From Candidatus Velthaea sp. (GTDB taxonomy: Bacteria > Vulcanimicrobiota > Vulcanimicrobiia > Vulcanimicrobiales > Vulcanimicrobiaceae), in assembly GCA_050012475.1 (NCBI GenBank), contig JBEKHC010000003.1, positions 1 to 64,000 of the forward strand: a stretch of 64,000 nt of DNA. The letters run 5' to 3'. The notes under the pieces are model-generated. The model saw nothing but the letters and a program-made list of their open reading frames with translations. It did no database searches and had not been told where the DNA came from. Of the stretch, positions 1 through 64,000 are shown piece after piece. Position 1 is the stretch's first letter, and the number at the start of each line of letters is the position of its first letter. A program made the translations under genes and the position numbers.

Positions 1-476
1 AAGGCGACGCCGGCGATCGACAGCGCGGACCAAATCAGGAACCGAGTGGTAAATATAACGTTGCTGAGCCGGTGGCATTTTCTTGGTGATCTTTGCTCGG
101 AACACATACCCCCATACGAGGGTCCATGTACCAAGCAGCAGGCGACATTCGAACCGTAAAGCATCAGGGCGGGCGGCGCTACGGGTTATCGGCAGAAAAC
201 GGCAGAAAAACTACAGTAAATAGGAACAGATTACGCTTCGGTCTGAGCTTTCAGTAGTGCAACAATGAGTTGATGAACAACCCAATGATAAGCAACGATC
301 GCAAAGCGGAGAGTAAATATCCCGAATCGACGCACGGTCCTGACAAGGCTCTGAACAAGGTGCGCTCCGTCGATTTCAGGAGGTCTGATGTCGAGAATCA
401 GCAGCGTAAGCGCAACGGCAAAAACACCGTCGCTCAACGCGGTGAGGCGGCACGGCTCGGGATCGCGCACGGGCAA
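1..476 (-). pseudogene. TMEM175/DUF1211-family K+ channel-like membrane protein, frameshifted; runs off the left edge of the window
   Basis: ORF 231..476 has RLTALSDGVFAVALTLLILDI (family motif RxxxFSDGVFAIAxTLL) and YHWVVH. Family-like sequence resumes after the stop in shifted frames (NLFLFTVVFLPFSA, ALMLYGSN). Confidence 0.75.
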
Positions 477-492
477 GAGTCATATCATCACG

Positions 493-951
493 TTATAGGA
501 TCTCGTAGACATCGTACACCGGTCCGGTCGGGAGACGATGTCCTGTTCCAACCGCGAGAATCCGATTGAGCCAAGAATATTTTTGCGATCCGGTCTCGAA
601 GCGCGGCGCAATGCGGAAGTAATACTCCGACGGATCCACAAGCTCGCCCCGCGCGAGGCGGTCCATCACTTCTGGTGATCCGTGACGGAATCCGCCGTAG
701 CTCAAGAGGATCAAGTGCCCTTCCTCCGTCTCAAGGACTAGTCGAACGTCGGGTATGCTGACTGCGTCGGAACGCACGAGCATGTAGTCTGCCCCGTCCG
801 GTAGCAGTCTCCCGCGGAGTCTGGGACCTTCGAATGTCCCACCGGTGATCGGGAAGATCCGTCGGAAGCCCAGTGGAGTGGATGCCATCTCGATCGGCGC
901 CCCCACGCTTCCGGTGAGGGTAAAAAGAAACTCTGATCGCAGTGGAATCAT
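493..951 (-). CDS. DUF3237 domain protein
   Basis: G.RRIFPITGGTFEGPRLRG, GADY, YYFRIAPRFETG and YSWLNR motifs. Start placed at MIPLRSEF behind GAAGG. Confidence 0.9.
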   Translation of the reverse strand: MIPLRSEFLFTLTGSVGAPIEMASTPLGFRRIFPITGGTFEGPRLRGRLLPDGADYMLVRSDAVSIPDVRLVLETEEGHLILLSYGGFRHGSPEVMDRLARGELVDPSEYYFRIAPRFETGSQKYSWLNRILAVGTGHRLPTGPVYDVYEIL

Positions 952-1734
952 TGCACGATTTCCTTCACTCCTGAAGCTGCGGTGGCCGACGTCTCGACGC
1001 ACTCGAAACAGAAATCCGGTCCACTGTCGATCGAGTTGAGGCGTCGCTGCATGCCCGGGTCTAGGTGCCTACAGTCTCCTGGCTAGCGATCACAGAAGGC
1101 ACCGCGGCCGGCGCTCGCGCATCGACGGTCCGACGGATTTCGGCTCATGCCCCGAAGACTGCACCGTGATCATGGCAGTGTGATACGCCGGTGAAATACG
1201 CATCCTGCACGCTCATCGCTTCTGCCTCCGGACCTCAATATATCGCTACGCTTCCTGATCCGGTATCGTTAAATCCAAGGAATACTGGACGTTTTGCGGA
1301 CCCGGTCGATATGTTCGGGCACTACGGCCAATCCCGCATGCCGGCGCGGCACATTTGCCGTCGCGGCGAACGGTAGCGACGAGAGGCAGAAGTCCAACGG
1401 CAAACCTGGCCCGGCCGTAGCTCACCTTGAACGTGACGTCGTCGACTCGTATCCATACAACGTTGAACGATCGAGCGGGCGGAAGCTAATGGATCAATTC
1501 GTTCCGGCCCCATACGGCGCCCCAAGCGTTAGGAAATGAAAGGCTTAAGTACCCGCGCAGACGTGCGACCGCCCCCGCCCCGGTTCGTGAACCGACATGG
1601 ATGTCGGTCTTTCCGAGCAACTCGTTTTCAGTCGAACAGCCCGTATCGAGTTGTACGGGACTTGATGACGCCGATGGAAGGCGCTCCCAATCCACGAAAC
1701 GGTGCGCGCGAGGGGGTACCGGACGTTACGATCC

Positions 1735-1780
1735 ATCCACCGATTTCACGATACCGACGTTCGCTCCCCTGAGCTAAGCT
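1735..1780 (+). promoter_or_regulatory. Conserved regulon motif copy 1
   Basis: ATCCaccgaTTTCACG, then 24 nt, then TAAGCT; upstream of ORF 1866. Confidence 0.65.
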
Positions 1781-1865
1781 CTCAAATACGCTGGGGTCTG
1801 GGCCCCGCGGCCGACATGCGATTCTCTGCTCATGTTCGTCTTTCTCTCACGTTTAAGGACACGCC

Positions 1866-2054
1866 ATGTTGCAACCCGGAGACCGAGTGTCTATCGACTG
1901 GATCGGCGAGGAAGGTTTCGTCACCGAGGTGCACACGCACGACGTCATCGTGCGTGTGTGTGTGCCGGGCGGACACGACGAGCGCAGCTACGCGCACGAA
2001 AGCCTTCGGCTTGTACCAGCGACGGCTGCACCATCGCATTTGTACGCGCACTGA
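1866..2054 (+). CDS. Small hypothetical protein (62 aa, SH3/KOW-like beta pattern)
   Basis: AAGGA RBS before ATG; LQPGDRV...EEGFVTEV pattern typical of small beta-barrels; preceded by the regulon motif. Confidence 0.6.
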   Translation: MLQPGDRVSIDWIGEEGFVTEVHTHDVIVRVCVPGGHDERSYAHESLRLVPATAAPSHLYAH

Positions 2055-2120
2055 TCTTGCCGAGGCGCAGTTCCACCGAACTCCACGAGATGATTCGGTC
2101 GTTCTGGGGCGCACTGCGAG

Positions 2121-2384
2121 TTAACCGAACTCTCCTTTGATGTATTGTTGCGTTTCTATCTCCTTGGGGTCGCGGAATATCTGGTTGGAATCGCCGAACT
2201 CCAACAAGTAACCCGTCCGGGCTCCATCCGAAGTATCGACGTATAAAAAGCCCGTCTTGTCGGCCACCCGCTGGGGCTGCTGGAGATTGTGAGTCACGAT
2301 GGCGATCGTGAACCGCGTCTTGAGTTGCTTCATGAGTTCCTCGATCTACCGCGTCGCGACCGGATCGAGCGCGGAGCAAGGTTC
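2121..2384 (-). pseudogene. pstB: Phosphate ABC transporter ATPase, 3' remnant
   Basis: [21 protein letters not shown]...IVTHNLQQ...YIKGEFG with an in-frame TAG at 2346-2348; N-terminal two-thirds absent. Confidence 0.9.
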
Positions 2385-2517
2385 CGCTCTCTGGTCCGGC
2401 GGACACGGTACCGAAGTGGTCATCCGCTCGACTCATCGGTCAAGACGCGCCGGCCCGCGGCCCAAAGGGTTCAAGCGATCGAAGAGGTAGCGACATCCCG
2501 TTCACGCTGGAGCGCGG

Positions 2518-3711
2518 CTAGACGCCAAGCCAGGCGCGCAGCGCCTCGTCCGTCGGATCTTGGTCGTAAGGAATCTCGATGAGCTGCACGCCGTTATTGC
2601 GGCAAAGCTTGCGCTTGCACGCGTCGCGCTCCTGGCTCTTGCGGAAAGCCGCTTCGCCCCCGAAGAAATCGATTGCGCGGTAGTGCTGGACCCGCTGGTA
2701 CTCGAACCCGATAGCAAGATCCGGAACGTAGATATCGAGATGCTGACGACCTAGCCACCTGAACTGCGCGCCGTGCTGAACTTCCCGAGGAGACGCGAGG
2801 CGCTTCACGCGATAGAGCAACTCGGTTTCCGATATCCACCCCTCGCCGATCTTCGGCAACCCGAGGTCCGAGCGAACACGGTTCTCCGCGCGACGGACTA
2901 TGGCTTGAAGCAGCGTGTTGAAATCGGGAGTCGCGTCAAGGAGTTCGAGATATCTCAGGGTGTTGGGCCACTTCGATCTCTCGCTGCGAACGCGCGAAGC
3001 AAAGAGATCGCCCGGCAGATATGCGTCGATGCCCGCTATTTCCGCGCGCCCAGCCGAACGCTTCGGCATGGACGGCGACTCCAGCTCGGTTTGCAGCCGC
3101 TGCCTTCGCGCCTTCATGCGAACCCCCATCCAATCCGGGCCGTCGTTGACAATCTCGCGGAAACGTTCTCGACGGTCGTACCACAGCACGTTGACGCCCC
3201 GCGCATCAGCCCAGAAGCCGTTCGGGTCGTAGAACATGATTCGGTCTCGGTGATGATGGTCGTGGATGAGGTCGAGACGCGATGCGTGCGCGAGCTGCTC
3301 GAAATCCTGCTTCTCGCGACCGACGCGCGCGAGGAGGCCGCGGCATTCGCCGCTCTGCGCGATGGCCTCGATGATGAGCGACGCGTGCTCAGTGTAAAAG
3401 CGTGTGCGGGGGAGCATGAACAGCCGGGGCGATTCGTAAAGCTCCCACGGCTCGATATCCGACTGCGTGGCAAAGGCAAGGTTGAGGTGAGCGTTAAATT
3501 GGTGGCTTCCCAGGGACGCCGTGCCTGTCAGTGCGCGCGCGCGCAAGCGCTCGAGGAGCGCTTTGAGCGGCTCTCGACTTACGGCAAAGCCGGTCCGCGG
3601 AGCAGCGGGTTCGAGCGGTTTCATCCGGTAAGCCGCTTGTATAAGGAAGCGTTTAGCGTCGGATGACCGGGGATGCGATTGAGCGAAACGCTCGAGCAGA
3701 CCGCAGACCAC
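2518..3711 (-). CDS. Hypothetical protein with C-terminal PD-(D/E)XK-like (Vsr/DUF559-like) endonuclease domain
   Basis: C-terminus GEGWISETEL...WLGRQHLDIYVPDLAIGFEYQ..QHY..IDFFGG...ERD..KR..C..NG..LIEIPY. Confidence 0.7.
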   Translation of the reverse strand: MVCGLLERFAQSHPRSSDAKRFLIQAAYRMKPLEPAAPRTGFAVSREPLKALLERLRARALTGTASLGSHQFNAHLNLAFATQSDIEPWELYESPRLFMLPRTRFYTEHASLIIEAIAQSGECRGLLARVGREKQDFEQLAHASRLDLIHDHHHRDRIMFYDPNGFWADARGVNVLWYDRRERFREIVNDGPDWMGVRMKARRQRLQTELESPSMPKRSAGRAEIAGIDAYLPGDLFASRVRSERSKWPNTLRYLELLDATPDFNTLLQAIVRRAENRVRSDLGLPKIGEGWISETELLYRVKRLASPREVQHGAQFRWLGRQHLDIYVPDLAIGFEYQRVQHYRAIDFFGGEAAFRKSQERDACKRKLCRNNGVQLIEIPYDQDPTDEALRAWLGV

Positions 3712-3851
3712 CCGTTGATCGGTCGGCGCCTCAGACCTGCAGCGGCTCGCGCCCCAGGCTTTGGGCGTACGCTGTAAACTGCCGCCAGCCCGCCTTGTGG
3801 CCCAAGGCCGCTAAAAACGTCGGCGCCGCGCGTCACGTATCTGCGAAAGCA

Positions 3852-3877
3852 GAACGCTCGCCATAAGGCGAGCGTTC
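3852..3877. terminator. Perfect 11-bp hairpin, possible terminator
   Basis: GAACGCTCGCC-ataa-GGCGAGCGTTC; only a weak U tract on the minus strand. Confidence 0.45.
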
Positions 3878-4353
3878 GCGAAAGCCTCCTCCAAAAGTCA
3901 GGCACAGGATGAGGACCAGCACAGGATCTACGAACATTTCCGAGACTTCGAGCCATTCTTTAGAATGGGCGAACCTACTTATGAACGTGGCTTTCTGTTC
4001 GGCTGGGCTGTCTTCTGCTTTATGGTATCTGACATTTGCATCACTTCCTTTCGGTTGCTAGCTGGTGCCTCACCATAGACCTTCGTTTTGGACACGCCGT
4101 GGACCACGGTATCGCTACCGTGATCAAACTTGAACGGGATGCGAGGACCGCGACGTGCCACCCGTCCTGATAGCTTACACCGTTTCTGCAAATGGTCGCA
4201 AGCCGGCTGGAGGTCGTCCGGGTCGGCGGAAAGCGCGTTGCCTGTGGTGTTGATAACTACCACTTCTCGACATCAAATGTTGCTGACGTCAGGACAAGGT
4301 GTCTTCGAGGAAAGCGCAGGCGGGCCCGATATCGGCTCGCCGAAGGTGATAAG

Positions 4354-4515
4354 ATGTCCGTATGTATGCACGACCTGCAGCGCCACCAATTCTCCGAGGG
4401 GCTCAGAGTCGACATCGTAGAGGGTGCCACCGACGCCGACCGCGGCGACTTGGTCGACCTCAACGACGTGATCCGCGAGTTTCGTGACGAGAACGCCACG
4501 ATCGCCAAAATCTGA
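4354..4515 (+). pseudogene. ParD-like antitoxin C-terminal remnant
   Basis: LRVDIVEGATDADRGDLVDLNDV directly abuts the parE-like gene; no N-terminal DNA-binding domain. Confidence 0.45.
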
Positions 4516-4763
4516 TTGGCGCGAGTCCGGCTCGCCCGCAGTGCCTGGCGCGATCTCAAGCTGATCCGGAGTTATATCGCCGCGGACAGCCCCGACCGCG
4601 CGGCGGCAATGATCGACTGCATCCTCGATCGCTGCGCACTCCCCGGCGCTATGCCCGCGCAGGGTCGAATTCGCGAAGACCTCGATGTGTCATTCGCGCT
4701 GCGATCAGTACCAGTTTATCCGTATTCGTTTTCTATCGCATCGCTGCGGGGTCGTCTATTTAA
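4516..4763 (+). pseudogene. RelE/ParE-family toxin, frameshifted
   Basis: MARVRLARSAWRDL..I..YIAADSP..A...GRIREDL. The family motif VFYRI lies in a shifted frame from 4728, consistent with a 1-nt deletion after PY. Confidence 0.75.
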
Positions 4764-5178
4764 AGCTGCGCGTGTCATTCCGCATGATTCGATAGCCCAT
4801 GGCCCAAGTGCCCAGTACGAACTGGAAGCTGAATGCCAGTGAGACGACCCCGACGAGGTAGCCGCGAAGGCTCTCGCGCAACACGTCGTCAACCCATGCA
4901 AGCGGATCCGCACAAGCAGGTTCTGCCACTGCCTGCCGTTCGTAGCGCAGTCCACCGGCCTGCGTGCAAGCCGTTATGCGCGGAACTCCCTCGACGCGAA
5001 GCAGCTTACACGCCTCGACGATCACGCGGGTGACTTCGTTCGCGTGCGCTCGCTCGTTCGCCGGCTTTCCATCGGGATGATTCAAGCGGATCAGTTCTCG
5101 AAAGCGCGAACGCACCTGGTCCGGAGTCGCCTTTGACGCGTCGAGCCCCAGGGCGCCGTACGCTTCCGCGATGGTCAC
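4756..5178 (-). CDS. J-domain (DnaJ-like) protein with hydrophobic C-terminus
   Basis: EAYGALGL...QVRSRFRELIRLNHPD with the HPD motif intact. Confidence 0.75.
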   Translation of the reverse strand: MTIAEAYGALGLDASKATPDQVRSRFRELIRLNHPDGKPANERAHANEVTRVIVEACKLLRVEGVPRITACTQAGGLRYERQAVAEPACADPLAWVDDVLRESLRGYLVGVVSLAFSFQFVLGTWAMGYRIMRNDTRSFK

Positions 5179-5924
5179 TGCGGAACCACTGCAGCGCGAT
5201 CGCTTTCAGTCGTGCATACTCGTCGAAGGGATTGTACTGTCCCGTACGGCTGCGGAGCCGCCGTTGAGCGGCAGCAGTTCGAGGCCCGTCCGCGAGAATC
5301 GGCCATCGTCGACGCAGGCAAACCACCGGTGGATGTACCCATCTGCGCGACGTTATCCGAGCCCGGCGAAGAAGTCAGGAAGAAGCCGCCATCTCGTCTA
5401 CACAGGTTCTTCAACAAACGTTCTCAGGTTCACCGGCCCCAGGCACTGGCTCATCTCCCGGTCGCAGCTCGGGATCATCGCCGCCGCAGCACCATTTGCT
5501 CGAAACGATCGTGAGCGCCGGCCGCTGTCGCGGCGAACGAGGGCACTGCACGAAAAAGTTCAGGAGCCTTGCTCCCGGAGATTCATCGCCGGGAAGGTGA
5601 ATCATAGCAACGACCCTTCAACGAATCGCTGCGTTCGGGTGACTGCGGGCTAAGTCTTGATCTACTTGAAGCGTCATTCTTAGATGGCAGTACCACCTTG
5701 CCGAGGGACGTCATTACGCACGAGACCCCGCACACTGGGCTGGTCAAACAGGACGGAAGCCAGGTGCTGATGGCGGCATTGTCAAGCCATTTGTAACTGT
5801 GACAAAATCGTTCGAACTGCCGCGGATCAGTCGCGCGCAAACCCGCGGAAAACTGGGCTGTCTTCCGGCAGTGTTTGCACTAGAACACGAGGACCCCAAC
5901 AAAGAACCCGTTGGAGAACAACAC

Positions 5925-8555
5925 ATGAAGCTCATACCAGTGCTTCGGCTCGCGGTTTGTCTGGCGGCGAGCCTTTGGGCTCGAACCGCCGTGGCCCAGA
6001 CGACCGGAACGGCCCCCAACTGCTGCGGATTGCCTCCGATTCATGATTCGGCGCAGAAATCGATGGTAGGAACGGCGGTGAATTCCCCTAGTTCCTCGAT
6101 TTACTTCACCGGCTATGAGGGCAATGTGTCCGAGATCTATTATCCGACCGTTGACACCCTAGCTACGGCGAATATGGAATTTCTGGTGGGTGACGCCGCC
6201 AAGACCTTCGTTGACGAAGAGAAGCTGCAGAGCTGGACGGTCACTCAACCCGACCCCAAATCCATGCGTTGGCAGGCAGTGACTGGTAATGCTGCCCATA
6301 ATTGGCAGATCACCAAGATGGTCTTCGCCGATCCGTCGAACAGCACACTGATTCAGCAGACCACTTTTCAGGCGCTGAGCGGTAAGACCGTCGGGGATTT
6401 CAATCTCTATCTTCTGTATAAACCCTACCTGAAGAACGTTGCGGCGAACAACAGCGGTTCAACAGTGGCGTCCGGCGGCAATACCTACCTGGTCGCCAGC
6501 AGCAACGACGGTAGCGAATACTCTGCCTTGCGCGCTTCGCTCGGCTGGACCGTTGAAAACAGCGTCGCCATGGTGTCAAGCGGTTACTACGGGGTGAATG
6601 ACGGCTGGCAGGATCTGATGATCAATAATCCTGTGCCCTACACGATGCGGTGGGCCTATAACTCGGCGCCCAATGGTAACGTCGCCCAAATGGGTTGGCT
6701 CAACACCGCCGGTAATTCGGCGACCAGCCTCACCTTCACCGTGGCGGTGGGCTTTGGCTCGACGCAGGCCAACGCGATCGCCGCGGCAAGCAACACGCTA
6801 GGCGAGAATATCGCAACCCAGCAGACCAGCTATGACAACGCTTGGCACAGCTATAACAGCGGTCTCAGCACTCAGAACGGCACCGCCGACAATCAGTATT
6901 ATCTGTCGGCGATGACGCTGAAGACGATGCAGGACAAGATCTATGGCGCGATGATCGCTGGGATCGGCACGCCCTGGGGGCCCAGTGAAGGCGACAACGA
7001 TACAACTGGCTACCACGTGGTCTGGTCGCGCGACATGTTCAAGTTCGCCAATGCCTTGATCACCGCTGGAGACTCCGCCTCGGCCACGAATGCGGTGAAC
7101 TGGCTGTTCAATGTCGACATGAACACGTCCACCGGCCGTTTCCCGCAAAACGCCTATGTGACCGGGACGCCCAACTGGAACGCCACGCAAATGGACGAAC
7201 AGGCGATGCCGATCATGCTGGCCTACCGCCTAGGGCCGTCGGTCTACAACTCGTTGTGGCCGAAGATCAAACTAACCGCCAACTACATCTACAGCAACGG
7301 TCCGTGGACACAGCAGGAACGCTGGGAAGAAAATAGCGGCTATTCACCCTCGACCATCGCCGCCGAGATCGGCGGGTTGGTCGACGCCGCCCAGATCGCG
7401 CTGGCCAACAACGACACGGCCGATGCGGCGAACTGGCTGAATGCCGCCGACTACTGGCAGCAGAACGTCACCGCCTGGACTTACACCACCCAGGGCTGCC
7501 CGAACCTCAAGATCAATTGCAACACTACGAGCATGTATATTCGGATCAACACCTCGGGTGCGCAGGGCGGCGGCCAACCCGGAGGCTGGAATCCGAGTGC
7601 CAATCCCAATCCGAATATGTCCATCGGCATCGGCAATAACGGCGGGAACCATCGGGCGATCGACATTATTGACGGCGGTTTCCTCGAACTGGTCCGCATG
7701 GGGGTGAAACGGCCGAACGACCCGACCATCACCAGCAGCCTCGTCTCCTATGACGGAGTCATCGAGCAGACGATCGTTAGCAGTGAATCTCCCGCCTGGT
7801 TTCGTTATAACTTCGACGGCTATGGCGAAACCAACGCAGGCGGTCCCTACAACGGTTCTTCCGGGCGCGGCAGATTGTGGCCGATCTTCGAGGCCGAACG
7901 CGGCAATTATCAAATCGCCGCAACGGGAACCGGCAGTGCCGGCTCGACCTATCTAGCCGCGCTGAAGGCCTTCTCTACCTCCCAGGGCTTCATCTCCGAG
8001 CAGATTTGGAATCCGAGCACCACTCTTCCGGGCGACACGGACGATTCTTCCGGCTGGACCGTGACCACGCCAGCCACCTCCACCCCTGGCACCATCACCG
8101 GTTCGATGGAGCCGCTCAACTGGGCGCAGGGCGAATACATTACTTTGCTGGCCGATATCGGCGCCGGCCGTGTGGTCGACATCCCCCCGGCGGTCTGCTC
8201 GCGCTACTATGCCTGCATCCTAACGCCCGGGTCCGGCCAGGTGCAAGTCAATATCAATGTCAATGCCAGCACCCAATTTGGCCAATACATGTATGTCACG
8301 GGTAACATTGGGGCACTCGGCAATTGGAACACCAATCTCGGCCTTCCGGTTGATTCGTCGACCTATCCGATCTGGAAGAACGCCGTCAATCTGCCGGCAA
8401 GCAGTTCATTGCAGTACAAATATTACCGAAAGAACTCGGACGGCAGCGTTACCTGGGAATGCTACCCGGGCAATGGCAATTGCAACGCCAATCGGTCGCT
8501 GACCGTGGCACCTTCCGGGACGGTCACTCTAAACGACACGGTCAGCTGGAACTGA
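5925..8555 (+). CDS. Secreted glucoamylase/glucodextranase (GH15) with C-terminal CBM20 starch-binding domain
   Basis: GGAG RBS, signal peptide MKLIPVLRLAVCLAASLWARTAVA, GYHVVWSRD, QMDE, QERWEE, GRGRLWP, PLNWAQGEY; CBM20 motifs YVTGNIGALGNW and YKY...VTWE. Confidence 0.92.
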   Translation: MKLIPVLRLAVCLAASLWARTAVAQTTGTAPNCCGLPPIHDSAQKSMVGTAVNSPSSSIYFTGYEGNVSEIYYPTVDTLATANMEFLVGDAAKTFVDEEKLQSWTVTQPDPKSMRWQAVTGNAAHNWQITKMVFADPSNSTLIQQTTFQALSGKTVGDFNLYLLYKPYLKNVAANNSGSTVASGGNTYLVASSNDGSEYSALRASLGWTVENSVAMVSSGYYGVNDGWQDLMINNPVPYTMRWAYNSAPNGNVAQMGWLNTAGNSATSLTFTVAVGFGSTQANAIAAASNTLGENIATQQTSYDNAWHSYNSGLSTQNGTADNQYYLSAMTLKTMQDKIYGAMIAGIGTPWGPSEGDNDTTGYHVVWSRDMFKFANALITAGDSASATNAVNWLFNVDMNTSTGRFPQNAYVTGTPNWNATQMDEQAMPIMLAYRLGPSVYNSLWPKIKLTANYIYSNGPWTQQERWEENSGYSPSTIAAEIGGLVDAAQIALANNDTADAANWLNAADYWQQNVTAWTYTTQGCPNLKINCNTTSMYIRINTSGAQGGGQPGGWNPSANPNPNMSIGIGNNGGNHRAIDIIDGGFLELVRMGVKRPNDPTITSSLVSYDGVIEQTIVSSESPAWFRYNFDGYGETNAGGPYNGSSGRGRLWPIFEAERGNYQIAATGTGSAGSTYLAALKAFSTSQGFISEQIWNPSTTLPGDTDDSSGWTVTTPATSTPGTITGSMEPLNWAQGEYITLLADIGAGRVVDIPPAVCSRYYACILTPGSGQVQVNINVNASTQFGQYMYVTGNIGALGNWNTNLGLPVDSSTYPIWKNAVNLPASSSLQYKYYRKNSDGSVTWECYPGNGNCNANRSLTVAPSGTVTLNDTVSWN

Positions 8556-8784
8556 GTGGTTACGGCGCAAGTCCTAAAGCGGGGTCTGTCGCAAAGTGCA
8601 AGCGGGATTATGTAGTTCCTTCTCCTGCGGCGAGGCCGGGGCTTATGAGCGCGCACGCCGCACTCATAGCGCTTGATCCAAACATGCGTGACGAGCGAAT
8701 AGTATCGCGTGTTGCGCGCTACAGGCTATGACAAGTCGGGCTGATTACCGCTGCAACGATCATCGCCGAGCTCGGCGGGTCCGC

Positions 8785-9357
8785 TTAGTTCGAGGACACG
8801 TGGTCGGCGGGCCCTTTGCGATGCTTGACTCCTACGACGGACGGTTCCGCGGACGCATGCTTGACGTCGTCCACAACTTCGCTTACGGTTTGAACAAATG
8901 GCTGCTTGAGATCGCCGACCGATTCAACAGCCACCTCTCTGACTTTGTTCGCGGTCGAAACAGACAACTGCTTGAGGTCCCCGGCCAACTCCGCAGATGT
9001 GTCTTTGGCTTGGTCCACGGCTGAAATAATGGACGTCAAAGATTGGCGGTACAGCTCGAGGTTTGCGTCTTGCAGCTTTTCAACTTCAACAAGACACTTC
9101 TTGGAAAAATCAGCTGTCCTTTGAACGCGCGAGCAGAGCTCGACAACCGTGATGTCAGTGAGCTCGCCAGCGCGAGCGAAGGGCTCTCGCAGGGCCGACC
9201 CATTCGAATTCGTGGGATACGGCCGCGAGGCGACGTCGAAAACGGACTTCCAATAGCCGATCCTCGCCCGAATAGCGGAAGCGACGGTATCGAGAAGTAG
9301 TTCGTAGACCTCATTCGACAGCTCGATATACTTGGCACTACTACCTTGCATGCTCAT
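8785..9357 (-). CDS. Hypothetical all-helical protein (phasin/apolipoprotein-like)
   Basis: AGGAG RBS before MSMQG; amphipathic helices with repeated GDLKQ segments. Confidence 0.6.
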   Translation of the reverse strand: MSMQGSSAKYIELSNEVYELLLDTVASAIRARIGYWKSVFDVASRPYPTNSNGSALREPFARAGELTDITVVELCSRVQRTADFSKKCLVEVEKLQDANLELYRQSLTSIISAVDQAKDTSAELAGDLKQLSVSTANKVREVAVESVGDLKQPFVQTVSEVVDDVKHASAEPSVVGVKHRKGPADHVSSN

Positions 9358-10572
9358 CTTCGCTCCTATTGCGAATCGAAAAGTTGGGCTGCGCCCGCAT
9401 GAACGCGGTGCATCGAATGTACGTGGCATTTTACGATTCGAGAAATCATTATGCAACGTCGATAAGGACGATGCCATCTGAGTCTAAGAAAGCGCAGCCC
9501 GGGCAGGTCACCTTGCTGAGGGCCTACCTCGACAGTTTGCTTCCCTGACTTTTGCGAATCAAAACGCCGCCGCGTGCGAAAGACATTGTTACCACGGAAC
9601 GACAGTGACGCGGGAACGAAGTACGCTGTAAACGTAGCGGTTCTGCTGTCGTTCTACAGGGTCAGGATGACACGTTGCGAAGCGTCGAATAAATCGGCCC
9701 GGTCCTAGCCGACTTTGGTCGGTGCGGAAACTGTAAACATCTCGCATATATTCACCGCAGGCGCGACGCTGCGATTGCCGTCGCAACCTAACTCCGGAGC
9801 CCTTAGCCTCGGATCGCCGCGCGTTTCGTTTCTGCGCGACGCGTCAGACACGGATGACTAGCTCCGGTCGGTCTCGCGTGGCTCTGACTAAGCACAGTAG
9901 CCTCGACTGAATCACAACCGAGTGGTGCTTCTGAGACACGCATCGCGTACGGCCACGAGACGCTCGCTGTGCGCGACTGCTGCTTCTTGTTCCGACCCAC
10001 TCCGCGAATTGCACCACGGCGCGGTGCCACGCAGGTGACATTGTGTCACGATAAGCGGACCGTTATGTTTCCATCGCAGACGCGCTGCCGCTGGGTCCCT
10101 TCGCTTGCTATCGTCACACCAAACCTGCACGCCGCCACGCGCTGCCTCCGGCTCTTGCCCGCAGCTTTCGGGCGCGCGTTGAGATCAATGATCTCGCGCT
10201 CGATCGCGTCGTAATCGTCTTGGAAGACATGCCCTACCGATTGATCTCTTGCGCCGCTTGATGCGCAGCGCGCACGGCGCCGCGGGACCTCCCCAGCCGC
10301 TGCAGGCTGTTCTCATTTCGCTCGATACGAGGGCCACGGTTTCCGCCGCACTTGCAGATAACGCTCGTTTAATATCCGCTTCCTCAGAGTGAGGGGCCGC
10401 AGGTCGACCGATGTGTTCGCCGCGGCTTTTCGCTTGCCCGCATCCTGGCCAGGGTTCGTTCGCCGGAGCACATTGCGCTTCGAAGTTGTGCGACGGCGCC
10501 GAGGACGGCGTAGAGCATCCGGCCCGTGGCCGTCGCCGTGTCACATGAACGCGCGTCGTGGCCGTGCGGTGC

Positions 10573-11043
10573 TCAGTGAGCGGCGCCCTCGAGCACGTCG
10601 AATCGTTCACGAGAGCAAAGTACCACGTTGTGGCTGCGCTCAGCCCACTCTACGAGGGAGCTCATCGACTCGAGGAGCGATTCGCCGAGCGCGGTCAAGC
10701 GGTATTCAACACTCGGCGGTTTGGTCGCGAACACGTGGCGCGAAATCATGCCGTTGCGCTCGAGCGAGCGCAACGTCTGGGTGAGCATCCGCTTCGAGAT
10801 GTCGGGGATCGCGCGCCGCACCGCGCTAAAGCGCTGCGGCTCAGCGGCGAGCGACATGAGAATGAGCGTCGACCACTTGTCCCCGATGGAGTCGAGCAAA
10901 TCGCGCGTGGGGCAAAGCCATCCTTCCAAGCTTCGCCGTTGCCAATCAGCGAAGTACGCCGCGAAACGTGCACGCGCCGGGCCACAGGGTTCCTTCGCGG
11001 TAACCTCGGCACTTTGTTCTGCCTCATTGTAACTGACGATCAT
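10573..11043 (-). CDS. HxlR-family winged-helix transcriptional regulator
   Basis: [15 protein letters not shown]...RFS...[17 protein letters not shown]...[12 protein letters not shown]. Confidence 0.93.
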
Positions 11044-11091
11044 GGTCTCTATTATAGTCCTATCCTCAATACGTTTCCTGGAAAGAACACG

Positions 11092-11214
11092 ATGTCAGTG
11101 AACAATCAACGCCTTTTCATCAGCGGAGCAAGCGGCCAGCTCGGCCGCCTCGTCGTCGAACACGTACGCCGTCTGAGCCCCGATGCCGTAGCCGCCGCTG
11201 TAGAACGTGGTTGA
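11092..11214 (+). pseudogene. NmrA/atypical SDR N-terminal stub
   Basis: [22 protein letters not shown] Rossmann start, ends after 40 aa; divergent from HxlR. Confidence 0.65.
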
Positions 11215-11653
11215 CGGACGAGCATTCCTGCTGTGGCTTCACGTCGGCGCGATGATGATCGCGTTCGCTGGGTTGCCGATTGCCGGAATTATCTTTCGGG
11301 TCATTGTGGTGCACGTTGACGAGCAACGGGTATTTCAGCTGCTGGCCGCCGCGTTTAGTCGCATCTTCGCAGCCGGCGGCATATCGGTCGGGATAGGAGT
11401 GGTATCCGGTCTGTTGCTTGCGCACAGATACGGTTACGCGTCTGGCTGGCTCGTGCTGGCCTATGTGCTTTCAACAATGGCGGCGCTTACCGGTATTCTG
11501 ATCGACGAACCATGGTCGCGACGTCTCGCCTCTGCGGATCCCCAAAATTTAGCGCTCGTCCGTAGCGCGTTGTTGCCACGTGTCGCTGCTCCACTCGGTA
11601 TCGCCCTTTGGCTCTCGGTGCTCTGGCTTATGATTGCAAAGCCGCCCCTATGA
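11207..11653 (+). CDS. DUF2269-like four-TM membrane protein
   Basis: LLWLHV..., GW..LAY and C-terminal WLMIAKP motif. Confidence 0.75.
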   Translation: MVDGRAFLLWLHVGAMMIAFAGLPIAGIIFRVIVVHVDEQRVFQLLAAAFSRIFAAGGISVGIGVVSGLLLAHRYGYASGWLVLAYVLSTMAALTGILIDEPWSRRLASADPQNLALVRSALLPRVAAPLGIALWLSVLWLMIAKPPL

Positions 11654-11760
11654 ATACTGCTGCAAAGTCGCTGCTTTTCAATCGCGACCCGAATGTCGTC
11701 GAGACGATCAGCGCCATTTCAAACTGGTGTGCGAAACACCAAGAAAGATAAAGATTAAAT

Positions 11761-12390
11761 ATGAAAGTCCTTGTGTTAGGAGCAACGGGCGGAACCGGAC
11801 GGCTGATCGTCCGGGACGCGTTGGCAAAAGGTCACTCCGTCGTGGCCTTGGTGCGCTCAAAAGCGAGCGCTCCTGATCTTCGCGGAGCAAACGTAGTCGA
11901 GGGCGATGCTCGTGACGAAGCCGCTCTCTTGAGGGCCTTGGATGGCTGCGATGCCGTCGTTAGCTCGCTCGGCACCGGCATGAGCTTATATGGCGAGGTC
12001 ACGCTGCTCTCGGTCGCTACACCCGCGCTGGTCGCCGCAATGACACGCAGCGGTGTGCGACGGCTGGTGTGCATCAGCGCTTTAGGGGTCGGCGATAGTC
12101 GTGGTCACGGCGGATTCGTTTTCGACAACCTGTTCCAGCCGCTGCTGCTCCGCAATGCTTACAAAGACAAGAACCGCCAGGAAGACGCTATCCGCGCTAG
12201 CTCACTCGACTGGATCGTCGTGCGGCCTGGCGCGCTCAACGATGAGCCGGCCCGCGGGAACGTCAGGGCCTTCACAGACCTCGCAGGCTTTCACGGCGGC
12301 AAGATAGCTCGCGCCGATGTCGCTCGCTTCGTAGTGGATCAGTTGACGACCGACACGTGGTTGAGACGGACACCTCTCACCGTGTGGTGA
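11761..12390 (+). CDS. NAD(P)H-binding flavin reductase-like protein (atypical SDR)
   Basis: VLVLGATGGTG, GCDAVVSSLG, DK..QE, LDW.VVRPG, IARADVA. Confidence 0.92.
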   Translation: MKVLVLGATGGTGRLIVRDALAKGHSVVALVRSKASAPDLRGANVVEGDARDEAALLRALDGCDAVVSSLGTGMSLYGEVTLLSVATPALVAAMTRSGVRRLVCISALGVGDSRGHGGFVFDNLFQPLLLRNAYKDKNRQEDAIRASSLDWIVVRPGALNDEPARGNVRAFTDLAGFHGGKIARADVARFVVDQLTTDTWLRRTPLTVW

Positions 12391-12517
12391 GAGGGTGCAG
12401 AAAACTTTGGTCTTATAGATGGTAAGACCGGACCGCACGCGCGGCAACGATTTGTATCCTCCGCCGGGCGCATCGCCTACTCACACGCATAGGCTTTAGC
12501 ATCGTACATGTTACGAT

Positions 12518-12841
12518 TTAGCTCGCGTTCGGCGTGTCTGCAATTTCCCGAGGCGTGCGCCCGTCCGGTGCTGGGACGACATCCAGATTGCTCACAAGTT
12601 GCCGGATCGCTTCGGCGTCGCCCTCCAGTGCGAGTCGTTCCTCTTCACGAATCGGAATCTCTTCGTACAGCGCCTCATTCGCGCCGGCTGCTGCCAGCAA
12701 ACTGCCTTTTGTTGACTCTTTCGGCACGTAGTAACCGCACCAAGCGCATGCCATGCGATGCGGACAGCGTGAAAAAAATCGATCCGTGCAATAACCATGT
12801 CCAAGATCGTAAGCACGGTAAGCGGCACCTTGAGCGATCAT
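12518..12841 (-). pseudogene. C-terminal remnant of a tyrosine recombinase/integrase
   Basis: YDLGHGYCT..FF..CPHRMACA.C.YYVPK is a Cys-rich tail I recognise from a family of large tyrosine recombinases; catalytic domain absent. Confidence 0.65.
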
Positions 12842-13083
12842 CCGCCAAGCTCCTTGACCGCTTGACGCAAATAATCAAGTTTCACTTGATCGAATGTACG
12901 GCGTCGGATGGCAGTCTGTAGATCGTTTACGGACTATTATGCGACCGACCGATCCAGGCATCGTTATTGCGGTATCGTTGACGACCAATCGAGCAGATGA
13001 TCTAACTGATATGAAGGGTCCATGAATGTAATTGTGGCGTCGTCCAGCGACGGTCTAACAAATGGTGCCGCGAACCCGAAGTC

Positions 13084-13362
13084 TTAGTCGTACGAAGCGC
13101 GGACCTTCGAGAGCAACGTTCGGGCAATTGCAAGACGCCCGTCGCCGAAGAGCACCTCGACGTCGTAGTCCGGGTACACCGCACCAAAACGGCGGCGCCG
13201 CCAATCGGCGACACTGAACGAGCCGCGCGCGATACGTTCGCGATTGCGCGCATAGCTGCGTAGATTCGTCTTTGGCGTTTGGACTTTTGACGCTGGGCGG
13301 ATCCGCACGGCAAAACCTTCAAATTTCTCGATTTCCGCAGCAATGCGATCTATATTCGGCAC
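13084..13362 (-). CDS. Conserved hypothetical basic protein (92 aa)
   Basis: EGFAVRI...SVADW...RF...YPDYDVEVL.GDG...TLLSKVRASY pattern; protein-like composition. Confidence 0.65.
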   Translation of the reverse strand: MPNIDRIAAEIEKFEGFAVRIRPASKVQTPKTNLRSYARNRERIARGSFSVADWRRRRFGAVYPDYDVEVLFGDGRLAIARTLLSKVRASYD

Positions 13363-13588
13363 GCTGCGCTAATTTGCGATCTAACTCGAATCGCCTTGAA
13401 CAACTCGACCCCAGTATCCACATTCCGCGCACATCGGCGACGTGCTCTGTCCGGTGTCAGTTGATTCGTGCAGGCTTGGCGATTGACTTCGAGTTGCTCA
13501 ACCAGAGGTCGATCCTTTACCCGCAATTGGCGACTGTCATGGTACACATCGTCAGGAACGTGTCGCACTGGCGTGCCCACGTTCACCC

Positions 13589-14575
13589 TTAACGTGACAG
13601 GATCGCACGTTGACCTGTCCCGATCGCTACGCATGACATCGGGTCTTCGGCGACGATAACCGGGATGCCGGTAACCTCGCCTAGCAAGGTATCGAGTCCA
13701 CGGAGCAGCGCGCCGCCTCCGGCCAAGATCATCCCGCGATCGATGAGATCGGCCTCAAGTTCGGGCGGCGTTTTCTCAAGGACGGTCTTGACGGCTTCAA
13801 CGATTTCCTGCACGAGTTCCGAGAGCGTTTCGCGCACTTCTTCACTCGTAATCTTCACCGTTTTGGGCAAGCCGTTAATGAGGTCCCGGCCGCGAATCTC
13901 CATCGCCAGTTCGGTTTCCAGCCGATACGCCGACCCAATTTTGATTTTGATCTCCTCGGCCGTGCGTTCGCCGATCATCAAGTTGTAGGCGCGCCGGATG
14001 TGACGGGTGATCGCTTCATCGAGTTTGTTGCCGGCCACGCGAATCGATTGCGACACGACGATCCCCCCCAGCGAGATCACCGCGACGTCAGTCGTGCCGC
14101 CGCCGATGTCGACGACCATGTTGCCCGAAGGACCGTCGACCGGCAAACCCGCGCCGATCGCCGCCGCCATCGGTTCTTCAATGATGTCCACCGAACGAGC
14201 GCCGGCAAGTTTCGCCGCGTCGCGCACCGCACGTTCTTCGACCGACGAGATCTGGGCGGGAACGCAGATAACCACTGAGGGTTTGGGCAGGAAGATGGAG
14301 GCAAGAAACGAGCGGTGCTTCATCACTTTCTTGATGAAATAGCTCAGCATCGCTTCGGTCACCTCGAAATCGGCGATCACGCCGTCGCGCAGCGGCCGGA
14401 TCGCTTGAATATGCGCAGGCGTCTTGCCCAGCGTTTGGCGAGCTTCCTCGCCCACGGCAAGGATTTTGTTGGTGCGGATGTCTATCGCGACCACGGACGG
14501 CTCGCGCAAAACGATCCCTTTTCCCTTCACGTAGACCACTACGTTGGCCGTGCCGAGGTCAATGCCGATGTCGAT
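13589..14575 (-). CDS. mreB: Rod shape-determining protein MreB (orphan copy; apparent start codon is ATC)
   Basis: [84 protein letters not shown] 8 nt upstream of ATC at 14575. Confidence 0.93.
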
Positions 14576-14830
14576 GGTGAGTGCCTCTCTCGCTGAGATT
14601 GTGCGAGTCTTTGTGCCGGATTGGTTGGCCGCGCAATTGTCCCGGACCGCTCGCACCGGACACGTCGCCGACCGCGTTTCCTTTGAAAGATCGTTCAAGG
14701 CGGATTCCTCGCGAGGGTCGACGTGCCGGCCGAGTGCCCGTGGCTCACCTGTGCGTCTTTGGCGCTGCTCGCAGCCTCGAACAGACTGATTCCATCGGGC
14801 TTCCCAGAGGCGCGGCAGGAACGGGGCCCC

Positions 14831-14856
14831 GAATATCGGCCGCGAGCACGGACGTC
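14831..14856 (+). promoter_or_regulatory. Candidate ECF promoter GAATA-N17-CGTC
   Basis: Same geometry as the four copies at 19.1 and 20.8 kb; about 30 nt upstream of the cupin ATG. Confidence 0.45.
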
Positions 14857-14887
14857 CGGCCATGAGTCGCCGGAAAGGCACGCATCG

Positions 14888-15331
14888 ATGGGAGCAATAC
14901 ACCACGTCCCGCCGGGTTCGGGAACATGCATCACCTACGCCGGTCAGCGAATCAATCTCAAGGTCACCGCCGCGGAGTCCGGCGGCGAGGTGATGATCAT
15001 GGAGGACGCGATCGACGCCGGGGCCGGTCCGCCGTTGCACGTCCACGAGCGCGAGAACGAGGCATATTACGTTCTCGAAGGCGAGTTCGAGTTCGTCTGT
15101 GGCGAGGATTGGGTCACCGGCGGTCCCGGCACGTTCGTCTACGCGACCCGCGGCGTCCCCCATCGCTATCGCAACGTCGGGCCCTCGACCGGCCGTCTTC
15201 TGTTCACCTTCACCCCTGCCGGGATCGAGGCTTTCTTCACCGAGCTCGGAAACGAACCGAACCTCACCCGCGAACGGCTCGGCGAGATCATGCGCGCGCA
15301 CGGAATCACGCTCGTGCCAGAACCCGGCTGA
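14888..15331 (+). CDS. Cupin domain protein
   Basis: [19 protein letters not shown] and VPHRYRN cupin motifs. Confidence 0.9.
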
Positions 15332-15344
15332 GCGAGGCCTGATG

Positions 15345-15383
15345 CGAAAACGGTTCGCACGACATGGCGGGCCGTTTTCGTTT
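15345..15383 (+). terminator. Intrinsic terminator-like hairpin after the cupin gene
   Basis: CGAAAACGG...CCGTTTTCG followed by TTT. Confidence 0.5.
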
Positions 15384-15704
15384 GCGCTTGTCGATTGGTG
15401 ATCTTCGCGAAGATAAGTTCCGACGACGGACGCTGCTGGCTATTGCAAGGAACACGCCCGGCGCGTAGCACTTTATCGACATCATTCAGAAGACTGAGCA
15501 ATTAGCGATCGCAGAAAACGCAGTAAAGGAGGCCGGTAGCGCTGCGTCTTAGCTGGTGATTCGCTAGGCAACGAAGGCCGGGCCCAGCAACAAGCGTCGG
15601 CTTTGCGGCACTCGCTTTCGCCGGCGATTTCGCTGCCGCGACGAACGCCTTTGTCTTTGCGCCTTTTGTCGGCACGGCGATCGGGACGGGTTTACTTTCG
15701 GCTT

Positions 15705-15788
15705 CGCTAGTGTAACAGGTTTCGTTTTTGTTTTCGATACTGACTTAGCCGGAACAATGGGTTTCGTTTTCGTTTTCGGTACCGGCTT
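15705..15788. repeat. Two imperfect 42-bp tandem repeats
   Basis: Minus strand reads KPVPKTKTKPIVPA / KSVSKTKTKPVTLA. Confidence 0.6.
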
Positions 15789-16040
15789 TTTCGGGAGAAC
15801 TCGCTTCGCCGTCGTATCGTAAAGTCGGAGCCTACCAGCACGGCCTGTACGCGGCTGTGGTTCTTGAATGCTTCGCGACGGTTGGAACGACGGGGCCGAC
15901 TTCCGGACTTTCGTCGCCGATCGTGTCTGGGCGGCGGCTTGCCGTTCCCAGCACTTAGTCGACTGGCGAGTCCGAAAATCGACACAACGGCAGCCCGGAT
16001 ACGTAGGGCCGAGAGCAGAGATGAATAGAGTGAGCGAACG

Positions 16041-17279
16041 TTACGGAGCGTTCGCGCGATCAAGTTCTGCGATTCTTCCGGCGATGAATGTCCGCTCCGC
16101 TTCTTGGCTTGTAAGCGCGAGAGCACTCGCATACGCCAATCTTGCCTCTTCGACTCTCCCGAGGCGGCGGTACATGTCGGCGCGCGCGGCGTGAGCAAAT
16201 CGATAGTCACTCAGCTCTCCGCCTGCCAATAGTTCGTCAATGATGGCTAAAGCGGCGGCCGGGCCGTCGCGCATCGCGATCGCCGCCGCACGATTGAGCC
16301 CGACGATCGCGGACGGATCGAGTTCGAACAATATGTCGTACAGGTTGATGATTCTGGCCCAATCCGTCGCTTCCGGTCGGGGCGATTCGGTATGGACCTG
16401 CGCGATGGACGCCTGGCACGCGTAGCGTCCCAGGGGTCCGGACAGGAGGGCGCGCTCCAGGAATGAGCTGGCCTGGGATATCTCTGCTCGATCCCACTTC
16501 GAGCGGTCCTGGTCGTCAAGGAGAACCAGCTCTCCCGACGGCCCCGTTCGCGCGTTGAGGCGAGCGTGATGGAACATCATGAGCGCCAGCAGCCCATAGA
16601 CCTCTGCTTCGTGCACTATATCAGCGATCAGCCGCGTCAAGCGAATTGCCTCCGCGCAGAGGTCGACGCGCACCAACGCCTCACCGAAAGACGCCTCGTA
16701 TCCTTCATTGAAGAGCAGATAGATCACGTGTAGAACGCCGCGCAAACGCTGCGACAGCTCCGTGCGAGGCGGCAACTCATATGAAATCACGGCATCCCGA
16801 ATTTTGGACTTGGCGCGAACGATGCGCTGAGCGATCGCCGAGGGCTTCGCGACAAACGCCTGCGCGATCTCCTCGGTCGTCAACCCGCACGCCTCGCGGA
16901 GCGTAAGGGTGATCTGAGAATCCAAAGCAAGGGCAGGATGACAACAAAGGAAGATCAAGCGTAAATCGTCATCCGGGACATAGTTGAGATCGAGGCCCAA
17001 TTCTTCGGTCCCCTGCGACTCCTGTGCCAAGCGTTTCAAGGAAACATCGTAGCGAGCGCGCCGCCGTATCGCATCGATCGCCTGAAAGCGCCCGGTCGAT
17101 ATCAGCCAAGAGCGTGGGTTGCGAGGCATTCCCTCACGAGGCCACTGCTCGGCCGCCGCCAGAAACGCTTCATGCAGCGCGTCTTCCGCTAGATCGAGGT
17201 CACCAAGGAGCCGAATCAGGGTGGCGAGGACGTGGCGGGACTCTGTCTCGTAGATCGACTCCAGGTCCCCGGGTATCAC
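16041..17279 (-). CDS. ECF sigma factor with C-terminal TPR extension (ECF42 type)
   Basis: DDDLRLIFLCCHPAL, GLTTEEIA.AF, QRIVRAK, IYLLFNEGY, LLDDQDRSKWD, TDWARI; coupled to a DGPF gene. Confidence 0.92.
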   Translation of the reverse strand: MIPGDLESIYETESRHVLATLIRLLGDLDLAEDALHEAFLAAAEQWPREGMPRNPRSWLISTGRFQAIDAIRRRARYDVSLKRLAQESQGTEELGLDLNYVPDDDLRLIFLCCHPALALDSQITLTLREACGLTTEEIAQAFVAKPSAIAQRIVRAKSKIRDAVISYELPPRTELSQRLRGVLHVIYLLFNEGYEASFGEALVRVDLCAEAIRLTRLIADIVHEAEVYGLLALMMFHHARLNARTGPSGELVLLDDQDRSKWDRAEISQASSFLERALLSGPLGRYACQASIAQVHTESPRPEATDWARIINLYDILFELDPSAIVGLNRAAAIAMRDGPAAALAIIDELLAGGELSDYRFAHAARADMYRRLGRVEEARLAYASALALTSQEAERTFIAGRIAELDRANAP

Positions 17280-17635
17280 AAGCTCTCGGGCAGGTCACGC
17301 ATTGGTCGTATTTCGATCGTATCCCAGCGCACGGCGGGAATGCCCGAAGCGATGCGTATCGCCTCGTTGAGATCCCGCGCTTCGATCAAGAAAAAGCCGC
17401 CCAGTTGCTCCTTCGTCTCGGCGAATGGGCCGTCGGTCATCGACAGCCGACCATCCCGCATGCGGATGGTGGTCGCGGTGTGCGCTGGCTCGAGCGGATG
17501 TGTCACGATCAAATGACCCTTTCGCCGGAGTTCGTCGCGGTAGGCTACCGTCTCGGCCCCTAGGGTCTTCATTTCGCTCGCCGACAGCGGATCGTCGAGA
17601 TTCCCGTCGCCGTAGATCAAGCAAGCATACTTCAT
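17276..17635 (-). CDS. YciI/DGPFAETKE family protein
   Basis: TDGPFAETKEQLGGF motif; GTGA overlap with the ECF42 gene. Confidence 0.93.
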   Translation of the reverse strand: MKYACLIYGDGNLDDPLSASEMKTLGAETVAYRDELRRKGHLIVTHPLEPAHTATTIRMRDGRLSMTDGPFAETKEQLGGFFLIEARDLNEAIRIASGIPAVRWDTIEIRPMRDLPESL

Positions 17636-17656
17636 TACCGTTCCCTCCTGACCATG

Positions 17657-17683
17657 GTCGTTCGGCGGGACCGGAAATCGACA
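17657..17683 (-). promoter_or_regulatory. ECF42-type promoter TGTCGA-N17-CGAC for the DGPF-sigma operon
   Basis: Matches the known ECF42 consensus (TGTCGA / CGA-TC); directly upstream of the RBS. Confidence 0.7.
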
Positions 17684-17748
17684 GCCCCGCCACGGCGACC
17701 TTAGCCCTGCTCGCAGCCGGGCCTAGAACGGCGGTGTGTGCTCCGCAA

Positions 17749-17775
17749 TGTCGATTGGGGCGGGGATTGTTCGAC
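17749..17775 (+). promoter_or_regulatory. ECF42-type promoter TGTCGA-N17-CGAC for the MFS gene
   Basis: Identical boxes and spacer to the divergent copy. Confidence 0.7.
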
Positions 17776-17824
17776 AAGAGGTATCAGCGCGCTCCAGGGG
17801 CGCCCTCACGGGAGATACCTCGCA

Positions 17825-19021
17825 ATGAATACCGCCACGCGTAAGGACCCTTTGATTATCAAACTGCTGCCCATCCTGGGCATCACGTTCATCGACAGCC
17901 TGGGGTTCACGATCTTAGTCCCCCTGATGCCGTATTTCGTGAAACACTTCGGAGCCTCGGACACGGTCGTCGGTTGTCTGTTCGCAACGTTCGCGTTCTG
18001 CCAGTTCGTGGGCGGTCCGGTGTGGGGTGACGTCAGCGATCGCATCGGGCGCAAGGCAGTGCTGATTGTGTCGCAGATCGGCGCGACGGTCGGATGGGTG
18101 ATGCTCGCATTTGCACCCAATATTGGGATCGTCTTCCTGGCCCGCGTTATCGAGGGCTTTTCAGGCGGCAACATCAGCGTAACCCAGGCCTACGTGTCGG
18201 ATCTTGTCGAGCCGGAGAAGCGTGGCCGGGCGTTCGCCTACGCGGGCGCGGCCTTCAGCGCGGGCCTCGTGTTCGGTCCACTGGCGGGCGGTTTTCTGGT
18301 TGCACGTTACGGCTTCTCGACCCCGTTTCTGGTCGCGGCCGCGCTCCAAGTCGTCACGGTGATCCTGACGGTCGTCGTATTGCCGGATTCGCGCACAGCC
18401 GAGGCAAGCGAGAAGCCAGCGAGTTGGAGCGACATCAAGTCCTCGCTGCTCGAGCGACGTGTCGCGCCGGTCCTTTGGCAGAAGCTCGCCTATTCGCTCG
18501 GCTTCTACGGCTGGACGTCCGTATTCACCCTGGTGCTGCAGTCGCAGTTTGGGTTCGATGCGGCGAACGCCAGCTACGTTTTCTGTGCCTTCGGGCTGAT
18601 GATGGCGATCTTCCAAGCCGGTGTCGTCGGCCGCTTCACCGACGTGCTCGGCGACCGCACCGCATCCAATGTTGGACTCATCGTGCTGCTCGTCGGGTTT
18701 GCCATCGTGCCGTTCGCGCACACGATTCCGCTGGCGATTCCTCTGATTGCATGCCTCTCGCTTGGCCTCGCGCTCGTCAACGCCACGATCCCGGCGTTGC
18801 TGTCTGCGCTCGCACCCGACAACATGCGCGGGTCGATTCTTGGCAGCGCGTCGTCGCTCGACAGTGTGAGCGGTGTCGTAATGCCGGTGCTCTCGATCGG
18901 CGTATTGCAGGTTTCGGGTGTCGCGTCGACCGTGGCGGTCTCCTTCGGTCTGACGACTGCTGCGCTGATCATGGGCTTGGCAGCGCACCGCGCCACATCG
19001 CGCACGGCCGGCGCGTTGTGA
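17825..19021 (+). CDS. MFS transporter (TetA/DHA1-like)
   Basis: About 12 TM segments; motif A GDVSDRIGRK; ARVIEGFSGGN; GLVFGPLAGG. Confidence 0.92.
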   Translation: MNTATRKDPLIIKLLPILGITFIDSLGFTILVPLMPYFVKHFGASDTVVGCLFATFAFCQFVGGPVWGDVSDRIGRKAVLIVSQIGATVGWVMLAFAPNIGIVFLARVIEGFSGGNISVTQAYVSDLVEPEKRGRAFAYAGAAFSAGLVFGPLAGGFLVARYGFSTPFLVAAALQVVTVILTVVVLPDSRTAEASEKPASWSDIKSSLLERRVAPVLWQKLAYSLGFYGWTSVFTLVLQSQFGFDAANASYVFCAFGLMMAIFQAGVVGRFTDVLGDRTASNVGLIVLLVGFAIVPFAHTIPLAIPLIACLSLGLALVNATIPALLSALAPDNMRGSILGSASSLDSVSGVVMPVLSIGVLQVSGVASTVAVSFGLTTAALIMGLAAHRATSRTAGAL

Positions 19022-19079
19022 TTCGTGACATCGACATCGCGCTCGTATTAGTCGTCGGTCATTCGTTAGCACCATTCTG

Positions 19080-19195
19080 AGTGATGTGCCTTCGTGACGA
19101 ACGAGGGCGCCAAGAGAATTCAGCCCACGTTCTGCCGGTCACCGGCTCGTGCAGAATCTTTTCTCCGCCTTCGTTCGTCACAAAGGCACATCACT
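19080..19195. promoter_or_regulatory. Palindromic cassette of two divergent ECF promoters (GAATY-N17-CGTC)
   Basis: 30-bp inverted arms matching at 28/30; promoters at 19096-19121 (-) and 19154-19179 (+); homologous to 20750-20850. Confidence 0.7.
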
Positions 19196-19245
19196 AAGAA
19201 TGCCCAAGCGCGGGCAGATTCATCAAAGAATTAAAGAGGATAACC

Positions 19246-19686
19246 ATGGCCAGCGAAAAGGTCTTCGAGTACGATCTCGACATAACGAACGTTACCGATT
19301 ACGGCGCAAATATGGAAGCCATCTTTACGGGGCAGGAAAGCGTACCGCTGCAAGGAGCTCAATTTGACGTCACGCTTGCAGGATCAATCAAGGGTCGCGT
19401 GACGGGGTCGCTGCGTGCCGTCGACTACATGTATGTGCGCGCCGACGGTCGTAGGGAACTCGATCTCCGGGCGACCGTCGAAACCGACGATGGGAACCGG
19501 ATTGCATTTCGCGCTGAGGGCACTGCGAGCCCGCGCGACGGTGAGCCGATCGTCGACCTGTCCGTGAAGATAACTCTCGTGACGGCCTCGGCAGCCTATG
19601 CCTGGGTCAACGCGCAACCGGCCTGGGGCGTGGGCTACGCGAATGTGGCTACCGGGAAGATCCACATCGACGCACACATGCACTGA
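19246..19686 (+). CDS. DUF3237-like beta-barrel protein
   Basis: DYMYVRADG...LDLRATVETDDG..I and YAWVN motifs; AGAGGA RBS. Confidence 0.8.
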   Translation: MASEKVFEYDLDITNVTDYGANMEAIFTGQESVPLQGAQFDVTLAGSIKGRVTGSLRAVDYMYVRADGRRELDLRATVETDDGNRIAFRAEGTASPRDGEPIVDLSVKITLVTASAAYAWVNAQPAWGVGYANVATGKIHIDAHMH

Positions 19687-19735
19687 CCCTTGCCGGCACC
19701 TTTCGAGGGCAGGTCGTAAAGAGAACTGGAGCCCA

Positions 19736-19767
19736 GAAGGCCGCCGTACTAACCAAAGGCGGCCTTC
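19736..19767. terminator. Hairpin between convergent genes
   Basis: GAAGGCCGCC...GGCGGCCTTC 10-bp stem. Confidence 0.5.
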
Positions 19768-19858
19768 GCGCTTGTTGTTATCCGCGTAGTCGGGGACTAT
19801 CTTCAGCGCATATCTCACTCGGATGACAAGCGAGATGGCCAAAAGAACGTTTGGCACC

Positions 19859-20743
19859 TTACTGCTCAGGCAGTGTTACGATGTCGACGCTGTCCATGAC
19901 GTACCGAGCATAACGGAAGTCGCGAATGTCGAGTATGCGATCGTCGGCCCCCTGCAGAAGGATGAAGTAATCGACCTTGCCCGAGTCGTCGCCCGGAGTT
20001 CCGACGACAATACCAGGACGCCCGTCCACGAGACCAAGCGCGAGGTCCCAATCGTCGTGAAGCGAGTAGTTAGCGACGTATCCCGATACGGCCGGTTTAC
20101 CGTAACGGCGCTCTCTGTTCACGAGCTCGAGCTTCACTTCATTGCCAAGCATATCGCGAATCGCTTCGAAATCGCGAGCATTAAAACGATCGATATACTT
20201 GGAAAGCAACGCCCGCTGCTCCGGCGGGATCGCGGCCGGAGGCGTCTCGTGCCGCTCACGCGCTAACTCGCGCAGCCTCCCACGGCCGCGGTGCAAGGCC
20301 GATTTTACGGCAGGCAGGCTCATCCCCATGATGTCGCAGATCTCTTGAAGACGATACTGCAGTACATCCATCAAAACAACGGCTCCGCGCTCGGTGGGGC
20401 GAAGCTGCATGAACGTGCACAGGCTCGCCGCTATGATGTCTGGATCGTCGACCGGTCCTTCCGAATCGGGCAATAGGTCGGGGTCCGCCTCAGCGCCGAG
20501 CGCTTCGGTTCGAGCTCGCCGCCGCAAGAAATCGACTGCGACGTTGTGAGCGATCCGGAAAAGCCATTTCTCAAGGTTCGCGATCTCTTTGTCCTCGCGG
20601 CTGAGTGCGGCAACGGCCTTGAGCAGCGTATCCTGCACGACGTCTTCGCCGTCGATCGCCGAGCCCGTCATGCGGGCACAATAACGATGAAGCTTCGGGC
20701 GAAGCTCCTCGAGGCGTTGCTCTAGATCTGCTGCCATGCTCAT
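19859..20743 (-). CDS. ECF sigma factor with C-terminal SnoaL-like extension
   Basis: LHRYCARMTGS..DGEDVVQD, WLFRIAHN, AVKSALHRGR; C-terminal YIDRFNARDF...IRDFRYARY. Exact ECF group not determined. Confidence 0.9.
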   Translation of the reverse strand: MSMAADLEQRLEELRPKLHRYCARMTGSAIDGEDVVQDTLLKAVAALSREDKEIANLEKWLFRIAHNVAVDFLRRRARTEALGAEADPDLLPDSEGPVDDPDIIAASLCTFMQLRPTERGAVVLMDVLQYRLQEICDIMGMSLPAVKSALHRGRGRLRELARERHETPPAAIPPEQRALLSKYIDRFNARDFEAIRDMLGNEVKLELVNRERRYGKPAVSGYVANYSLHDDWDLALGLVDGRPGIVVGTPGDDSGKVDYFILLQGADDRILDIRDFRYARYVMDSVDIVTLPEQ

Positions 20744-20749
20744 CCCCTA

Positions 20750-20850
20750 GACGATTCGTGAGGCAAAAAGGATTCAGCCCGCATTCTGCGAGCCCTCGGC
20801 TCGTGCGGAATCCTTTGCCCGCCCTCATTCGTCAAAAAGGCACATCACTA
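20750..20850. promoter_or_regulatory. Divergent ECF promoter pair (GAATC-N17-CGTC) for the sigma gene and the SDR operon
   Basis: 20750-20775 (-) ends 6 nt before the sigma ATG; 20808-20833 (+) precedes the SDR. Confidence 0.72.
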
Positions 20851-20869
20851 AAATCCTCAGGAGAAAGCA

Positions 20870-21664
20870 ATGTTACTCGAAAACAAGGTTGCAGTCATTC
20901 ACGGTGGTGGCGGCGCGATCGGAAGCGCTATCGCCAAAGCGTTTGCTCACGAAGGTGCAAAGGTGTATTTGTCCGGTCGCACCCGCGCACATCTCGATGC
21001 GGTTGTGAATCCAATAGCCGCAGCGGGCGGTTTCGCACAGGCGGCTCAGGTCGATGCACTCGATCAGGAGGCGGTTAACACCTACCTCGGCGAGGTGGTT
21101 AACGAGGCAGGACGTGTTGACATTTCGTTTATGGCGGCCGGCATTCCGCCGGAAGGCACGCAAGGCACTGCACTGCTCGACCTTTCGACGGAAAACTTCA
21201 TGAAGCCGATCGACGCGTACGCGAAGTCGTTCTTTATCACCTCGACTGCCGCCGCTCGGCACATGGTCAAGCAGCGTTCCGGCGTTATTCTGGTCCACAC
21301 GCCCGAGGTGAGCCGCCTTGGAATCGCGTTTACTGGCGGCATGGGGCCGTCGTGGGCAGCGATGGAAGCACACACGAGAAATCTTTCGGCGGAACTGGCG
21401 CAGTTTGGCGTCCGCGCCCTGACGTTACGGTCCACAGGGCTCCCGGAGACGCCGGCGTTCGACCTCGTTTCCAGCCTGCACGCTAGGGCGCTCGGGATTT
21501 CGAAAGCGCAGTTCCAGGCATTTACTGCAAACATGAACCATATTAAGCGTCCCACCACGCTTCACGAAGTCGCGGAAGCAGCTGTATTTGCTGCATCCGA
21601 TCGCGCCAGCTCGATGACGGCGGCCACCATGAACCTGACGGGCGGTATGGTGGTTGACTGGTAA
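20870..21664 (+). CDS. SDR family oxidoreductase
   Basis: VAVIHGGGGAIG; C-terminal FAASDRASSMT...NLTGG; AGGAG RBS. Confidence 0.9.
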   Translation: MLLENKVAVIHGGGGAIGSAIAKAFAHEGAKVYLSGRTRAHLDAVVNPIAAAGGFAQAAQVDALDQEAVNTYLGEVVNEAGRVDISFMAAGIPPEGTQGTALLDLSTENFMKPIDAYAKSFFITSTAAARHMVKQRSGVILVHTPEVSRLGIAFTGGMGPSWAAMEAHTRNLSAELAQFGVRALTLRSTGLPETPAFDLVSSLHARALGISKAQFQAFTANMNHIKRPTTLHEVAEAAVFAASDRASSMTAATMNLTGGMVVDW

Positions 21665-21769
21665 CGCGTTTGCGGGCGTTCGCCTGCGGCCGATCGCCCA
21701 TCGGTAGTCGAGTTCTTCTTCACACGATAATGTGCAGCCAAATTGCGGCTGCGAAAGGATATCTTAGCT

Positions 21770-22516
21770 ATGAGCGAGTTGTCAGAGAAAACGGTTTTGG
21801 TAGTTGGCGCGAGCCGCGGTTTGGGGCGTGGAATCGCTAGAGCATTTGGCGAGGCTGGAGCACCAGTAGTTGCGATCGCGCGAACTGCCTCAGAGCTCGC
21901 CGACCTGGCCGCGGGAAGCGCGAACATTCGAACCGAGGTCGCTGATGCGACGGACGCGACAATCGCGCGGAACCTATTAAACAAACATAATCCCGCGGTT
22001 CTCATTTTGGTAGCGGGTGCAAAACCGGGAATGGGCCCACTCCAGAATCAAACCTGGGAGACGTTCTCTGTGAGCTGGCATACCGACGTTAAGATCGCGT
22101 TCACGTGGCTGCGCGAAGTCTTGCTGAAGCCGCTGTCGCCCGGAAGCCGGGTGGTGCTGATCAGCAGCGGAGCCGCCCTCTTCGGATCGCCTGAGAGCGG
22201 AGGGTACGCTGGGTCTAAGGCTACGCAACGCTTTATTGCGGAATATGCTCAGGAGGAAGCTGCGCGTGCCGGATTCGACATCAGTGTTACGGCGGTAATG
22301 CCTAAAATGACCCCACTCGGAGACGTTGGGAAGCTTGGAGTTCAAGCGTATGCGGCCCGCAGCGGCCAGACTGAAGATGCATTCCTAAAGGAGATGGGGC
22401 CACTGCTTACTCCCGAGATTGCCGGTTCAGCCATCGTGAGCTTGGTGCAATCCGATAGAAAAACCATAGCGCCCGGGTACCTGCTGAGCGCGGCTGGATT
22501 GAAAGAGGTGTCATGA
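21770..22516 (+). CDS. SDR family oxidoreductase
   Basis: VLVVGASRGLG and catalytic YAGSK. Confidence 0.9.
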   Translation: MSELSEKTVLVVGASRGLGRGIARAFGEAGAPVVAIARTASELADLAAGSANIRTEVADATDATIARNLLNKHNPAVLILVAGAKPGMGPLQNQTWETFSVSWHTDVKIAFTWLREVLLKPLSPGSRVVLISSGAALFGSPESGGYAGSKATQRFIAEYAQEEAARAGFDISVTAVMPKMTPLGDVGKLGVQAYAARSGQTEDAFLKEMGPLLTPEIAGSAIVSLVQSDRKTIAPGYLLSAAGLKEVS

Positions 22517-22626
22517 AAACGCCACCGATCGTTTCGCCGCAAGAATGGGAAGCTGCGCGCGAGCAGTTGCTCGTGAAAGAAGAGGCCCTCATACGCGCGC
22601 GTTATGCAATGGCGGCGGAGCGCCGG
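22513..22626 (+). pseudogene. DUF899 (thioredoxin-like) protein N-terminal stub
   Basis: MKTPPIVSPQEWEAAREQLLVKEE...AAERR, then runs into the antisense of pstS. Confidence 0.75.
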
Positions 22627-22636
22627 TGTGTACCGC

Positions 22637-23404
22637 GCCTTTTTGGATGCGGCGATGAATCGGCCCGACTTGTTCTCGAGTTGCGCCATCGGCATTTTCT
22701 GAATTAACGCGTACCCGTATTCGACGTAGCCGATGGAGTTGGGCGTGGTCTGGACGCTCGCGGTGACGCCCTCATTGCCCTTCGATCGGGTTCCCACCGA
22801 CCACGCGGGCATGTCATTCTTTCCGGGCTTTGCGGCAAATGCTTTGCTGATCGTGCTCAGGTGCTGCGTAAAGACGAACGTCGTGCCGCTCGAATCGGCA
22901 CGAACCACGACGTTGATGGTGCTGTCCGGCAGCTTCGCTTCGGGGTTTGCCTTAGCGATAGCCGCGTCGTTCCACTTCTTAATCGTGCCGAGAAAAATTC
23001 CGACATATGCCTTGCGGGTTAACTTGAGTCTCTTTAACGCCCGGCATATTGTAGATCAGCACGATGTTGCCGGCCGTCAAAGGAAGAAGTTGGACGTTGC
23101 CCCCGGCGCGCTTGATTTCTGCGGGTGTCATGGCCTTATCGCTTGCACCGAAGTCGACCGTCTTGTCGATGAAGCTCTTCACGCCGCTGCCGCTTCCAGT
23201 CGATTGATAGTCGATCTCGACGTTCTGATGGGCTTCGCTATACGCTTTGAACCATTTCGAATAGATCGGGAACGGGAAACTTGCTCCCGTGCCCGGTAGT
23301 CTGACGTCGGCAGCTTCGTTGGAAGCACCGGCACCTCCGCATGAGGTCAGTCCAACAGTCGCGAGCAGTATGGAAGCGGCAAAACTCAGGGCGCGGATTC
23401 TCAT
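22637..23404 (-). pseudogene. pstS: Phosphate-binding lipoprotein, frameshifted and 3'-truncated
   Basis: Lipobox LTSC, GASFPFPIY..W, YQSTGSGSG, DFGASD; +1 frameshift near 23029; then IFLGTIKKWND, RADSSGTT, GNEGV, IGYVEYGYA; C-terminus missing. Confidence 0.9.
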
Positions 23405-23637
23405 GTGACGGACCTTGTGAGCTGGACATACCGTTGAGTCGAGCGATGCCACGTGGTACGGCGACTTGTCGATGCCAACCAATTCGTGTTGGAAAGGACA
23501 GCGCCGCCCGTAGAGCAGCCGCGAGGTCGGGCGATGCTCTTCATAGGTGCAGCCTCTACGGACGCGTTCGTCAACAATAAGATCACATTAACCGCCAAGT
23601 GCGGGGCGACTGCGGGAGCGCAACGTTCGTACCCCGG

Positions 23638-23666
23638 ATTATGCCCGATTGTTAATGTTTGCTTAA
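23638..23666 (-). promoter_or_regulatory. Pho-box-like direct repeat plus -10 upstream of pstS
   Basis: TTAAGC and TTAACA with 11-bp period, followed by CATAAT. Confidence 0.45.
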
Positions 23667-23732
23667 CTTGACAACGAGCGAGAAGCTAACCGCGGCAGGG
23701 TCCAATCGTATCGTCTGTTCGGCCAAACCCGC

Positions 23733-23778
23733 GATCCCGTATTTCACGATACCTGTCTCATCCCGGATTCGATATTTT
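23733..23778 (+). promoter_or_regulatory. Conserved regulon motif copy 2
   Basis: GATCCcgtaTTTCACG, 24 nt, TATTTT; points toward ORF 24274, mgtA and pyk. Confidence 0.6.
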
Positions 23779-24273
23779 AGCCCCGCCGCAACGCGACTTC
23801 GGGTCGAGCGAAAAGTGCCGAAACCGAGTGGATCGGACTTTTCGTTGTAGGGCGGCGCCAACAGTAACGTGGCGCGACGGCGGGCCGAGTGCCTGTCGCC
23901 CCCACGTCGCTTGCGGCCCGCAGCGCGCTTCCTCGTCGGCGCATCAGTAAGCATTTCCTGACTTGCGGCGGAATCCGGGCACCGCCTTCCGAGTGCCGGG
24001 AAAGACAGTGAGCAATGCCCGTGCGGGATGTTATAATGGTCACGAGCTTCATGGATCAGCCGGCGGGGTGCGCTATTGGCCACGCTGCGAAACTTGAGGC
24101 AAACAAACAACGAGACGCGTCGCGCTCCGGCCGACATACGAGTACACCAATCGCCGATATCGGCCATTTGAATGAAGATTCGCCGCCTGTGATGGTTTCT
24201 TGAGTCGTCGGTGCCAACCAGCAGGCTTTACATATTAGTAAGTCATCCATAACTTCATTTGTGAGAATTTGCT

Positions 24274-24516
24274 ATGAGTCCAGCAACAGAATTCTACCGA
24301 GTCGCCCTCTCGAATAGCCAAGTAGTCGAGCTGCAAGAAGATGACGTTGCGATCCTGAGAAAGGCTTTGAAGGATGACGAGAAGTCGGCCGAAGTGACAC
24401 TGCCTGGTGACGGCAAGAACAAGATCACGATTTACACCGAACATGTCGTTTCGATTCAAGCCACCGGCTTGGTTCGGCGCGGAATTGGATTCACGACGGA
24501 CGAGAGGAGAAAATGA
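24274..24516 (+). CDS. Small hypothetical protein (80 aa)
   Basis: Protein-like composition with C-terminal IGF motif; co-oriented just upstream of mgtA. Confidence 0.55.
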   Translation: MSPATEFYRVALSNSQVVELQEDDVAILRKALKDDEKSAEVTLPGDGKNKITIYTEHVVSIQATGLVRRGIGFTTDERRK

Positions 24517-24576
24517 TTGAGGTAACCCGGCGATCCGGCGCCCAAAGACGCGCGACCCGGAATAGCAAGTAATACC

Positions 24577-27156
24577 GTGATCGCATCGCTCGACCTCACC
24601 TCGGCCGCGTCGCTTGAGTCCGATGAGGCATTGCGGCGGCTCGACTCGTCGGTCGTCGGTCTTGCCGGCGAGGAGGCTCGACGAAGACTCAAAACGTTTG
24701 GTCCGAATGCCGTCGAGGCGCCGCGCACGACGGTATTCGATATTCTACTGCGGCAACTCGCGAATCCGTTCCTAATCCTTCTCGTATCCACGGCCGTCCT
24801 CGCTTTTTTTCTCGGGGACCGTTCCGACGCGCTCATCATTCTGGCGATCATCGCGCTCAGCGTCGGCTTGAGCTTCATCAACGAGTATCGCTCCGAGCAA
24901 GCTGTCGCCGATTTGCGGACGCGCGTCCGGCGCGAAGCGATCGTCTTTCGCGACGGAAGGCCGACGCCGGTTCCCATCGCTGATCTCGTCCCGGGCGATG
25001 TGGTCGAACTCGCCGTCGGCAGCATCGTGCCGGCCGACCTGAGGCTGCTCGACGTCCACGATCTCGAGTGCGACGAGTCCGCCTTAACCGGCGAGTCGGT
25101 TCCCGCCGAGAAGACAGCGCACCCGGCGGCATCCATCGGATCGGCGCTCGACCTTCCCTCGTGCGCGTATATGGGGACCGTGGTCAAGAACGGAGCCGCA
25201 CACGGCGTGGTGGTGGCAACGGGCCGCAAAGCCGCGCTCGGAGGAATCGCAAAGCAGCTTGCGACGCGGCCGCCGCAGACCGCGTTCGAGCAGGGTTTGC
25301 GCGGCTTCTCAGGCTTGCTTGTGAAGGTCACGGTCGGCTTGGCCGTCACGATCTTCCTGTTGAACGCGATCCTGCACCACGCGTGGCTCGAATCGCTGCT
25401 CTTCGCGCTGGCGATCGCCATCGGACTGACGCCGCAGCTTCTGCCGGCGATCGTGACGATCAGCCTCTCGATGGGAGCGCGAACGCTCGCACGAAAATCG
25501 GTCATTGTCAAGCGGCTCGTGAGCATCGAGGATCTGGGCAACATCGAGATCCTCTTCACCGACAAGACCGGGACGTTGACCGAAGGAGCGATCGTGTTCC
25601 GCGCCGCGCTTGACCGGCAGGGTGCCGGTGCGGAAAATGTCGCCGCCCTCGGATTGGCCTGTACGTCGGTTGTTGCCGTCGGTGGGCGCGTGGTGAGCGG
25701 CAACGCGCTCGACGTTGCGCTTTGGGAGGGGTCGAACGAGCAGGGGTACGCGGCGGCGGCGGCCCTACGGCGCATCGATTCCGCGCCGTTCGACTTCGAG
25801 CGCCAGATGATGTCGGTGCTCGTCGAGGCCCAGGATGGTAGACGCCTGCTGATTTGCAAAGGCGCGCCGGAAGCGATCGTGACCAAATGCACGGCGGTCG
25901 ACCCGGACGTGCGCGCCCAGTTGGACGCACAATTCGACACCGGGAACCGCGTTGTCGCTCTGGCCACACGGGACGCGACGGGGATGACGGAGATCCACCC
26001 GAACGACGAAGTCGGTCTTGAGCTCATAGGTTTCTTGGTCTTCGCCGACCAGCCCAAAGCCGACGCGGCGGAGAGCTTGCGCCGACTCGGCGCGCTGGGC
26101 ATCGAAGTGAAGATCGTGACCGGCGACAACGACCGGACGGCCCGCGCGGTCTGCCGCGAACTGGGAATGGCGGTCGGCGACGTGCTGACCGGCAAGCAGA
26201 TCGCCACGATGGACGACGCCCAGCTCGGCACCGCATTGCAAACAACGAACATCTTTGCCCGCGTGACGCCCGAGCAGAAGGCGCGCATCATCAAGCTTCA
26301 GCGCTCCCTGGGCTGCGACGTCGGGTTCCTGGGAGACGGCGTGAACGACGCGGTGGCGTTGCATGACGCCGATGTCGGGATATCGGTCGATTCCGCTACC
26401 GATGTTGCGAAAGACGCCGCCGACATCGTTCTGATGGAGAAGGATCTCGGTATCCTCGCCGACGGCGTCGTCGAGGGCCGGCGCATTTTCGCCAATACCA
26501 TTAAGTACGTGCTCATGGGGACGTCTTCGAACTTCGGCAACATGTTCAGCGCCGCGGGCGCCTCGTTGTTCCTCACGTTCCTGCCGATGCTGCCATCGCA
26601 AATTCTGCTCAACAACTTGCTCTACGACGTCAGCGAGATGACGATTCCAACGGACAACGTCGACGAGGAAATGCTGCTGCGGCCCTCCCATTGGGACACC
26701 AAGTTCATCCGCCGTTTCATGGCCTTCTTCGGTCCGATCTCATCGATCTTCGACTTCGCGACCTTCGCGGTGATGCTGCTCGTCTTCAAGGCCGGCCCCG
26801 ACCTCTTCCGCACCGGGTGGTTCGTCGAATCGCTCGCAACGCAGTCGCTCGTGGTCTTTCTCATCCGCACGCACCGCGTACCGTTCTTTCACAGCCGGGC
26901 CAGCACCCCGCTCGCGTTCACGACCATTACTGTCGTCTTGGCAGGGGCGCTCTTGCCGTACACGCCCTTGGCGAATTTCCTGGGCTTCACCGCGCTGCCC
27001 CCGCTCTTCTTCGCGATTCTTGTGGCTATGATCGTCACGTATCTCGTACTCATCGAGATCGGCAAGCGGCTTTTTTTCGGGGCCGGCCCTTCCTCGCTCA
27101 GAGCAACGGCGAACCCCTTGCGGAATCCCGCGTCGGAACGGACCCTGCCGTCGTGA
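24577..27156 (+). CDS. mgtA: Magnesium-translocating P-type ATPase
   Basis: TGES, IGLTPQLLP, DKTGTLT, KGAPE, GDGVND, GTSSNFGN, QILLNNLLYD, FRTGWFVES. Confidence 0.93.
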   Translation: MIASLDLTSAASLESDEALRRLDSSVVGLAGEEARRRLKTFGPNAVEAPRTTVFDILLRQLANPFLILLVSTAVLAFFLGDRSDALIILAIIALSVGLSFINEYRSEQAVADLRTRVRREAIVFRDGRPTPVPIADLVPGDVVELAVGSIVPADLRLLDVHDLECDESALTGESVPAEKTAHPAASIGSALDLPSCAYMGTVVKNGAAHGVVVATGRKAALGGIAKQLATRPPQTAFEQGLRGFSGLLVKVTVGLAVTIFLLNAILHHAWLESLLFALAIAIGLTPQLLPAIVTISLSMGARTLARKSVIVKRLVSIEDLGNIEILFTDKTGTLTEGAIVFRAALDRQGAGAENVAALGLACTSVVAVGGRVVSGNALDVALWEGSNEQGYAAAAALRRIDSAPFDFERQMMSVLVEAQDGRRLLICKGAPEAIVTKCTAVDPDVRAQLDAQFDTGNRVVALATRDATGMTEIHPNDEVGLELIGFLVFADQPKADAAESLRRLGALGIEVKIVTGDNDRTARAVCRELGMAVGDVLTGKQIATMDDAQLGTALQTTNIFARVTPEQKARIIKLQRSLGCDVGFLGDGVNDAVALHDADVGISVDSATDVAKDAADIVLMEKDLGILADGVVEGRRIFANTIKYVLMGTSSNFGNMFSAAGASLFLTFLPMLPSQILLNNLLYDVSEMTIPTDNVDEEMLLRPSHWDTKFIRRFMAFFGPISSIFDFATFAVMLLVFKAGPDLFRTGWFVESLATQSLVVFLIRTHRVPFFHSRASTPLAFTTITVVLAGALLPYTPLANFLGFTALPPLFFAILVAMIVTYLVLIEIGKRLFFGAGPSSLRATANPLRNPASERTLPS

Positions 27157-27205
27157 TGCAGAGCTCGTCCAAGGGACGAAAACAAGAATATACAGCTAAG
27201 GAGTG

Positions 27206-28744
27206 ATGATGATTGTAGCACATGACGCTCGCGAGCAGTCGAACCGGCTCGAACTGCTGGCTCGAATGCGTTTGCTTCTTGCGCAAGTCGATGTCGGCGG
27301 GCGCGAAATATTCGATCGCTGGCGTGCAGGCATCGACCGCCGCGCGTTCATTCCGGCTGCCTGGAATTTTGCTGCATACCTTGCGTTGCGCCAGATCGAC
27401 TTGCGCGAGATTCAAACATCGCTTATGCCGCTCGGGCTCTCTTCGCTCGGACGCTGCGAAGGCCGGGTTCGGCCGAATCTCGAGGCCGTCGTCGAAGCAC
27501 TTGCGGCGCTCTGCGGGAAAGCGGTTACTGCAAAGGCAACAACGGCACGAGCGTTCTTCCGCGGTGAGCACTTGTTGCGTGCCGAAACGGCGCGCGTTTT
27601 CGGCCCGCAGGACGCGGGACGCGCCGTGCGAATCATGGTCACTTTGCCTTCGGAAGCCGCGGATGACGATGACCTCGTGACGGAACTCGCACGCGCCGGG
27701 ATGGATGCGGCACGAATAAACTGCGCTCACGACGACGTCGAAGCATGGCGCAAGATGATCTCAAACGTTCGGGCTGCCGAGAAGATCGCCGGTCGTCGGT
27801 GCATCGTGTACGCCGATCTAGCGGGTCCCAAAGTCCGCACGCGAGAGGTTCATGTGCGCCACGACGCGCGAATTCACGTCGGTGACCGCGTCGCGTTCGT
27901 GCGCAACTTGCACGATGCCAAAAACAAGGAACCGGCGTTCACTTGCACGATTCCGGAAATTTTCGATCATATGCACGCCGGCGATCCAGTCTGGATCGAC
28001 GATGGAAAGATTGGCTGTCTCGTGCAATCCGCAACGCAATCACGTATCGACCTTTCCGTAACGCAATGTGCCGATGCGGGGAGCCGGATCCGCCCAGACA
28101 AAGGTCTGAACTTTCCGAACACCGCTATCCCGGCACCTCCGCTTGGAGTGGCCGACCGCGCGGCACTGGCCGCAATCGTCGATGCGATCGACGTGGTGGG
28201 ATATTCGTTCGTGCGCAGAGCATCCGATATCGTGATCCTCCAAGACGAGCTTTCGCGACTGGGCCGGCCGACATTGCCACTCGCATTGAAGATCGAAACG
28301 CTCGACGGCATAAAGAACTTGCCCGAGTTGCTCGTGCAGGCCGCGGGTCTTCAGCCGACAGCAGTGATGATCGCCCGCGGCGACCTTGCCGTCGAGATCG
28401 GATATCGGCGCCTCGCAGAGATGCAAGAGGAGATTCTCTGGCTTTGCGAAGCGGCTTCCATCCCGGTGATTTGGGCAACGCAAGTGCTCGACGAGTATGT
28501 CAAAACCGGTATTCCGACGCGTGCGGAGATTACGGACGCCGCCATGGCCGAGCGCGCTGAATGCGTCATGCTCAACAAAGGAGTGCACGTCGTCGCCGCG
28601 GTGAAGGTCCTTGATGAGATTCTGCCGTTAATGGAGGCGCACCAAACGAAAAAAACATCGCGGATGCGGGCGCTCCACTCTTGGCCGGTTCCGGTTCGTT
28701 CCATCGCGGGCATACAAACATCGAGCGGCGCTGCGTTTGTCTAA
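27206..28744 (+). CDS. pyk: Pyruvate kinase (variant with N-terminal extension and no C-terminal effector domain)
   Basis: ARINCAH, DLAGPK, IDDGK, LKIET, MIARGDL, WATQVL, TRAEITD, CVMLNKG; AAGGAG RBS. Confidence 0.9.
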   Translation: MMIVAHDAREQSNRLELLARMRLLLAQVDVGGREIFDRWRAGIDRRAFIPAAWNFAAYLALRQIDLREIQTSLMPLGLSSLGRCEGRVRPNLEAVVEALAALCGKAVTAKATTARAFFRGEHLLRAETARVFGPQDAGRAVRIMVTLPSEAADDDDLVTELARAGMDAARINCAHDDVEAWRKMISNVRAAEKIAGRRCIVYADLAGPKVRTREVHVRHDARIHVGDRVAFVRNLHDAKNKEPAFTCTIPEIFDHMHAGDPVWIDDGKIGCLVQSATQSRIDLSVTQCADAGSRIRPDKGLNFPNTAIPAPPLGVADRAALAAIVDAIDVVGYSFVRRASDIVILQDELSRLGRPTLPLALKIETLDGIKNLPELLVQAAGLQPTAVMIARGDLAVEIGYRRLAEMQEEILWLCEAASIPVIWATQVLDEYVKTGIPTRAEITDAAMAERAECVMLNKGVHVVAAVKVLDEILPLMEAHQTKKTSRMRALHSWPVPVRSIAGIQTSSGAAFV

Positions 28745-28839
28745 TCCGCGTGGCCAGTCCGTCGACAGGATCGCGAGGGAAGCAGTCCATCGGAACGGCC
28801 GTAGCGGTCAGTTCGTTAAGTTCGTTAGGAGAAGACGAG

Positions 28840-29040
28840 ATGCATTACCCTGAAACAGTCGATGCAACGGCTGGCGGACTGACAGCAACATTCAGGCTGG
28901 ATTGGTACAACCGTCGTTGGACAAGTGCGGTCGAACATGAGATTGCCGACTTTCCATTTATTGCAGAGGTCTCCGGCAAACGCTACGAGATTTACAGCGA
29001 CGGCTCGTTCGATGAGGAAGAGGTTTCGTCGGAGAAGTAG
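28840..29040 (+). CDS. Small acidic hypothetical protein (66 aa)
   Basis: AGGAG RBS; candidate GGAAC-N17-CGTT promoter at 28792-28817. Confidence 0.6.
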   Translation: MHYPETVDATAGGLTATFRLDWYNRRWTSAVEHEIADFPFIAEVSGKRYEIYSDGSFDEEEVSSEK

Positions 29041-29082
29041 CAGGCGTTCGGCGCGGAACCTTAGCTACATTGGGCTTTCTGG

Positions 29083-30144
29083 CTATTTTTCTTCGTTTCG
29101 CGCGTCCCATGGCAACAACACGATCTTTCCCCCAAGGCCACCGGCGTCGATGCGTTCGTGCGCTTCGCGCGCGCCCGCCAGGGGAAGACGGTCGACGATG
29201 ACCGGATGGATCGCGCCGTCGCGTAGAAGCCCGAAAACCGTAGCCATGTCTCCTTTGAACTCGTCGGGTCGGCTCTTGCGACGGGACGTGATGCTGTAGA
29301 ACACCGCACGCCTTCCGCCGAAGAGAAACGGCAGCGTGTTCCAGAGCTGCAGCCTGGCTAAGCCGAGTCCCGCCGCGAGCAGATTCTCGCCGCCTGTCGC
29401 CATTGTCTGAGAACCGTATCCCACGAGCAGTCCCCCGGGCGCGAGGCATGCGAACGAACGTGCGAAATGCGCGCCCCCGATGGCGTCGAACACTGCGTCG
29501 CTCCCCGGGCCGTTCGCACGCTCTGCCGTGAGACGACGCACCGACTCGACGAAGTCCCCCGCGCGATAGTCGACGGCGATCGCGCCGAATCCCTCGACGG
29601 CCGGAACGTTCGCGGCTGAACACGTGCCGATGGCCGTGAGCTTCAAATGCCGCGCAAAATCGAGCAGCGCCGTGCCGACGGTGCCGGAGGCTCCGATCAC
29701 GAGGATCGCCGCCCCTGGCGCCAACCGGCGAAAACGCGTGAGCATTTGAAAAGCGGTCAAGTACGAAAGCGGGACGCACACGGCCTCGGCCGGATCGACG
29801 CCGTCGGGAACCGGCACGAGATAGCGTGCCGGCCGGATCGCATACTGCGCGTAGCCGCCGACGACACAGAGATCGGCCACGAGTGTGCCGACGGGTGGAA
29901 CGTCGACGCCCGCACCGGCTTCCTCCACGATCCCGACCAGTTCGTAGCCCGGCGTAAACGGTAACGGTCCCTTGTATTCGGGGTATCGGCCGCGCCGGAT
30001 GAACGTATCGGTAAAGCCGGTGCCCGCCGCAAGCACCTTGATCCGAACTTCACCTGGACCCGGATGCGGGATCGCATCCTGCTCCGCGAGTTCGAGCACC
30101 TCTGGCCCTCCGAAGCGGGCAACACGAATTCGTTGCCACGTCAT
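29083..30144 (-). CDS. Medium-chain dehydrogenase/reductase (Zn-independent, quinone oxidoreductase-like)
   Basis: FGGPEVL, PFTPGYELVG, GGYAQY, IGASGTVG, EAHERI...GKIVL. Confidence 0.92.
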   Translation of the reverse strand: MTWQRIRVARFGGPEVLELAEQDAIPHPGPGEVRIKVLAAGTGFTDTFIRRGRYPEYKGPLPFTPGYELVGIVEEAGAGVDVPPVGTLVADLCVVGGYAQYAIRPARYLVPVPDGVDPAEAVCVPLSYLTAFQMLTRFRRLAPGAAILVIGASGTVGTALLDFARHLKLTAIGTCSAANVPAVEGFGAIAVDYRAGDFVESVRRLTAERANGPGSDAVFDAIGGAHFARSFACLAPGGLLVGYGSQTMATGGENLLAAGLGLARLQLWNTLPFLFGGRRAVFYSITSRRKSRPDEFKGDMATVFGLLRDGAIHPVIVDRLPLAGAREAHERIDAGGLGGKIVLLPWDARNEEK

Positions 30145-30299
30145 CCGCGCGTTTGCTTACCGTAAGAGCGTGAGGTGGTTTGCGGCAGCAGAACGGCGCG
30201 CGACCCATTTCGTCGCGCCCTTACTCCGATATGCCTGCGTGTCTCTGGTGTCGTTCGTTCTCGCCTCCAGAAGCGCACCAAGAGCGCCGGCATGCCGGA

Positions 30300-30554
30300 T
30301 TACTCACTCCCGCCCTTCTTCGAGCCCGCGAGGTTCAGAAAGCCCGTGAACAGATTGCGCATCGCATCCGCGCCTTGCGGGATCGTCGCGAACCAGCTCT
30401 GGATTATCGTTTCCGGCCCAAAGGTGTCGATCGCATCGGTCAATTTCTTTTCCATCTTGGCCAGGACCGCGGCTTGCATCGGCTTCACGTCCGGAAGCCC
30501 GAGGGCTTCGCGCGCCTCCTCCGGAGTCAAGTCGACTTCCCATCGTATCTTCAT
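30300..30554 (-). CDS. DUF6489-like small protein
   Basis: MKI.WEVDLTPEEAREALGLPDVKPMQ motif. Confidence 0.8.
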   Translation of the reverse strand: MKIRWEVDLTPEEAREALGLPDVKPMQAAVLAKMEKKLTDAIDTFGPETIIQSWFATIPQGADAMRNLFTGFLNLAGSKKGGSE

Positions 30555-30873
30555 CAGGTGGAATTCCGCCACGCGCACCCGATCTCAGCTCCAAATGCCG
30601 GTTCGTGACGCGAATGTTGGTTTCGCCTCTGATTCTTCTCCGGTCACAGGCAGGCCGGAATCTAGCCAGGACAAGCTAGAACGCTGGCCGGGCGCGCAGG
30701 TGACGCCCCGCGGTCGCCGCCGATGTCTCGACCCGCGTCATGGGCTCGAGCAGACGCCCGCCGGCGATCATTCCGCCCAACCCAAGGGCGAAAGCCGCCC
30801 GGCTCTGGTCGGAATGTAATCCCGCGGATGCTCGCCGGAGTTGCCGAAGCGCTCAGCAAAGGACACCAACAGC

Positions 30874-33393
30874 ATGCGGAACATCAACAACGCTCTGTTC
30901 GATTTCGAGCCGGGAACGATGGAATCTCTCGTCGAGTTAGCCTTGGACCTTCGCAATTGTTGGGAACATACGACCGATCCGGTGTGGTCCAAGATCGAGC
31001 CGGAGTTGTGGGAGCGTACTCACAATCCGTGGGTCGTGCTGCAAACCGCCTCGCGTACCAAACTCAAGGTGCTGGAAGGCGACGCTGAGTTCGGCAACGC
31101 CGTTCGTGTGCTGCTCGACAAACAGCGGCAAGGCCTGAAAACGGACGCCTGGTTTCAGCGCGCGCACGAAAACTCGTCGCTGAGCTGCATCGCCTACTTC
31201 AGCATGGAGTTCGGACTTAGTGAAGCCCTGCCGATCTACTCCGGCGGCCTGGGAAACGTCGCCGGCGATCAACTCAAAGCGGCAAGCGATTTGGGCGTAC
31301 CCATCGTCGGGGTCGGACTGCTCTACCAACAGGGTTACTTTCGTCAGATCATCGACTCGAACGGAAACCAACAAGCGCTCTACCCTTACAACGATCCCGG
31401 CCAGTTACCGATCGTTCCCGTGCGCAACGAAGACGGCGAATGGTTCCGGCTGAGCGTCGTCTTTTCCGGACAAAAGCTTTGGCTGCGCGCTTGGCAGGCC
31501 CAGATCGGTCAGTTAAAGCTCTATTTGCTCGATAGCAACGACCCGGCCAACCCGCCCGCGTACCGCGGCATCACCAGTCAACTCTATGGCGGCGGACCGG
31601 ACCTGCGGCTGATGCAGGAAGGCGTGCTCGGCATCGGCGGTTGGCGAATGCTGCGAGCGCTGGGCATCCATCCGCAAGTCTGTCATCTCAACGAAGGCCA
31701 CGCGGCTTTTGCGGTGCTGGAACGTGCGCGAAGCTTCATGGAGGACAACGGGCAATCGTTCGACGCGTCACTGGCAGTCACGCGAGCCGGAAATGTTTTT
31801 ACCACGCATACGCCCGTCGAAGCCGGCTTCGATCGCTTCGCGCCGAGCTTGATCGGCCAATACCTCGGGCATTACGCGCACGAGCGCCTCGGCATCGATC
31901 TTGCTCAGCTCCTCGCGCTGGGGCGTGTCGTGCCTGACGATGCAAATGAACCCTTCAATATGGCGAACCTTGCGGCGCGCGGCAGTGGGAGAATCAACGG
32001 CGTCAGCCGTTTGCACGGCGAGGTAAGTCGACGGATTTTTCGAGGTCTCTTTCCGCGCTGGCCTCAGGCAGAAGTCCCGATCGGCTCTGTCACCAACGGC
32101 GTGCACGCTCCGACTTGGGATTCGCAGGCTGCCGATGCACTGTGGACGGAGGCCGGTGGTCCCGATCGGTGGCGCGGCACTTTGGAGACCGTCGGCGATG
32201 ATATACGGCGCGCGGCGGACGGAGCGCTATGGCAGCTTCGCGCGTCCAACCGTCTTGAATTGCTGCGTTTCGTGCGGGAGCGCCTCGCCATCGAGCTTGC
32301 CGCCCGCGGCGCAGACCCGAAAAGCGCAGCGAGCGTATTCGACCCAAACACCTTGACGCTGGGTTTCGCCCGCCGATTTGCTACATACAAACGCCCAAAC
32401 CTGCTCCTGCATGACCCGGAGCGGCTCGTCCGCATTTTGACCAACCCCGAACGTCCCGTTCAGCTGGTGATTGCCGGCAAGGCTCATCCGCAAGACGGCG
32501 CAGGTCAAGCGATGGTAAAAGCTTGGGTTGAGTTCGTTCAGCGTCCCGATGTGCGACGTCACGCCGTCTTCCTCAGCGATTACGACTTAGTCCTGGCCGA
32601 GCGGCTCGTACAGGGCGCTGATCTCTGGGTCAACACTCCTCGCCGGCCCTGGGAAGCCTGCGGCACGAGCGGCATGAAAGTGCTTGTAAACGGCGGCCTT
32701 AATTTATCGGAACTCGACGGTTGGTGGGCCGAAGCATATACGCCGACAGTCGGTTGGGCACTGGGCGATGGTAAGGAACATGCCGACGAGTCGGCCTGGG
32801 ATTTGGCCGAAACCGAACAGCTCTACGATATCCTCGAAAAGGAGGTCATCCCGGCGTTCTACCGCCGTGACAACAACGGCATCGCTACGGAATGGGTCGC
32901 GCGAATCCGCGAAAGCATGTCACACTTGGCACCGCAGTTTTCGGCAAATCGAGCGGTCCGCGAGTACACGGAGCAGCATTATCTGCCGGCCGCCGCGGCG
33001 TTTGGTGCGCGCGCAAGCGATCGGGGCTCCTATGGCAGATTGCTGCTGGAATGGAAACAAGCCTTGGCCGACCACTGGGCGTCACTGAAATTCGGCGCAC
33101 TTCGCCTCGAGAGTTCTTCGCAGCGACACGCTGTTCAAGTTGAGGTTCGTCTGGGGGACCTGCGTGCCGACGATGTGCGCCTACAGGTCTACGCAGATCC
33201 GCTCAACGGCGAGCCGCCATTCGTAGCGGAAATGACGCCGAGCAAGGGCGTCGAACCTGCTAACGGCTGGCATCTTTACGCCGCAGATGTTCCCGCTTCG
33301 CGCCCGTTGTCGGACTACACACCTCGCATCATACCGTCGTATTCTGGAGCGAAGGTGCCGCTCGAGGATGGTCACATCCTTTGGTACCGCTAG
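30874..33393 (+). CDS. glgP: Alpha-glucan (glycogen/maltodextrin) phosphorylase
   Basis: AYFSMEFG, YSGGLG, HLNEGH, FTTHTP, FARRFATYKR, EACGTSGMK, LDGWW. Confidence 0.95.
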   Translation: MRNINNALFDFEPGTMESLVELALDLRNCWEHTTDPVWSKIEPELWERTHNPWVVLQTASRTKLKVLEGDAEFGNAVRVLLDKQRQGLKTDAWFQRAHENSSLSCIAYFSMEFGLSEALPIYSGGLGNVAGDQLKAASDLGVPIVGVGLLYQQGYFRQIIDSNGNQQALYPYNDPGQLPIVPVRNEDGEWFRLSVVFSGQKLWLRAWQAQIGQLKLYLLDSNDPANPPAYRGITSQLYGGGPDLRLMQEGVLGIGGWRMLRALGIHPQVCHLNEGHAAFAVLERARSFMEDNGQSFDASLAVTRAGNVFTTHTPVEAGFDRFAPSLIGQYLGHYAHERLGIDLAQLLALGRVVPDDANEPFNMANLAARGSGRINGVSRLHGEVSRRIFRGLFPRWPQAEVPIGSVTNGVHAPTWDSQAADALWTEAGGPDRWRGTLETVGDDIRRAADGALWQLRASNRLELLRFVRERLAIELAARGADPKSAASVFDPNTLTLGFARRFATYKRPNLLLHDPERLVRILTNPERPVQLVIAGKAHPQDGAGQAMVKAWVEFVQRPDVRRHAVFLSDYDLVLAERLVQGADLWVNTPRRPWEACGTSGMKVLVNGGLNLSELDGWWAEAYTPTVGWALGDGKEHADESAWDLAETEQLYDILEKEVIPAFYRRDNNGIATEWVARIRESMSHLAPQFSANRAVREYTEQHYLPAAAAFGARASDRGSYGRLLLEWKQALADHWASLKFGALRLESSSQRHAVQVEVRLGDLRADDVRLQVYADPLNGEPPFVAEMTPSKGVEPANGWHLYAADVPASRPLSDYTPRIIPSYSGAKVPLEDGHILWYR

Positions 33394-33579
33394 GTCTGGA
33401 GTTCGTCTAGTCTGCGCGTCCCGGCCGCCGTGGTGGTAAAAATGAGCGAGGCGGTTCGAGCTCTCGGCCGCGTCCTGACGGCATCGCGAATGACGAACTG
33501 TCACGCGATCGCACTGCAGGAAAGGCCTCGTGGCGCTTGTTTCCGAGCCGATCGAACCGGCACATTCCGCCGCACGCGA

Positions 33580-33843
33580 TTACCAGGGGGCGCGATCTGC
33601 ACTTGCCGTGCTTTCGAGGCGATGCACCTCCGCTTGGAGGCGATGCACGTCTTCTTTGAGCGAGCTGATCTCGCCCTCGAGTCGATAGAAACCTTGCTTT
33701 GTACTGCTCGTCAGCACATCGATCAAACGAACGAGGTCTCCCAACGTTAACGCGACACCGGCGGATAGCGATCCGCCGCGCGCCAGCTCCTCCACGGCCG
33801 AACGCGCTGCCGCCACCTCATCCTCAAAACTCCCGTCCATCAT
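33580..33843 (-). CDS. Small coiled-coil hypothetical protein (87 aa)
   Basis: GAGG RBS before ATGATG; heptad tail LEGEISSLKEDVHRLQAEVHRLE. Confidence 0.55.
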   Translation of the reverse strand: MMDGSFEDEVAAARSAVEELARGGSLSAGVALTLGDLVRLIDVLTSSTKQGFYRLEGEISSLKEDVHRLQAEVHRLESTASADRAPW

Positions 33844-33977
33844 TCGACCTCTTTTCGTTGAATGTGCCCTCAAGCCGCGTCCTGTGACTTGAGCTGGGTT
33901 CGCCCCGCCGGCGCTCTTTGCAACTCGGACGCTTGCTACAACCCGCTGATGACGCAACCGTCGTTCCTTTTGGTGCA

Positions 33978-35087
33978 CTAGCGCAATTGTGAGCGGTAGC
34001 GCGTCGCGCTGATTCCCATCGCGACCACGGCAAAGGCGAGGAGAGCCAGGACGTTGGGCCAGATGACGTCGAGGCCCGCACCCTTGAGCAGGATGTCGCG
34101 CACGATCGTAATGTAGTGACGCAGGGGATTGACCAACGAGATGGTCCGCCAGAACGGCGGCATGCTTTCGATCGGAGCGAACGCACCCGAAAGCATCATC
34201 AACGGCAGCGCGGTGAAGAGCGAAATGAGCACGACCTGCTGCTGGGTGGCCGCAAACGTCGAGATGAGCATCCCGATCGCGATTGCCGCAACGATATAGA
34301 GCGACGAAATTGCTAAAAACAAGATCAAGTCGCCCCGGAACGGCAGTCCGAAGATCAGGCGCGAGAGGGCGATCGAGGCCAACAGCGCAACGAGAAAAAG
34401 GATGAACAGGGGTGCGATCTTCGCCAAGAGCACCTCGAGTGACGACGCCGGCGTCATGAGCAGCTGCTCGAGCGTTCCCTCGTCTTTTTCGCGCACGCTC
34501 TGCGAGCTCGAGGCTAAGATTCCGGTAATCATCAAGATCGCGCCGAGCAACCCAGGCACGAAGAACCACGCCGTAACCAGGCCCGGATTGTAGGCGAAGG
34601 TGATCTGCGGCGCGAGCGGCGGCGGGGGTTCGCCCCGTGCGTTGTACGCTTGAACGATCAAGCTTGCATAACCGGCACCGACGTTCCCGACGAAGCTGTT
34701 CACCCCGTCGAGCACCAGTTGCACCTGGCCCGACGCGCCGCGGGCAGCGCTGCGCGCGTAGTCAGCTGGAATAACGAGCGCCGCATCGACCGTACCGCTC
34801 TGGACCGCCCGATACGCGTTCGCTGTATTGTCAGCCTCGCCGTGCGGTACGAAGACACCGTTGGCGGTGAAGGCGTCGATGAGCTCGCGGCTGGCCGGGC
34901 TCTTGGATTCGTCCGCCACGGCGAACGTGAGGTGTTTGACCAGCGGACTCATGGCGTAGCCCAAGATCGTGACCTGCACGATCGGCGGAAAGAGCAGGAT
35001 GTAGAGGACCTGCCGATTGCCCAGGATCTGGACGAACTCTTTGCGCAGGAGCACCAGCAGACGTCGCCATGAAAGCAGGCTGCTCAC
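33978..35087 (-). CDS. ABC-2 type exporter permease (YbhR-like)
   Basis: LLRKEFVQI, FAYNPG, VREKDEGTLEQLLMTP, PIESMP, NPLRHY. Confidence 0.92.
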   Translation of the reverse strand: MSSLLSWRRLLVLLRKEFVQILGNRQVLYILLFPPIVQVTILGYAMSPLVKHLTFAVADESKSPASRELIDAFTANGVFVPHGEADNTANAYRAVQSGTVDAALVIPADYARSAARGASGQVQLVLDGVNSFVGNVGAGYASLIVQAYNARGEPPPPLAPQITFAYNPGLVTAWFFVPGLLGAILMITGILASSSQSVREKDEGTLEQLLMTPASSLEVLLAKIAPLFILFLVALLASIALSRLIFGLPFRGDLILFLAISSLYIVAAIAIGMLISTFAATQQQVVLISLFTALPLMMLSGAFAPIESMPPFWRTISLVNPLRHYITIVRDILLKGAGLDVIWPNVLALLAFAVVAMGISATRYRSQLR

Positions 35088-35089
35088 CG

Positions 35090-36214
35090 TCAGTCCGTCA
35101 TCTGCATGCGGCGCATCGGCAGCCACGCGCCGACCGCTAGGACCGACGCGATGAGCACCAGCGACAGCAGTTCGCTCCACACGCTCGGCCAACCGGCGCC
35201 GCGCACGAACGCATCGCGGGTGATGTTGATGTAATGGCGCGTCGGAACGATGTAGGAGAGCCATTGGAAGAACAGCGGCATCGCGAACACCGGATACATG
35301 AACCCGCTCAAAAGGACCGCCAACAATGAATTGACCGTACCGGAGGCTTGGATCGCCGACGTTACCGTGCTGGTCCCCGCACCGATGAATAAACCCAAAA
35401 GCACCTGGCAGCAGACCAGCAGCGGCGTCCCGATCAACAGCGGTAGCGGGTCGCCGGCAAAGTGCACGCCCCAGACCGCGAAGCCGATTGCCATGATCGC
35501 GAGCGCTTCGGCGAGACCGATGAGTTCGAGCGCGAGACACTTGCCGGCGATCAGTTCGGAAGCGCGCAGGCGCGACGCGTAGGCTTGAACGATCGTCCCG
35601 CGTTCCTTGTCGCGCACCATCGCGATGGCCGCGAGCAAGGTCGGATAGATCGCCAGGATCACGGCATAGACGCCGGGGACGATGAAGAGTGCTTCGTTGC
35701 CGCCCGGGTTGAACCAAATGCGCTCGTGCAGCGCAACCCTCGCCGGACCGAACGATGCAAGGGACGGCGGTGCGTACGTCGCCCCGACGAAGGCGCTCGT
35801 CGCGGTGAGAATCTGCTTGATCGTCAGCGCGTTCACGACGTCGGTCGCGTCGACGAGACTCTGGATTTGCGCCGCGCGTCCCTGCGCGATGGCGCGCTGC
35901 GTTCCCGGCGGGATCACGATCGATGCGCGCACGTTCCCGAATTGCAGGAGCGCCGTGGGCGAGCGGTCGAGCGGCTCCGGGATCGCAACGAGTTCTTGAC
36001 TGGCGTCGATGCGCGCGATGAAGTCGCGGCTGAACGGAGAACGATCGAAGTCCTGAACCGCGACCGGAATGTTCTTGATCTGCAGTCGGATTGCCAGGCC
36101 GAAGATGAGCAGCATCGCGACCGGCAGCGCAAAGGCAAGCGCAACGGTCAGGCGGTCACGGCGAAATTCGACCAACTCCTTGACACACTGAACCCACACG
36201 CGCCGCAGATTCAT
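35090..36214 (-). CDS. ABC-2 type exporter permease (YbhS-like)
   Basis: KEL..FRRD, WFNPG, VRDKERGT, LLSGF.YP; ATGA overlap. Confidence 0.92.
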   Translation of the reverse strand: MNLRRVWVQCVKELVEFRRDRLTVALAFALPVAMLLIFGLAIRLQIKNIPVAVQDFDRSPFSRDFIARIDASQELVAIPEPLDRSPTALLQFGNVRASIVIPPGTQRAIAQGRAAQIQSLVDATDVVNALTIKQILTATSAFVGATYAPPSLASFGPARVALHERIWFNPGGNEALFIVPGVYAVILAIYPTLLAAIAMVRDKERGTIVQAYASRLRASELIAGKCLALELIGLAEALAIMAIGFAVWGVHFAGDPLPLLIGTPLLVCCQVLLGLFIGAGTSTVTSAIQASGTVNSLLAVLLSGFMYPVFAMPLFFQWLSYIVPTRHYINITRDAFVRGAGWPSVWSELLSLVLIASVLAVGAWLPMRRMQMTD

Positions 36215-38115
36215 GCAGCGGTCCCGCGCTCGATCGTCCCGATGAATGCATCCTCGAGGGAGAACGGCAGCGGACGGGTCTGCGCGACTTTGACGCCGGC
36301 CGCGCGCAGTGCCTCCGTGGCTTGCTCGAGGTCGCCTTCGTCGATCGCAATGAGATGCAGCCGCGTCCCGAAGAGTGCCACGCGCCAAGCGGCGAAACGC
36401 TGTTCCAGGGCGGCAGCGGCGCGCTCCGGTTCATCCGTGGTGAGCTCGAACAGACGACCGGGCTGCGCGGCCTTGATCGCGGTCGGCGAACCTTCCGTCA
36501 CCATGCGCCCGGCCGACATGAAGCAGAGCCGTTGGCAATGCTCGGCTTCTTCCAAGTAGTGTGTCGTGACGAGAATCGCCGTTCCGGCGCGAGAGCGCTC
36601 GTCGATCAGGCGCCAAAACTGGCGCCGCGCGAGCGGATCGACGCCCGACGTCGGTTCGTCGAGAAACAGGATCTCGGGATCGTGCATCACGGCCGCGCCG
36701 AACGCGACCCGCTGCTTCCACCCGCCGGGCAATTTCGCGGTAAGGAGCCCTTCGCGCCCGCGCAATCCCGAACTCTCGAGCACCCACGCGATGCGCGCGT
36801 CCCGCTCGCTCGACTGCAGCCCGTAGATGCCGGCATAGAAGCGCAGGTTCTCGATGATCGACAGATCGTCGTAGAGCGTGAATTTCTGACTCATATAGCC
36901 GATCCGCCGTCGGAGGGACGCGGAACGTAAATTGCCGGTTTGCCCGGCGAGCGCTATCGTGCCGGACGTCGGCGCGAGTAGGCCGCAGAGCATCTTGATG
37001 ATCGTCGTCTTGCCCGCACCGTTCGCGCCGAGGAGTCCGTAAATCTCGCCATAGCCCACCTTGAGCGTTACTCCGTCAACGGCGCGAAAGGCCCCGAACT
37101 CCTTTGTCAGGCCGTGCGCGTCGATCGCGAGCGCTCCGTCTTCGATACGCGGGGGTGCGGTCGCCGGAAACGGCAGGTACGGTGCCCCCGAGCCGAGTTC
37201 GCGTAAGCGAGCGACGAAGACGTTTTCGAGATTCGGCGCCTCATCGTCGATGGACGTTACGCTGACGGCCGCGGCCGCGAGCACCGAGCGAATCACGCGC
37301 TCGCCGTCGTGCGCGTCGTGGACGAGCGCATCGAGGCGGTCGCCGAAGGATTGGACGTCGACGATCTCCGCGTGGGCGTCTTCGAGCGTGCGTTCGGCGG
37401 CACCGATATCGCCGGCGCGAATCTCGAGACGCCGGCACTTTAGCTGCGCCTCGAGTTCGACCGGGGTTCCCAAGTCGCGGATCGTGCCGTCATAGAGCAA
37501 CGCGACGCGATGACAGCGCTCGGCTTCGTCGAGATACGGCGTAGCGACGACGATCGTGACATCGCTCGACGCAAGCCGGGTAAGGACGCTCCAGAACTCG
37601 CGCCGCGAAAGGGGATCGACACCGACGGTAGGCTCATCGAGCAGCAGGATCCGCGGTTCGCTGATGAGCGCGCAGCACAATGCGAGCTTTTGCTTCATCC
37701 CGCCGGAGAGCCGGCCCGCAAGGCGGTCGCCGATACCCGCCAGGTCCATCAACGCTAGGTAGCGCTCGCGGCGTTCGCTGAACGCGTCGGCCGCCACGTC
37801 ACGCAATCCGGCAAGATAGCGCAGATTTTCGTCGATGCTGAGGTCGTCGAACAGCGAGAATTGCTGCGTGAGATAGCCCACGTTCAAGCGGGCGGCGCGC
37901 GGCGGCTGGCCCAGGAGCGAGACGTCGCCGGAGGTTGGTTCGAGAATCCCGGCGAGCACGTTGAAGGTCGTCGTTTTACCCGCGCCGTCGGGCCCGATGA
38001 GACCGAAGATCTCGCCGTGCCGAACCTCGAAATCGATGCCGCGCACCGCTTCGATTTCACCGTAGCGCTTTGTCAAGCCGCGCACGCGCACGTCGATCGC
38101 CGGTGCCGCGATCAC
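36211..38115 (-). CDS. ABC transporter ATP-binding protein with two ATPase domains (YbhF-like)
   Basis: GPDGAGKT / LSGG / LLDEPT and GANGAGKT / FLDEPT. Confidence 0.95.
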   Translation of the reverse strand: MIAAPAIDVRVRGLTKRYGEIEAVRGIDFEVRHGEIFGLIGPDGAGKTTTFNVLAGILEPTSGDVSLLGQPPRAARLNVGYLTQQFSLFDDLSIDENLRYLAGLRDVAADAFSERRERYLALMDLAGIGDRLAGRLSGGMKQKLALCCALISEPRILLLDEPTVGVDPLSRREFWSVLTRLASSDVTIVVATPYLDEAERCHRVALLYDGTIRDLGTPVELEAQLKCRRLEIRAGDIGAAERTLEDAHAEIVDVQSFGDRLDALVHDAHDGERVIRSVLAAAAVSVTSIDDEAPNLENVFVARLRELGSGAPYLPFPATAPPRIEDGALAIDAHGLTKEFGAFRAVDGVTLKVGYGEIYGLLGANGAGKTTIIKMLCGLLAPTSGTIALAGQTGNLRSASLRRRIGYMSQKFTLYDDLSIIENLRFYAGIYGLQSSERDARIAWVLESSGLRGREGLLTAKLPGGWKQRVAFGAAVMHDPEILFLDEPTSGVDPLARRQFWRLIDERSRAGTAILVTTHYLEEAEHCQRLCFMSAGRMVTEGSPTAIKAAQPGRLFELTTDEPERAAAALEQRFAAWRVALFGTRLHLIAIDEGDLEQATEALRAAGVKVAQTRPLPFSLEDAFIGTIERGTAA

Positions 38116-39419
38116 GACGGCGCGATGTCGATTTGGGCGTCGGCAGGCATCCCCGGCTTCGCGCTGCCGCGCGGCGCACGCAGGTCGAGCTTCACGCCGA
38201 AGACTTGCTCCACGCGGTCTTGCTTGAAGTAGATGTTCTCCGGCGTGAACGACGCTTGCGCGTCGATTTCGCCGACGCGCGCGTCGAGCGGATGATTCGG
38301 GTCGGAGTCGAGGATCACGTGCGCCGATTGCCCGACGCGCACGTGACCGATGTCACCTTCGGGCACGTATCCACGTAAGTACACGTGATTCAAATCGACC
38401 ACCGAGAGCAGCGTTTGTCCCGGCGCGACCACCATGCCCGGCTCGATCGCGCGCGCGATGACGGTGCCGTCGCTCGCCGCGCGAACGTGCAGATCGTCCA
38501 GCGCGGCTTGTGCCGCCTGATGCGTTGCGCGCGCTTGACGCGCGTCGGCCCGTGCGGCGGCGATCTGCGCCTGCGCTTGACGCTGCTGCCGTTCGAGCGT
38601 GACGACTTGCGCCGCATGAATCGGTCCGTTGAACGCCGTGGTCTGCGCAAGAGCGAGTGCAGCCGTTGCCGCCGAGCCGTTCTGCACCGCGGCGGCCAGC
38701 GCTGCGCGTTGTTGTTCAACCGCGGCAGCGGCGGTGCGAGACATCGTGTCGGCTTGCTGTGCGCTTTGCAGCGAGATGTCGCCCGTCCGGCTCAACGCGT
38801 CGTAGCGCACGCGATCGGCATTCGCCAGTCCGAGACTCGCCTGAGCCTGTCGGACTGCGGCAGCTGCTTGCGCTGCTTGCGCTTGTGCGGCCGCGACGTT
38901 CGCTCGCGCCTGCGCGAGGCGTCCGTTCGTGTCCGCCATCGCCTGTTCGCCGCCGAGTGCGGTTTCGTGGATTTGGCTTGCCAAAACCGCCAACGTCGCT
39001 TGACTCTGCCGAGCCCGGTCCTCGGCCGCCGCCACGGCCGCTGCCGCGGCCGCCGTCTGGGCCCGAGCCTGCGCATCGTCGAGCCGCACCAGGACCTGGC
39101 CGGCGCGAACGAGGGCGCCTTCACGCACCGCAACCCACACGACGCGCCCGCCGACCTTCGCGCCAAGATCGCTCTGATAGCCCTCAAGCCGGCCGCTCAA
39201 CGGCAGTTGCGTCGACGGCGGAGCCGGCCACAGCGCACGCACGGCGAGGAGCACGGCACCGGCCATCACCACGAATACGACCGCCAGTACGACGAAAACG
39301 CGCCGGGACCAGCGACGCGGTTTCGCGACCGGCACCGGCTCCGCCGATTTTGGCGGCGTAAGCGCTTGCGGTGCCGCGGACGGCGTCGGCGGAGCGGTCG
39401 TATTTCCCGCAGCCATCAC
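38112..39419 (-). CDS. HlyD-family membrane fusion protein (YbhG-like)
   Basis: N-terminal TM, lipoyl motif VREGALVRAGQ, Ala/Gln coiled coil, ASFTPENI, KPGMPAD. Confidence 0.92.
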   Translation of the reverse strand: MMAAGNTTAPPTPSAAPQALTPPKSAEPVPVAKPRRWSRRVFVVLAVVFVVMAGAVLLAVRALWPAPPSTQLPLSGRLEGYQSDLGAKVGGRVVWVAVREGALVRAGQVLVRLDDAQARAQTAAAAAAVAAAEDRARQSQATLAVLASQIHETALGGEQAMADTNGRLAQARANVAAAQAQAAQAAAAVRQAQASLGLANADRVRYDALSRTGDISLQSAQQADTMSRTAAAAVEQQRAALAAAVQNGSAATAALALAQTTAFNGPIHAAQVVTLERQQRQAQAQIAAARADARQARATHQAAQAALDDLHVRAASDGTVIARAIEPGMVVAPGQTLLSVVDLNHVYLRGYVPEGDIGHVRVGQSAHVILDSDPNHPLDARVGEIDAQASFTPENIYFKQDRVEQVFGVKLDLRAPRGSAKPGMPADAQIDIAPS

Positions 39420-39922
39420 CGAGCCAGGGGAAGTGCTTCTCGCGGCTTGCCCGCGTCACGCGTACCGTGCCTGGCCGCATGCTCGATATAGCCTGCGATC
39501 GAACGCAACAAATCACGCGCCGTGCCCGCAGCGATGCGAAAGCCGATTCCGGCGTCGATGAGCGCGCCGACCGATCCGAACGGCGGTTGGTAGCGGCCGG
39601 CCAAAACGAGGCTGAAACAGTCGCGGTATGGGCTGCTTTCTACGGCCAACGCGCCGGCGAATTCCGGGGACCCATGGTCCTTGGACGCCCTGGTGACGGA
39701 ATAGGCCGGATGCCGATCGCCGGTCGACTGCAGTGCATAAAAGGACGCCACGCCGCGCCGTTCAAAGGGCAGCTTCCAGGCTGCCAATACCTTGAGCGGC
39801 AAACGCAAAGCGATGTTGACCGAACCGTCGCCGGCTCGATGCGCGGCAACGAATGCCGCCAACTGGTGGGCGGCCTCGCGCTCCGGACAAAGCACGACGC
39901 GGCGCTCGCTGATATCCGTCAA
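39416..39922 (-). CDS. Hypothetical protein, paralog A (SRPBCC-like fold suspected)
   Basis: Clear paralog of 61874..62374 (EFAGALAVE, FSLVL.G.YQ.PFG..GA..DAG.G.R.A); first gene of the ABC exporter operon. Confidence 0.75.
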   Translation of the reverse strand: MTDISERRVVLCPEREAAHQLAAFVAAHRAGDGSVNIALRLPLKVLAAWKLPFERRGVASFYALQSTGDRHPAYSVTRASKDHGSPEFAGALAVESSPYRDCFSLVLAGRYQPPFGSVGALIDAGIGFRIAAGTARDLLRSIAGYIEHAARHGTRDAGKPREALPLAR

Positions 39923-39975
39923 ATGACTGCTCTTCTCACCAGCGGATCGGTTCGCCGCAGTGCGGCCTCCGAGCG

Positions 39976-40022
39976 ATCATAGCATTCGACTCGGGGTAAA
40001 CACACCGTGAAAACAATGGATC
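39976..40022 (-). promoter_or_regulatory. Conserved regulon motif copy 3
   Basis: GATCCattgtTTTCACG, 24 nt, TATGAT (TGn extended -10). Confidence 0.7.
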
Positions 40023-40226
40023 GTGGGGGCCCGGACTCGGCTCTGCATCCCGGCTGTTCGACCGTCCCGTGCGCCGAGCGGCTCATTGCGCGCACGTTCA
40101 AGGCTTCGAGCACGATCGTGCAATAACGGTCGACGATCGCTGGCGACCGCGCGCCGACCGCGACACCGTCGTCAGCTTCAACCAGAATGTTAGCCTGACG
40201 TCTCGTTCTGAGAAGCTCTGCAGGAT

Positions 40227-42155
40227 TTAGACCGAGATTCTGACGCCAAACTCGATCGTGCTCTCGACGGGGAGGCCGAGCGACTCGGTGAGCGGGGTAG
40301 CATTCCGCGCCATGAACGCGTAGACAAATCGCTGCCAACCCGGCATCGCGCTCCGCGCGAGGTCGCGAACGAGCCTTGGATGCGGCAAATAATACGCAGA
40401 TACGGCGTCAAGTCCGAGCGGCTTTTCTCCGCAGCAATCGATGATGTCATCGATCGAGGGCATCTGCATGTATCCGTAGCGCGCGACGATCCGCATGACG
40501 TCGCAAGCCACCTGTTCGAAGACGATCCGGTCTTCCCTGCGCACCGTGGGACGACGTTCGTGTGCGATCGTAATGATCACGATGTTGGCGTGGAGCACGT
40601 GCGTTGAAAGCCACGCGTGGTGTAAGACGAAGGGAATGCCTTCGCTATCCGTTGTGAGAAAAACCGCGGTTTCGGGACGTAGGCGCACGGCGCGACTCGA
40701 GTACTCCTCGCGTTCGTACACGTCGAGCGGTGCCGATAGCTTTGCGAACGCTGCGGCGACGCGTCGCCGTCCCGATTCCCACGTGACGAAAAGCGTGAAA
40801 ACGACGAAGGCGATCGACGCCGGCAGCCAGGCCCCATCCATAATCTTGACGATGTTGCCGGCCAAGAACGCGAGATCGACGCTGAGAAAGACCGCGCTGA
40901 GCCCGTATGCGGCGAGCGGTGGCCATTTGAAACGGGAACGCGCGACCTGACCAAAAGCGAACGATGTGGCAAGCATCGTAACGGTGACGGCGAGGCCATA
41001 CGCCGAACCCAGCCGCTCGCTGCTGCGGAAACCGAGGACGACCCCAATGCAAGCGCACGCCAGCATCGCGTTGACGGCTGGGATAAAGATTTGTCCCGCT
41101 CGTTCGGAGGACGTATGGAGCACCCGCAAACGCGGTAGATAGCCGAGTTGTACCGCTTCTTGCGTCATCGAGAAGGCGCCCGTGATGAGCGCCTGCGACG
41201 CGATGACGGTCGCGACCGTCGACAGCGCGACCATCGCAAGCGTCGTCCAACCGGGATAAAGCGCGAAAAATGACGACGACGAAAGCACGCGAGGGTCGTG
41301 CAGCGCGAGGGCTCCTTGGCCGAAGTAGTTGAGGAGCAACGCCGGGAAGCATGCCGCGTACCAAGCAAGGCGAATTGCCGAGCTGCCGAAATGCCCGAGA
41401 TCGGCGTAGAGCGCTTCGACGCCCGATACCGACAGCACGACGGCGCCCAAAACCAGAATGCTCGACGGACCGTTCCGCGCCATAAACTGGAACGCATGAC
41501 GCGGGTCGAGCGCGACAAGAACGTGCGCGTCATGGACGAGTGCGACAAGTCCGCCGGCCCCGATCGCGATGAACCAGAGCAGCATGATCGGGCCGAAGAC
41601 GCTTCCGATCTTCCCGGTGCCGCGCGCTTGCACGAAGAACAGTGCTCCCAGGATGGCAACCGTGGCCGGAACCACGACCGGGTGCAGGGCCCGCGTTGCG
41701 ACATCAAGTCCCTCGACGGCCGAGAGCACCGAGATCGCGGGGGTAATGATGCCGTCTCCGTACAGCATCGCGGCTCCGAGAAGGAGCGCAAACGCAAGCC
41801 ACGGCAGGCGCTTCGAGACGCTGCTGCGGGGGATCGGAGTCAACAGCAGCGCCAGCAGCGCGAGCGTGCCGCCTTCTCCTTCGTAGTCGGCCCGCAGCAC
41901 GAATGTCGCATACTTCACGCAAACGACGAGAATGAGCGCCCATACGATGAGCGACAGGATGCCGAGCACGTTCTCCGCGCGAGCGGCGTAACCGGGACCC
42001 GCGACAAAACATAGCCGAAACGCGTAGAGTGGACTCGTCCCGATATCGCCGAAGACGATACCCAGCGCCGCGAGCGACAGCATCGCGAGCGGCGTGACGC
42101 TTTGCCGTCGTTCGGACGACGGTATGAAGCTCGGCGCGGTCCGGATCGTTTCCAT
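40227..42155 (-). CDS. kup: KUP/HAK/KT potassium transporter
   Basis: VFGDIGTSPLY, GEGG, GDGIITPAISVLSAVEG, EALYADLGHF, ASQALI, AYGLAV. Confidence 0.95.
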   Translation of the reverse strand: METIRTAPSFIPSSERRQSVTPLAMLSLAALGIVFGDIGTSPLYAFRLCFVAGPGYAARAENVLGILSLIVWALILVVCVKYATFVLRADYEGEGGTLALLALLLTPIPRSSVSKRLPWLAFALLLGAAMLYGDGIITPAISVLSAVEGLDVATRALHPVVVPATVAILGALFFVQARGTGKIGSVFGPIMLLWFIAIGAGGLVALVHDAHVLVALDPRHAFQFMARNGPSSILVLGAVVLSVSGVEALYADLGHFGSSAIRLAWYAACFPALLLNYFGQGALALHDPRVLSSSSFFALYPGWTTLAMVALSTVATVIASQALITGAFSMTQEAVQLGYLPRLRVLHTSSERAGQIFIPAVNAMLACACIGVVLGFRSSERLGSAYGLAVTVTMLATSFAFGQVARSRFKWPPLAAYGLSAVFLSVDLAFLAGNIVKIMDGAWLPASIAFVVFTLFVTWESGRRRVAAAFAKLSAPLDVYEREEYSSRAVRLRPETAVFLTTDSEGIPFVLHHAWLSTHVLHANIVIITIAHERRPTVRREDRIVFEQVACDVMRIVARYGYMQMPSIDDIIDCCGEKPLGLDAVSAYYLPHPRLVRDLARSAMPGWQRFVYAFMARNATPLTESLGLPVESTIEFGVRISV

Positions 42156-42244
42156 TCAGCAGCTCGGCGACGCCAAAGGCGACGGCGGCTTGCGGCGAAG
42201 CCGCAAACGCGATGGATTCGTCGAGCGTAGCCGAGGCGAATCCA

Positions 42245-43978
42245 CTAACGCGGGATGATGCCCGGGATGAGATACTGCTCCACCGCGACGAGGATGCTGA
42301 GCAAGACCGTCAGCACGATGCTATGGACGAACGTCCGCGCGAACACGACGCCTTCTTTGCCTTTCAAGTCCGTGACCGAGACGCCGGTGGTAATGTTCTG
42401 CGGCGAGATCATCTTGCCCATGACGCCGCCTGATGCATTGGTGGCCGCGAAGAGGATCGGATTGAGTTGGAGCTGATTGGCCGCGACGACTTGCAAGTTA
42501 CCGAAGAGCGCATTCGCAGACGTGTCGCTGCCCGACAAAAAGCCCGCCACCCAGCCGAGGCTAACGGAAGCCAACGGGAACAGCACCCCCAGCGACGCGA
42601 CGCCTTTTCCGAGCGTGTACGCCATGCCCGAGTAGTTCATCAGGTAAGCGAGACCGATGATGAGCGCGACGGTGATCACCGCGAGCCAAACCTGTTCCAA
42701 CGTCTGCTTCACACAGCGAACGAATCCGCGCGCATCGACGCCGACCACTGCCGCGGTGACGACCGCGGCGAAGAGAATCGCCGTACCCGTTGCCAGTGGC
42801 TGGAAATCCCACACCGCGGCATAGGGCTGGCCGTAAAGCGTGATAAACACGGCGTCGTTGAGGCCCGGCCAGGGGATCTTGAGGTCGCCGATGCTGAAGA
42901 TTTTGAGATACGTCCAGACGATGACGACGCCGGAAACGAGGAGCCACGGTATCCAGCCTTGCCACTCGGCAACGTGCGGACCACCGCCTTGAACAACGGC
43001 AACCTCCACGGCAGGGGCTTTCATGGCGGCGATCTTGAGGTTGGCGACTTCGGGGCCCGGAGCGCTCACTGCGACGACTCTGGGGACCGGAACTTTTGCT
43101 GCGGGGCGCGGCTCGCCGAGATTGGCGTCCAGATCCGTGCGCATCGCGAACTTCGGATCGGGCGCCGGATGCCAGCGTCGCAGAAAAAGAACGGTGACGA
43201 TCAAGGAAGTCAGCGATGACAACACGTCGGCCAGCCGGTAGTCCGCAAAGTTGGAAACCGCGAATTGCGTGACGGCCATGCTGCCGCCGGCGACGAGCAG
43301 CACGGGCCACAGTGCGGCGAGGGACCGTCGGCCACCGAGAATCGCGATGACGTAGAACGGCACGACGAGTGCGACGATCGGCAGTTGCCGGCCGATCATT
43401 GCGCCCAGCGTGGCGTCGGGAAGGTGGGTTACCGCCGCGAGAACGGTCACGGGCACGCCGAGCGCGCCGAATGCAACCGGAGCCGTGTCCAGGATCAGCG
43501 TATAGGTCAAGGCCTCGAGCGGCGACCAGCCCACGAGAATGAGCAGCGAACTGCAGATCGCGATCGGGGTCCCGAAGCCGGCGATGCCCTCGAGCAGAGC
43601 GCCGAAGCAGAAACCGATGACGATCAGCACGACGCGCTTGTCATTGGGCAGATTGTGAAAGATCCAATCGCGAAAGGCATTGAAACGGCCGGAGATGACC
43701 GCGATATTGTAGAGCAGCAGGGCGCTGAAGACGATCCACATGACGGGCCAAAGCGCGAAGGTGACACCGTTGGCTGCGCTGCTCAGTGCGAGCTTGAACG
43801 GAAACCGCCACAACCAGACCGCGATGACGAACGCCGATATCAGCCCGACCAGCGAAGCCTGCCAGGCCGGCCGCCGCAGAACGCCCAGCATGATCAGCAC
43901 CACCACGATCGGGAGCACGGCGACGGCGAAGGAAAGGGCTAAGTTCCCCGAGATCGGCGTTAGCAATTGGTGAAACAC
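42245..43978 (-). CDS. lctP: L-lactate permease family (LctP/LldP)
   Basis: LEGIAGFGTP, TAPVAFGALG, LSGSDTSANALFG, GGVMGKMISPQ. Confidence 0.92.
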   Translation of the reverse strand: MFHQLLTPISGNLALSFAVAVLPIVVVLIMLGVLRRPAWQASLVGLISAFVIAVWLWRFPFKLALSSAANGVTFALWPVMWIVFSALLLYNIAVISGRFNAFRDWIFHNLPNDKRVVLIVIGFCFGALLEGIAGFGTPIAICSSLLILVGWSPLEALTYTLILDTAPVAFGALGVPVTVLAAVTHLPDATLGAMIGRQLPIVALVVPFYVIAILGGRRSLAALWPVLLVAGGSMAVTQFAVSNFADYRLADVLSSLTSLIVTVLFLRRWHPAPDPKFAMRTDLDANLGEPRPAAKVPVPRVVAVSAPGPEVANLKIAAMKAPAVEVAVVQGGGPHVAEWQGWIPWLLVSGVVIVWTYLKIFSIGDLKIPWPGLNDAVFITLYGQPYAAVWDFQPLATGTAILFAAVVTAAVVGVDARGFVRCVKQTLEQVWLAVITVALIIGLAYLMNYSGMAYTLGKGVASLGVLFPLASVSLGWVAGFLSGSDTSANALFGNLQVVAANQLQLNPILFAATNASGGVMGKMISPQNITTGVSVTDLKGKEGVVFARTFVHSIVLTVLLSILVAVEQYLIPGIIPR

Positions 43979-44058
43979 GAGGGGATCCTCCGTCGCGACA
44001 GCGCGAACAGGAAGCGGCGACGCGCCTCAGGCCGCAAGTTGGGCGTCGAAAATGACAT

Positions 44059-47001
44059 TCACCGTCCGAGTGTTGGAGCGGCCTGACGATCGGGTCGCGC
44101 CGATGTCGTTTCATCCACGAGATAGACGATCGACTCGAACGGGAACGCGAGGTGATCGCTGAGCACGGTCTCGCAGGTTTTTCCAAATGAATACGCGCCG
44201 TCGAAGGAGCGTCCCGAGAGCTCCGTTTTCTCGTCACGCAACGCCGAGGCAGCCCCTTCCGGGTAGCGGAAGCCGCGGTCGCCGCCGGCGCCGCAACAGC
44301 CGGCGCTCGACGGGATCCAGCTTTCTCTCGCGCAGGCCCTGCCGATCGCGTCGATCTTGTCATCGACACCGAGTTGCCGACACGCGCAGGTGGGATGCAT
44401 GAGCACCGACCCCTTCGGCGTGGTAACGTTCAAGCGGGGAAGCACATCGTCGTGGAGCCACCCGGCCATGCCGCGAATCGTGAGCTTCGCGTATTTCGCC
44501 TGATTCGCGCTGGAAAGAAGCCGCGGGCGAGCGCCCCACATCTGCGTTTCCATCTCGACCAGCAGCGTCCGTGCGCACGAACTGACGTCGCACACGATCG
44601 GCAGTCGTCCGCCGTCGCTCCACGAATACATCGCCTCAATGACCCGATTCGCCATCACTTCCTGTGCCTCGGGAAATCCCTGATGGGCGAAGAGCTGCGA
44701 GCAACACAGACCGATCGAATCTTTGGGCAAATACATCGTGATGCCGGCGCGTTCGGCGATCCGCAGAACGGTCTGCATCACGCTGTCCTTGCCGCGTGTC
44801 GACGAGCCCATGATCCGCGTGATGCACGCGGGGAAGTAGACGATATCGGGATTCGCGGGTTTCGTCGATGGTCGCGCCGGTGCCCGGCCCAGATTCCCCG
44901 ACCACTGCGGGAACCCGGGCAGAACGCCGCCCAGAGCCGCCGTGACCCACGGCATCGTGCCGCTGCCGAAGGTCTTTTGCACGGCCGCGCCGCTGTCGAG
45001 TGTCAATCGGGCCGTTTCTTCGAGCAGGAAAAAGTTTGTCGCGGCGGCGGCCATCAGTTTTCGGGCGGCCTTGGGGATGGCTTCCGCTCGATCGTAGTCG
45101 GTGAGGTACGCCGTGCTGATGCCGACCGGGCAGACCGTCTGGCACATGCCGTCGGCGATACACGTTTCGCGCCCCTCGTGCGCATACTGACGCGAGAGCG
45201 TTTGCGCGCGGTCATGCTCGCCGGCTTCTTCGAGGGAAAGCCGAACGCGGTGCGCTTGGATCCGCCCGCGCGGCGTCAGCGTCGAGTAGCGCGTGGGGCA
45301 CACCCACTCACAGTAGCCGCATTCGATGCAGCGGTCGACGACCGGATCGCCGAGCAGCGGCATGCCCTTGATATGCTCGAGATGCACGTTCGGATCGTCG
45401 TTGATCATCACGCCCGGATTCATGAGGTTTGCGGGATCGATCAGCACCTTGAGCCGCTGCATGACGCCATAGGCTTGCGGCCCCCATTCCGTCTTGATGA
45501 ACGGAGCCATCGCACGACCCGTGCCGTGCTCGGCCTTGAGCGAACCGTCAAAGGTGAGCACGAGCTCGACGACGTCGTTCATGAAGCGGCCGAAATGCGC
45601 GACGCGTGCGCCGTCCCCCATGTCGTCGGTAACCAAGAAGTGGATGTTGCCGACGCTGGCATGGCCGAAGATCGACCCCTCGTAGGCATACTTCTCGAAG
45701 AGTCGTTGCAGACCGAGGATCAGTTTGTCCAGGCTTTCGACCGCGACCGCGACGTCTTCCAAAATAACGGTCGTGCCCGGTTTGCGCGCTCCGCCGACGC
45801 TGGCGAAGATGCCGTCGCGCACCGTCCAAAGCAGCGCGCGTTCCTTCATCGATGTACTGAACGGCAGTTGGGCAAGCAGCCGCAGCAGCGCAATGGTCCG
45901 TGCGGCTTCGGCCTGCGCGGCCGCGAGCGCGGCGACGTCCGCTCCATGGTAGTCGATGAGCAGCGCCGCAGCTCCATCCGGCAACGAACCCACGATCCCG
46001 GGTACGCCGGGGCGGCCGATCACCGAACGCAAAGACGCGATGTCCATCAGCTCGATCGCCGCGGCGCCGCTTTTCACCAGCGCCGGCACAGCGGCCGCCG
46101 CATCGGCCACGTTGTGAAAGAAGAGCAGCGAGCTGGATTGCTGGACGTCGATCGGCACCGTGAAGAGCACGGCCGACGCGATATACGCTAACGTTCCTTC
46201 CGAACCGATCAACAGGTGCGCCAAGATGTCGATCGGTTCGTCGTGGTCGAGAAACGAGTTGATGGCGTAGCCCGAGACATTCTTGATTTCGTATTTGCGC
46301 GCGATACGCGCGCAAAGCGCGCCATCGGCACGCACCTCATCGCGTAGTGCTGCCAGCCCCCGGTAGATATCCGGGTCGCAGGCCGCGAAGCGCGCACGAT
46401 CCTCCGGCTTCGCAGTATCGTAGCGGTTGCCGTTCGGCAGCACGAAATCGATCGAGGCCAGCGTATTATAGGCGTTGAACTTCGTCCCGGCTTGCATCCC
46501 GCTCGAGTTGTTGGCGAGCACGCCGCCCATCATCGCGACCTGGCTCGAAGCCGGATCGGGGCCGATTTTCTTTCCCGCGGGCTTGAGCATCGCATTGAGG
46601 TGGAGCACGGTCAACCCCGGTTCAAACCACACTTTGCTCGCGTCATCGCGCAACTCGCTCGCCCGAAAGGCAAACCGCTGATCCGCAATGATCCCCGTCC
46701 CCACCGTCTGACCCGAGAGCGAACTGCCGCCGGCCCGTAACGTGATCGGCACGTTCTGCGCTCTGCCGATTCGCAGCAAGCTTTGCACGTCTGCCGCCGA
46801 CGCGACGCGCACCACTGCTTGCGGAAGATATTCAAAGTACGATCCATCACGGCCGTACACGGCGCGATAGATCTCATCGAACTTGAGCGCTTCGGCGGGA
46901 AACGCAGCCTCTAATGCCGCCCGTAATTCGACCTTGACCACGGACTCGGACAACGTCTCGCGCAGCGTCGAACCTTCGAAGGCGATTGGCGCAACAGCCA
47001 T
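44059..47001 (-). CDS. FAD- and Fe-S-binding oxidoreductase (probable D-lactate dehydrogenase)
   Basis: RAGGSSLSGQ, GPDPAS, IGSEGTL, FGHASVGNIHF, LKAEHGTGR, CIECGYCEWVCP, CCG domains; adjacent to lactate permease. Alternative start at 47013. Confidence 0.88.
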   Translation of the reverse strand: MAVAPIAFEGSTLRETLSESVVKVELRAALEAAFPAEALKFDEIYRAVYGRDGSYFEYLPQAVVRVASAADVQSLLRIGRAQNVPITLRAGGSSLSGQTVGTGIIADQRFAFRASELRDDASKVWFEPGLTVLHLNAMLKPAGKKIGPDPASSQVAMMGGVLANNSSGMQAGTKFNAYNTLASIDFVLPNGNRYDTAKPEDRARFAACDPDIYRGLAALRDEVRADGALCARIARKYEIKNVSGYAINSFLDHDEPIDILAHLLIGSEGTLAYIASAVLFTVPIDVQQSSSLLFFHNVADAAAAVPALVKSGAAAIELMDIASLRSVIGRPGVPGIVGSLPDGAAALLIDYHGADVAALAAAQAEAARTIALLRLLAQLPFSTSMKERALLWTVRDGIFASVGGARKPGTTVILEDVAVAVESLDKLILGLQRLFEKYAYEGSIFGHASVGNIHFLVTDDMGDGARVAHFGRFMNDVVELVLTFDGSLKAEHGTGRAMAPFIKTEWGPQAYGVMQRLKVLIDPANLMNPGVMINDDPNVHLEHIKGMPLLGDPVVDRCIECGYCEWVCPTRYSTLTPRGRIQAHRVRLSLEEAGEHDRAQTLSRQYAHEGRETCIADGMCQTVCPVGISTAYLTDYDRAEAIPKAARKLMAAAATNFFLLEETARLTLDSGAAVQKTFGSGTMPWVTAALGGVLPGFPQWSGNLGRAPARPSTKPANPDIVYFPACITRIMGSSTRGKDSVMQTVLRIAERAGITMYLPKDSIGLCCSQLFAHQGFPEAQEVMANRVIEAMYSWSDGGRLPIVCDVSSCARTLLVEMETQMWGARPRLLSSANQAKYAKLTIRGMAGWLHDDVLPRLNVTTPKGSVLMHPTCACRQLGVDDKIDAIGRACARESWIPSSAGCCGAGGDRGFRYPEGAASALRDEKTELSGRSFDGAYSFGKTCETVLSDHLAFPFESIVYLVDETTSARPDRQAAPTLGR

Positions 47002-47243
47002 GGTGTTCCTCATTATTGCTGCGAGTGTTCTTCGTCCCAGAAACTAGGGCTATCGAAAAAGAGGGCAGTTATTCGTCCTTCGCGGTCTTCCGCAAGGAAC
47101 GTCTGACGCAGGACACCGCAGTCGCCACGTTTCGAGCGTGCGCACCCGGCCCAGCCTGCACGCGACAAACCCGCGCATCCCTTTGCGAAGCGATCGTGTT
47201 CGCGCGTCCTTCCCAAAAAGCGGCGCGATTGAACTCATCGCCC

Positions 47244-47289
47244 AACATACACGCTTGGGAGCGGACCAGCCATAGCGAAACGGGGGATA
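47244..47289 (-). promoter_or_regulatory. Conserved regulon motif copy 4 (variant)
   Basis: TATCCcccgTTTCGCT, 24 nt, TATGTT; faces the dehydrogenase-lctP-kup genes. Confidence 0.55.
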
Positions 47290-47380
47290 GCCAAAACGCG
47301 GAAGCAGCGCTTCGTTGGCGACGCCGCCCAGTCGCCCGCAAGACTGCAAGGTGGAGCGCGAGGGACGGAACCGAACGAAG

Positions 47381-47426
47381 TATCCCTCTTTTCACTATGG
47401 CTGCTGCCGACCCAGGCTAGTATGGT
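47381..47426 (+). promoter_or_regulatory. Conserved regulon motif copy 5
   Basis: TATCCctctTTTCACT, 24 nt, TATGGT. Confidence 0.6.
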
Positions 47427-47473
47427 AGCCAGAGAACAGCGTGGCGTTCAGCCGGGAGGGACGAAGTTCGGAA

Positions 47474-47860
47474 ATGAAGCGCGTAAAGGTCCATACACGC
47501 CTGGAGATCGAGCGCGCGCTTCGGGAGCGTATGGTCCCGTGTACGGACAACCGTGAGGCCCTCGTTGAACTCGGGTTCATGCCGGCGTATCCGCACCTCG
47601 CGCACGATGTCTACTACGGCACTCTTTGGACGCGCGCAGTCGATGCGAACAACGATCCGGCCGTCCCGCCGCGCCCGAATGCGAAAATGCTCGTCGTGGA
47701 GCGAGCCGTTCACATTGCTGCAAAGCGCCGCACCCACCGCATCCGCTTACGACGCGCCGGACGTTGCCTGGCCGTCACGACGCGCAACCGCGCCTATTGC
47801 CCCTTACCTGCACGCCGCCTTGTCGGCCTCGTCGTTCGTGAGCGTGACCCCGGGCCGTGA
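47474..47860 (+). CDS. Hypothetical protein (3' part possibly frameshifted)
   Basis: Protein-like first ~80 aa then an Arg-rich tail; GGGAGG upstream; preceded by motif copy 5. Confidence 0.4.
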   Translation: MKRVKVHTRLEIERALRERMVPCTDNREALVELGFMPAYPHLAHDVYYGTLWTRAVDANNDPAVPPRPNAKMLVVERAVHIAAKRRTHRIRLRRAGRCLAVTTRNRAYCPLPARRLVGLVVRERDPGP

Positions 47861-47870
47861 CGACGGCCTT

Positions 47871-48869
47871 TTAGGGTTCGAGCGCGAGGATGTGAATGCG
47901 GCCGAACGCGTCGCCCACGACGATCATCCGGTCATTCGCAAGGGTGCAGCACTGCGCGGACGCGGCGCAAAAGAATGTCGCGATCGTTGCGCCGCTCGCG
48001 AGTTCCCAGACTTTGACGGTTTGGTCCGCGGATGCGGAGACCACGCGCCGCCCGTCGGAGGTGAGCGCGACCGAAGAAACCGCGGCGGAGTGACCTTCGA
48101 GCGTCCGCAGCGCGCGGCCGCTTTCGAGGTCCCAGACCTTAACGGTCTGATCGGCGGAAGCGGAGACGGCGTGCCGTCCCTCCGGTGTAACCACGACGGC
48201 GTTGACGAGGCCCAGATGTCCGCGCAGCGTGCGCAGCTCGCGACCGCTTTCGAGTTCCCACACCTTGAGCGTCTCGTCATAGGAAGCGGAAACGGCACGC
48301 CAGCCGTCCGGCGTAACCGCGACGGCCCAGACCGACCGGGTGTGACCGCGAAGGGTCTGCACGATACGGCCGCTGTCGAGTTCCCACACCTTGAGCGTTT
48401 CGTCGGCCGAGGCCGAGATGGCGCGCCGGCCGTCAGGCGTGACGGCTACCGCCTTGACGACGTCGGCGTGGCCCGCAAACGTTCGCGTCTCCAGGCCGCT
48501 GTCGAGCTCCCATGCTTTGAGCGTGTAGTCCCACGATGCCGACACCGCGCTCTTTCCGTTCGGCGTTAGCGCGACGGCATCGACGGGGCGAGCATGTCCT
48601 TGGAGGGTCCGCAATTCCTGACCGCTTTCGATATCCCACAACTTGAGCGTGTGATCCCAAGAGGCGGAAACGGCGCGGCGGCCATCCGGCGTTACCGCCA
48701 CGGCATCAACCCGGCCGGCGTGACCTTGAAGAACTCGCGATCCGCGAGCATCGGCGGCGCGTCGATCGTCAGGGCCTGCATAAAACTCCGCCCCGTAGCC
48801 CGCCAGCGCCCGAAGCAAAGGAACGTTCCCCGGAATCCCCGGTGCAGCCCCGATCTCACTCATTTCCAT
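47871..48869 (-). CDS. WD40 repeat protein (six 42-aa repeats plus one degenerate blade)
   Basis: Repeats of L.GH...V.AVAVTPDGRRAVSAS.D.TLKVW.L.SG; AAGGAG RBS. Confidence 0.93.
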   Translation of the reverse strand: MEMSEIGAAPGIPGNVPLLRALAGYGAEFYAGPDDRRAADARGSRVLQGHAGRVDAVAVTPDGRRAVSASWDHTLKLWDIESGQELRTLQGHARPVDAVALTPNGKSAVSASWDYTLKAWELDSGLETRTFAGHADVVKAVAVTPDGRRAISASADETLKVWELDSGRIVQTLRGHTRSVWAVAVTPDGWRAVSASYDETLKVWELESGRELRTLRGHLGLVNAVVVTPEGRHAVSASADQTVKVWDLESGRALRTLEGHSAAVSSVALTSDGRRVVSASADQTVKVWELASGATIATFFCAASAQCCTLANDRMIVVGDAFGRIHILALEP

Positions 48870-49240
48870 CGCTTCTCCTTTTTGCTGTGCGATAAACGCA
48901 ACGGCGCTGCTACGACACCTTCGCTAACATCAATGCGATCGGGGCTGCTCCGATTTAGCCCTGGACGTCGTCGCTACGCGGCTCATTTGCTGAAGCAAAC
49001 TTCGCCGCTGTGCTCCTCGCCAGGACGACTACTGTTCATGCGGCATTGTATGACAACGACAAATATATCACGATTGTACTCCAAACGTTATCCGCGCGCA
49101 GTTACTTTGATCCATCTCGGCGCGCCGGCAATCCGACGCGAGCACGAGCCGTTCTTTGGTCTACGCACGTTTCATCGTTGCGCCGCAGCGCGCGATAAGC
49201 ACACCGCTCAGAGCCCGTACCGCGATAAACCAGCTCGTAC

Positions 49241-49287
49241 ATTCCATGTTTTTCACGGTACCGCAGATGGCAAGCGTGCGCTAGAAT
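49241..49287 (+). promoter_or_regulatory. Conserved regulon motif copy 6
   Basis: ATTCCatgttTTTCACG, 24 nt, TAGAAT. Confidence 0.65.
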
Positions 49288-49436
49288 AGGTATGCTCCGC
49301 TCAATCTCTCGGCTCGACCGATTCTTTGAAAGCGGACTTCGCTGACTCGTCGACTTCCAGCCCGCAATGGGCTCATTTCGAGCTATCAGCAGTGCCTATC
49401 GCGAAATTCACCGCGACCAACAAACAAAGGACATTC

Positions 49437-49679
49437 ATGGAAACAAAAAGCGAACTCACGAAAGTCATCGACAAGGTCACCGAGACCGCCGACAACGTCA
49501 AAGGCGCGGCGACCGAATTCGTTCATCGGGCAGCCGCGGAGGCCGAGCAGGAAAAGCGCATTCTGGCCGGAGACACCATGACGACCGATGCAAAGGCAAG
49601 CTCGATGCTCAACGAAGCAAAACAGACGGCGCAAGGCGACGTCGAAGCGATGAAGCGCACCGAGCGCAACAAGGCGTAA
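49437..49679 (+). CDS. Small hydrophilic helical protein (LEA/CsbD-like stress protein)
   Basis: AAGGA RBS; A/E/K/T-rich composition. Confidence 0.7.
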   Translation: METKSELTKVIDKVTETADNVKGAATEFVHRAAAEAEQEKRILAGDTMTTDAKASSMLNEAKQTAQGDVEAMKRTERNKA

Positions 49680-49685
49680 CTTTCC

Positions 49686-49725
49686 AGCAGTCGCAGAGGG
49701 CGCTCGAACGCTCTCTGCAACTGCT
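49686..49725. terminator. Long hairpin between convergent genes
   Basis: AGCAGT.GCAGAGGGCG...CGCTCTCTGC.ACTGCT. Confidence 0.5.
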
Positions 49726-49792
49726 CCGGCTTGGATTGACGACGGTTCACTCAGAAGTAGTTCCGGCGCGGTTCGAGATTTCGGCCGCATCG

Positions 49793-51037
49793 TTAGGCCC
49801 CGGATGACGCGGCCGAAGCTGCGGGCACGCCGTCGCCTTCCTCGTCGGACGACGCGAAGATCGTCGCAAACGTGTGGCGTGCAACCATCAGGTTCTCGTT
49901 CGCGGCGATCACGCGCACGACGACGTGCGCGCTGTCATCCGAGATGATCCCCTCGCCGGCGGCGTTGCGGATCGAATCGAGATCGATCCCGAGATTGCTC
50001 AGGTTCGCGCAGATCTCGCTCCGAATCGCGGCCGAGCCTTCACCGATCCCACCGGTGAAGACAAGGGTGTCGAGCCCGCCCAACACGGCGACGAGTGCGC
50101 CGACATGCTTCTTGGCCTGGTAGACGAAAAGTTCGACGGCTTCCGCTGCGGCGACGTCGGTCGCGCGCCGCGCCAAGAGCGTCCGCATATCCGCGCTAAT
50201 TTGCGAAACGCCGAGCAGACCGCTGTGCTCGGTCAGCACGGTGTCCAGTTCTGCGGGCGTGTAGCGTCCGGCGCGCAAGAGGTACAACAGCGCACCCGGA
50301 TCGAGATCGCCCGGTCGCGTCCCCATCATGAGCCCGCCCAGCGGGCTGAAGCCCATCGTGGTATCCACCGGCTTCCCGTTGCGCATCGCAGCCAGGCTGG
50401 CGCCGCTGCCGAGGTGCGCAACGATCATCAAACCACGCGTGCCTGCATTCCCGAGTTCGCGGACGATCGACTCGTACGACAGACCGTGGAAGCCATACCG
50501 GCGCACGCCTTCCGAGCGCAGCTCGCGCGGCAGCGGCAGACGCTGCGCTACCATCGGCATGCGATGATGGAAGGCCGTGTCGAAGCACACCACCTGCGGC
50601 GTTCCCGGTAGCGCGGTTTCGATCTCGCTGATCGCAGCGAGGGCCGCGGCCAAATGGAGCGGATCGAACGGTACGAGCGAGGCAAGACTCGTCATCAGCT
50701 CGGCGGTGACAGCCGCCGGCTCCGTATGCTGCGGTCCGCCGTACACCACGCGGTGGCCAACCCCGTCGATGGAAATACCAAGCTCGGACAGCAGCCCGAA
50801 CAGCGCAGCAATCGGCGTCGCCGCGCCCAACGGGCGCCGCGACTCGCGTGGTTGAGGACCGCGCCGGTCACGAATGCGTAACTCGGCCCCGGGCCCTCCG
50901 ATGCGCTCGATACCGCCTTCAACCACGAGCTGCTCGCACGACGCTCCCAAGTCATACACTGCGACCTTGAGTGTTGCCGAGCCGCAGTCGACGCCCAAGA
51001 TGCGGCGCCGATCTGTTTGCGCGCTTGTTCCGGTCAT
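49793..51037 (-). CDS. ackA: Acetate/propionate kinase
   Basis: DCGSATLK, VGHRVVYGG, CFDTAFH, RRYGFHGLSY, HLGSGAS, DTTMGFSPL.G..MGTR.GD, VFTGGIGE. Confidence 0.93.
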   Translation of the reverse strand: MTGTSAQTDRRRILGVDCGSATLKVAVYDLGASCEQLVVEGGIERIGGPGAELRIRDRRGPQPRESRRPLGAATPIAALFGLLSELGISIDGVGHRVVYGGPQHTEPAAVTAELMTSLASLVPFDPLHLAAALAAISEIETALPGTPQVVCFDTAFHHRMPMVAQRLPLPRELRSEGVRRYGFHGLSYESIVRELGNAGTRGLMIVAHLGSGASLAAMRNGKPVDTTMGFSPLGGLMMGTRPGDLDPGALLYLLRAGRYTPAELDTVLTEHSGLLGVSQISADMRTLLARRATDVAAAEAVELFVYQAKKHVGALVAVLGGLDTLVFTGGIGEGSAAIRSEICANLSNLGIDLDSIRNAAGEGIISDDSAHVVVRVIAANENLMVARHTFATIFASSDEEGDGVPAASAASSGA

Positions 51038-51041
51038 GCCG

Positions 51042-53381
51042 TCACCCCACGGCGAAGCGGCGGAACATCGCCAGCTTCACGGTATCGAGCAGGAACGCAA
51101 ACGCCGTTGCCGCGACGAACAGCCCGGCGATGATCGCGAGCGGCAGCGCGTGCATGAGGATGCCCCGTGCGGCAAGGATGGCGACGATACCGGCGTCGGC
51201 AACCGAGGATGCCAAAAGCCAGCGACTCGGCAGAGAACTCCAAAGATGATCTCGCTCGCGCACAACGTACAACACCGCTTGACCGCTGAAAACCAGCGTC
51301 ACTACAGCGAATGTCTGCAATGCCGGCGTGCTCAGCGAGAAGGCGACCTTTCCCATCACGAGGCAGGCGATGCAGAAAACGAGGTCGGCCGCGCCCATTG
51401 CGGTCCCGGCAAGCGTGAGATTTCGGATGTGCCAGACGCTCGGCTTCGATGACGGACGCACGTTATCGGTCGACGACGACATGGCGAGAAAATCTCCGAT
51501 AACCATCATCAACACCATGAGCGTCGGCGTGAGGATCGCGTGCCCGGTGAGGATCAGCCCGGCCGCCAAGAACAGCACCTGATTGATCTTGTGCGTGATC
51601 GACCGCAGCGTGTAGGTGAGAATCCGCTGGAACGTCGTTCGCCCCTCGGTAACCGCGGCGACGACGCCGCCCAGACCCGGTTCCGTGAGCACGATACCGG
51701 CAGCCGACTTCGCGACGTCGGTTGCCGTCGATACGGCGATCCCCATCTGGGCTTGGCGCAAGGCGGGAGCGTCGTTTGCGCCGTCGCCGCCGACGCCGAC
51801 GATATGACCATCCTTTTGCAGCGCCTTGACGAGAAAGAACTTGTCCTCCGGCAGCACGCCGGCAAAGATCGCGAACGTTTCGGCTCGCAGATCGTGCGGC
51901 AGCGGCGTCGTTGCCGACATCGCACCGGTGATGCCCACCGCACTCGCTACGAATCGTGCGGTCGCCGGCGCATCGCCCGTGACCATGACGGTCCGAACCC
52001 CGAGTGCGGCTAATTGCGCGACGAGCGCGGCCGCGTCGTCGCGCGGCGGATCGCTCAAGGCGATGAGGCCGGCGAGCGCGAGTTGGCCATGCGGTCCGGC
52101 GGCGACGGCAAGGACGCGACCGCCGCTCGCCTCGAGCTTGCCGACGAGCGCCAGCGCCGCAGCGTCGCTTTTCGCCCGGTCGGCGACGACGGAGAAGGCG
52201 CCCTTGACGACCTGCAGCACGGCGCCGCTCGCTTCGCGCACGATTGCTTCCGAACGTTTGCGTTGCGGATCGAACGGGACGAAGGAGACGAGTGCCGGCT
52301 CGTCGTTCGGGGATGCGCGCAATGCACAACTGCGAACGGCAGCGTCGACGGGATCCGCGCCGCTCACGGAACTTGCCAGAGCTGCCAGCGCGAGGACGTG
52401 CGCTTCGTCGAACGGCGCGAACGCGTGCACGGAGATGACGGCGAGTTCGTTACGCGTCAGCGTTCCGGTTTTGTCCGAGCAGAAGACGTCGATGCCTGCC
52501 GCTTCGTCGACTGCCGACAAACGCGTCGGCAAGACGCCGCGGCTGGCCAGCGATCGGGCGCCGATCGCCGCTGCGAGCGTGAACATCGACGGCAGCGCAA
52601 CCGGGATCGACGCGAGGACCGCGACGAGCACGAGCGGGATGATCTCGGTGCGCGGCATCGGTGACAGCAGCGCGTACGCCGTCAGCATCACGGTCACCGC
52701 ACCGTTGAAGATCACTAGGTTGCGGACCACGCCGAAGATGGTTTTCTGCTGCGTGCTCTCGACGGCGGCCGTCCGAATGAGCTCGGCCGTGCGGCCGAAT
52801 TTGGTGCGTTCGCCGGTCGCCGACACCAGGGCCAGCGCCGCACCGCGGCGCACCAGTGCGCCCGCGTACGCATCGAAGCCCGGTCCGGCCTCGACCGGCA
52901 GCGACTCCCCGGTGAGCATGGACTCATCGATGAGGACTGCTCCCGAGAGCAGCCGGACGTCGGCGGGGACGACGGCGCCCAGGGTGAGATTCACCACGTC
53001 GCCCGCCACCAGATCGGCAGCCGGCAAGGTGATCCACCGTCCGTCACGCTTCACGGGCGCGTTGAGCGCCAGGCGCGACTTGAGCGCATCGAGCGTGGCC
53101 TGCGAGCGCGTCTCTTGAATGACGCTCAGCGCGGCATTGAACACCAGCAGCAGCGCGATGACTGCCGCCTCCGGGTAGTCGTGCAGCCCGAGCGCAAGCA
53201 GAATCGCGGCCTCGAGCATCCAGGGTATCGGCGCCCACAACTTCTCGAGGGCACGCCGAAGCGGCTGCGGCGCTACGTCGACGATTGCGTTCGCACCACC
53301 ATGCGCGAGGCGCGTGCGCGCTTCGCCCGCCGTCAACCCGGCTGCGGGGTCGGAGGCGGATCGCTCGTCAGACGTAATCAC
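51042..53381 (-). CDS. P-type H+-ATPase-like (type IIIA), copy 1
   Basis: WAPIPWMLEAA, TGES, ASIPVALP, CSDKTGTLT, KGA, GDGANDAPAL; TM6 reads IGDF. Confidence 0.88.
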   Translation of the reverse strand: MITSDERSASDPAAGLTAGEARTRLAHGGANAIVDVAPQPLRRALEKLWAPIPWMLEAAILLALGLHDYPEAAVIALLLVFNAALSVIQETRSQATLDALKSRLALNAPVKRDGRWITLPAADLVAGDVVNLTLGAVVPADVRLLSGAVLIDESMLTGESLPVEAGPGFDAYAGALVRRGAALALVSATGERTKFGRTAELIRTAAVESTQQKTIFGVVRNLVIFNGAVTVMLTAYALLSPMPRTEIIPLVLVAVLASIPVALPSMFTLAAAIGARSLASRGVLPTRLSAVDEAAGIDVFCSDKTGTLTRNELAVISVHAFAPFDEAHVLALAALASSVSGADPVDAAVRSCALRASPNDEPALVSFVPFDPQRKRSEAIVREASGAVLQVVKGAFSVVADRAKSDAAALALVGKLEASGGRVLAVAAGPHGQLALAGLIALSDPPRDDAAALVAQLAALGVRTVMVTGDAPATARFVASAVGITGAMSATTPLPHDLRAETFAIFAGVLPEDKFFLVKALQKDGHIVGVGGDGANDAPALRQAQMGIAVSTATDVAKSAAGIVLTEPGLGGVVAAVTEGRTTFQRILTYTLRSITHKINQVLFLAAGLILTGHAILTPTLMVLMMVIGDFLAMSSSTDNVRPSSKPSVWHIRNLTLAGTAMGAADLVFCIACLVMGKVAFSLSTPALQTFAVVTLVFSGQAVLYVVRERDHLWSSLPSRWLLASSVADAGIVAILAARGILMHALPLAIIAGLFVAATAFAFLLDTVKLAMFRRFAVG

Positions 53382-53465
53382 GGCGATGCCGCCTCACCGG
53401 CGGAACCGGCGGCAGTCAACAAGAGCCGCGCGCAGGCGCCGATCGTCGGTTGCATGATTGTTGCG

Positions 53466-53513
53466 ACTTTAGCACCCGGCGAACGTGACCGGCAATCGTG
53501 AAAATGGCGGATC
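53466..53513 (-). promoter_or_regulatory. Conserved regulon motif copy 7
   Basis: GATCCgccatTTTCACG, 25 nt, TAAAGT; faces ATPase-ackA. Confidence 0.6.
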
Positions 53514-53551
53514 GGGGCGTTCGCATCAGTGCGCCGGCAACGGCCGAACGA

Positions 53552-53598
53552 GGTCCATGTATTTCACGATACCCTCTCGACCTGCGCTGCGCTACAAT
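53552..53598 (+). promoter_or_regulatory. Conserved regulon motif copy 8
   Basis: GGTCCatgtaTTTCACG, 24 nt, TACAAT; faces the SPFH-to-phosphoketolase genes. Confidence 0.7.
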
Positions 53599-53701
53599 TG
53601 CCGTGTCGCCGATCGACGGCCCCGTCCTCCGGCTGTTTCTCTCTCGCGCCCGTCGGACAGAAGTAGCCGAATCGTCGAGCGTTTGCGCCGAAGGGTTGTC
53701 C

Positions 53702-54523
53702 ATGTTCACGCTCGCAGGTCTGTTAGGCCCGTTCGCTCTCATCATCCTCGTTTTTATTCTCGTCAATGCGTCGGTGCGCGTGTTGCGCCAGTACGAGCGT
53801 GGCGTCATGTTCACCCTCGGACGCTTCTCCAGCGTCCGCGGGCCAGGTTTGATCTTTCTGGTTCCCTACATCCAGCAGATCGTGCGCGTCGACTTGCGGA
53901 CCGTCGTGATGGAAGTCCCGAGTCAGGACCTCATCTCGCGCGACAATGTCTCGGTCAAGGTCGACGCCGTGCTCTATTTCCACGTCGTCGATCCCGAGAA
54001 AGCCGTCATCGCGGTCGAACAGTATGCCGCAGCGACGAGCATGCTGGCGCAGACGACGCTGCGCTCCGTCCTCGGGCAGCACGAACTCGACGAAATGCTC
54101 TCCAAGCGGGCTACGCTCAATACCGACATCCAGGATATCCTCGATTCGCGCACCGAGGAGTGGGGGATCGAAGTGACCGCCGTCGAGATTCGCGACGTGC
54201 AGCTGACCGACAATATGGTCAAAGCCATTGCAAAGCAAGCCGAAGCCGAGCGCGACCGGCGCGCGAAAATCATCCACGCCGACGCGGAATTCCAAGCCTC
54301 GCAAACGTTGGTGAACGCGGCCAAGATCCTAGCTTCCGTTCCGGCCGCGATGCAGCTTCGCTATCTGCAGACCCTCTCGGAAATCGGCGGTGAGAACAAC
54401 TCGACCGTGATCTTCCCGATGCCGCTCGACATCATCAAGCCATTCTTGGACATCGCGAACAAAGACGCGGCGGCGGCCGCGGCTGCGGCGGCGAACAACA
54501 ACCTGAAGCTGCCGGTGCTATGA
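53702..54523 (+). CDS. SPFH/stomatin-like (slipin) protein
   Basis: YERGV.F.LGR, VDLRT, QDLISRDNV, AQTTLRSVLG, AKQAEAERDRRA, QLRYLQTL. Confidence 0.95.
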   Translation: MFTLAGLLGPFALIILVFILVNASVRVLRQYERGVMFTLGRFSSVRGPGLIFLVPYIQQIVRVDLRTVVMEVPSQDLISRDNVSVKVDAVLYFHVVDPEKAVIAVEQYAAATSMLAQTTLRSVLGQHELDEMLSKRATLNTDIQDILDSRTEEWGIEVTAVEIRDVQLTDNMVKAIAKQAEAERDRRAKIIHADAEFQASQTLVNAAKILASVPAAMQLRYLQTLSEIGGENNSTVIFPMPLDIIKPFLDIANKDAAAAAAAAANNNLKLPVL

Positions 54524-54987
54524 CGCTTGCCGGGCCGGCCCCGGGACGCGATGACTTCTTGACCCGCACGACGCTGCAACTGGACGAAGGCCTCTCGCTG
54601 CCCTCGGTCGCTGGGCTCATCAAAACGCTGCAGCGCGTCCCGGGGGTCTTGCTGGCCGAGATCGCCGCGGGCAGCGCCCGCGCGGTCGTCGCGCACGACG
54701 CCGCCGTGCCTGGCGCGTCGCTGCTGGCGGCCGCCGCACGCGCCGGCGTGCACGCGACGATCGTGGCCGACACGCGCCCGCCGGTTGCACCGGTCGAAAC
54801 GGCTGCGCCGCCCGCACTGTCGCGCGACCGACGCATCTTTGCGCTCGCAGCAGCACTGCTCTTCCTCTTGGCGCTCGGCGAGGCCGTCTTTCCCCGGCTT
54901 ACGAGCAATCACTATTTGCTGCCGGTGCTGCTCTCGTCGCTCTGGGCGTTCGTCATCGCGCGCATGTTGTTCAAGCGGCGGAAGTAG
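54520..54987 (+). CDS. HMA-like domain lacking CxxC plus two C-terminal TM helices
   Basis: I.TLQRVPGV..AEI...RAVV.HD ferredoxin-like pattern; no Cys in the protein; ATGA overlap with the SPFH gene. Confidence 0.6.
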   Translation: MTLAGPAPGRDDFLTRTTLQLDEGLSLPSVAGLIKTLQRVPGVLLAEIAAGSARAVVAHDAAVPGASLLAAAARAGVHATIVADTRPPVAPVETAAPPALSRDRRIFALAAALLFLLALGEAVFPRLTSNHYLLPVLLSSLWAFVIARMLFKRRK

Positions 54988-55048
54988 CATTCGCTCACCG
55001 CCGCGCGTCCCGGCTTCTCAAACACCAGCTCTTCGCAAGGAATTGACC

Positions 55049-56128
55049 ATGCCGACCATCTCACCGGGCATCGAATTTGAAGTGACGCGTCTGGGCGCGA
55101 TCATGCGCCCGCAAGCGGGCGCGCCGCACGAAGCCTGGGGCGTCCTCAATCCGGGCGGCGTTCGTTCCGCGGACGGTACGATGCATCTCTTCCCGCGGCT
55201 GATCGCCGAAGGGAACTATTCGCGGATCGGCCACGCACGCGTTCTTTTCGACGGTGAGAACCCGGTGAACGTGGAACGGCTGGGGCTCGCCCTCGAGCCG
55301 CACGAGTCCTATGAAGTCAGCGCCGGTGGCGGCGGCGTCGAGGATCCGCGCGTCGTGTACGTGCCGCTGCTCGAACGTTATGTGATGACGTATACGGCAT
55401 TCGTCCCGTACGAGCCGCGTGTCGCCATCGCCGTTTCCGAGGATCTCCAGACCTGGCAGCGACTCGGTGTGTTGCGCTTCGCGGTGAAACCCGGTGCAGC
55501 GGATCTCAACAAATGCGGCAATAAGGACGCGGCGCTCTTTCCCGATGTCATCTCGGATCCCAAGGGCGTCCCGTCGCTGGGGATCTTGCACCGGCCGACG
55601 ACGCGAATGCACTTTCGCCGCCATCATAAGGGCACGGCGGTCACCAAGCCTCCGAGCGGCGACGAGACCCAAGAGAACATCTGCATCTCCTATATCCCAG
55701 TCGATGCGGTTCTCGCCGACATCGGAAACCTGACCGCGGTGCGGCGCCACGAACGCGTTCTCGCACCCGAGCAGCCGTGGGAAATGCAGAAAGTCGGAAC
55801 CGGCGCCCCGCCCGTCCGGCTTCCATACGGTTGGGTGCTGCCGTATCATGCGGTCTCGGCTCCCGGCGGGCGCTCGCGCTATTGCATGGGGATCGCAATT
55901 CTCGATCTGCAGCGGCCGGCGCGGGTGCTCTACCGCACGCCGCTGCCGGTCCTCGAGCCGGAAACGGACTACGAGTGCAACGGCCTCGTCGACGATGTCG
56001 TCTTTCCCTCAGCGACCGATCTGCGCGCCGACGGAGCCCTCGACGTGTACTACGGCGCAGCGGATCACGTGATCGCCGCGGCGCGCGTCACCTTGCCACG
56101 CGACTTCCCCGCTTCGGCGTCGAAATGA
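55049..56128 (+). CDS. Glycoside hydrolase family 130-like glycosidase/phosphorylase
   Basis: GVLNPG, GVEDPRV, YTA, NKDAALFP, LHRP, KVGTGAPP, YH, VVFPS, YYGAAD; AAGGA RBS. Confidence 0.85.
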   Translation: MPTISPGIEFEVTRLGAIMRPQAGAPHEAWGVLNPGGVRSADGTMHLFPRLIAEGNYSRIGHARVLFDGENPVNVERLGLALEPHESYEVSAGGGGVEDPRVVYVPLLERYVMTYTAFVPYEPRVAIAVSEDLQTWQRLGVLRFAVKPGAADLNKCGNKDAALFPDVISDPKGVPSLGILHRPTTRMHFRRHHKGTAVTKPPSGDETQENICISYIPVDAVLADIGNLTAVRRHERVLAPEQPWEMQKVGTGAPPVRLPYGWVLPYHAVSAPGGRSRYCMGIAILDLQRPARVLYRTPLPVLEPETDYECNGLVDDVVFPSATDLRADGALDVYYGAADHVIAAARVTLPRDFPASASK

Positions 56129-56141
56129 AAGACGGCGTGCC

Positions 56142-58667
<2,526 letters not shown>

Positions 58668-58717
58668 ACCTTGGCGCGTTCCCCGCACGCACTTACTCCA
58701 GAGAAAGAACGTTTACT

Positions 58718-61306
58718 ATGCGCACAGCCAAACCACCGACGACATCCGAAAACAACGGCAATTCCGCACCGCTCGCGAAGATTGCACCCAACGGCAACCG
58801 GACAGCAACCTTCGACTTCGACGTTGCGCTGTCGACGGCGGTTGCGGCCAACGGCTCGCCCCATGCGCCGCAGCCGGTCCCCGCTGGACCGCTTGCGCCC
58901 GATCTGCTCGATAAGATCCATCGCTACTGGCGTGCCGCGAACTATCTTTGCATCGGCCAGATCTATTTGTTCGAGAACCCGCTGCTGCGCGAGCCGCTCA
59001 AAGCCGAACAGATCAAACCGCGCCTGCTCGGGCACTGGGGCACGTCACCAGGACAAAATCTGATCTACGTTCACCTCAATCGGCTCATCAAAGAGCACGA
59101 CGCGAACGTTATCTACATCTCGGGCCCCGGACACGGCGGCCCCTCGCTCAACGCGAACTCCTATCTCGAGGGCTCCTACACGGAGGTCCATCCCGAGATC
59201 ACGCTCGACGAGGACGGTCTGCGTCTCATGTTCCGCAAGTTCTCGACGCCGGGCGGCGTCCCCAGTCATTGCGGACCGCACGTTCCCAACTCGATGCACG
59301 AAGGCGGCGAACTCGGCTACTCGCTCGTCCACGCCTTCGGCGCGGCGTTCGACAACCCGGATTTGATCGTCGCGTGCGTGATCGGCGACGGCGAATCCGA
59401 AACCTGTCCGCTCGAGGGGAGCTGGAAGTCAAATAGCTTTCTCAACCCCGTGCACGACGGAGCCGTGCTGCCCATCTTGCACTTGAACGGCTATAAGATC
59501 TCCGGACCGACGGTCCAAGCCCGAACCAACGACGACGACTTGCGCGCGCTGTACGTCGGACGCGGCTACAAGCCGTATTTCGTCGAAGGTGACGAGCCGC
59601 TCGTCGTGCACCAGCTCTTCGCGGCCGCACTCGATGCTTGCTATGCCGACATTCGGACGATCCAGCGCACCGCACGCGAGCACGGCTTCGACAAGCAGCC
59701 GGCTTGGCCGATGATCGTGCTGCGCACGCCCAAAGGCTGGACCTGCCCCAAAGAAGTGGACGGCATTCCGATCGAAGGCACATTCCGCGCGCACCAAGTG
59801 CCGCTCGCCGGCGTTCGCGAGAATCCCGACCACCTCAAGATCCTCGAGTCGTGGATGAAGAGTTACAAAGCGCAGGAGCTCTTCGACGAACAGGGCAGAT
59901 TCATCGCGGAATTGGCGGCCTTGGCTCCGGCCGGCAACCGCCGCATGGGCGGCAACCCGCACGTCAACGGCGGCCGGCTGCTCAACGCGCTCGACCTGCC
60001 CGACTTTACCGATTACGCGCTCGACATTCCCGGCCCGGGCCAAGTCATCGCCGAAGCACCGCGCAAACTGGGCGACTTCTTCGCTGACATCTTCCGCCGC
60101 AACAAGACCAACTTTCTCATGTTCTGTCCCGACGAGACGAACTCGAATCGGTTGAACTCGGTGCTCGAGGCAACGAACCGTCGCTTCATGGCCCAAACCG
60201 TTTCGATCGATGACCAGCTCAGCCCCGACGGGCGCGTGCTCGAAGTGTTGAGCGAGCATTGTTGCGAGGGCTGGCTCGAGGGCTACTTGTTGACCGGACG
60301 CCATGGTTTGTGGTCGTCGTATGAAGCGTTCGCGCAGGTCGTCGACTCGATGCTGACCCAGCATGCGAAATGGCTCGAACAGTGCCGCGACTTTCCCTGG
60401 CGCAAATCGCTCGCGTCGCTCAACGTCCTGCTCACCAGCCATGCCTGGCGCAACGATCACAATGGTTTCAGCCATCAGGCTACCGGATTCGTCGACAACG
60501 CCTTAGCCCGCCGCAGCGAAACCATTCGCGTCTACTATCCGCCCGACAGCAATTGCCTGCTGAGCGTCTTCGACCATTGCCTGCGCAGCCGAAACAAAGT
60601 CAACATCGTTACCTGCGGTAAGCAGCCGCAACTGCAGTGGCTGACCATGGACGAAGCGCTCGAACATTGCTCACGCGGCGCATCGACCTGGAAATTTGCG
60701 ACCAACGACGGCGGGGCTGAGCCGGACGTCGTCCTGGCTTGCGCCGGCGACGTACCGACGATCGAGACGTGTGCGACCGCCTGGCTACTGCAGAAATACG
60801 TTCCCGGCATCAAAGTGCGCGTCGTGAACGTGGTGGACCTAAGCGCGCTCATGAGCCCGAACGACCATCCGCACGGCATGGACAACATGTCCTTCAACGA
60901 CCTCTTCACCACGAGCGCGCCGGTCATCTTCGCTTTCCATAACAACCGCTGGCTGATCCATTCGATGGTTCACGGACGCGCGAACGAGGCACGCTTCCAC
61001 GTGCGCGGCTACATGGATCGCGGGACGACGACCACCCCCTTCGATATGGTGGTGCTCAACGAGATGAGCCGCTACCATCTCGCCATCGACGCGCTCAACC
61101 AAATTCCGCGGCTGCGTTCGGAAGCATCGACCGTCATCGAAATGTTCCGCGCCAAGCTCTTCGAGCACACCGCGTATATTCAGGAACACCTCGAAGACAT
61201 GCCCGAGATCCGCAATTGGCACTGGACGGCCGATTTCAGCGAACCGGGCTCGCCGCCGCCGCTCGCCAAGGGACATCCTCGCGCCGCCTTATTCAGTGAT
61301 AGCTGA
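58718..61306 (+). CDS. xfp: Phosphoketolase (XFP family)
   Basis: [79 protein letters not shown]. Confidence 0.95.
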
Positions 61307-61485
61307 AACGATCGTAAGCGGCGCTTCCGGGAGGAGCGCCGTCCAGGCCCTACGTTCGACATGTGCTACGGACATGCTACCTTCGAGCGGACACCCACAA
61401 GGGCACGTAGCCGCAAGCTTCCGAAGGAACGGAGCCGAGCAACGCGCGAACCGCGCTGCCCGCGAGACGCTCGGTCACGACGCTT

Positions 61486-61860
61486 TCAGCGTTCCGCGTT
61501 TACCTGACGAAGGCGGGCGTCAGCGAGCTTTACCGCGGAATCGAGACGCTCGAACTCCTCGCGCGCCCCGGCCGGACTCGTCGGTACGTTTCGATTGTCG
61601 ATCGAACAAACATTCGCCGTAATATCTTCTATGGGCGTTAGGTTTTTCATCGCTTGCCGGCGGCGCCTATTCGCATCCAGCCGGCGCATCTGTTTTTTCG
61701 AGACGAAGCTGAACTTCTTCGGTGCGGCGTAGATCACCGGCTGATCCGTCACATCGACGTGGTTTGGCGTCAGTTTCAGGCTACTTATGTGGCTGACCAT
61801 CGACTCGGCATCGTGGTCGTCATCTAGGCGCGGTGCAGTATGTACGGCGTCCGATGTCAT
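61486..61860 (-). CDS. Hypothetical protein (124 aa)
   Basis: GGAG RBS before the ATG at 61860, 13 nt after the paralog B stop; no recognisable domain. Confidence 0.4.
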   Translation of the reverse strand: MTSDAVHTAPRLDDDHDAESMVSHISSLKLTPNHVDVTDQPVIYAAPKKFSFVSKKQMRRLDANRRRRQAMKNLTPIEDITANVCSIDNRNVPTSPAGAREEFERLDSAVKLADARLRQVNAER

Positions 61861-61873
61861 CAGGTCATCTCCA

Positions 61874-62374
61874 TCAGCAAGAAAAGAGGTGGCGGTCTTT
61901 GCGGCCGGCAGTCGTTTCCGCCGACGCACGCTCGACGTGATCGGCGATCGACCGCAGGAAACCGCAGACGAAACCTCGAGCGACCCGCTTGCCGAGTCCC
62001 GCATCGAACACCGCCCCGGCGGCGCCGAAGGGCACCTGGTAGTGTCCAGACAGAACGAGGCTGAAACGATCGCGGAGCAACGTTCTTTCAACCGCTAACG
62101 CACCGGCGAACTCCGGAAACGCGCCGCCGTCGGCGGACGACAAAGCGATGGAATAGGTCGGGTGCGAATCGGCCGCCGACGAAAGCGAATAAAACGACGC
62201 GACCGCGCGCTGCTCCAGCGCCACTTTCCAGGCCGCGAACATCGTTATCGGCAAACGCAGCGCGATACTCAGCGAACCGTTCACGTCGCGGTGTTCGGCG
62301 ACGAACGCCGCCAGACGTTGCGCGGCTTCGTGCTGCGCGCAATGAACGACGAGCCGCTCGCAGATATCCGGCAT
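61874..62374 (-). CDS. Hypothetical protein, paralog B (SRPBCC-like fold suspected)
   Basis: Alignable over most of its length to 39416..39922. Confidence 0.75.
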   Translation of the reverse strand: MPDICERLVVHCAQHEAAQRLAAFVAEHRDVNGSLSIALRLPITMFAAWKVALEQRAVASFYSLSSAADSHPTYSIALSSADGGAFPEFAGALAVERTLLRDRFSLVLSGHYQVPFGAAGAVFDAGLGKRVARGFVCGFLRSIADHVERASAETTAGRKDRHLFSC

Positions 62375-62498
62375 TGGAAGGCCCTTCGATCGACCGCGTG
62401 ACGGCAGCCGCAAACACGTTCGATGATGCCCGTCGGCGCGGAATGCGGCGTGATCGCCGGCGGACTCGTGCGGCAGGAGCTGATCGAACGACATGGTT

Positions 62499-62545
62499 AG
62501 GATATCATCCAGGCCGCGCCAACCGTATCGTGAAAACAGTGGATC
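62499..62545 (-). promoter_or_regulatory. Conserved regulon motif copy 9
   Basis: GATCCactgtTTTCACG, 24 nt, TATCCT (TGn extended -10). Confidence 0.7.
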
Positions 62546-62585
62546 GCGGGGGCAACCGCCCTGGGGGTCTTGGTCGAGTCCGCGC

Positions 62586-63329
62586 TTAGGAGCCCCAGGC
62601 CGCGGCAGTGGGAACCGGGGTGAGGCGAGCGGCTACTGGGCGCCGACTTGCTGGAAGCGTGCGCAGCGCGAGCGCAGCGGCGTCGTCGCCGCCGCGCCGA
62701 GTCCGAAACACGCGGCGCGCGATCGCGCGGGCAGCATTGAGTTCAGGCAAGCCGTGCACGACTCGGACCGCTTCGACGAGGTCGGCTTCGCCGCGCACGG
62801 GATCCCGCTGATGCTCGGTTATCCCGTCCGTGTAGAACACCACGAGCGCATCCGCGGGAAGCGCGACCACGTAATCCGCGCCAAGATAGCTGGAGAAAAT
62901 TCCCAGCGGCAGGTCGGCTGGAGGCTGGTGCAAAAACGCGTGGCCGTCGGCAGTCAACACCAGCGGCGGCGGATGTCCGGCGTTTGCAAAAGCGAGCGTG
63001 CCGAAACGCCGGTCGAGAACGGCGACGATGGCGGTTGCGATCACGCCGTTGACGCAGGTGTAGGCAACGTCGTTGAGGACCGCCAGGACGTCCGACGGAA
63101 TGCGAATCTCGCCGATCGCTCGGAGCGCCGCCGCACGCATCACCGCCATCGCCTCGGCCACGCTTTCGCCGTGTCCCGAAACGTCGCCGATCGTCAATGC
63201 CATGACGTGTTCGGAGAGCGCGAAGGCCTCACACCAGTCTCCACCGCTTTGTGCGCCGCCTATGGGCGAATTCCAGGCCGTCAAGCTGGCATCGAAAGCG
63301 GCAATGCCGCGTTCGCCGTCAGCGATCAC
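62586..63329 (-). CDS. Stand-alone PP2C/SpoIIE-family Ser/Thr phosphatase
   Basis: GGDW, IGDVSGHG, FANAGHPPP, YTDGITE, GDDAA; GTGA overlap with the upstream gene. Confidence 0.9.
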   Translation of the reverse strand: MIADGERGIAAFDASLTAWNSPIGGAQSGGDWCEAFALSEHVMALTIGDVSGHGESVAEAMAVMRAAALRAIGEIRIPSDVLAVLNDVAYTCVNGVIATAIVAVLDRRFGTLAFANAGHPPPLVLTADGHAFLHQPPADLPLGIFSSYLGADYVVALPADALVVFYTDGITEHQRDPVRGEADLVEAVRVVHGLPELNAARAIARRVFRTRRGGDDAAALALRTLPASRRPVAARLTPVPTAAAWGS

Positions 63330-63718
63330 GCGGCGGCAAAACGCGGATCGGTGTAACAACCGCTATGCAGCGCACTGCGCACGCCGTGCGCCAGTGTGCG
63401 TTCGTCAGCGTCTTTCGAGAGGATACAGTTGACTCCGGCGAGGTGGCAAGCCACGCCCCAGGTGCTCTTCATGAGATCCGTATACACGGCGATCAGACAC
63501 TCGGGCAGCACGAACCGGATTTGGCGCAGCAGCTCGAGGGCATCGACCTTCGAGTGATCGACGTCGCAGATGAGCAAGTTGGGCGCCAGCCGGCCCAACT
63601 CGGTTACGTCGAGTCGAGCGATCACCGGGCCAGCGAGGACTCCTGCCATTTGCAAGGCAGAATCGAACACCGGAACCCTCGTACGGTCGATGCCGGCTAG
63701 GCAGCACACGTAAGCCAT
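63326..63718 (-). CDS. Atypical single-domain response regulator receiver
   Basis: PNLLICD, LELLRQIR...P...IAVYT, AG...ILSK; lacks the N-terminal acidic pair and any output domain. Confidence 0.65.
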   Translation of the reverse strand: MAYVCCLAGIDRTRVPVFDSALQMAGVLAGPVIARLDVTELGRLAPNLLICDVDHSKVDALELLRQIRFVLPECLIAVYTDLMKSTWGVACHLAGVNCILSKDADERTLAHGVRSALHSGCYTDPRFAAA

Positions 63719-64000
63719 ACGGAAAACGCTTTCAGGAGTGAACGGGCGCGAAACCGAGATCGCGGAAAATACTAGAGCGCGGGGGACCAGTTATCCGGTC
63801 GCTGCGCGTCGAACGCTCGATAACTGTACCATCTCGAACGAGGCGAACACATCGTTAAAAAGGCCGATGAGAGGGCGAATCCGAGCAAACGCGCCCACCC
63901 TGCCGATAGCGCGGCCGGCTCTCCGCTTCCGCTGCATGCCTCGCTGTCGAAATCCGACCCCGCGTACCCGATCGTTTCGGGTATTCTGAGCGTTGTGCCG

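What the first reader, a model, noticed from the sequence alone, without database searches (positions are those of the whole stretch)
1735..62545. Nine copies of an unassigned activator-like promoter motif define a putative fermentation/ion-homeostasis regulon
Seen: (A)TCC-N4-5-(A/T)TTTCAC(G/T)(A/G)T at 1735(+), 23733(+), 40022(-), 47289(-), 47381(+), 49241(+), 53513(-), 53552(+) and 62545(-); the 47289 copy is a TTTCGCT variant. Every copy is intergenic and points into the downstream gene. In 8 of 9 copies a TANNNT hexamer follows exactly 24 nt after TTCAC(G/T) (25 nt in the ninth). Targets include both type-IIIA H+-ATPases, ackA, xfp, the SPFH operon, the dehydrogenase-lctP-kup genes, the ABC exporter, probably mgtA-pyk, and several small unknown proteins. 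Established: a site at this distance from a sigma70-like -10 lies near -40 to -45, where class II activators bind. It is not the FNR (TTGAT-N4-ATCAA), CRP (TGTGA-N6-TCACA), Rex or DosR palindrome; only a TCAC half-site is shared with CRP. Inference: an uncharacterised activator, or an alternative sigma with unusual spacing, controls a hypoxia/acid-stress regulon. No obvious candidate DNA-binding regulator lies in the window.
Basis: partly seen in the sequence, partly recalled or inferred. Interest (0 to 1): 0.85.

Follow-up and report, generated by a model that had tools for sequence, protein, structure and literature searches.

The report
LuxR-type stress regulon of soil Eremiobacterota
A DNA box sits at a fixed distance before about 30 promoter-like sites in this soil bacterium and flanks a LuxR-type regulator gene in most related genomes examined, so that protein likely binds it and would switch on proton pumps and ATP-yielding enzymes, probably when the cell is acidified or short of energy.

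Summary
The motif is real. All nine copies are at the stated coordinates, and two more lie in the window (1273-, 63859-). It is a fixed 18-bp box, ATC(C/G)-n5-TTTCACGAT, with TANNNT 24 (rarely 25) nt after TTCACG, centred near -43.5. The genome holds 31 such sites, 30 intergenic. RNA contig ends fall 6-20 nt downstream of 7 of 13 predicted starts (0.4 expected; one study).

In other genomes the box lies upstream of close homologues in 33 of 35 loci and just downstream in 17 of 35; distant homologues give 2 of 14 and 0 of 14. The most conserved target is a divergent, HTH-less, cysteine-rich receiver gene.

Targets point to pH and energy stress. cydA, USPs, ferritins and catalases lack the box, so hypoxia is not established. 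Binding and signal are inferred, not shown. My searches found no description in print. The scan reached the same LuxR reading earlier on another piece of this genome (e1-9997573). New variant of a known kind; interest 0.5.

The parts
1265..1282 (-).
1735..1752 (+). Box; -10 TAAGCT at 1775-1780
1866..2054 (+). 62-aa ORF, likely target; a 61%-identical paralogue lies behind the C16:33838 box
23733..23750 (+). Box; -10 TATTTT at 23773-23778; followed by an 80-aa ORF (24274-24516), then mgtA and pyk (link uncertain)
24577..28744 (+). mgtA (TIGR01524, above cut-off) and pyruvate kinase; possible targets
33978..39922 (-). Likely target operon: 168-aa unknown protein (weak SRPBCC-like lead), HlyD-type adaptor, ABC ATPase, two ABC-2 permeases
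40004..40021 (-). Box; -10 TATGAT at 39976-39981
40227..47013 (-). Likely target operon: FAD/Fe-S 2-hydroxy-acid dehydrogenase, lactate permease, Kup K+ transporter
47272..47289 (-). Box (TTTCGCT variant); -10 TATGTT at 47244-47249
47381..47398 (+). Box; -10 TATGGT at 47421-47426; points to unknown ORF 47441-47860
49242..49259 (+). Box; -10 TAGAAT at 49282-49287; predicted start ~49294; RNA contigs begin at 49304/49305 in 4 of 4 runs
49437..49679 (+). 80-aa hydrophilic protein without a family match; likely target
49793..53381 (-). Likely target operon: H+-ATPase-like P-type pump (TIGR01647 best hit, below cut-off) and acetate kinase
53495..53512 (-). Box; -10 TAAAGT at 53466-53471 (25-nt spacing); back to back with the next box
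53553..53570 (+). Box; -10 TACAAT at 53593-53598
53696..61306 (+). Likely target operon: SPFH protein, 155-aa unknown, GH130, type IIIA H+-ATPase (above cut-off), phosphoketolase
61874..62413 (-). Unknown protein, 56% identical to the 39416-39922 protein; likely target
62527..62544 (-). Box; -10 TATCCT at 62499-62504; predicted start ~62492; RNA contigs end at 62479-62486 in 3 runs
62586..63359 (-). SpoIIE-family (PP2C-like) phosphatase downstream of the receiver gene
63326..63718 (-). 130-aa HTH-less NarL-type receiver; keeps D52, lacks the acidic beta1 residue, carries conserved C74, C91-H92 and C121; most conserved target
63851..63868 (-).
63854..64000 (+). 5' end of the candidate regulator gene (GAF-like + PAS-like + LuxR HTH, ~356 aa), continuing to G000:C3:64924; a further box lies just behind its stop codon, before aspT-aspD

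Best explanation
The box is likely the binding site of the LuxR-type protein encoded at the right edge of the window, which would activate about 30 weak promoters for proton export, potassium and magnesium uptake, organic-acid handling and ATP-yielding enzymes, probably under cytoplasmic acidification or energy shortage. SHOWN: an 18-bp box at fixed distance from a TANNNT hexamer, poor -35 elements, conservation of the box on both sides of the regulator gene, and the regulator's LuxR HTH. INFERRED, step 1 (about 0.85): the protein binds, probably as a dimer, centred near -43.5 and recruits sigma70-type polymerase, much as NarL does at yeaR. The invariant T at the box's right end falls on the first base of the -35 hexamer. 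Step 2 (about 0.6): the copy overlapping the regulator's own 5' end limits its expression while activating the divergent receiver gene. Step 3 (about 0.35): the cysteine-rich, HTH-less receiver feeds back on the regulator or senses thiol/metal status. Step 4, the signal: acid, weak-acid or proton-gradient stress about 0.45, low oxygen about 0.25, general or stationary stress about 0.25. Output would be ATP from Xfp-Pta-AckA, Pyk and Ppk2 feeding H+-ATPases, with Kup, MgtA and the AspT/AspD cycle helping to hold internal pH.
For: Geometry: in a genome-wide scan with a matrix built from other genomes' sites, TANNNT lies at 24 nt in 28 and at 25 nt in 3 of 658 hits, and at no other distance in more than 5; 30 of those 31 are intergenic. 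-35 match to TTGACA is <=2/6 in 23 of 27 sites. T at +8 is invariant in 122 of 122 pooled sites (the scan favours it). Footprint with a matrix trained on this genome only: divergent box upstream of the luxR homologue in 33 of 35 loci at >=60% identity (30 with -10 at 24/25), 14 of 21 at 43-60%, and 2 of 14 below 43% (none with -10); random windows give 5.4% and 1.6%. A second box within 200 nt behind the stop codon: 17 of 35, 7 of 21 and 0 of 14; opposite strand 0, 2 and 0. The recognition helix is T(S/T)ST(V/I)QDH-like in box-bearing homologues and AESTAHDH in most box-less ones. Co-occurrence in 172 family genomes: >=4 pattern matches in 11 of 62 with a close homologue and 0 of 89 without; in those without, pattern equals control (0.81 vs 0.85) (kin are not independent). 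In other genomes 95 of 95 box+-10 sites lie outside called genes. RNA contig ends lie within 20 nt downstream of 7 of 13 predicted starts, 0.42 expected, 0 on the wrong side. Fold: GAF/autoinducer-binding-like 2-135, PAS-like 154-245, HTH 247-318. NarL activates yeaR from -43.5 (PMC10853779, passages). Targets.
Against: No binding experiment exists. The dyad is weak: symmetry 0.335 at centre -0.5 and 0.29-0.31 at +2.5 to +4, and a direct repeat at 8-9 nt scores as well (0.32-0.33), so a symmetric homodimer is not established. 17 of 62 genomes with a close homologue had no match to the rigid pattern. G031 (unpublished, 89% complete, 290 contigs) has several boxes but no homologue found. In many genomes the neighbourhood targets are not pH or energy genes (desaturase, UDP-glucose dehydrogenase, WXXGXW and Cu-amine-oxidase-N proteins). 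Small hydrophilic, BON, PRC-barrel, PP2C and STAS targets look like general stress. The sensor domains have no conserved Cys and no invariant His, so the signal is unknown. RNA evidence is contigs from one study, unstranded, with DNA not excluded; 6 of 13 starts had no matching end, and one (C16:27222) was 76 nt off.
Confidence: 0.65

Rival explanations
1. Same LuxR-type binder, but the regulon is a low-oxygen survival programme like the Burkholderia lxa locus or the DosR/FixK regulons.
For: The lxa locus, induced by low oxygen, holds acetate kinase, phosphate acetyl/butyryl transferase, phospholipid-binding proteins, an ABC exporter and a cation ATPase (PMC3721108, passages and Table 4). The same gene types carry the box here. 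ADH, ALDH and one USP are targets in relatives. The model resembles DosS GAF at fold level.
Against: cydA and 9 USP genes of this genome lack the box (best scores <=4.3 bits). No conserved heme-His or Fe-S Cys in the sensor domains. The lxa motif TGA-N6-TCA is not matched (<=4/6).
Confidence: 0.22
2. Same binder, but a general or stationary-phase stress regulon wired to partner-switching modules.
For: Targets include BON, PRC-barrel, SPFH, glycosyltransferase, small hydrophilic proteins, a PP2C phosphatase, STAS and dodecin. SPFH genes recur as targets in several genomes.
Against: Two ferritin-family and two catalase genes lack the box. Many targets are specific proton, ion and ATP-generating genes.
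Confidence: 0.2
3. The binder is another protein (the OmpR-type pair at C32, a Crp-family paralogue, or an alternative sigma), and the LuxR gene is only a target.
For: The C32 OmpR-type operon has a box with -10. The genome has 14 Crp-HTH matches above cut-off. The box is asymmetric. G031 has boxes without a detected LuxR homologue.
Against: The OmpR-type regulator is in 54 of 61 relatives, including 17 of 19 in family f3 where the strict box occurs in 0 of 19. The box flanks luxR on both sides and is lost where its recognition helix changes. The window's ECF sigmas do not travel with these loci. Crp paralogues were not tested one by one.
Confidence: 0.12
4. Chance, or a dispersed repeat with no regulatory role.
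For: Loose core matches without a -10 are common inside genes.
Against: Only the box and the -10 are conserved, while the 22 nt between them are free. The spacing is fixed, the positions are intergenic, the arrangement is conserved across genomes, and RNA ends match.
Confidence: 0.01

Closest known systems
E. coli NarL at the yeaR promoter (PMC10853779, passages read)
   Same: LuxR/NarL-type HTH (best solved-structure match 1je8, E 9.5e-10); site centred at -43.5 next to a weak -35.
   Different: NarL has a phosphorylated receiver fused to the HTH and binds a 7-2-7 palindrome. Here the HTH carries GAF-like and PAS-like domains, the box is asymmetric (<=8/12 to the NarL consensus), and the receiver is a separate gene.
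One-component LuxR-family sensors: TraR/RhlR/QscR and VqmA (fold matches)
   Same: Ligand-binding-type domain plus LuxR HTH. A divergent regulator/target layout with the box between them is typical of luxR/luxI (recalled).
   Different: Three domains instead of two, 11-20% identity, no autoinducer synthase seen beside it, and a different box.
Burkholderia cenocepacia lxa locus (PMC3721108, passages and Table 4)
   Same: Clustered island with many intergenic copies of one motif; shares ackA, pta/ptb, BON-type, ABC exporter and cation ATPase gene types.
   Different: lxa has an Anr/Fnr-like TGA-N6-TCA motif and six USPs. Here the motif differs, the regulator is LuxR-type, and USPs are not targets in this genome.
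DosR/DevR and Streptomyces OsdR (PMC5069765, passages read)
   Same: NarL-family HTH controlling a clustered stress/dormancy regulon.
   Different: Two-component system with a kinase, a GGGAC/AGGGCC-type palindrome and a USP-rich regulon; none of these is met here.

Membership tests
LuxR/NarL (GerE) HTH superfamily | C-terminal four-helix LuxR HTH | tested here: met
   PF00196 E 1.7e-12; VIA-align Z 10.9, rmsd 2.2 over 63 residues to GerE
NarL/FixJ/DosR two-component response regulators | N-terminal receiver domain fused to the HTH | tested here: not met
   No receiver hit in Pfam or NCBIfam; model shows GAF-like and PAS-like domains
NarL/FixJ/DosR two-component response regulators | Family consensus palindrome | tested here: not met
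   <=8/12 NarL and <=12/20 DosR among 27 sites (consensus recalled)
Quorum-sensing LuxR receptors | Pfam autoinducer-binding domain | tested here: not met
   No such Pfam hit; only fold-level likeness, Z 6.8 to the VqsR ligand domain
Quorum-sensing LuxR receptors | Binds acyl-homoserine lactone | not testable with these tools
   Needs ligand-binding assays
CRP/FNR regulons (incl. lxa) | TGTGA-N6-TCACA, TTGAT-N4-ATCAA or TGA-N6-TCA site | tested here: not met
   <=6/10, <=7/10 and <=4/6 at the box; <=7/10 anywhere within -150..+100 of the 27 cores
Rex regulon | TTGTGAA-N4-TTCACAA operator | tested here: not met
   <=8/14; only the right half resembles it (consensus recalled)
Class II-like activated promoters | Site abutting a weak -35 at fixed distance from the -10 | tested here: met
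   24/25-nt spacing; -35 <=2/6 in 23 of 27
Class II-like activated promoters | Mapped start and activator-dependent transcription | tested here: inconclusive
   RNA contig ends within 20 nt at 7 of 13 sites, one study, unstranded contigs
Canonical phosphorylatable single-domain receiver | Phospho-Asp, Thr/Ser, Lys and the acidic beta1 residue | tested here: inconclusive
   D52 45/46, T/S80 45/46, K102 36/46; acidic beta1 position is G/A/S in the box-bearing group and E in 5/5 distant homologues

The most novel reading that the evidence does not exclude
A split sensing system: in the box-bearing lineage a NarL-type receiver lost its HTH and its acidic beta1 residue and gained clustered cysteines (C74, C91-H92, C98, C121, which by topology face away from the phospho-site). 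It would act as a phosphorylation-independent thiol or metal sensor that controls a GAF-PAS-LuxR activator in trans, running a 'ferment to pump protons' survival programme in acid-soil bacteria.
Probability: 0.2. Interest if true: 0.75.

Novelty: new variant of a known kind. Interest (0 to 1): 0.5.

Why it matters
It supplies a regulator, its site, its promoter geometry and a target list for a barely cultured soil lineage, for which my searches found no described regulon of this kind. It ties two proton-pump-type P-ATPases to ATP-yielding and proton-consuming enzymes under one switch. That gives a testable model of how these bacteria hold internal pH when energy is short, and a marker set for soil metatranscriptomes. 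The cysteine-rich stand-alone receiver may be a new kind of sensor. The activation mechanism itself looks ordinary.

Tried and rejected
Structured RNA: no Rfam match in the window. Variable-spacer reading of the motif: rejected. OmpR-type pair at C32 as binder: near-universal in the class. ECF sigmas and HxlR in the window as binders: weak hits in 1 and 3 loci, and none for HxlR. CRP, FNR, Rex, NarL, DosR and lxa boxes: not matched. Direct O2 sensing by the regulator: no conserved Cys or invariant His in the sensor domains. Complex prediction of regulator plus receiver: no answer (score 0.00, controls not run), no evidence either way. Acidobacterial xfp loci: among the 80 loci, box+-10 at 24 nt occurred only in L003, L022, L047 and L052, with one weak 25-nt hit in L066. 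Plasmid search: no full-length homologue. The loose genome pattern is noisy (control about 0.85 per genome; uninformative in AT-rich families). Regions without RNA contig cover were not used as evidence. Literature searches that found no description: one listing, not read; 15 of 28 listings seen, none relevant by title. The library lacks most subscription papers, and RegPrecise/CollecTF could not be queried. No supplements were read.
Full report
1. Observation. All nine copies are in the sequence as described. The pattern occurs 9 times in the window against 0.195 on average in 200 Markov simulations. Anchored on TTTCAC, the upstream C is invariant in 17 of 17 seed sites with 24-nt spacing, so the box has fixed length. 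Pooling 122 sites gives A T C (C/G) n n G n W T T T C A C G A T, then 22 free bases with a weak GC preference just before TANNNT. If the hexamer is -12 to -7, the box spans -52 to -35 and the outer ATC..GAT dyad centres on -43.5. The -35 hexamer matches TTGACA at two positions or fewer in 23 of 27 sites. Two further copies lie in the window, at 1273(-) and 63859(-).

2. Genome-wide. The window is G000:C3:1-64000 of a 5.36-Mb, 204-contig genome. A matrix from the 9 window copies found 27 sites at >=14 bits with the -10: C3 12, C16 9, C78 2, C160 2, C32 1, C1 1. A matrix from other genomes' sites (themselves picked with the own-genome matrix) found 31, 30 of them intergenic by my gene caller, which covers 80% of the genome. 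Likely targets outside the window: aspT-aspD, MaoC-Pta, BON-HlyD-ABC, transhydrogenase, a LarA-like isomerase, serine dehydratase, alanine dehydrogenase, Ppk2, a second SPFH gene, a glycosyltransferase and an OmpR-type pair. The organism is probably Eremiobacterota/Vulcanimicrobiota. The box occurs in xfp loci titled Vulcanimicrobiaceae or Vulcanimicrobiota and not in the Acidobacteriota ones, and Atlas clusters of two regulon proteins are mostly Vulcanimicrobiota.

3. The likely binder. A LuxR-HTH gene lies at C3:63995-64924 by canonical start. Conservation extends upstream to about 63854, inside the window. The model (pLDDT 70) has GAF/autoinducer-binding-like, PAS-like and HTH domains. A second copy on C19 is 70% identical with the same recognition helix. 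Homologues at E<=1e-30 are in 83 of 172 family genomes, 3 of 3 in the sister family, and none of the 75 more distant genomes searched. I fetched 60 loci and reused 12 earlier ones; the 2 own-genome copies and 1 duplicate were dropped, leaving 70 gene copies. With the own-genome matrix, a divergent box lies upstream in 33 of 35 copies at >=60% identity, 14 of 21 at 43-60% and 2 of 14 below 43% (null 5.4%). With the -10 the counts are 30, 5 and 0 (null 1.6%). A same-strand box with -10 lies just behind the stop codon in 17 of 35, 7 of 21 and 0 of 14. The upstream box reads ATC GTG AAA in the regulator's frame in 28 of 33 close copies (frames approximate), so it covers the probable start codon. 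In 172 family genomes, four or more matches to a rigid pattern occur in 11 of 62 with a close homologue and 0 of 89 without; 17 of the 62 had none. Kin are not independent, so the P values overstate. G031 (unpublished draft) is an exception, with boxes but no homologue found.

4. The partner gene. In 28 of 35 close copies the divergent gene is a 130-aa receiver without HTH; one more has it on the same strand. It folds confidently as a receiver (pLDDT 93). In 46 close homologues C74 (42), C91 (45), H92 (45) and C121 (45) are conserved and the acidic beta1 residue is lost. The 5 distant homologues have none of these four residues and keep the Glu. From the secondary structure, these cysteines sit at strand starts and helix ends, on the face opposite the phospho-site (inference from receiver topology; no coordinates were available). 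A sensor or feedback role is an untested inference.

5. RNA. Four metatranscriptome runs of one study hold the region as contigs. In window 44100-64000, contig ends fell 6-10 nt downstream of 3 of 7 predicted starts; adapters sit directly on 49304 in two runs. I chose the 20-nt tolerance after that lay. In C16, 4 of 6 starts then met it, one was 76 nt off and one had no piece nearby. The total is 7 of 13 against 0.42 expected, with 0 on the wrong side. Only the 32 longest pieces per lay were listed (of 374 and 110), and I dropped one with 33 mismatches. Contigs are unstranded and may contain DNA, so this is a supporting hint and not start mapping.

6. Signal. The gene set overlaps the low-oxygen lxa locus (PMC3721108; passages and Table 4 seen). 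However, cydA, 9 USP, 2 ferritin-family and 2 catalase genes have no box within 600 nt, and the sensor domains lack conserved Cys or invariant His. Proton pumps, Kup, MgtA, AspT/AspD, amino-acid deamination and lactate/acetate handling point more to pH and energy homeostasis (established roles of these families, recalled). In many relatives the nearby targets are different, so the large island here may be a lineage-specific expansion. My estimate for the signal: acid/energy 0.45, hypoxia 0.25, general stress 0.25.

7. Comparison and novelty. It likely works like NarL at yeaR, which binds at -43.5 beside a weak -35 (PMC10853779; passages seen; the paper was a lead from e1-9997573). It is not a NarL/DosR-type response regulator, a quorum-sensing LuxR, or a CRP/FNR/Rex regulon by the tests above. 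PMC5069765 was seen as passages. Searches found no description; subscription papers and motif databases were not searchable, and no supplements were read. I had recorded the candidate before seeing it, though its 'acid or low-energy' wording may have coloured my ranking of signals. It is not independent support. Claims resting on unpublished genomes: the G031 exception, 4 of the 95 sites (L092), and small parts of the tallies.

8. Verdict. Observation confirmed and extended; regulator identified by inference at about 0.85; signal open. New variant of a known kind; interest 0.5.

Noticed in passing
window 63851-63997 (+): In this copy the codon inside the box is GTT, where most close homologues and the C19 copy have GTG. 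No ATG/GTG/TTG lies in frame upstream of the conserved SDPAY motif, so the gene uses a non-canonical start or is made short.
   Followed up: partly
window 49304-50589: One RNA contig in three runs begins at the box promoter and runs about 800 nt antisense into ackA, ending at 50585-50589 (adapters in two runs); a fourth run extends to 50939. Either read-through antisense RNA or merged convergent transcripts.
   Followed up: no
L083:18645-19721 (G000:C16:38645-39721): RNA contigs cover the stretch behind the C16:39778(-) box, where my caller found no gene; possibly an unannotated small gene or RNA.
   Followed up: no
L081:7460-7678 (G000:C3:69460-69678): An RNA polymerase omega-subunit gene carries a box with -10 at C3:69377.
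   Followed up: no
window 39416-39922, 61874-62413: Two paralogues of an unnamed ~160-aa family, both box-linked, with three more copies on C109, C65 and C37; weak SRPBCC-like lead only.
   Followed up: partly
window 53495-53570 and 47272-47398: Back-to-back box pairs drive divergent operons; similar pairs occur in L174, L103 and L092.
   Followed up: partly
window 13589-20743: An MreB paralogue, an ECF sigma with DUF6596 beside a YCII gene, and a second ECF sigma lie in the lower-GC left part of the window (59% vs 64% genome).
   Followed up: no
L022:2206-3120: A record titled Alphaproteobacteria carries a 78%-identical regulator, the receiver gene and four boxes with -10; the title may be wrong.
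   Followed up: no
L081:14963-20000 and L082:1-5937: A chemotaxis-like cluster (MCPs, CheA, CheW, CheB, receivers) follows the island on C3.
   Followed up: no
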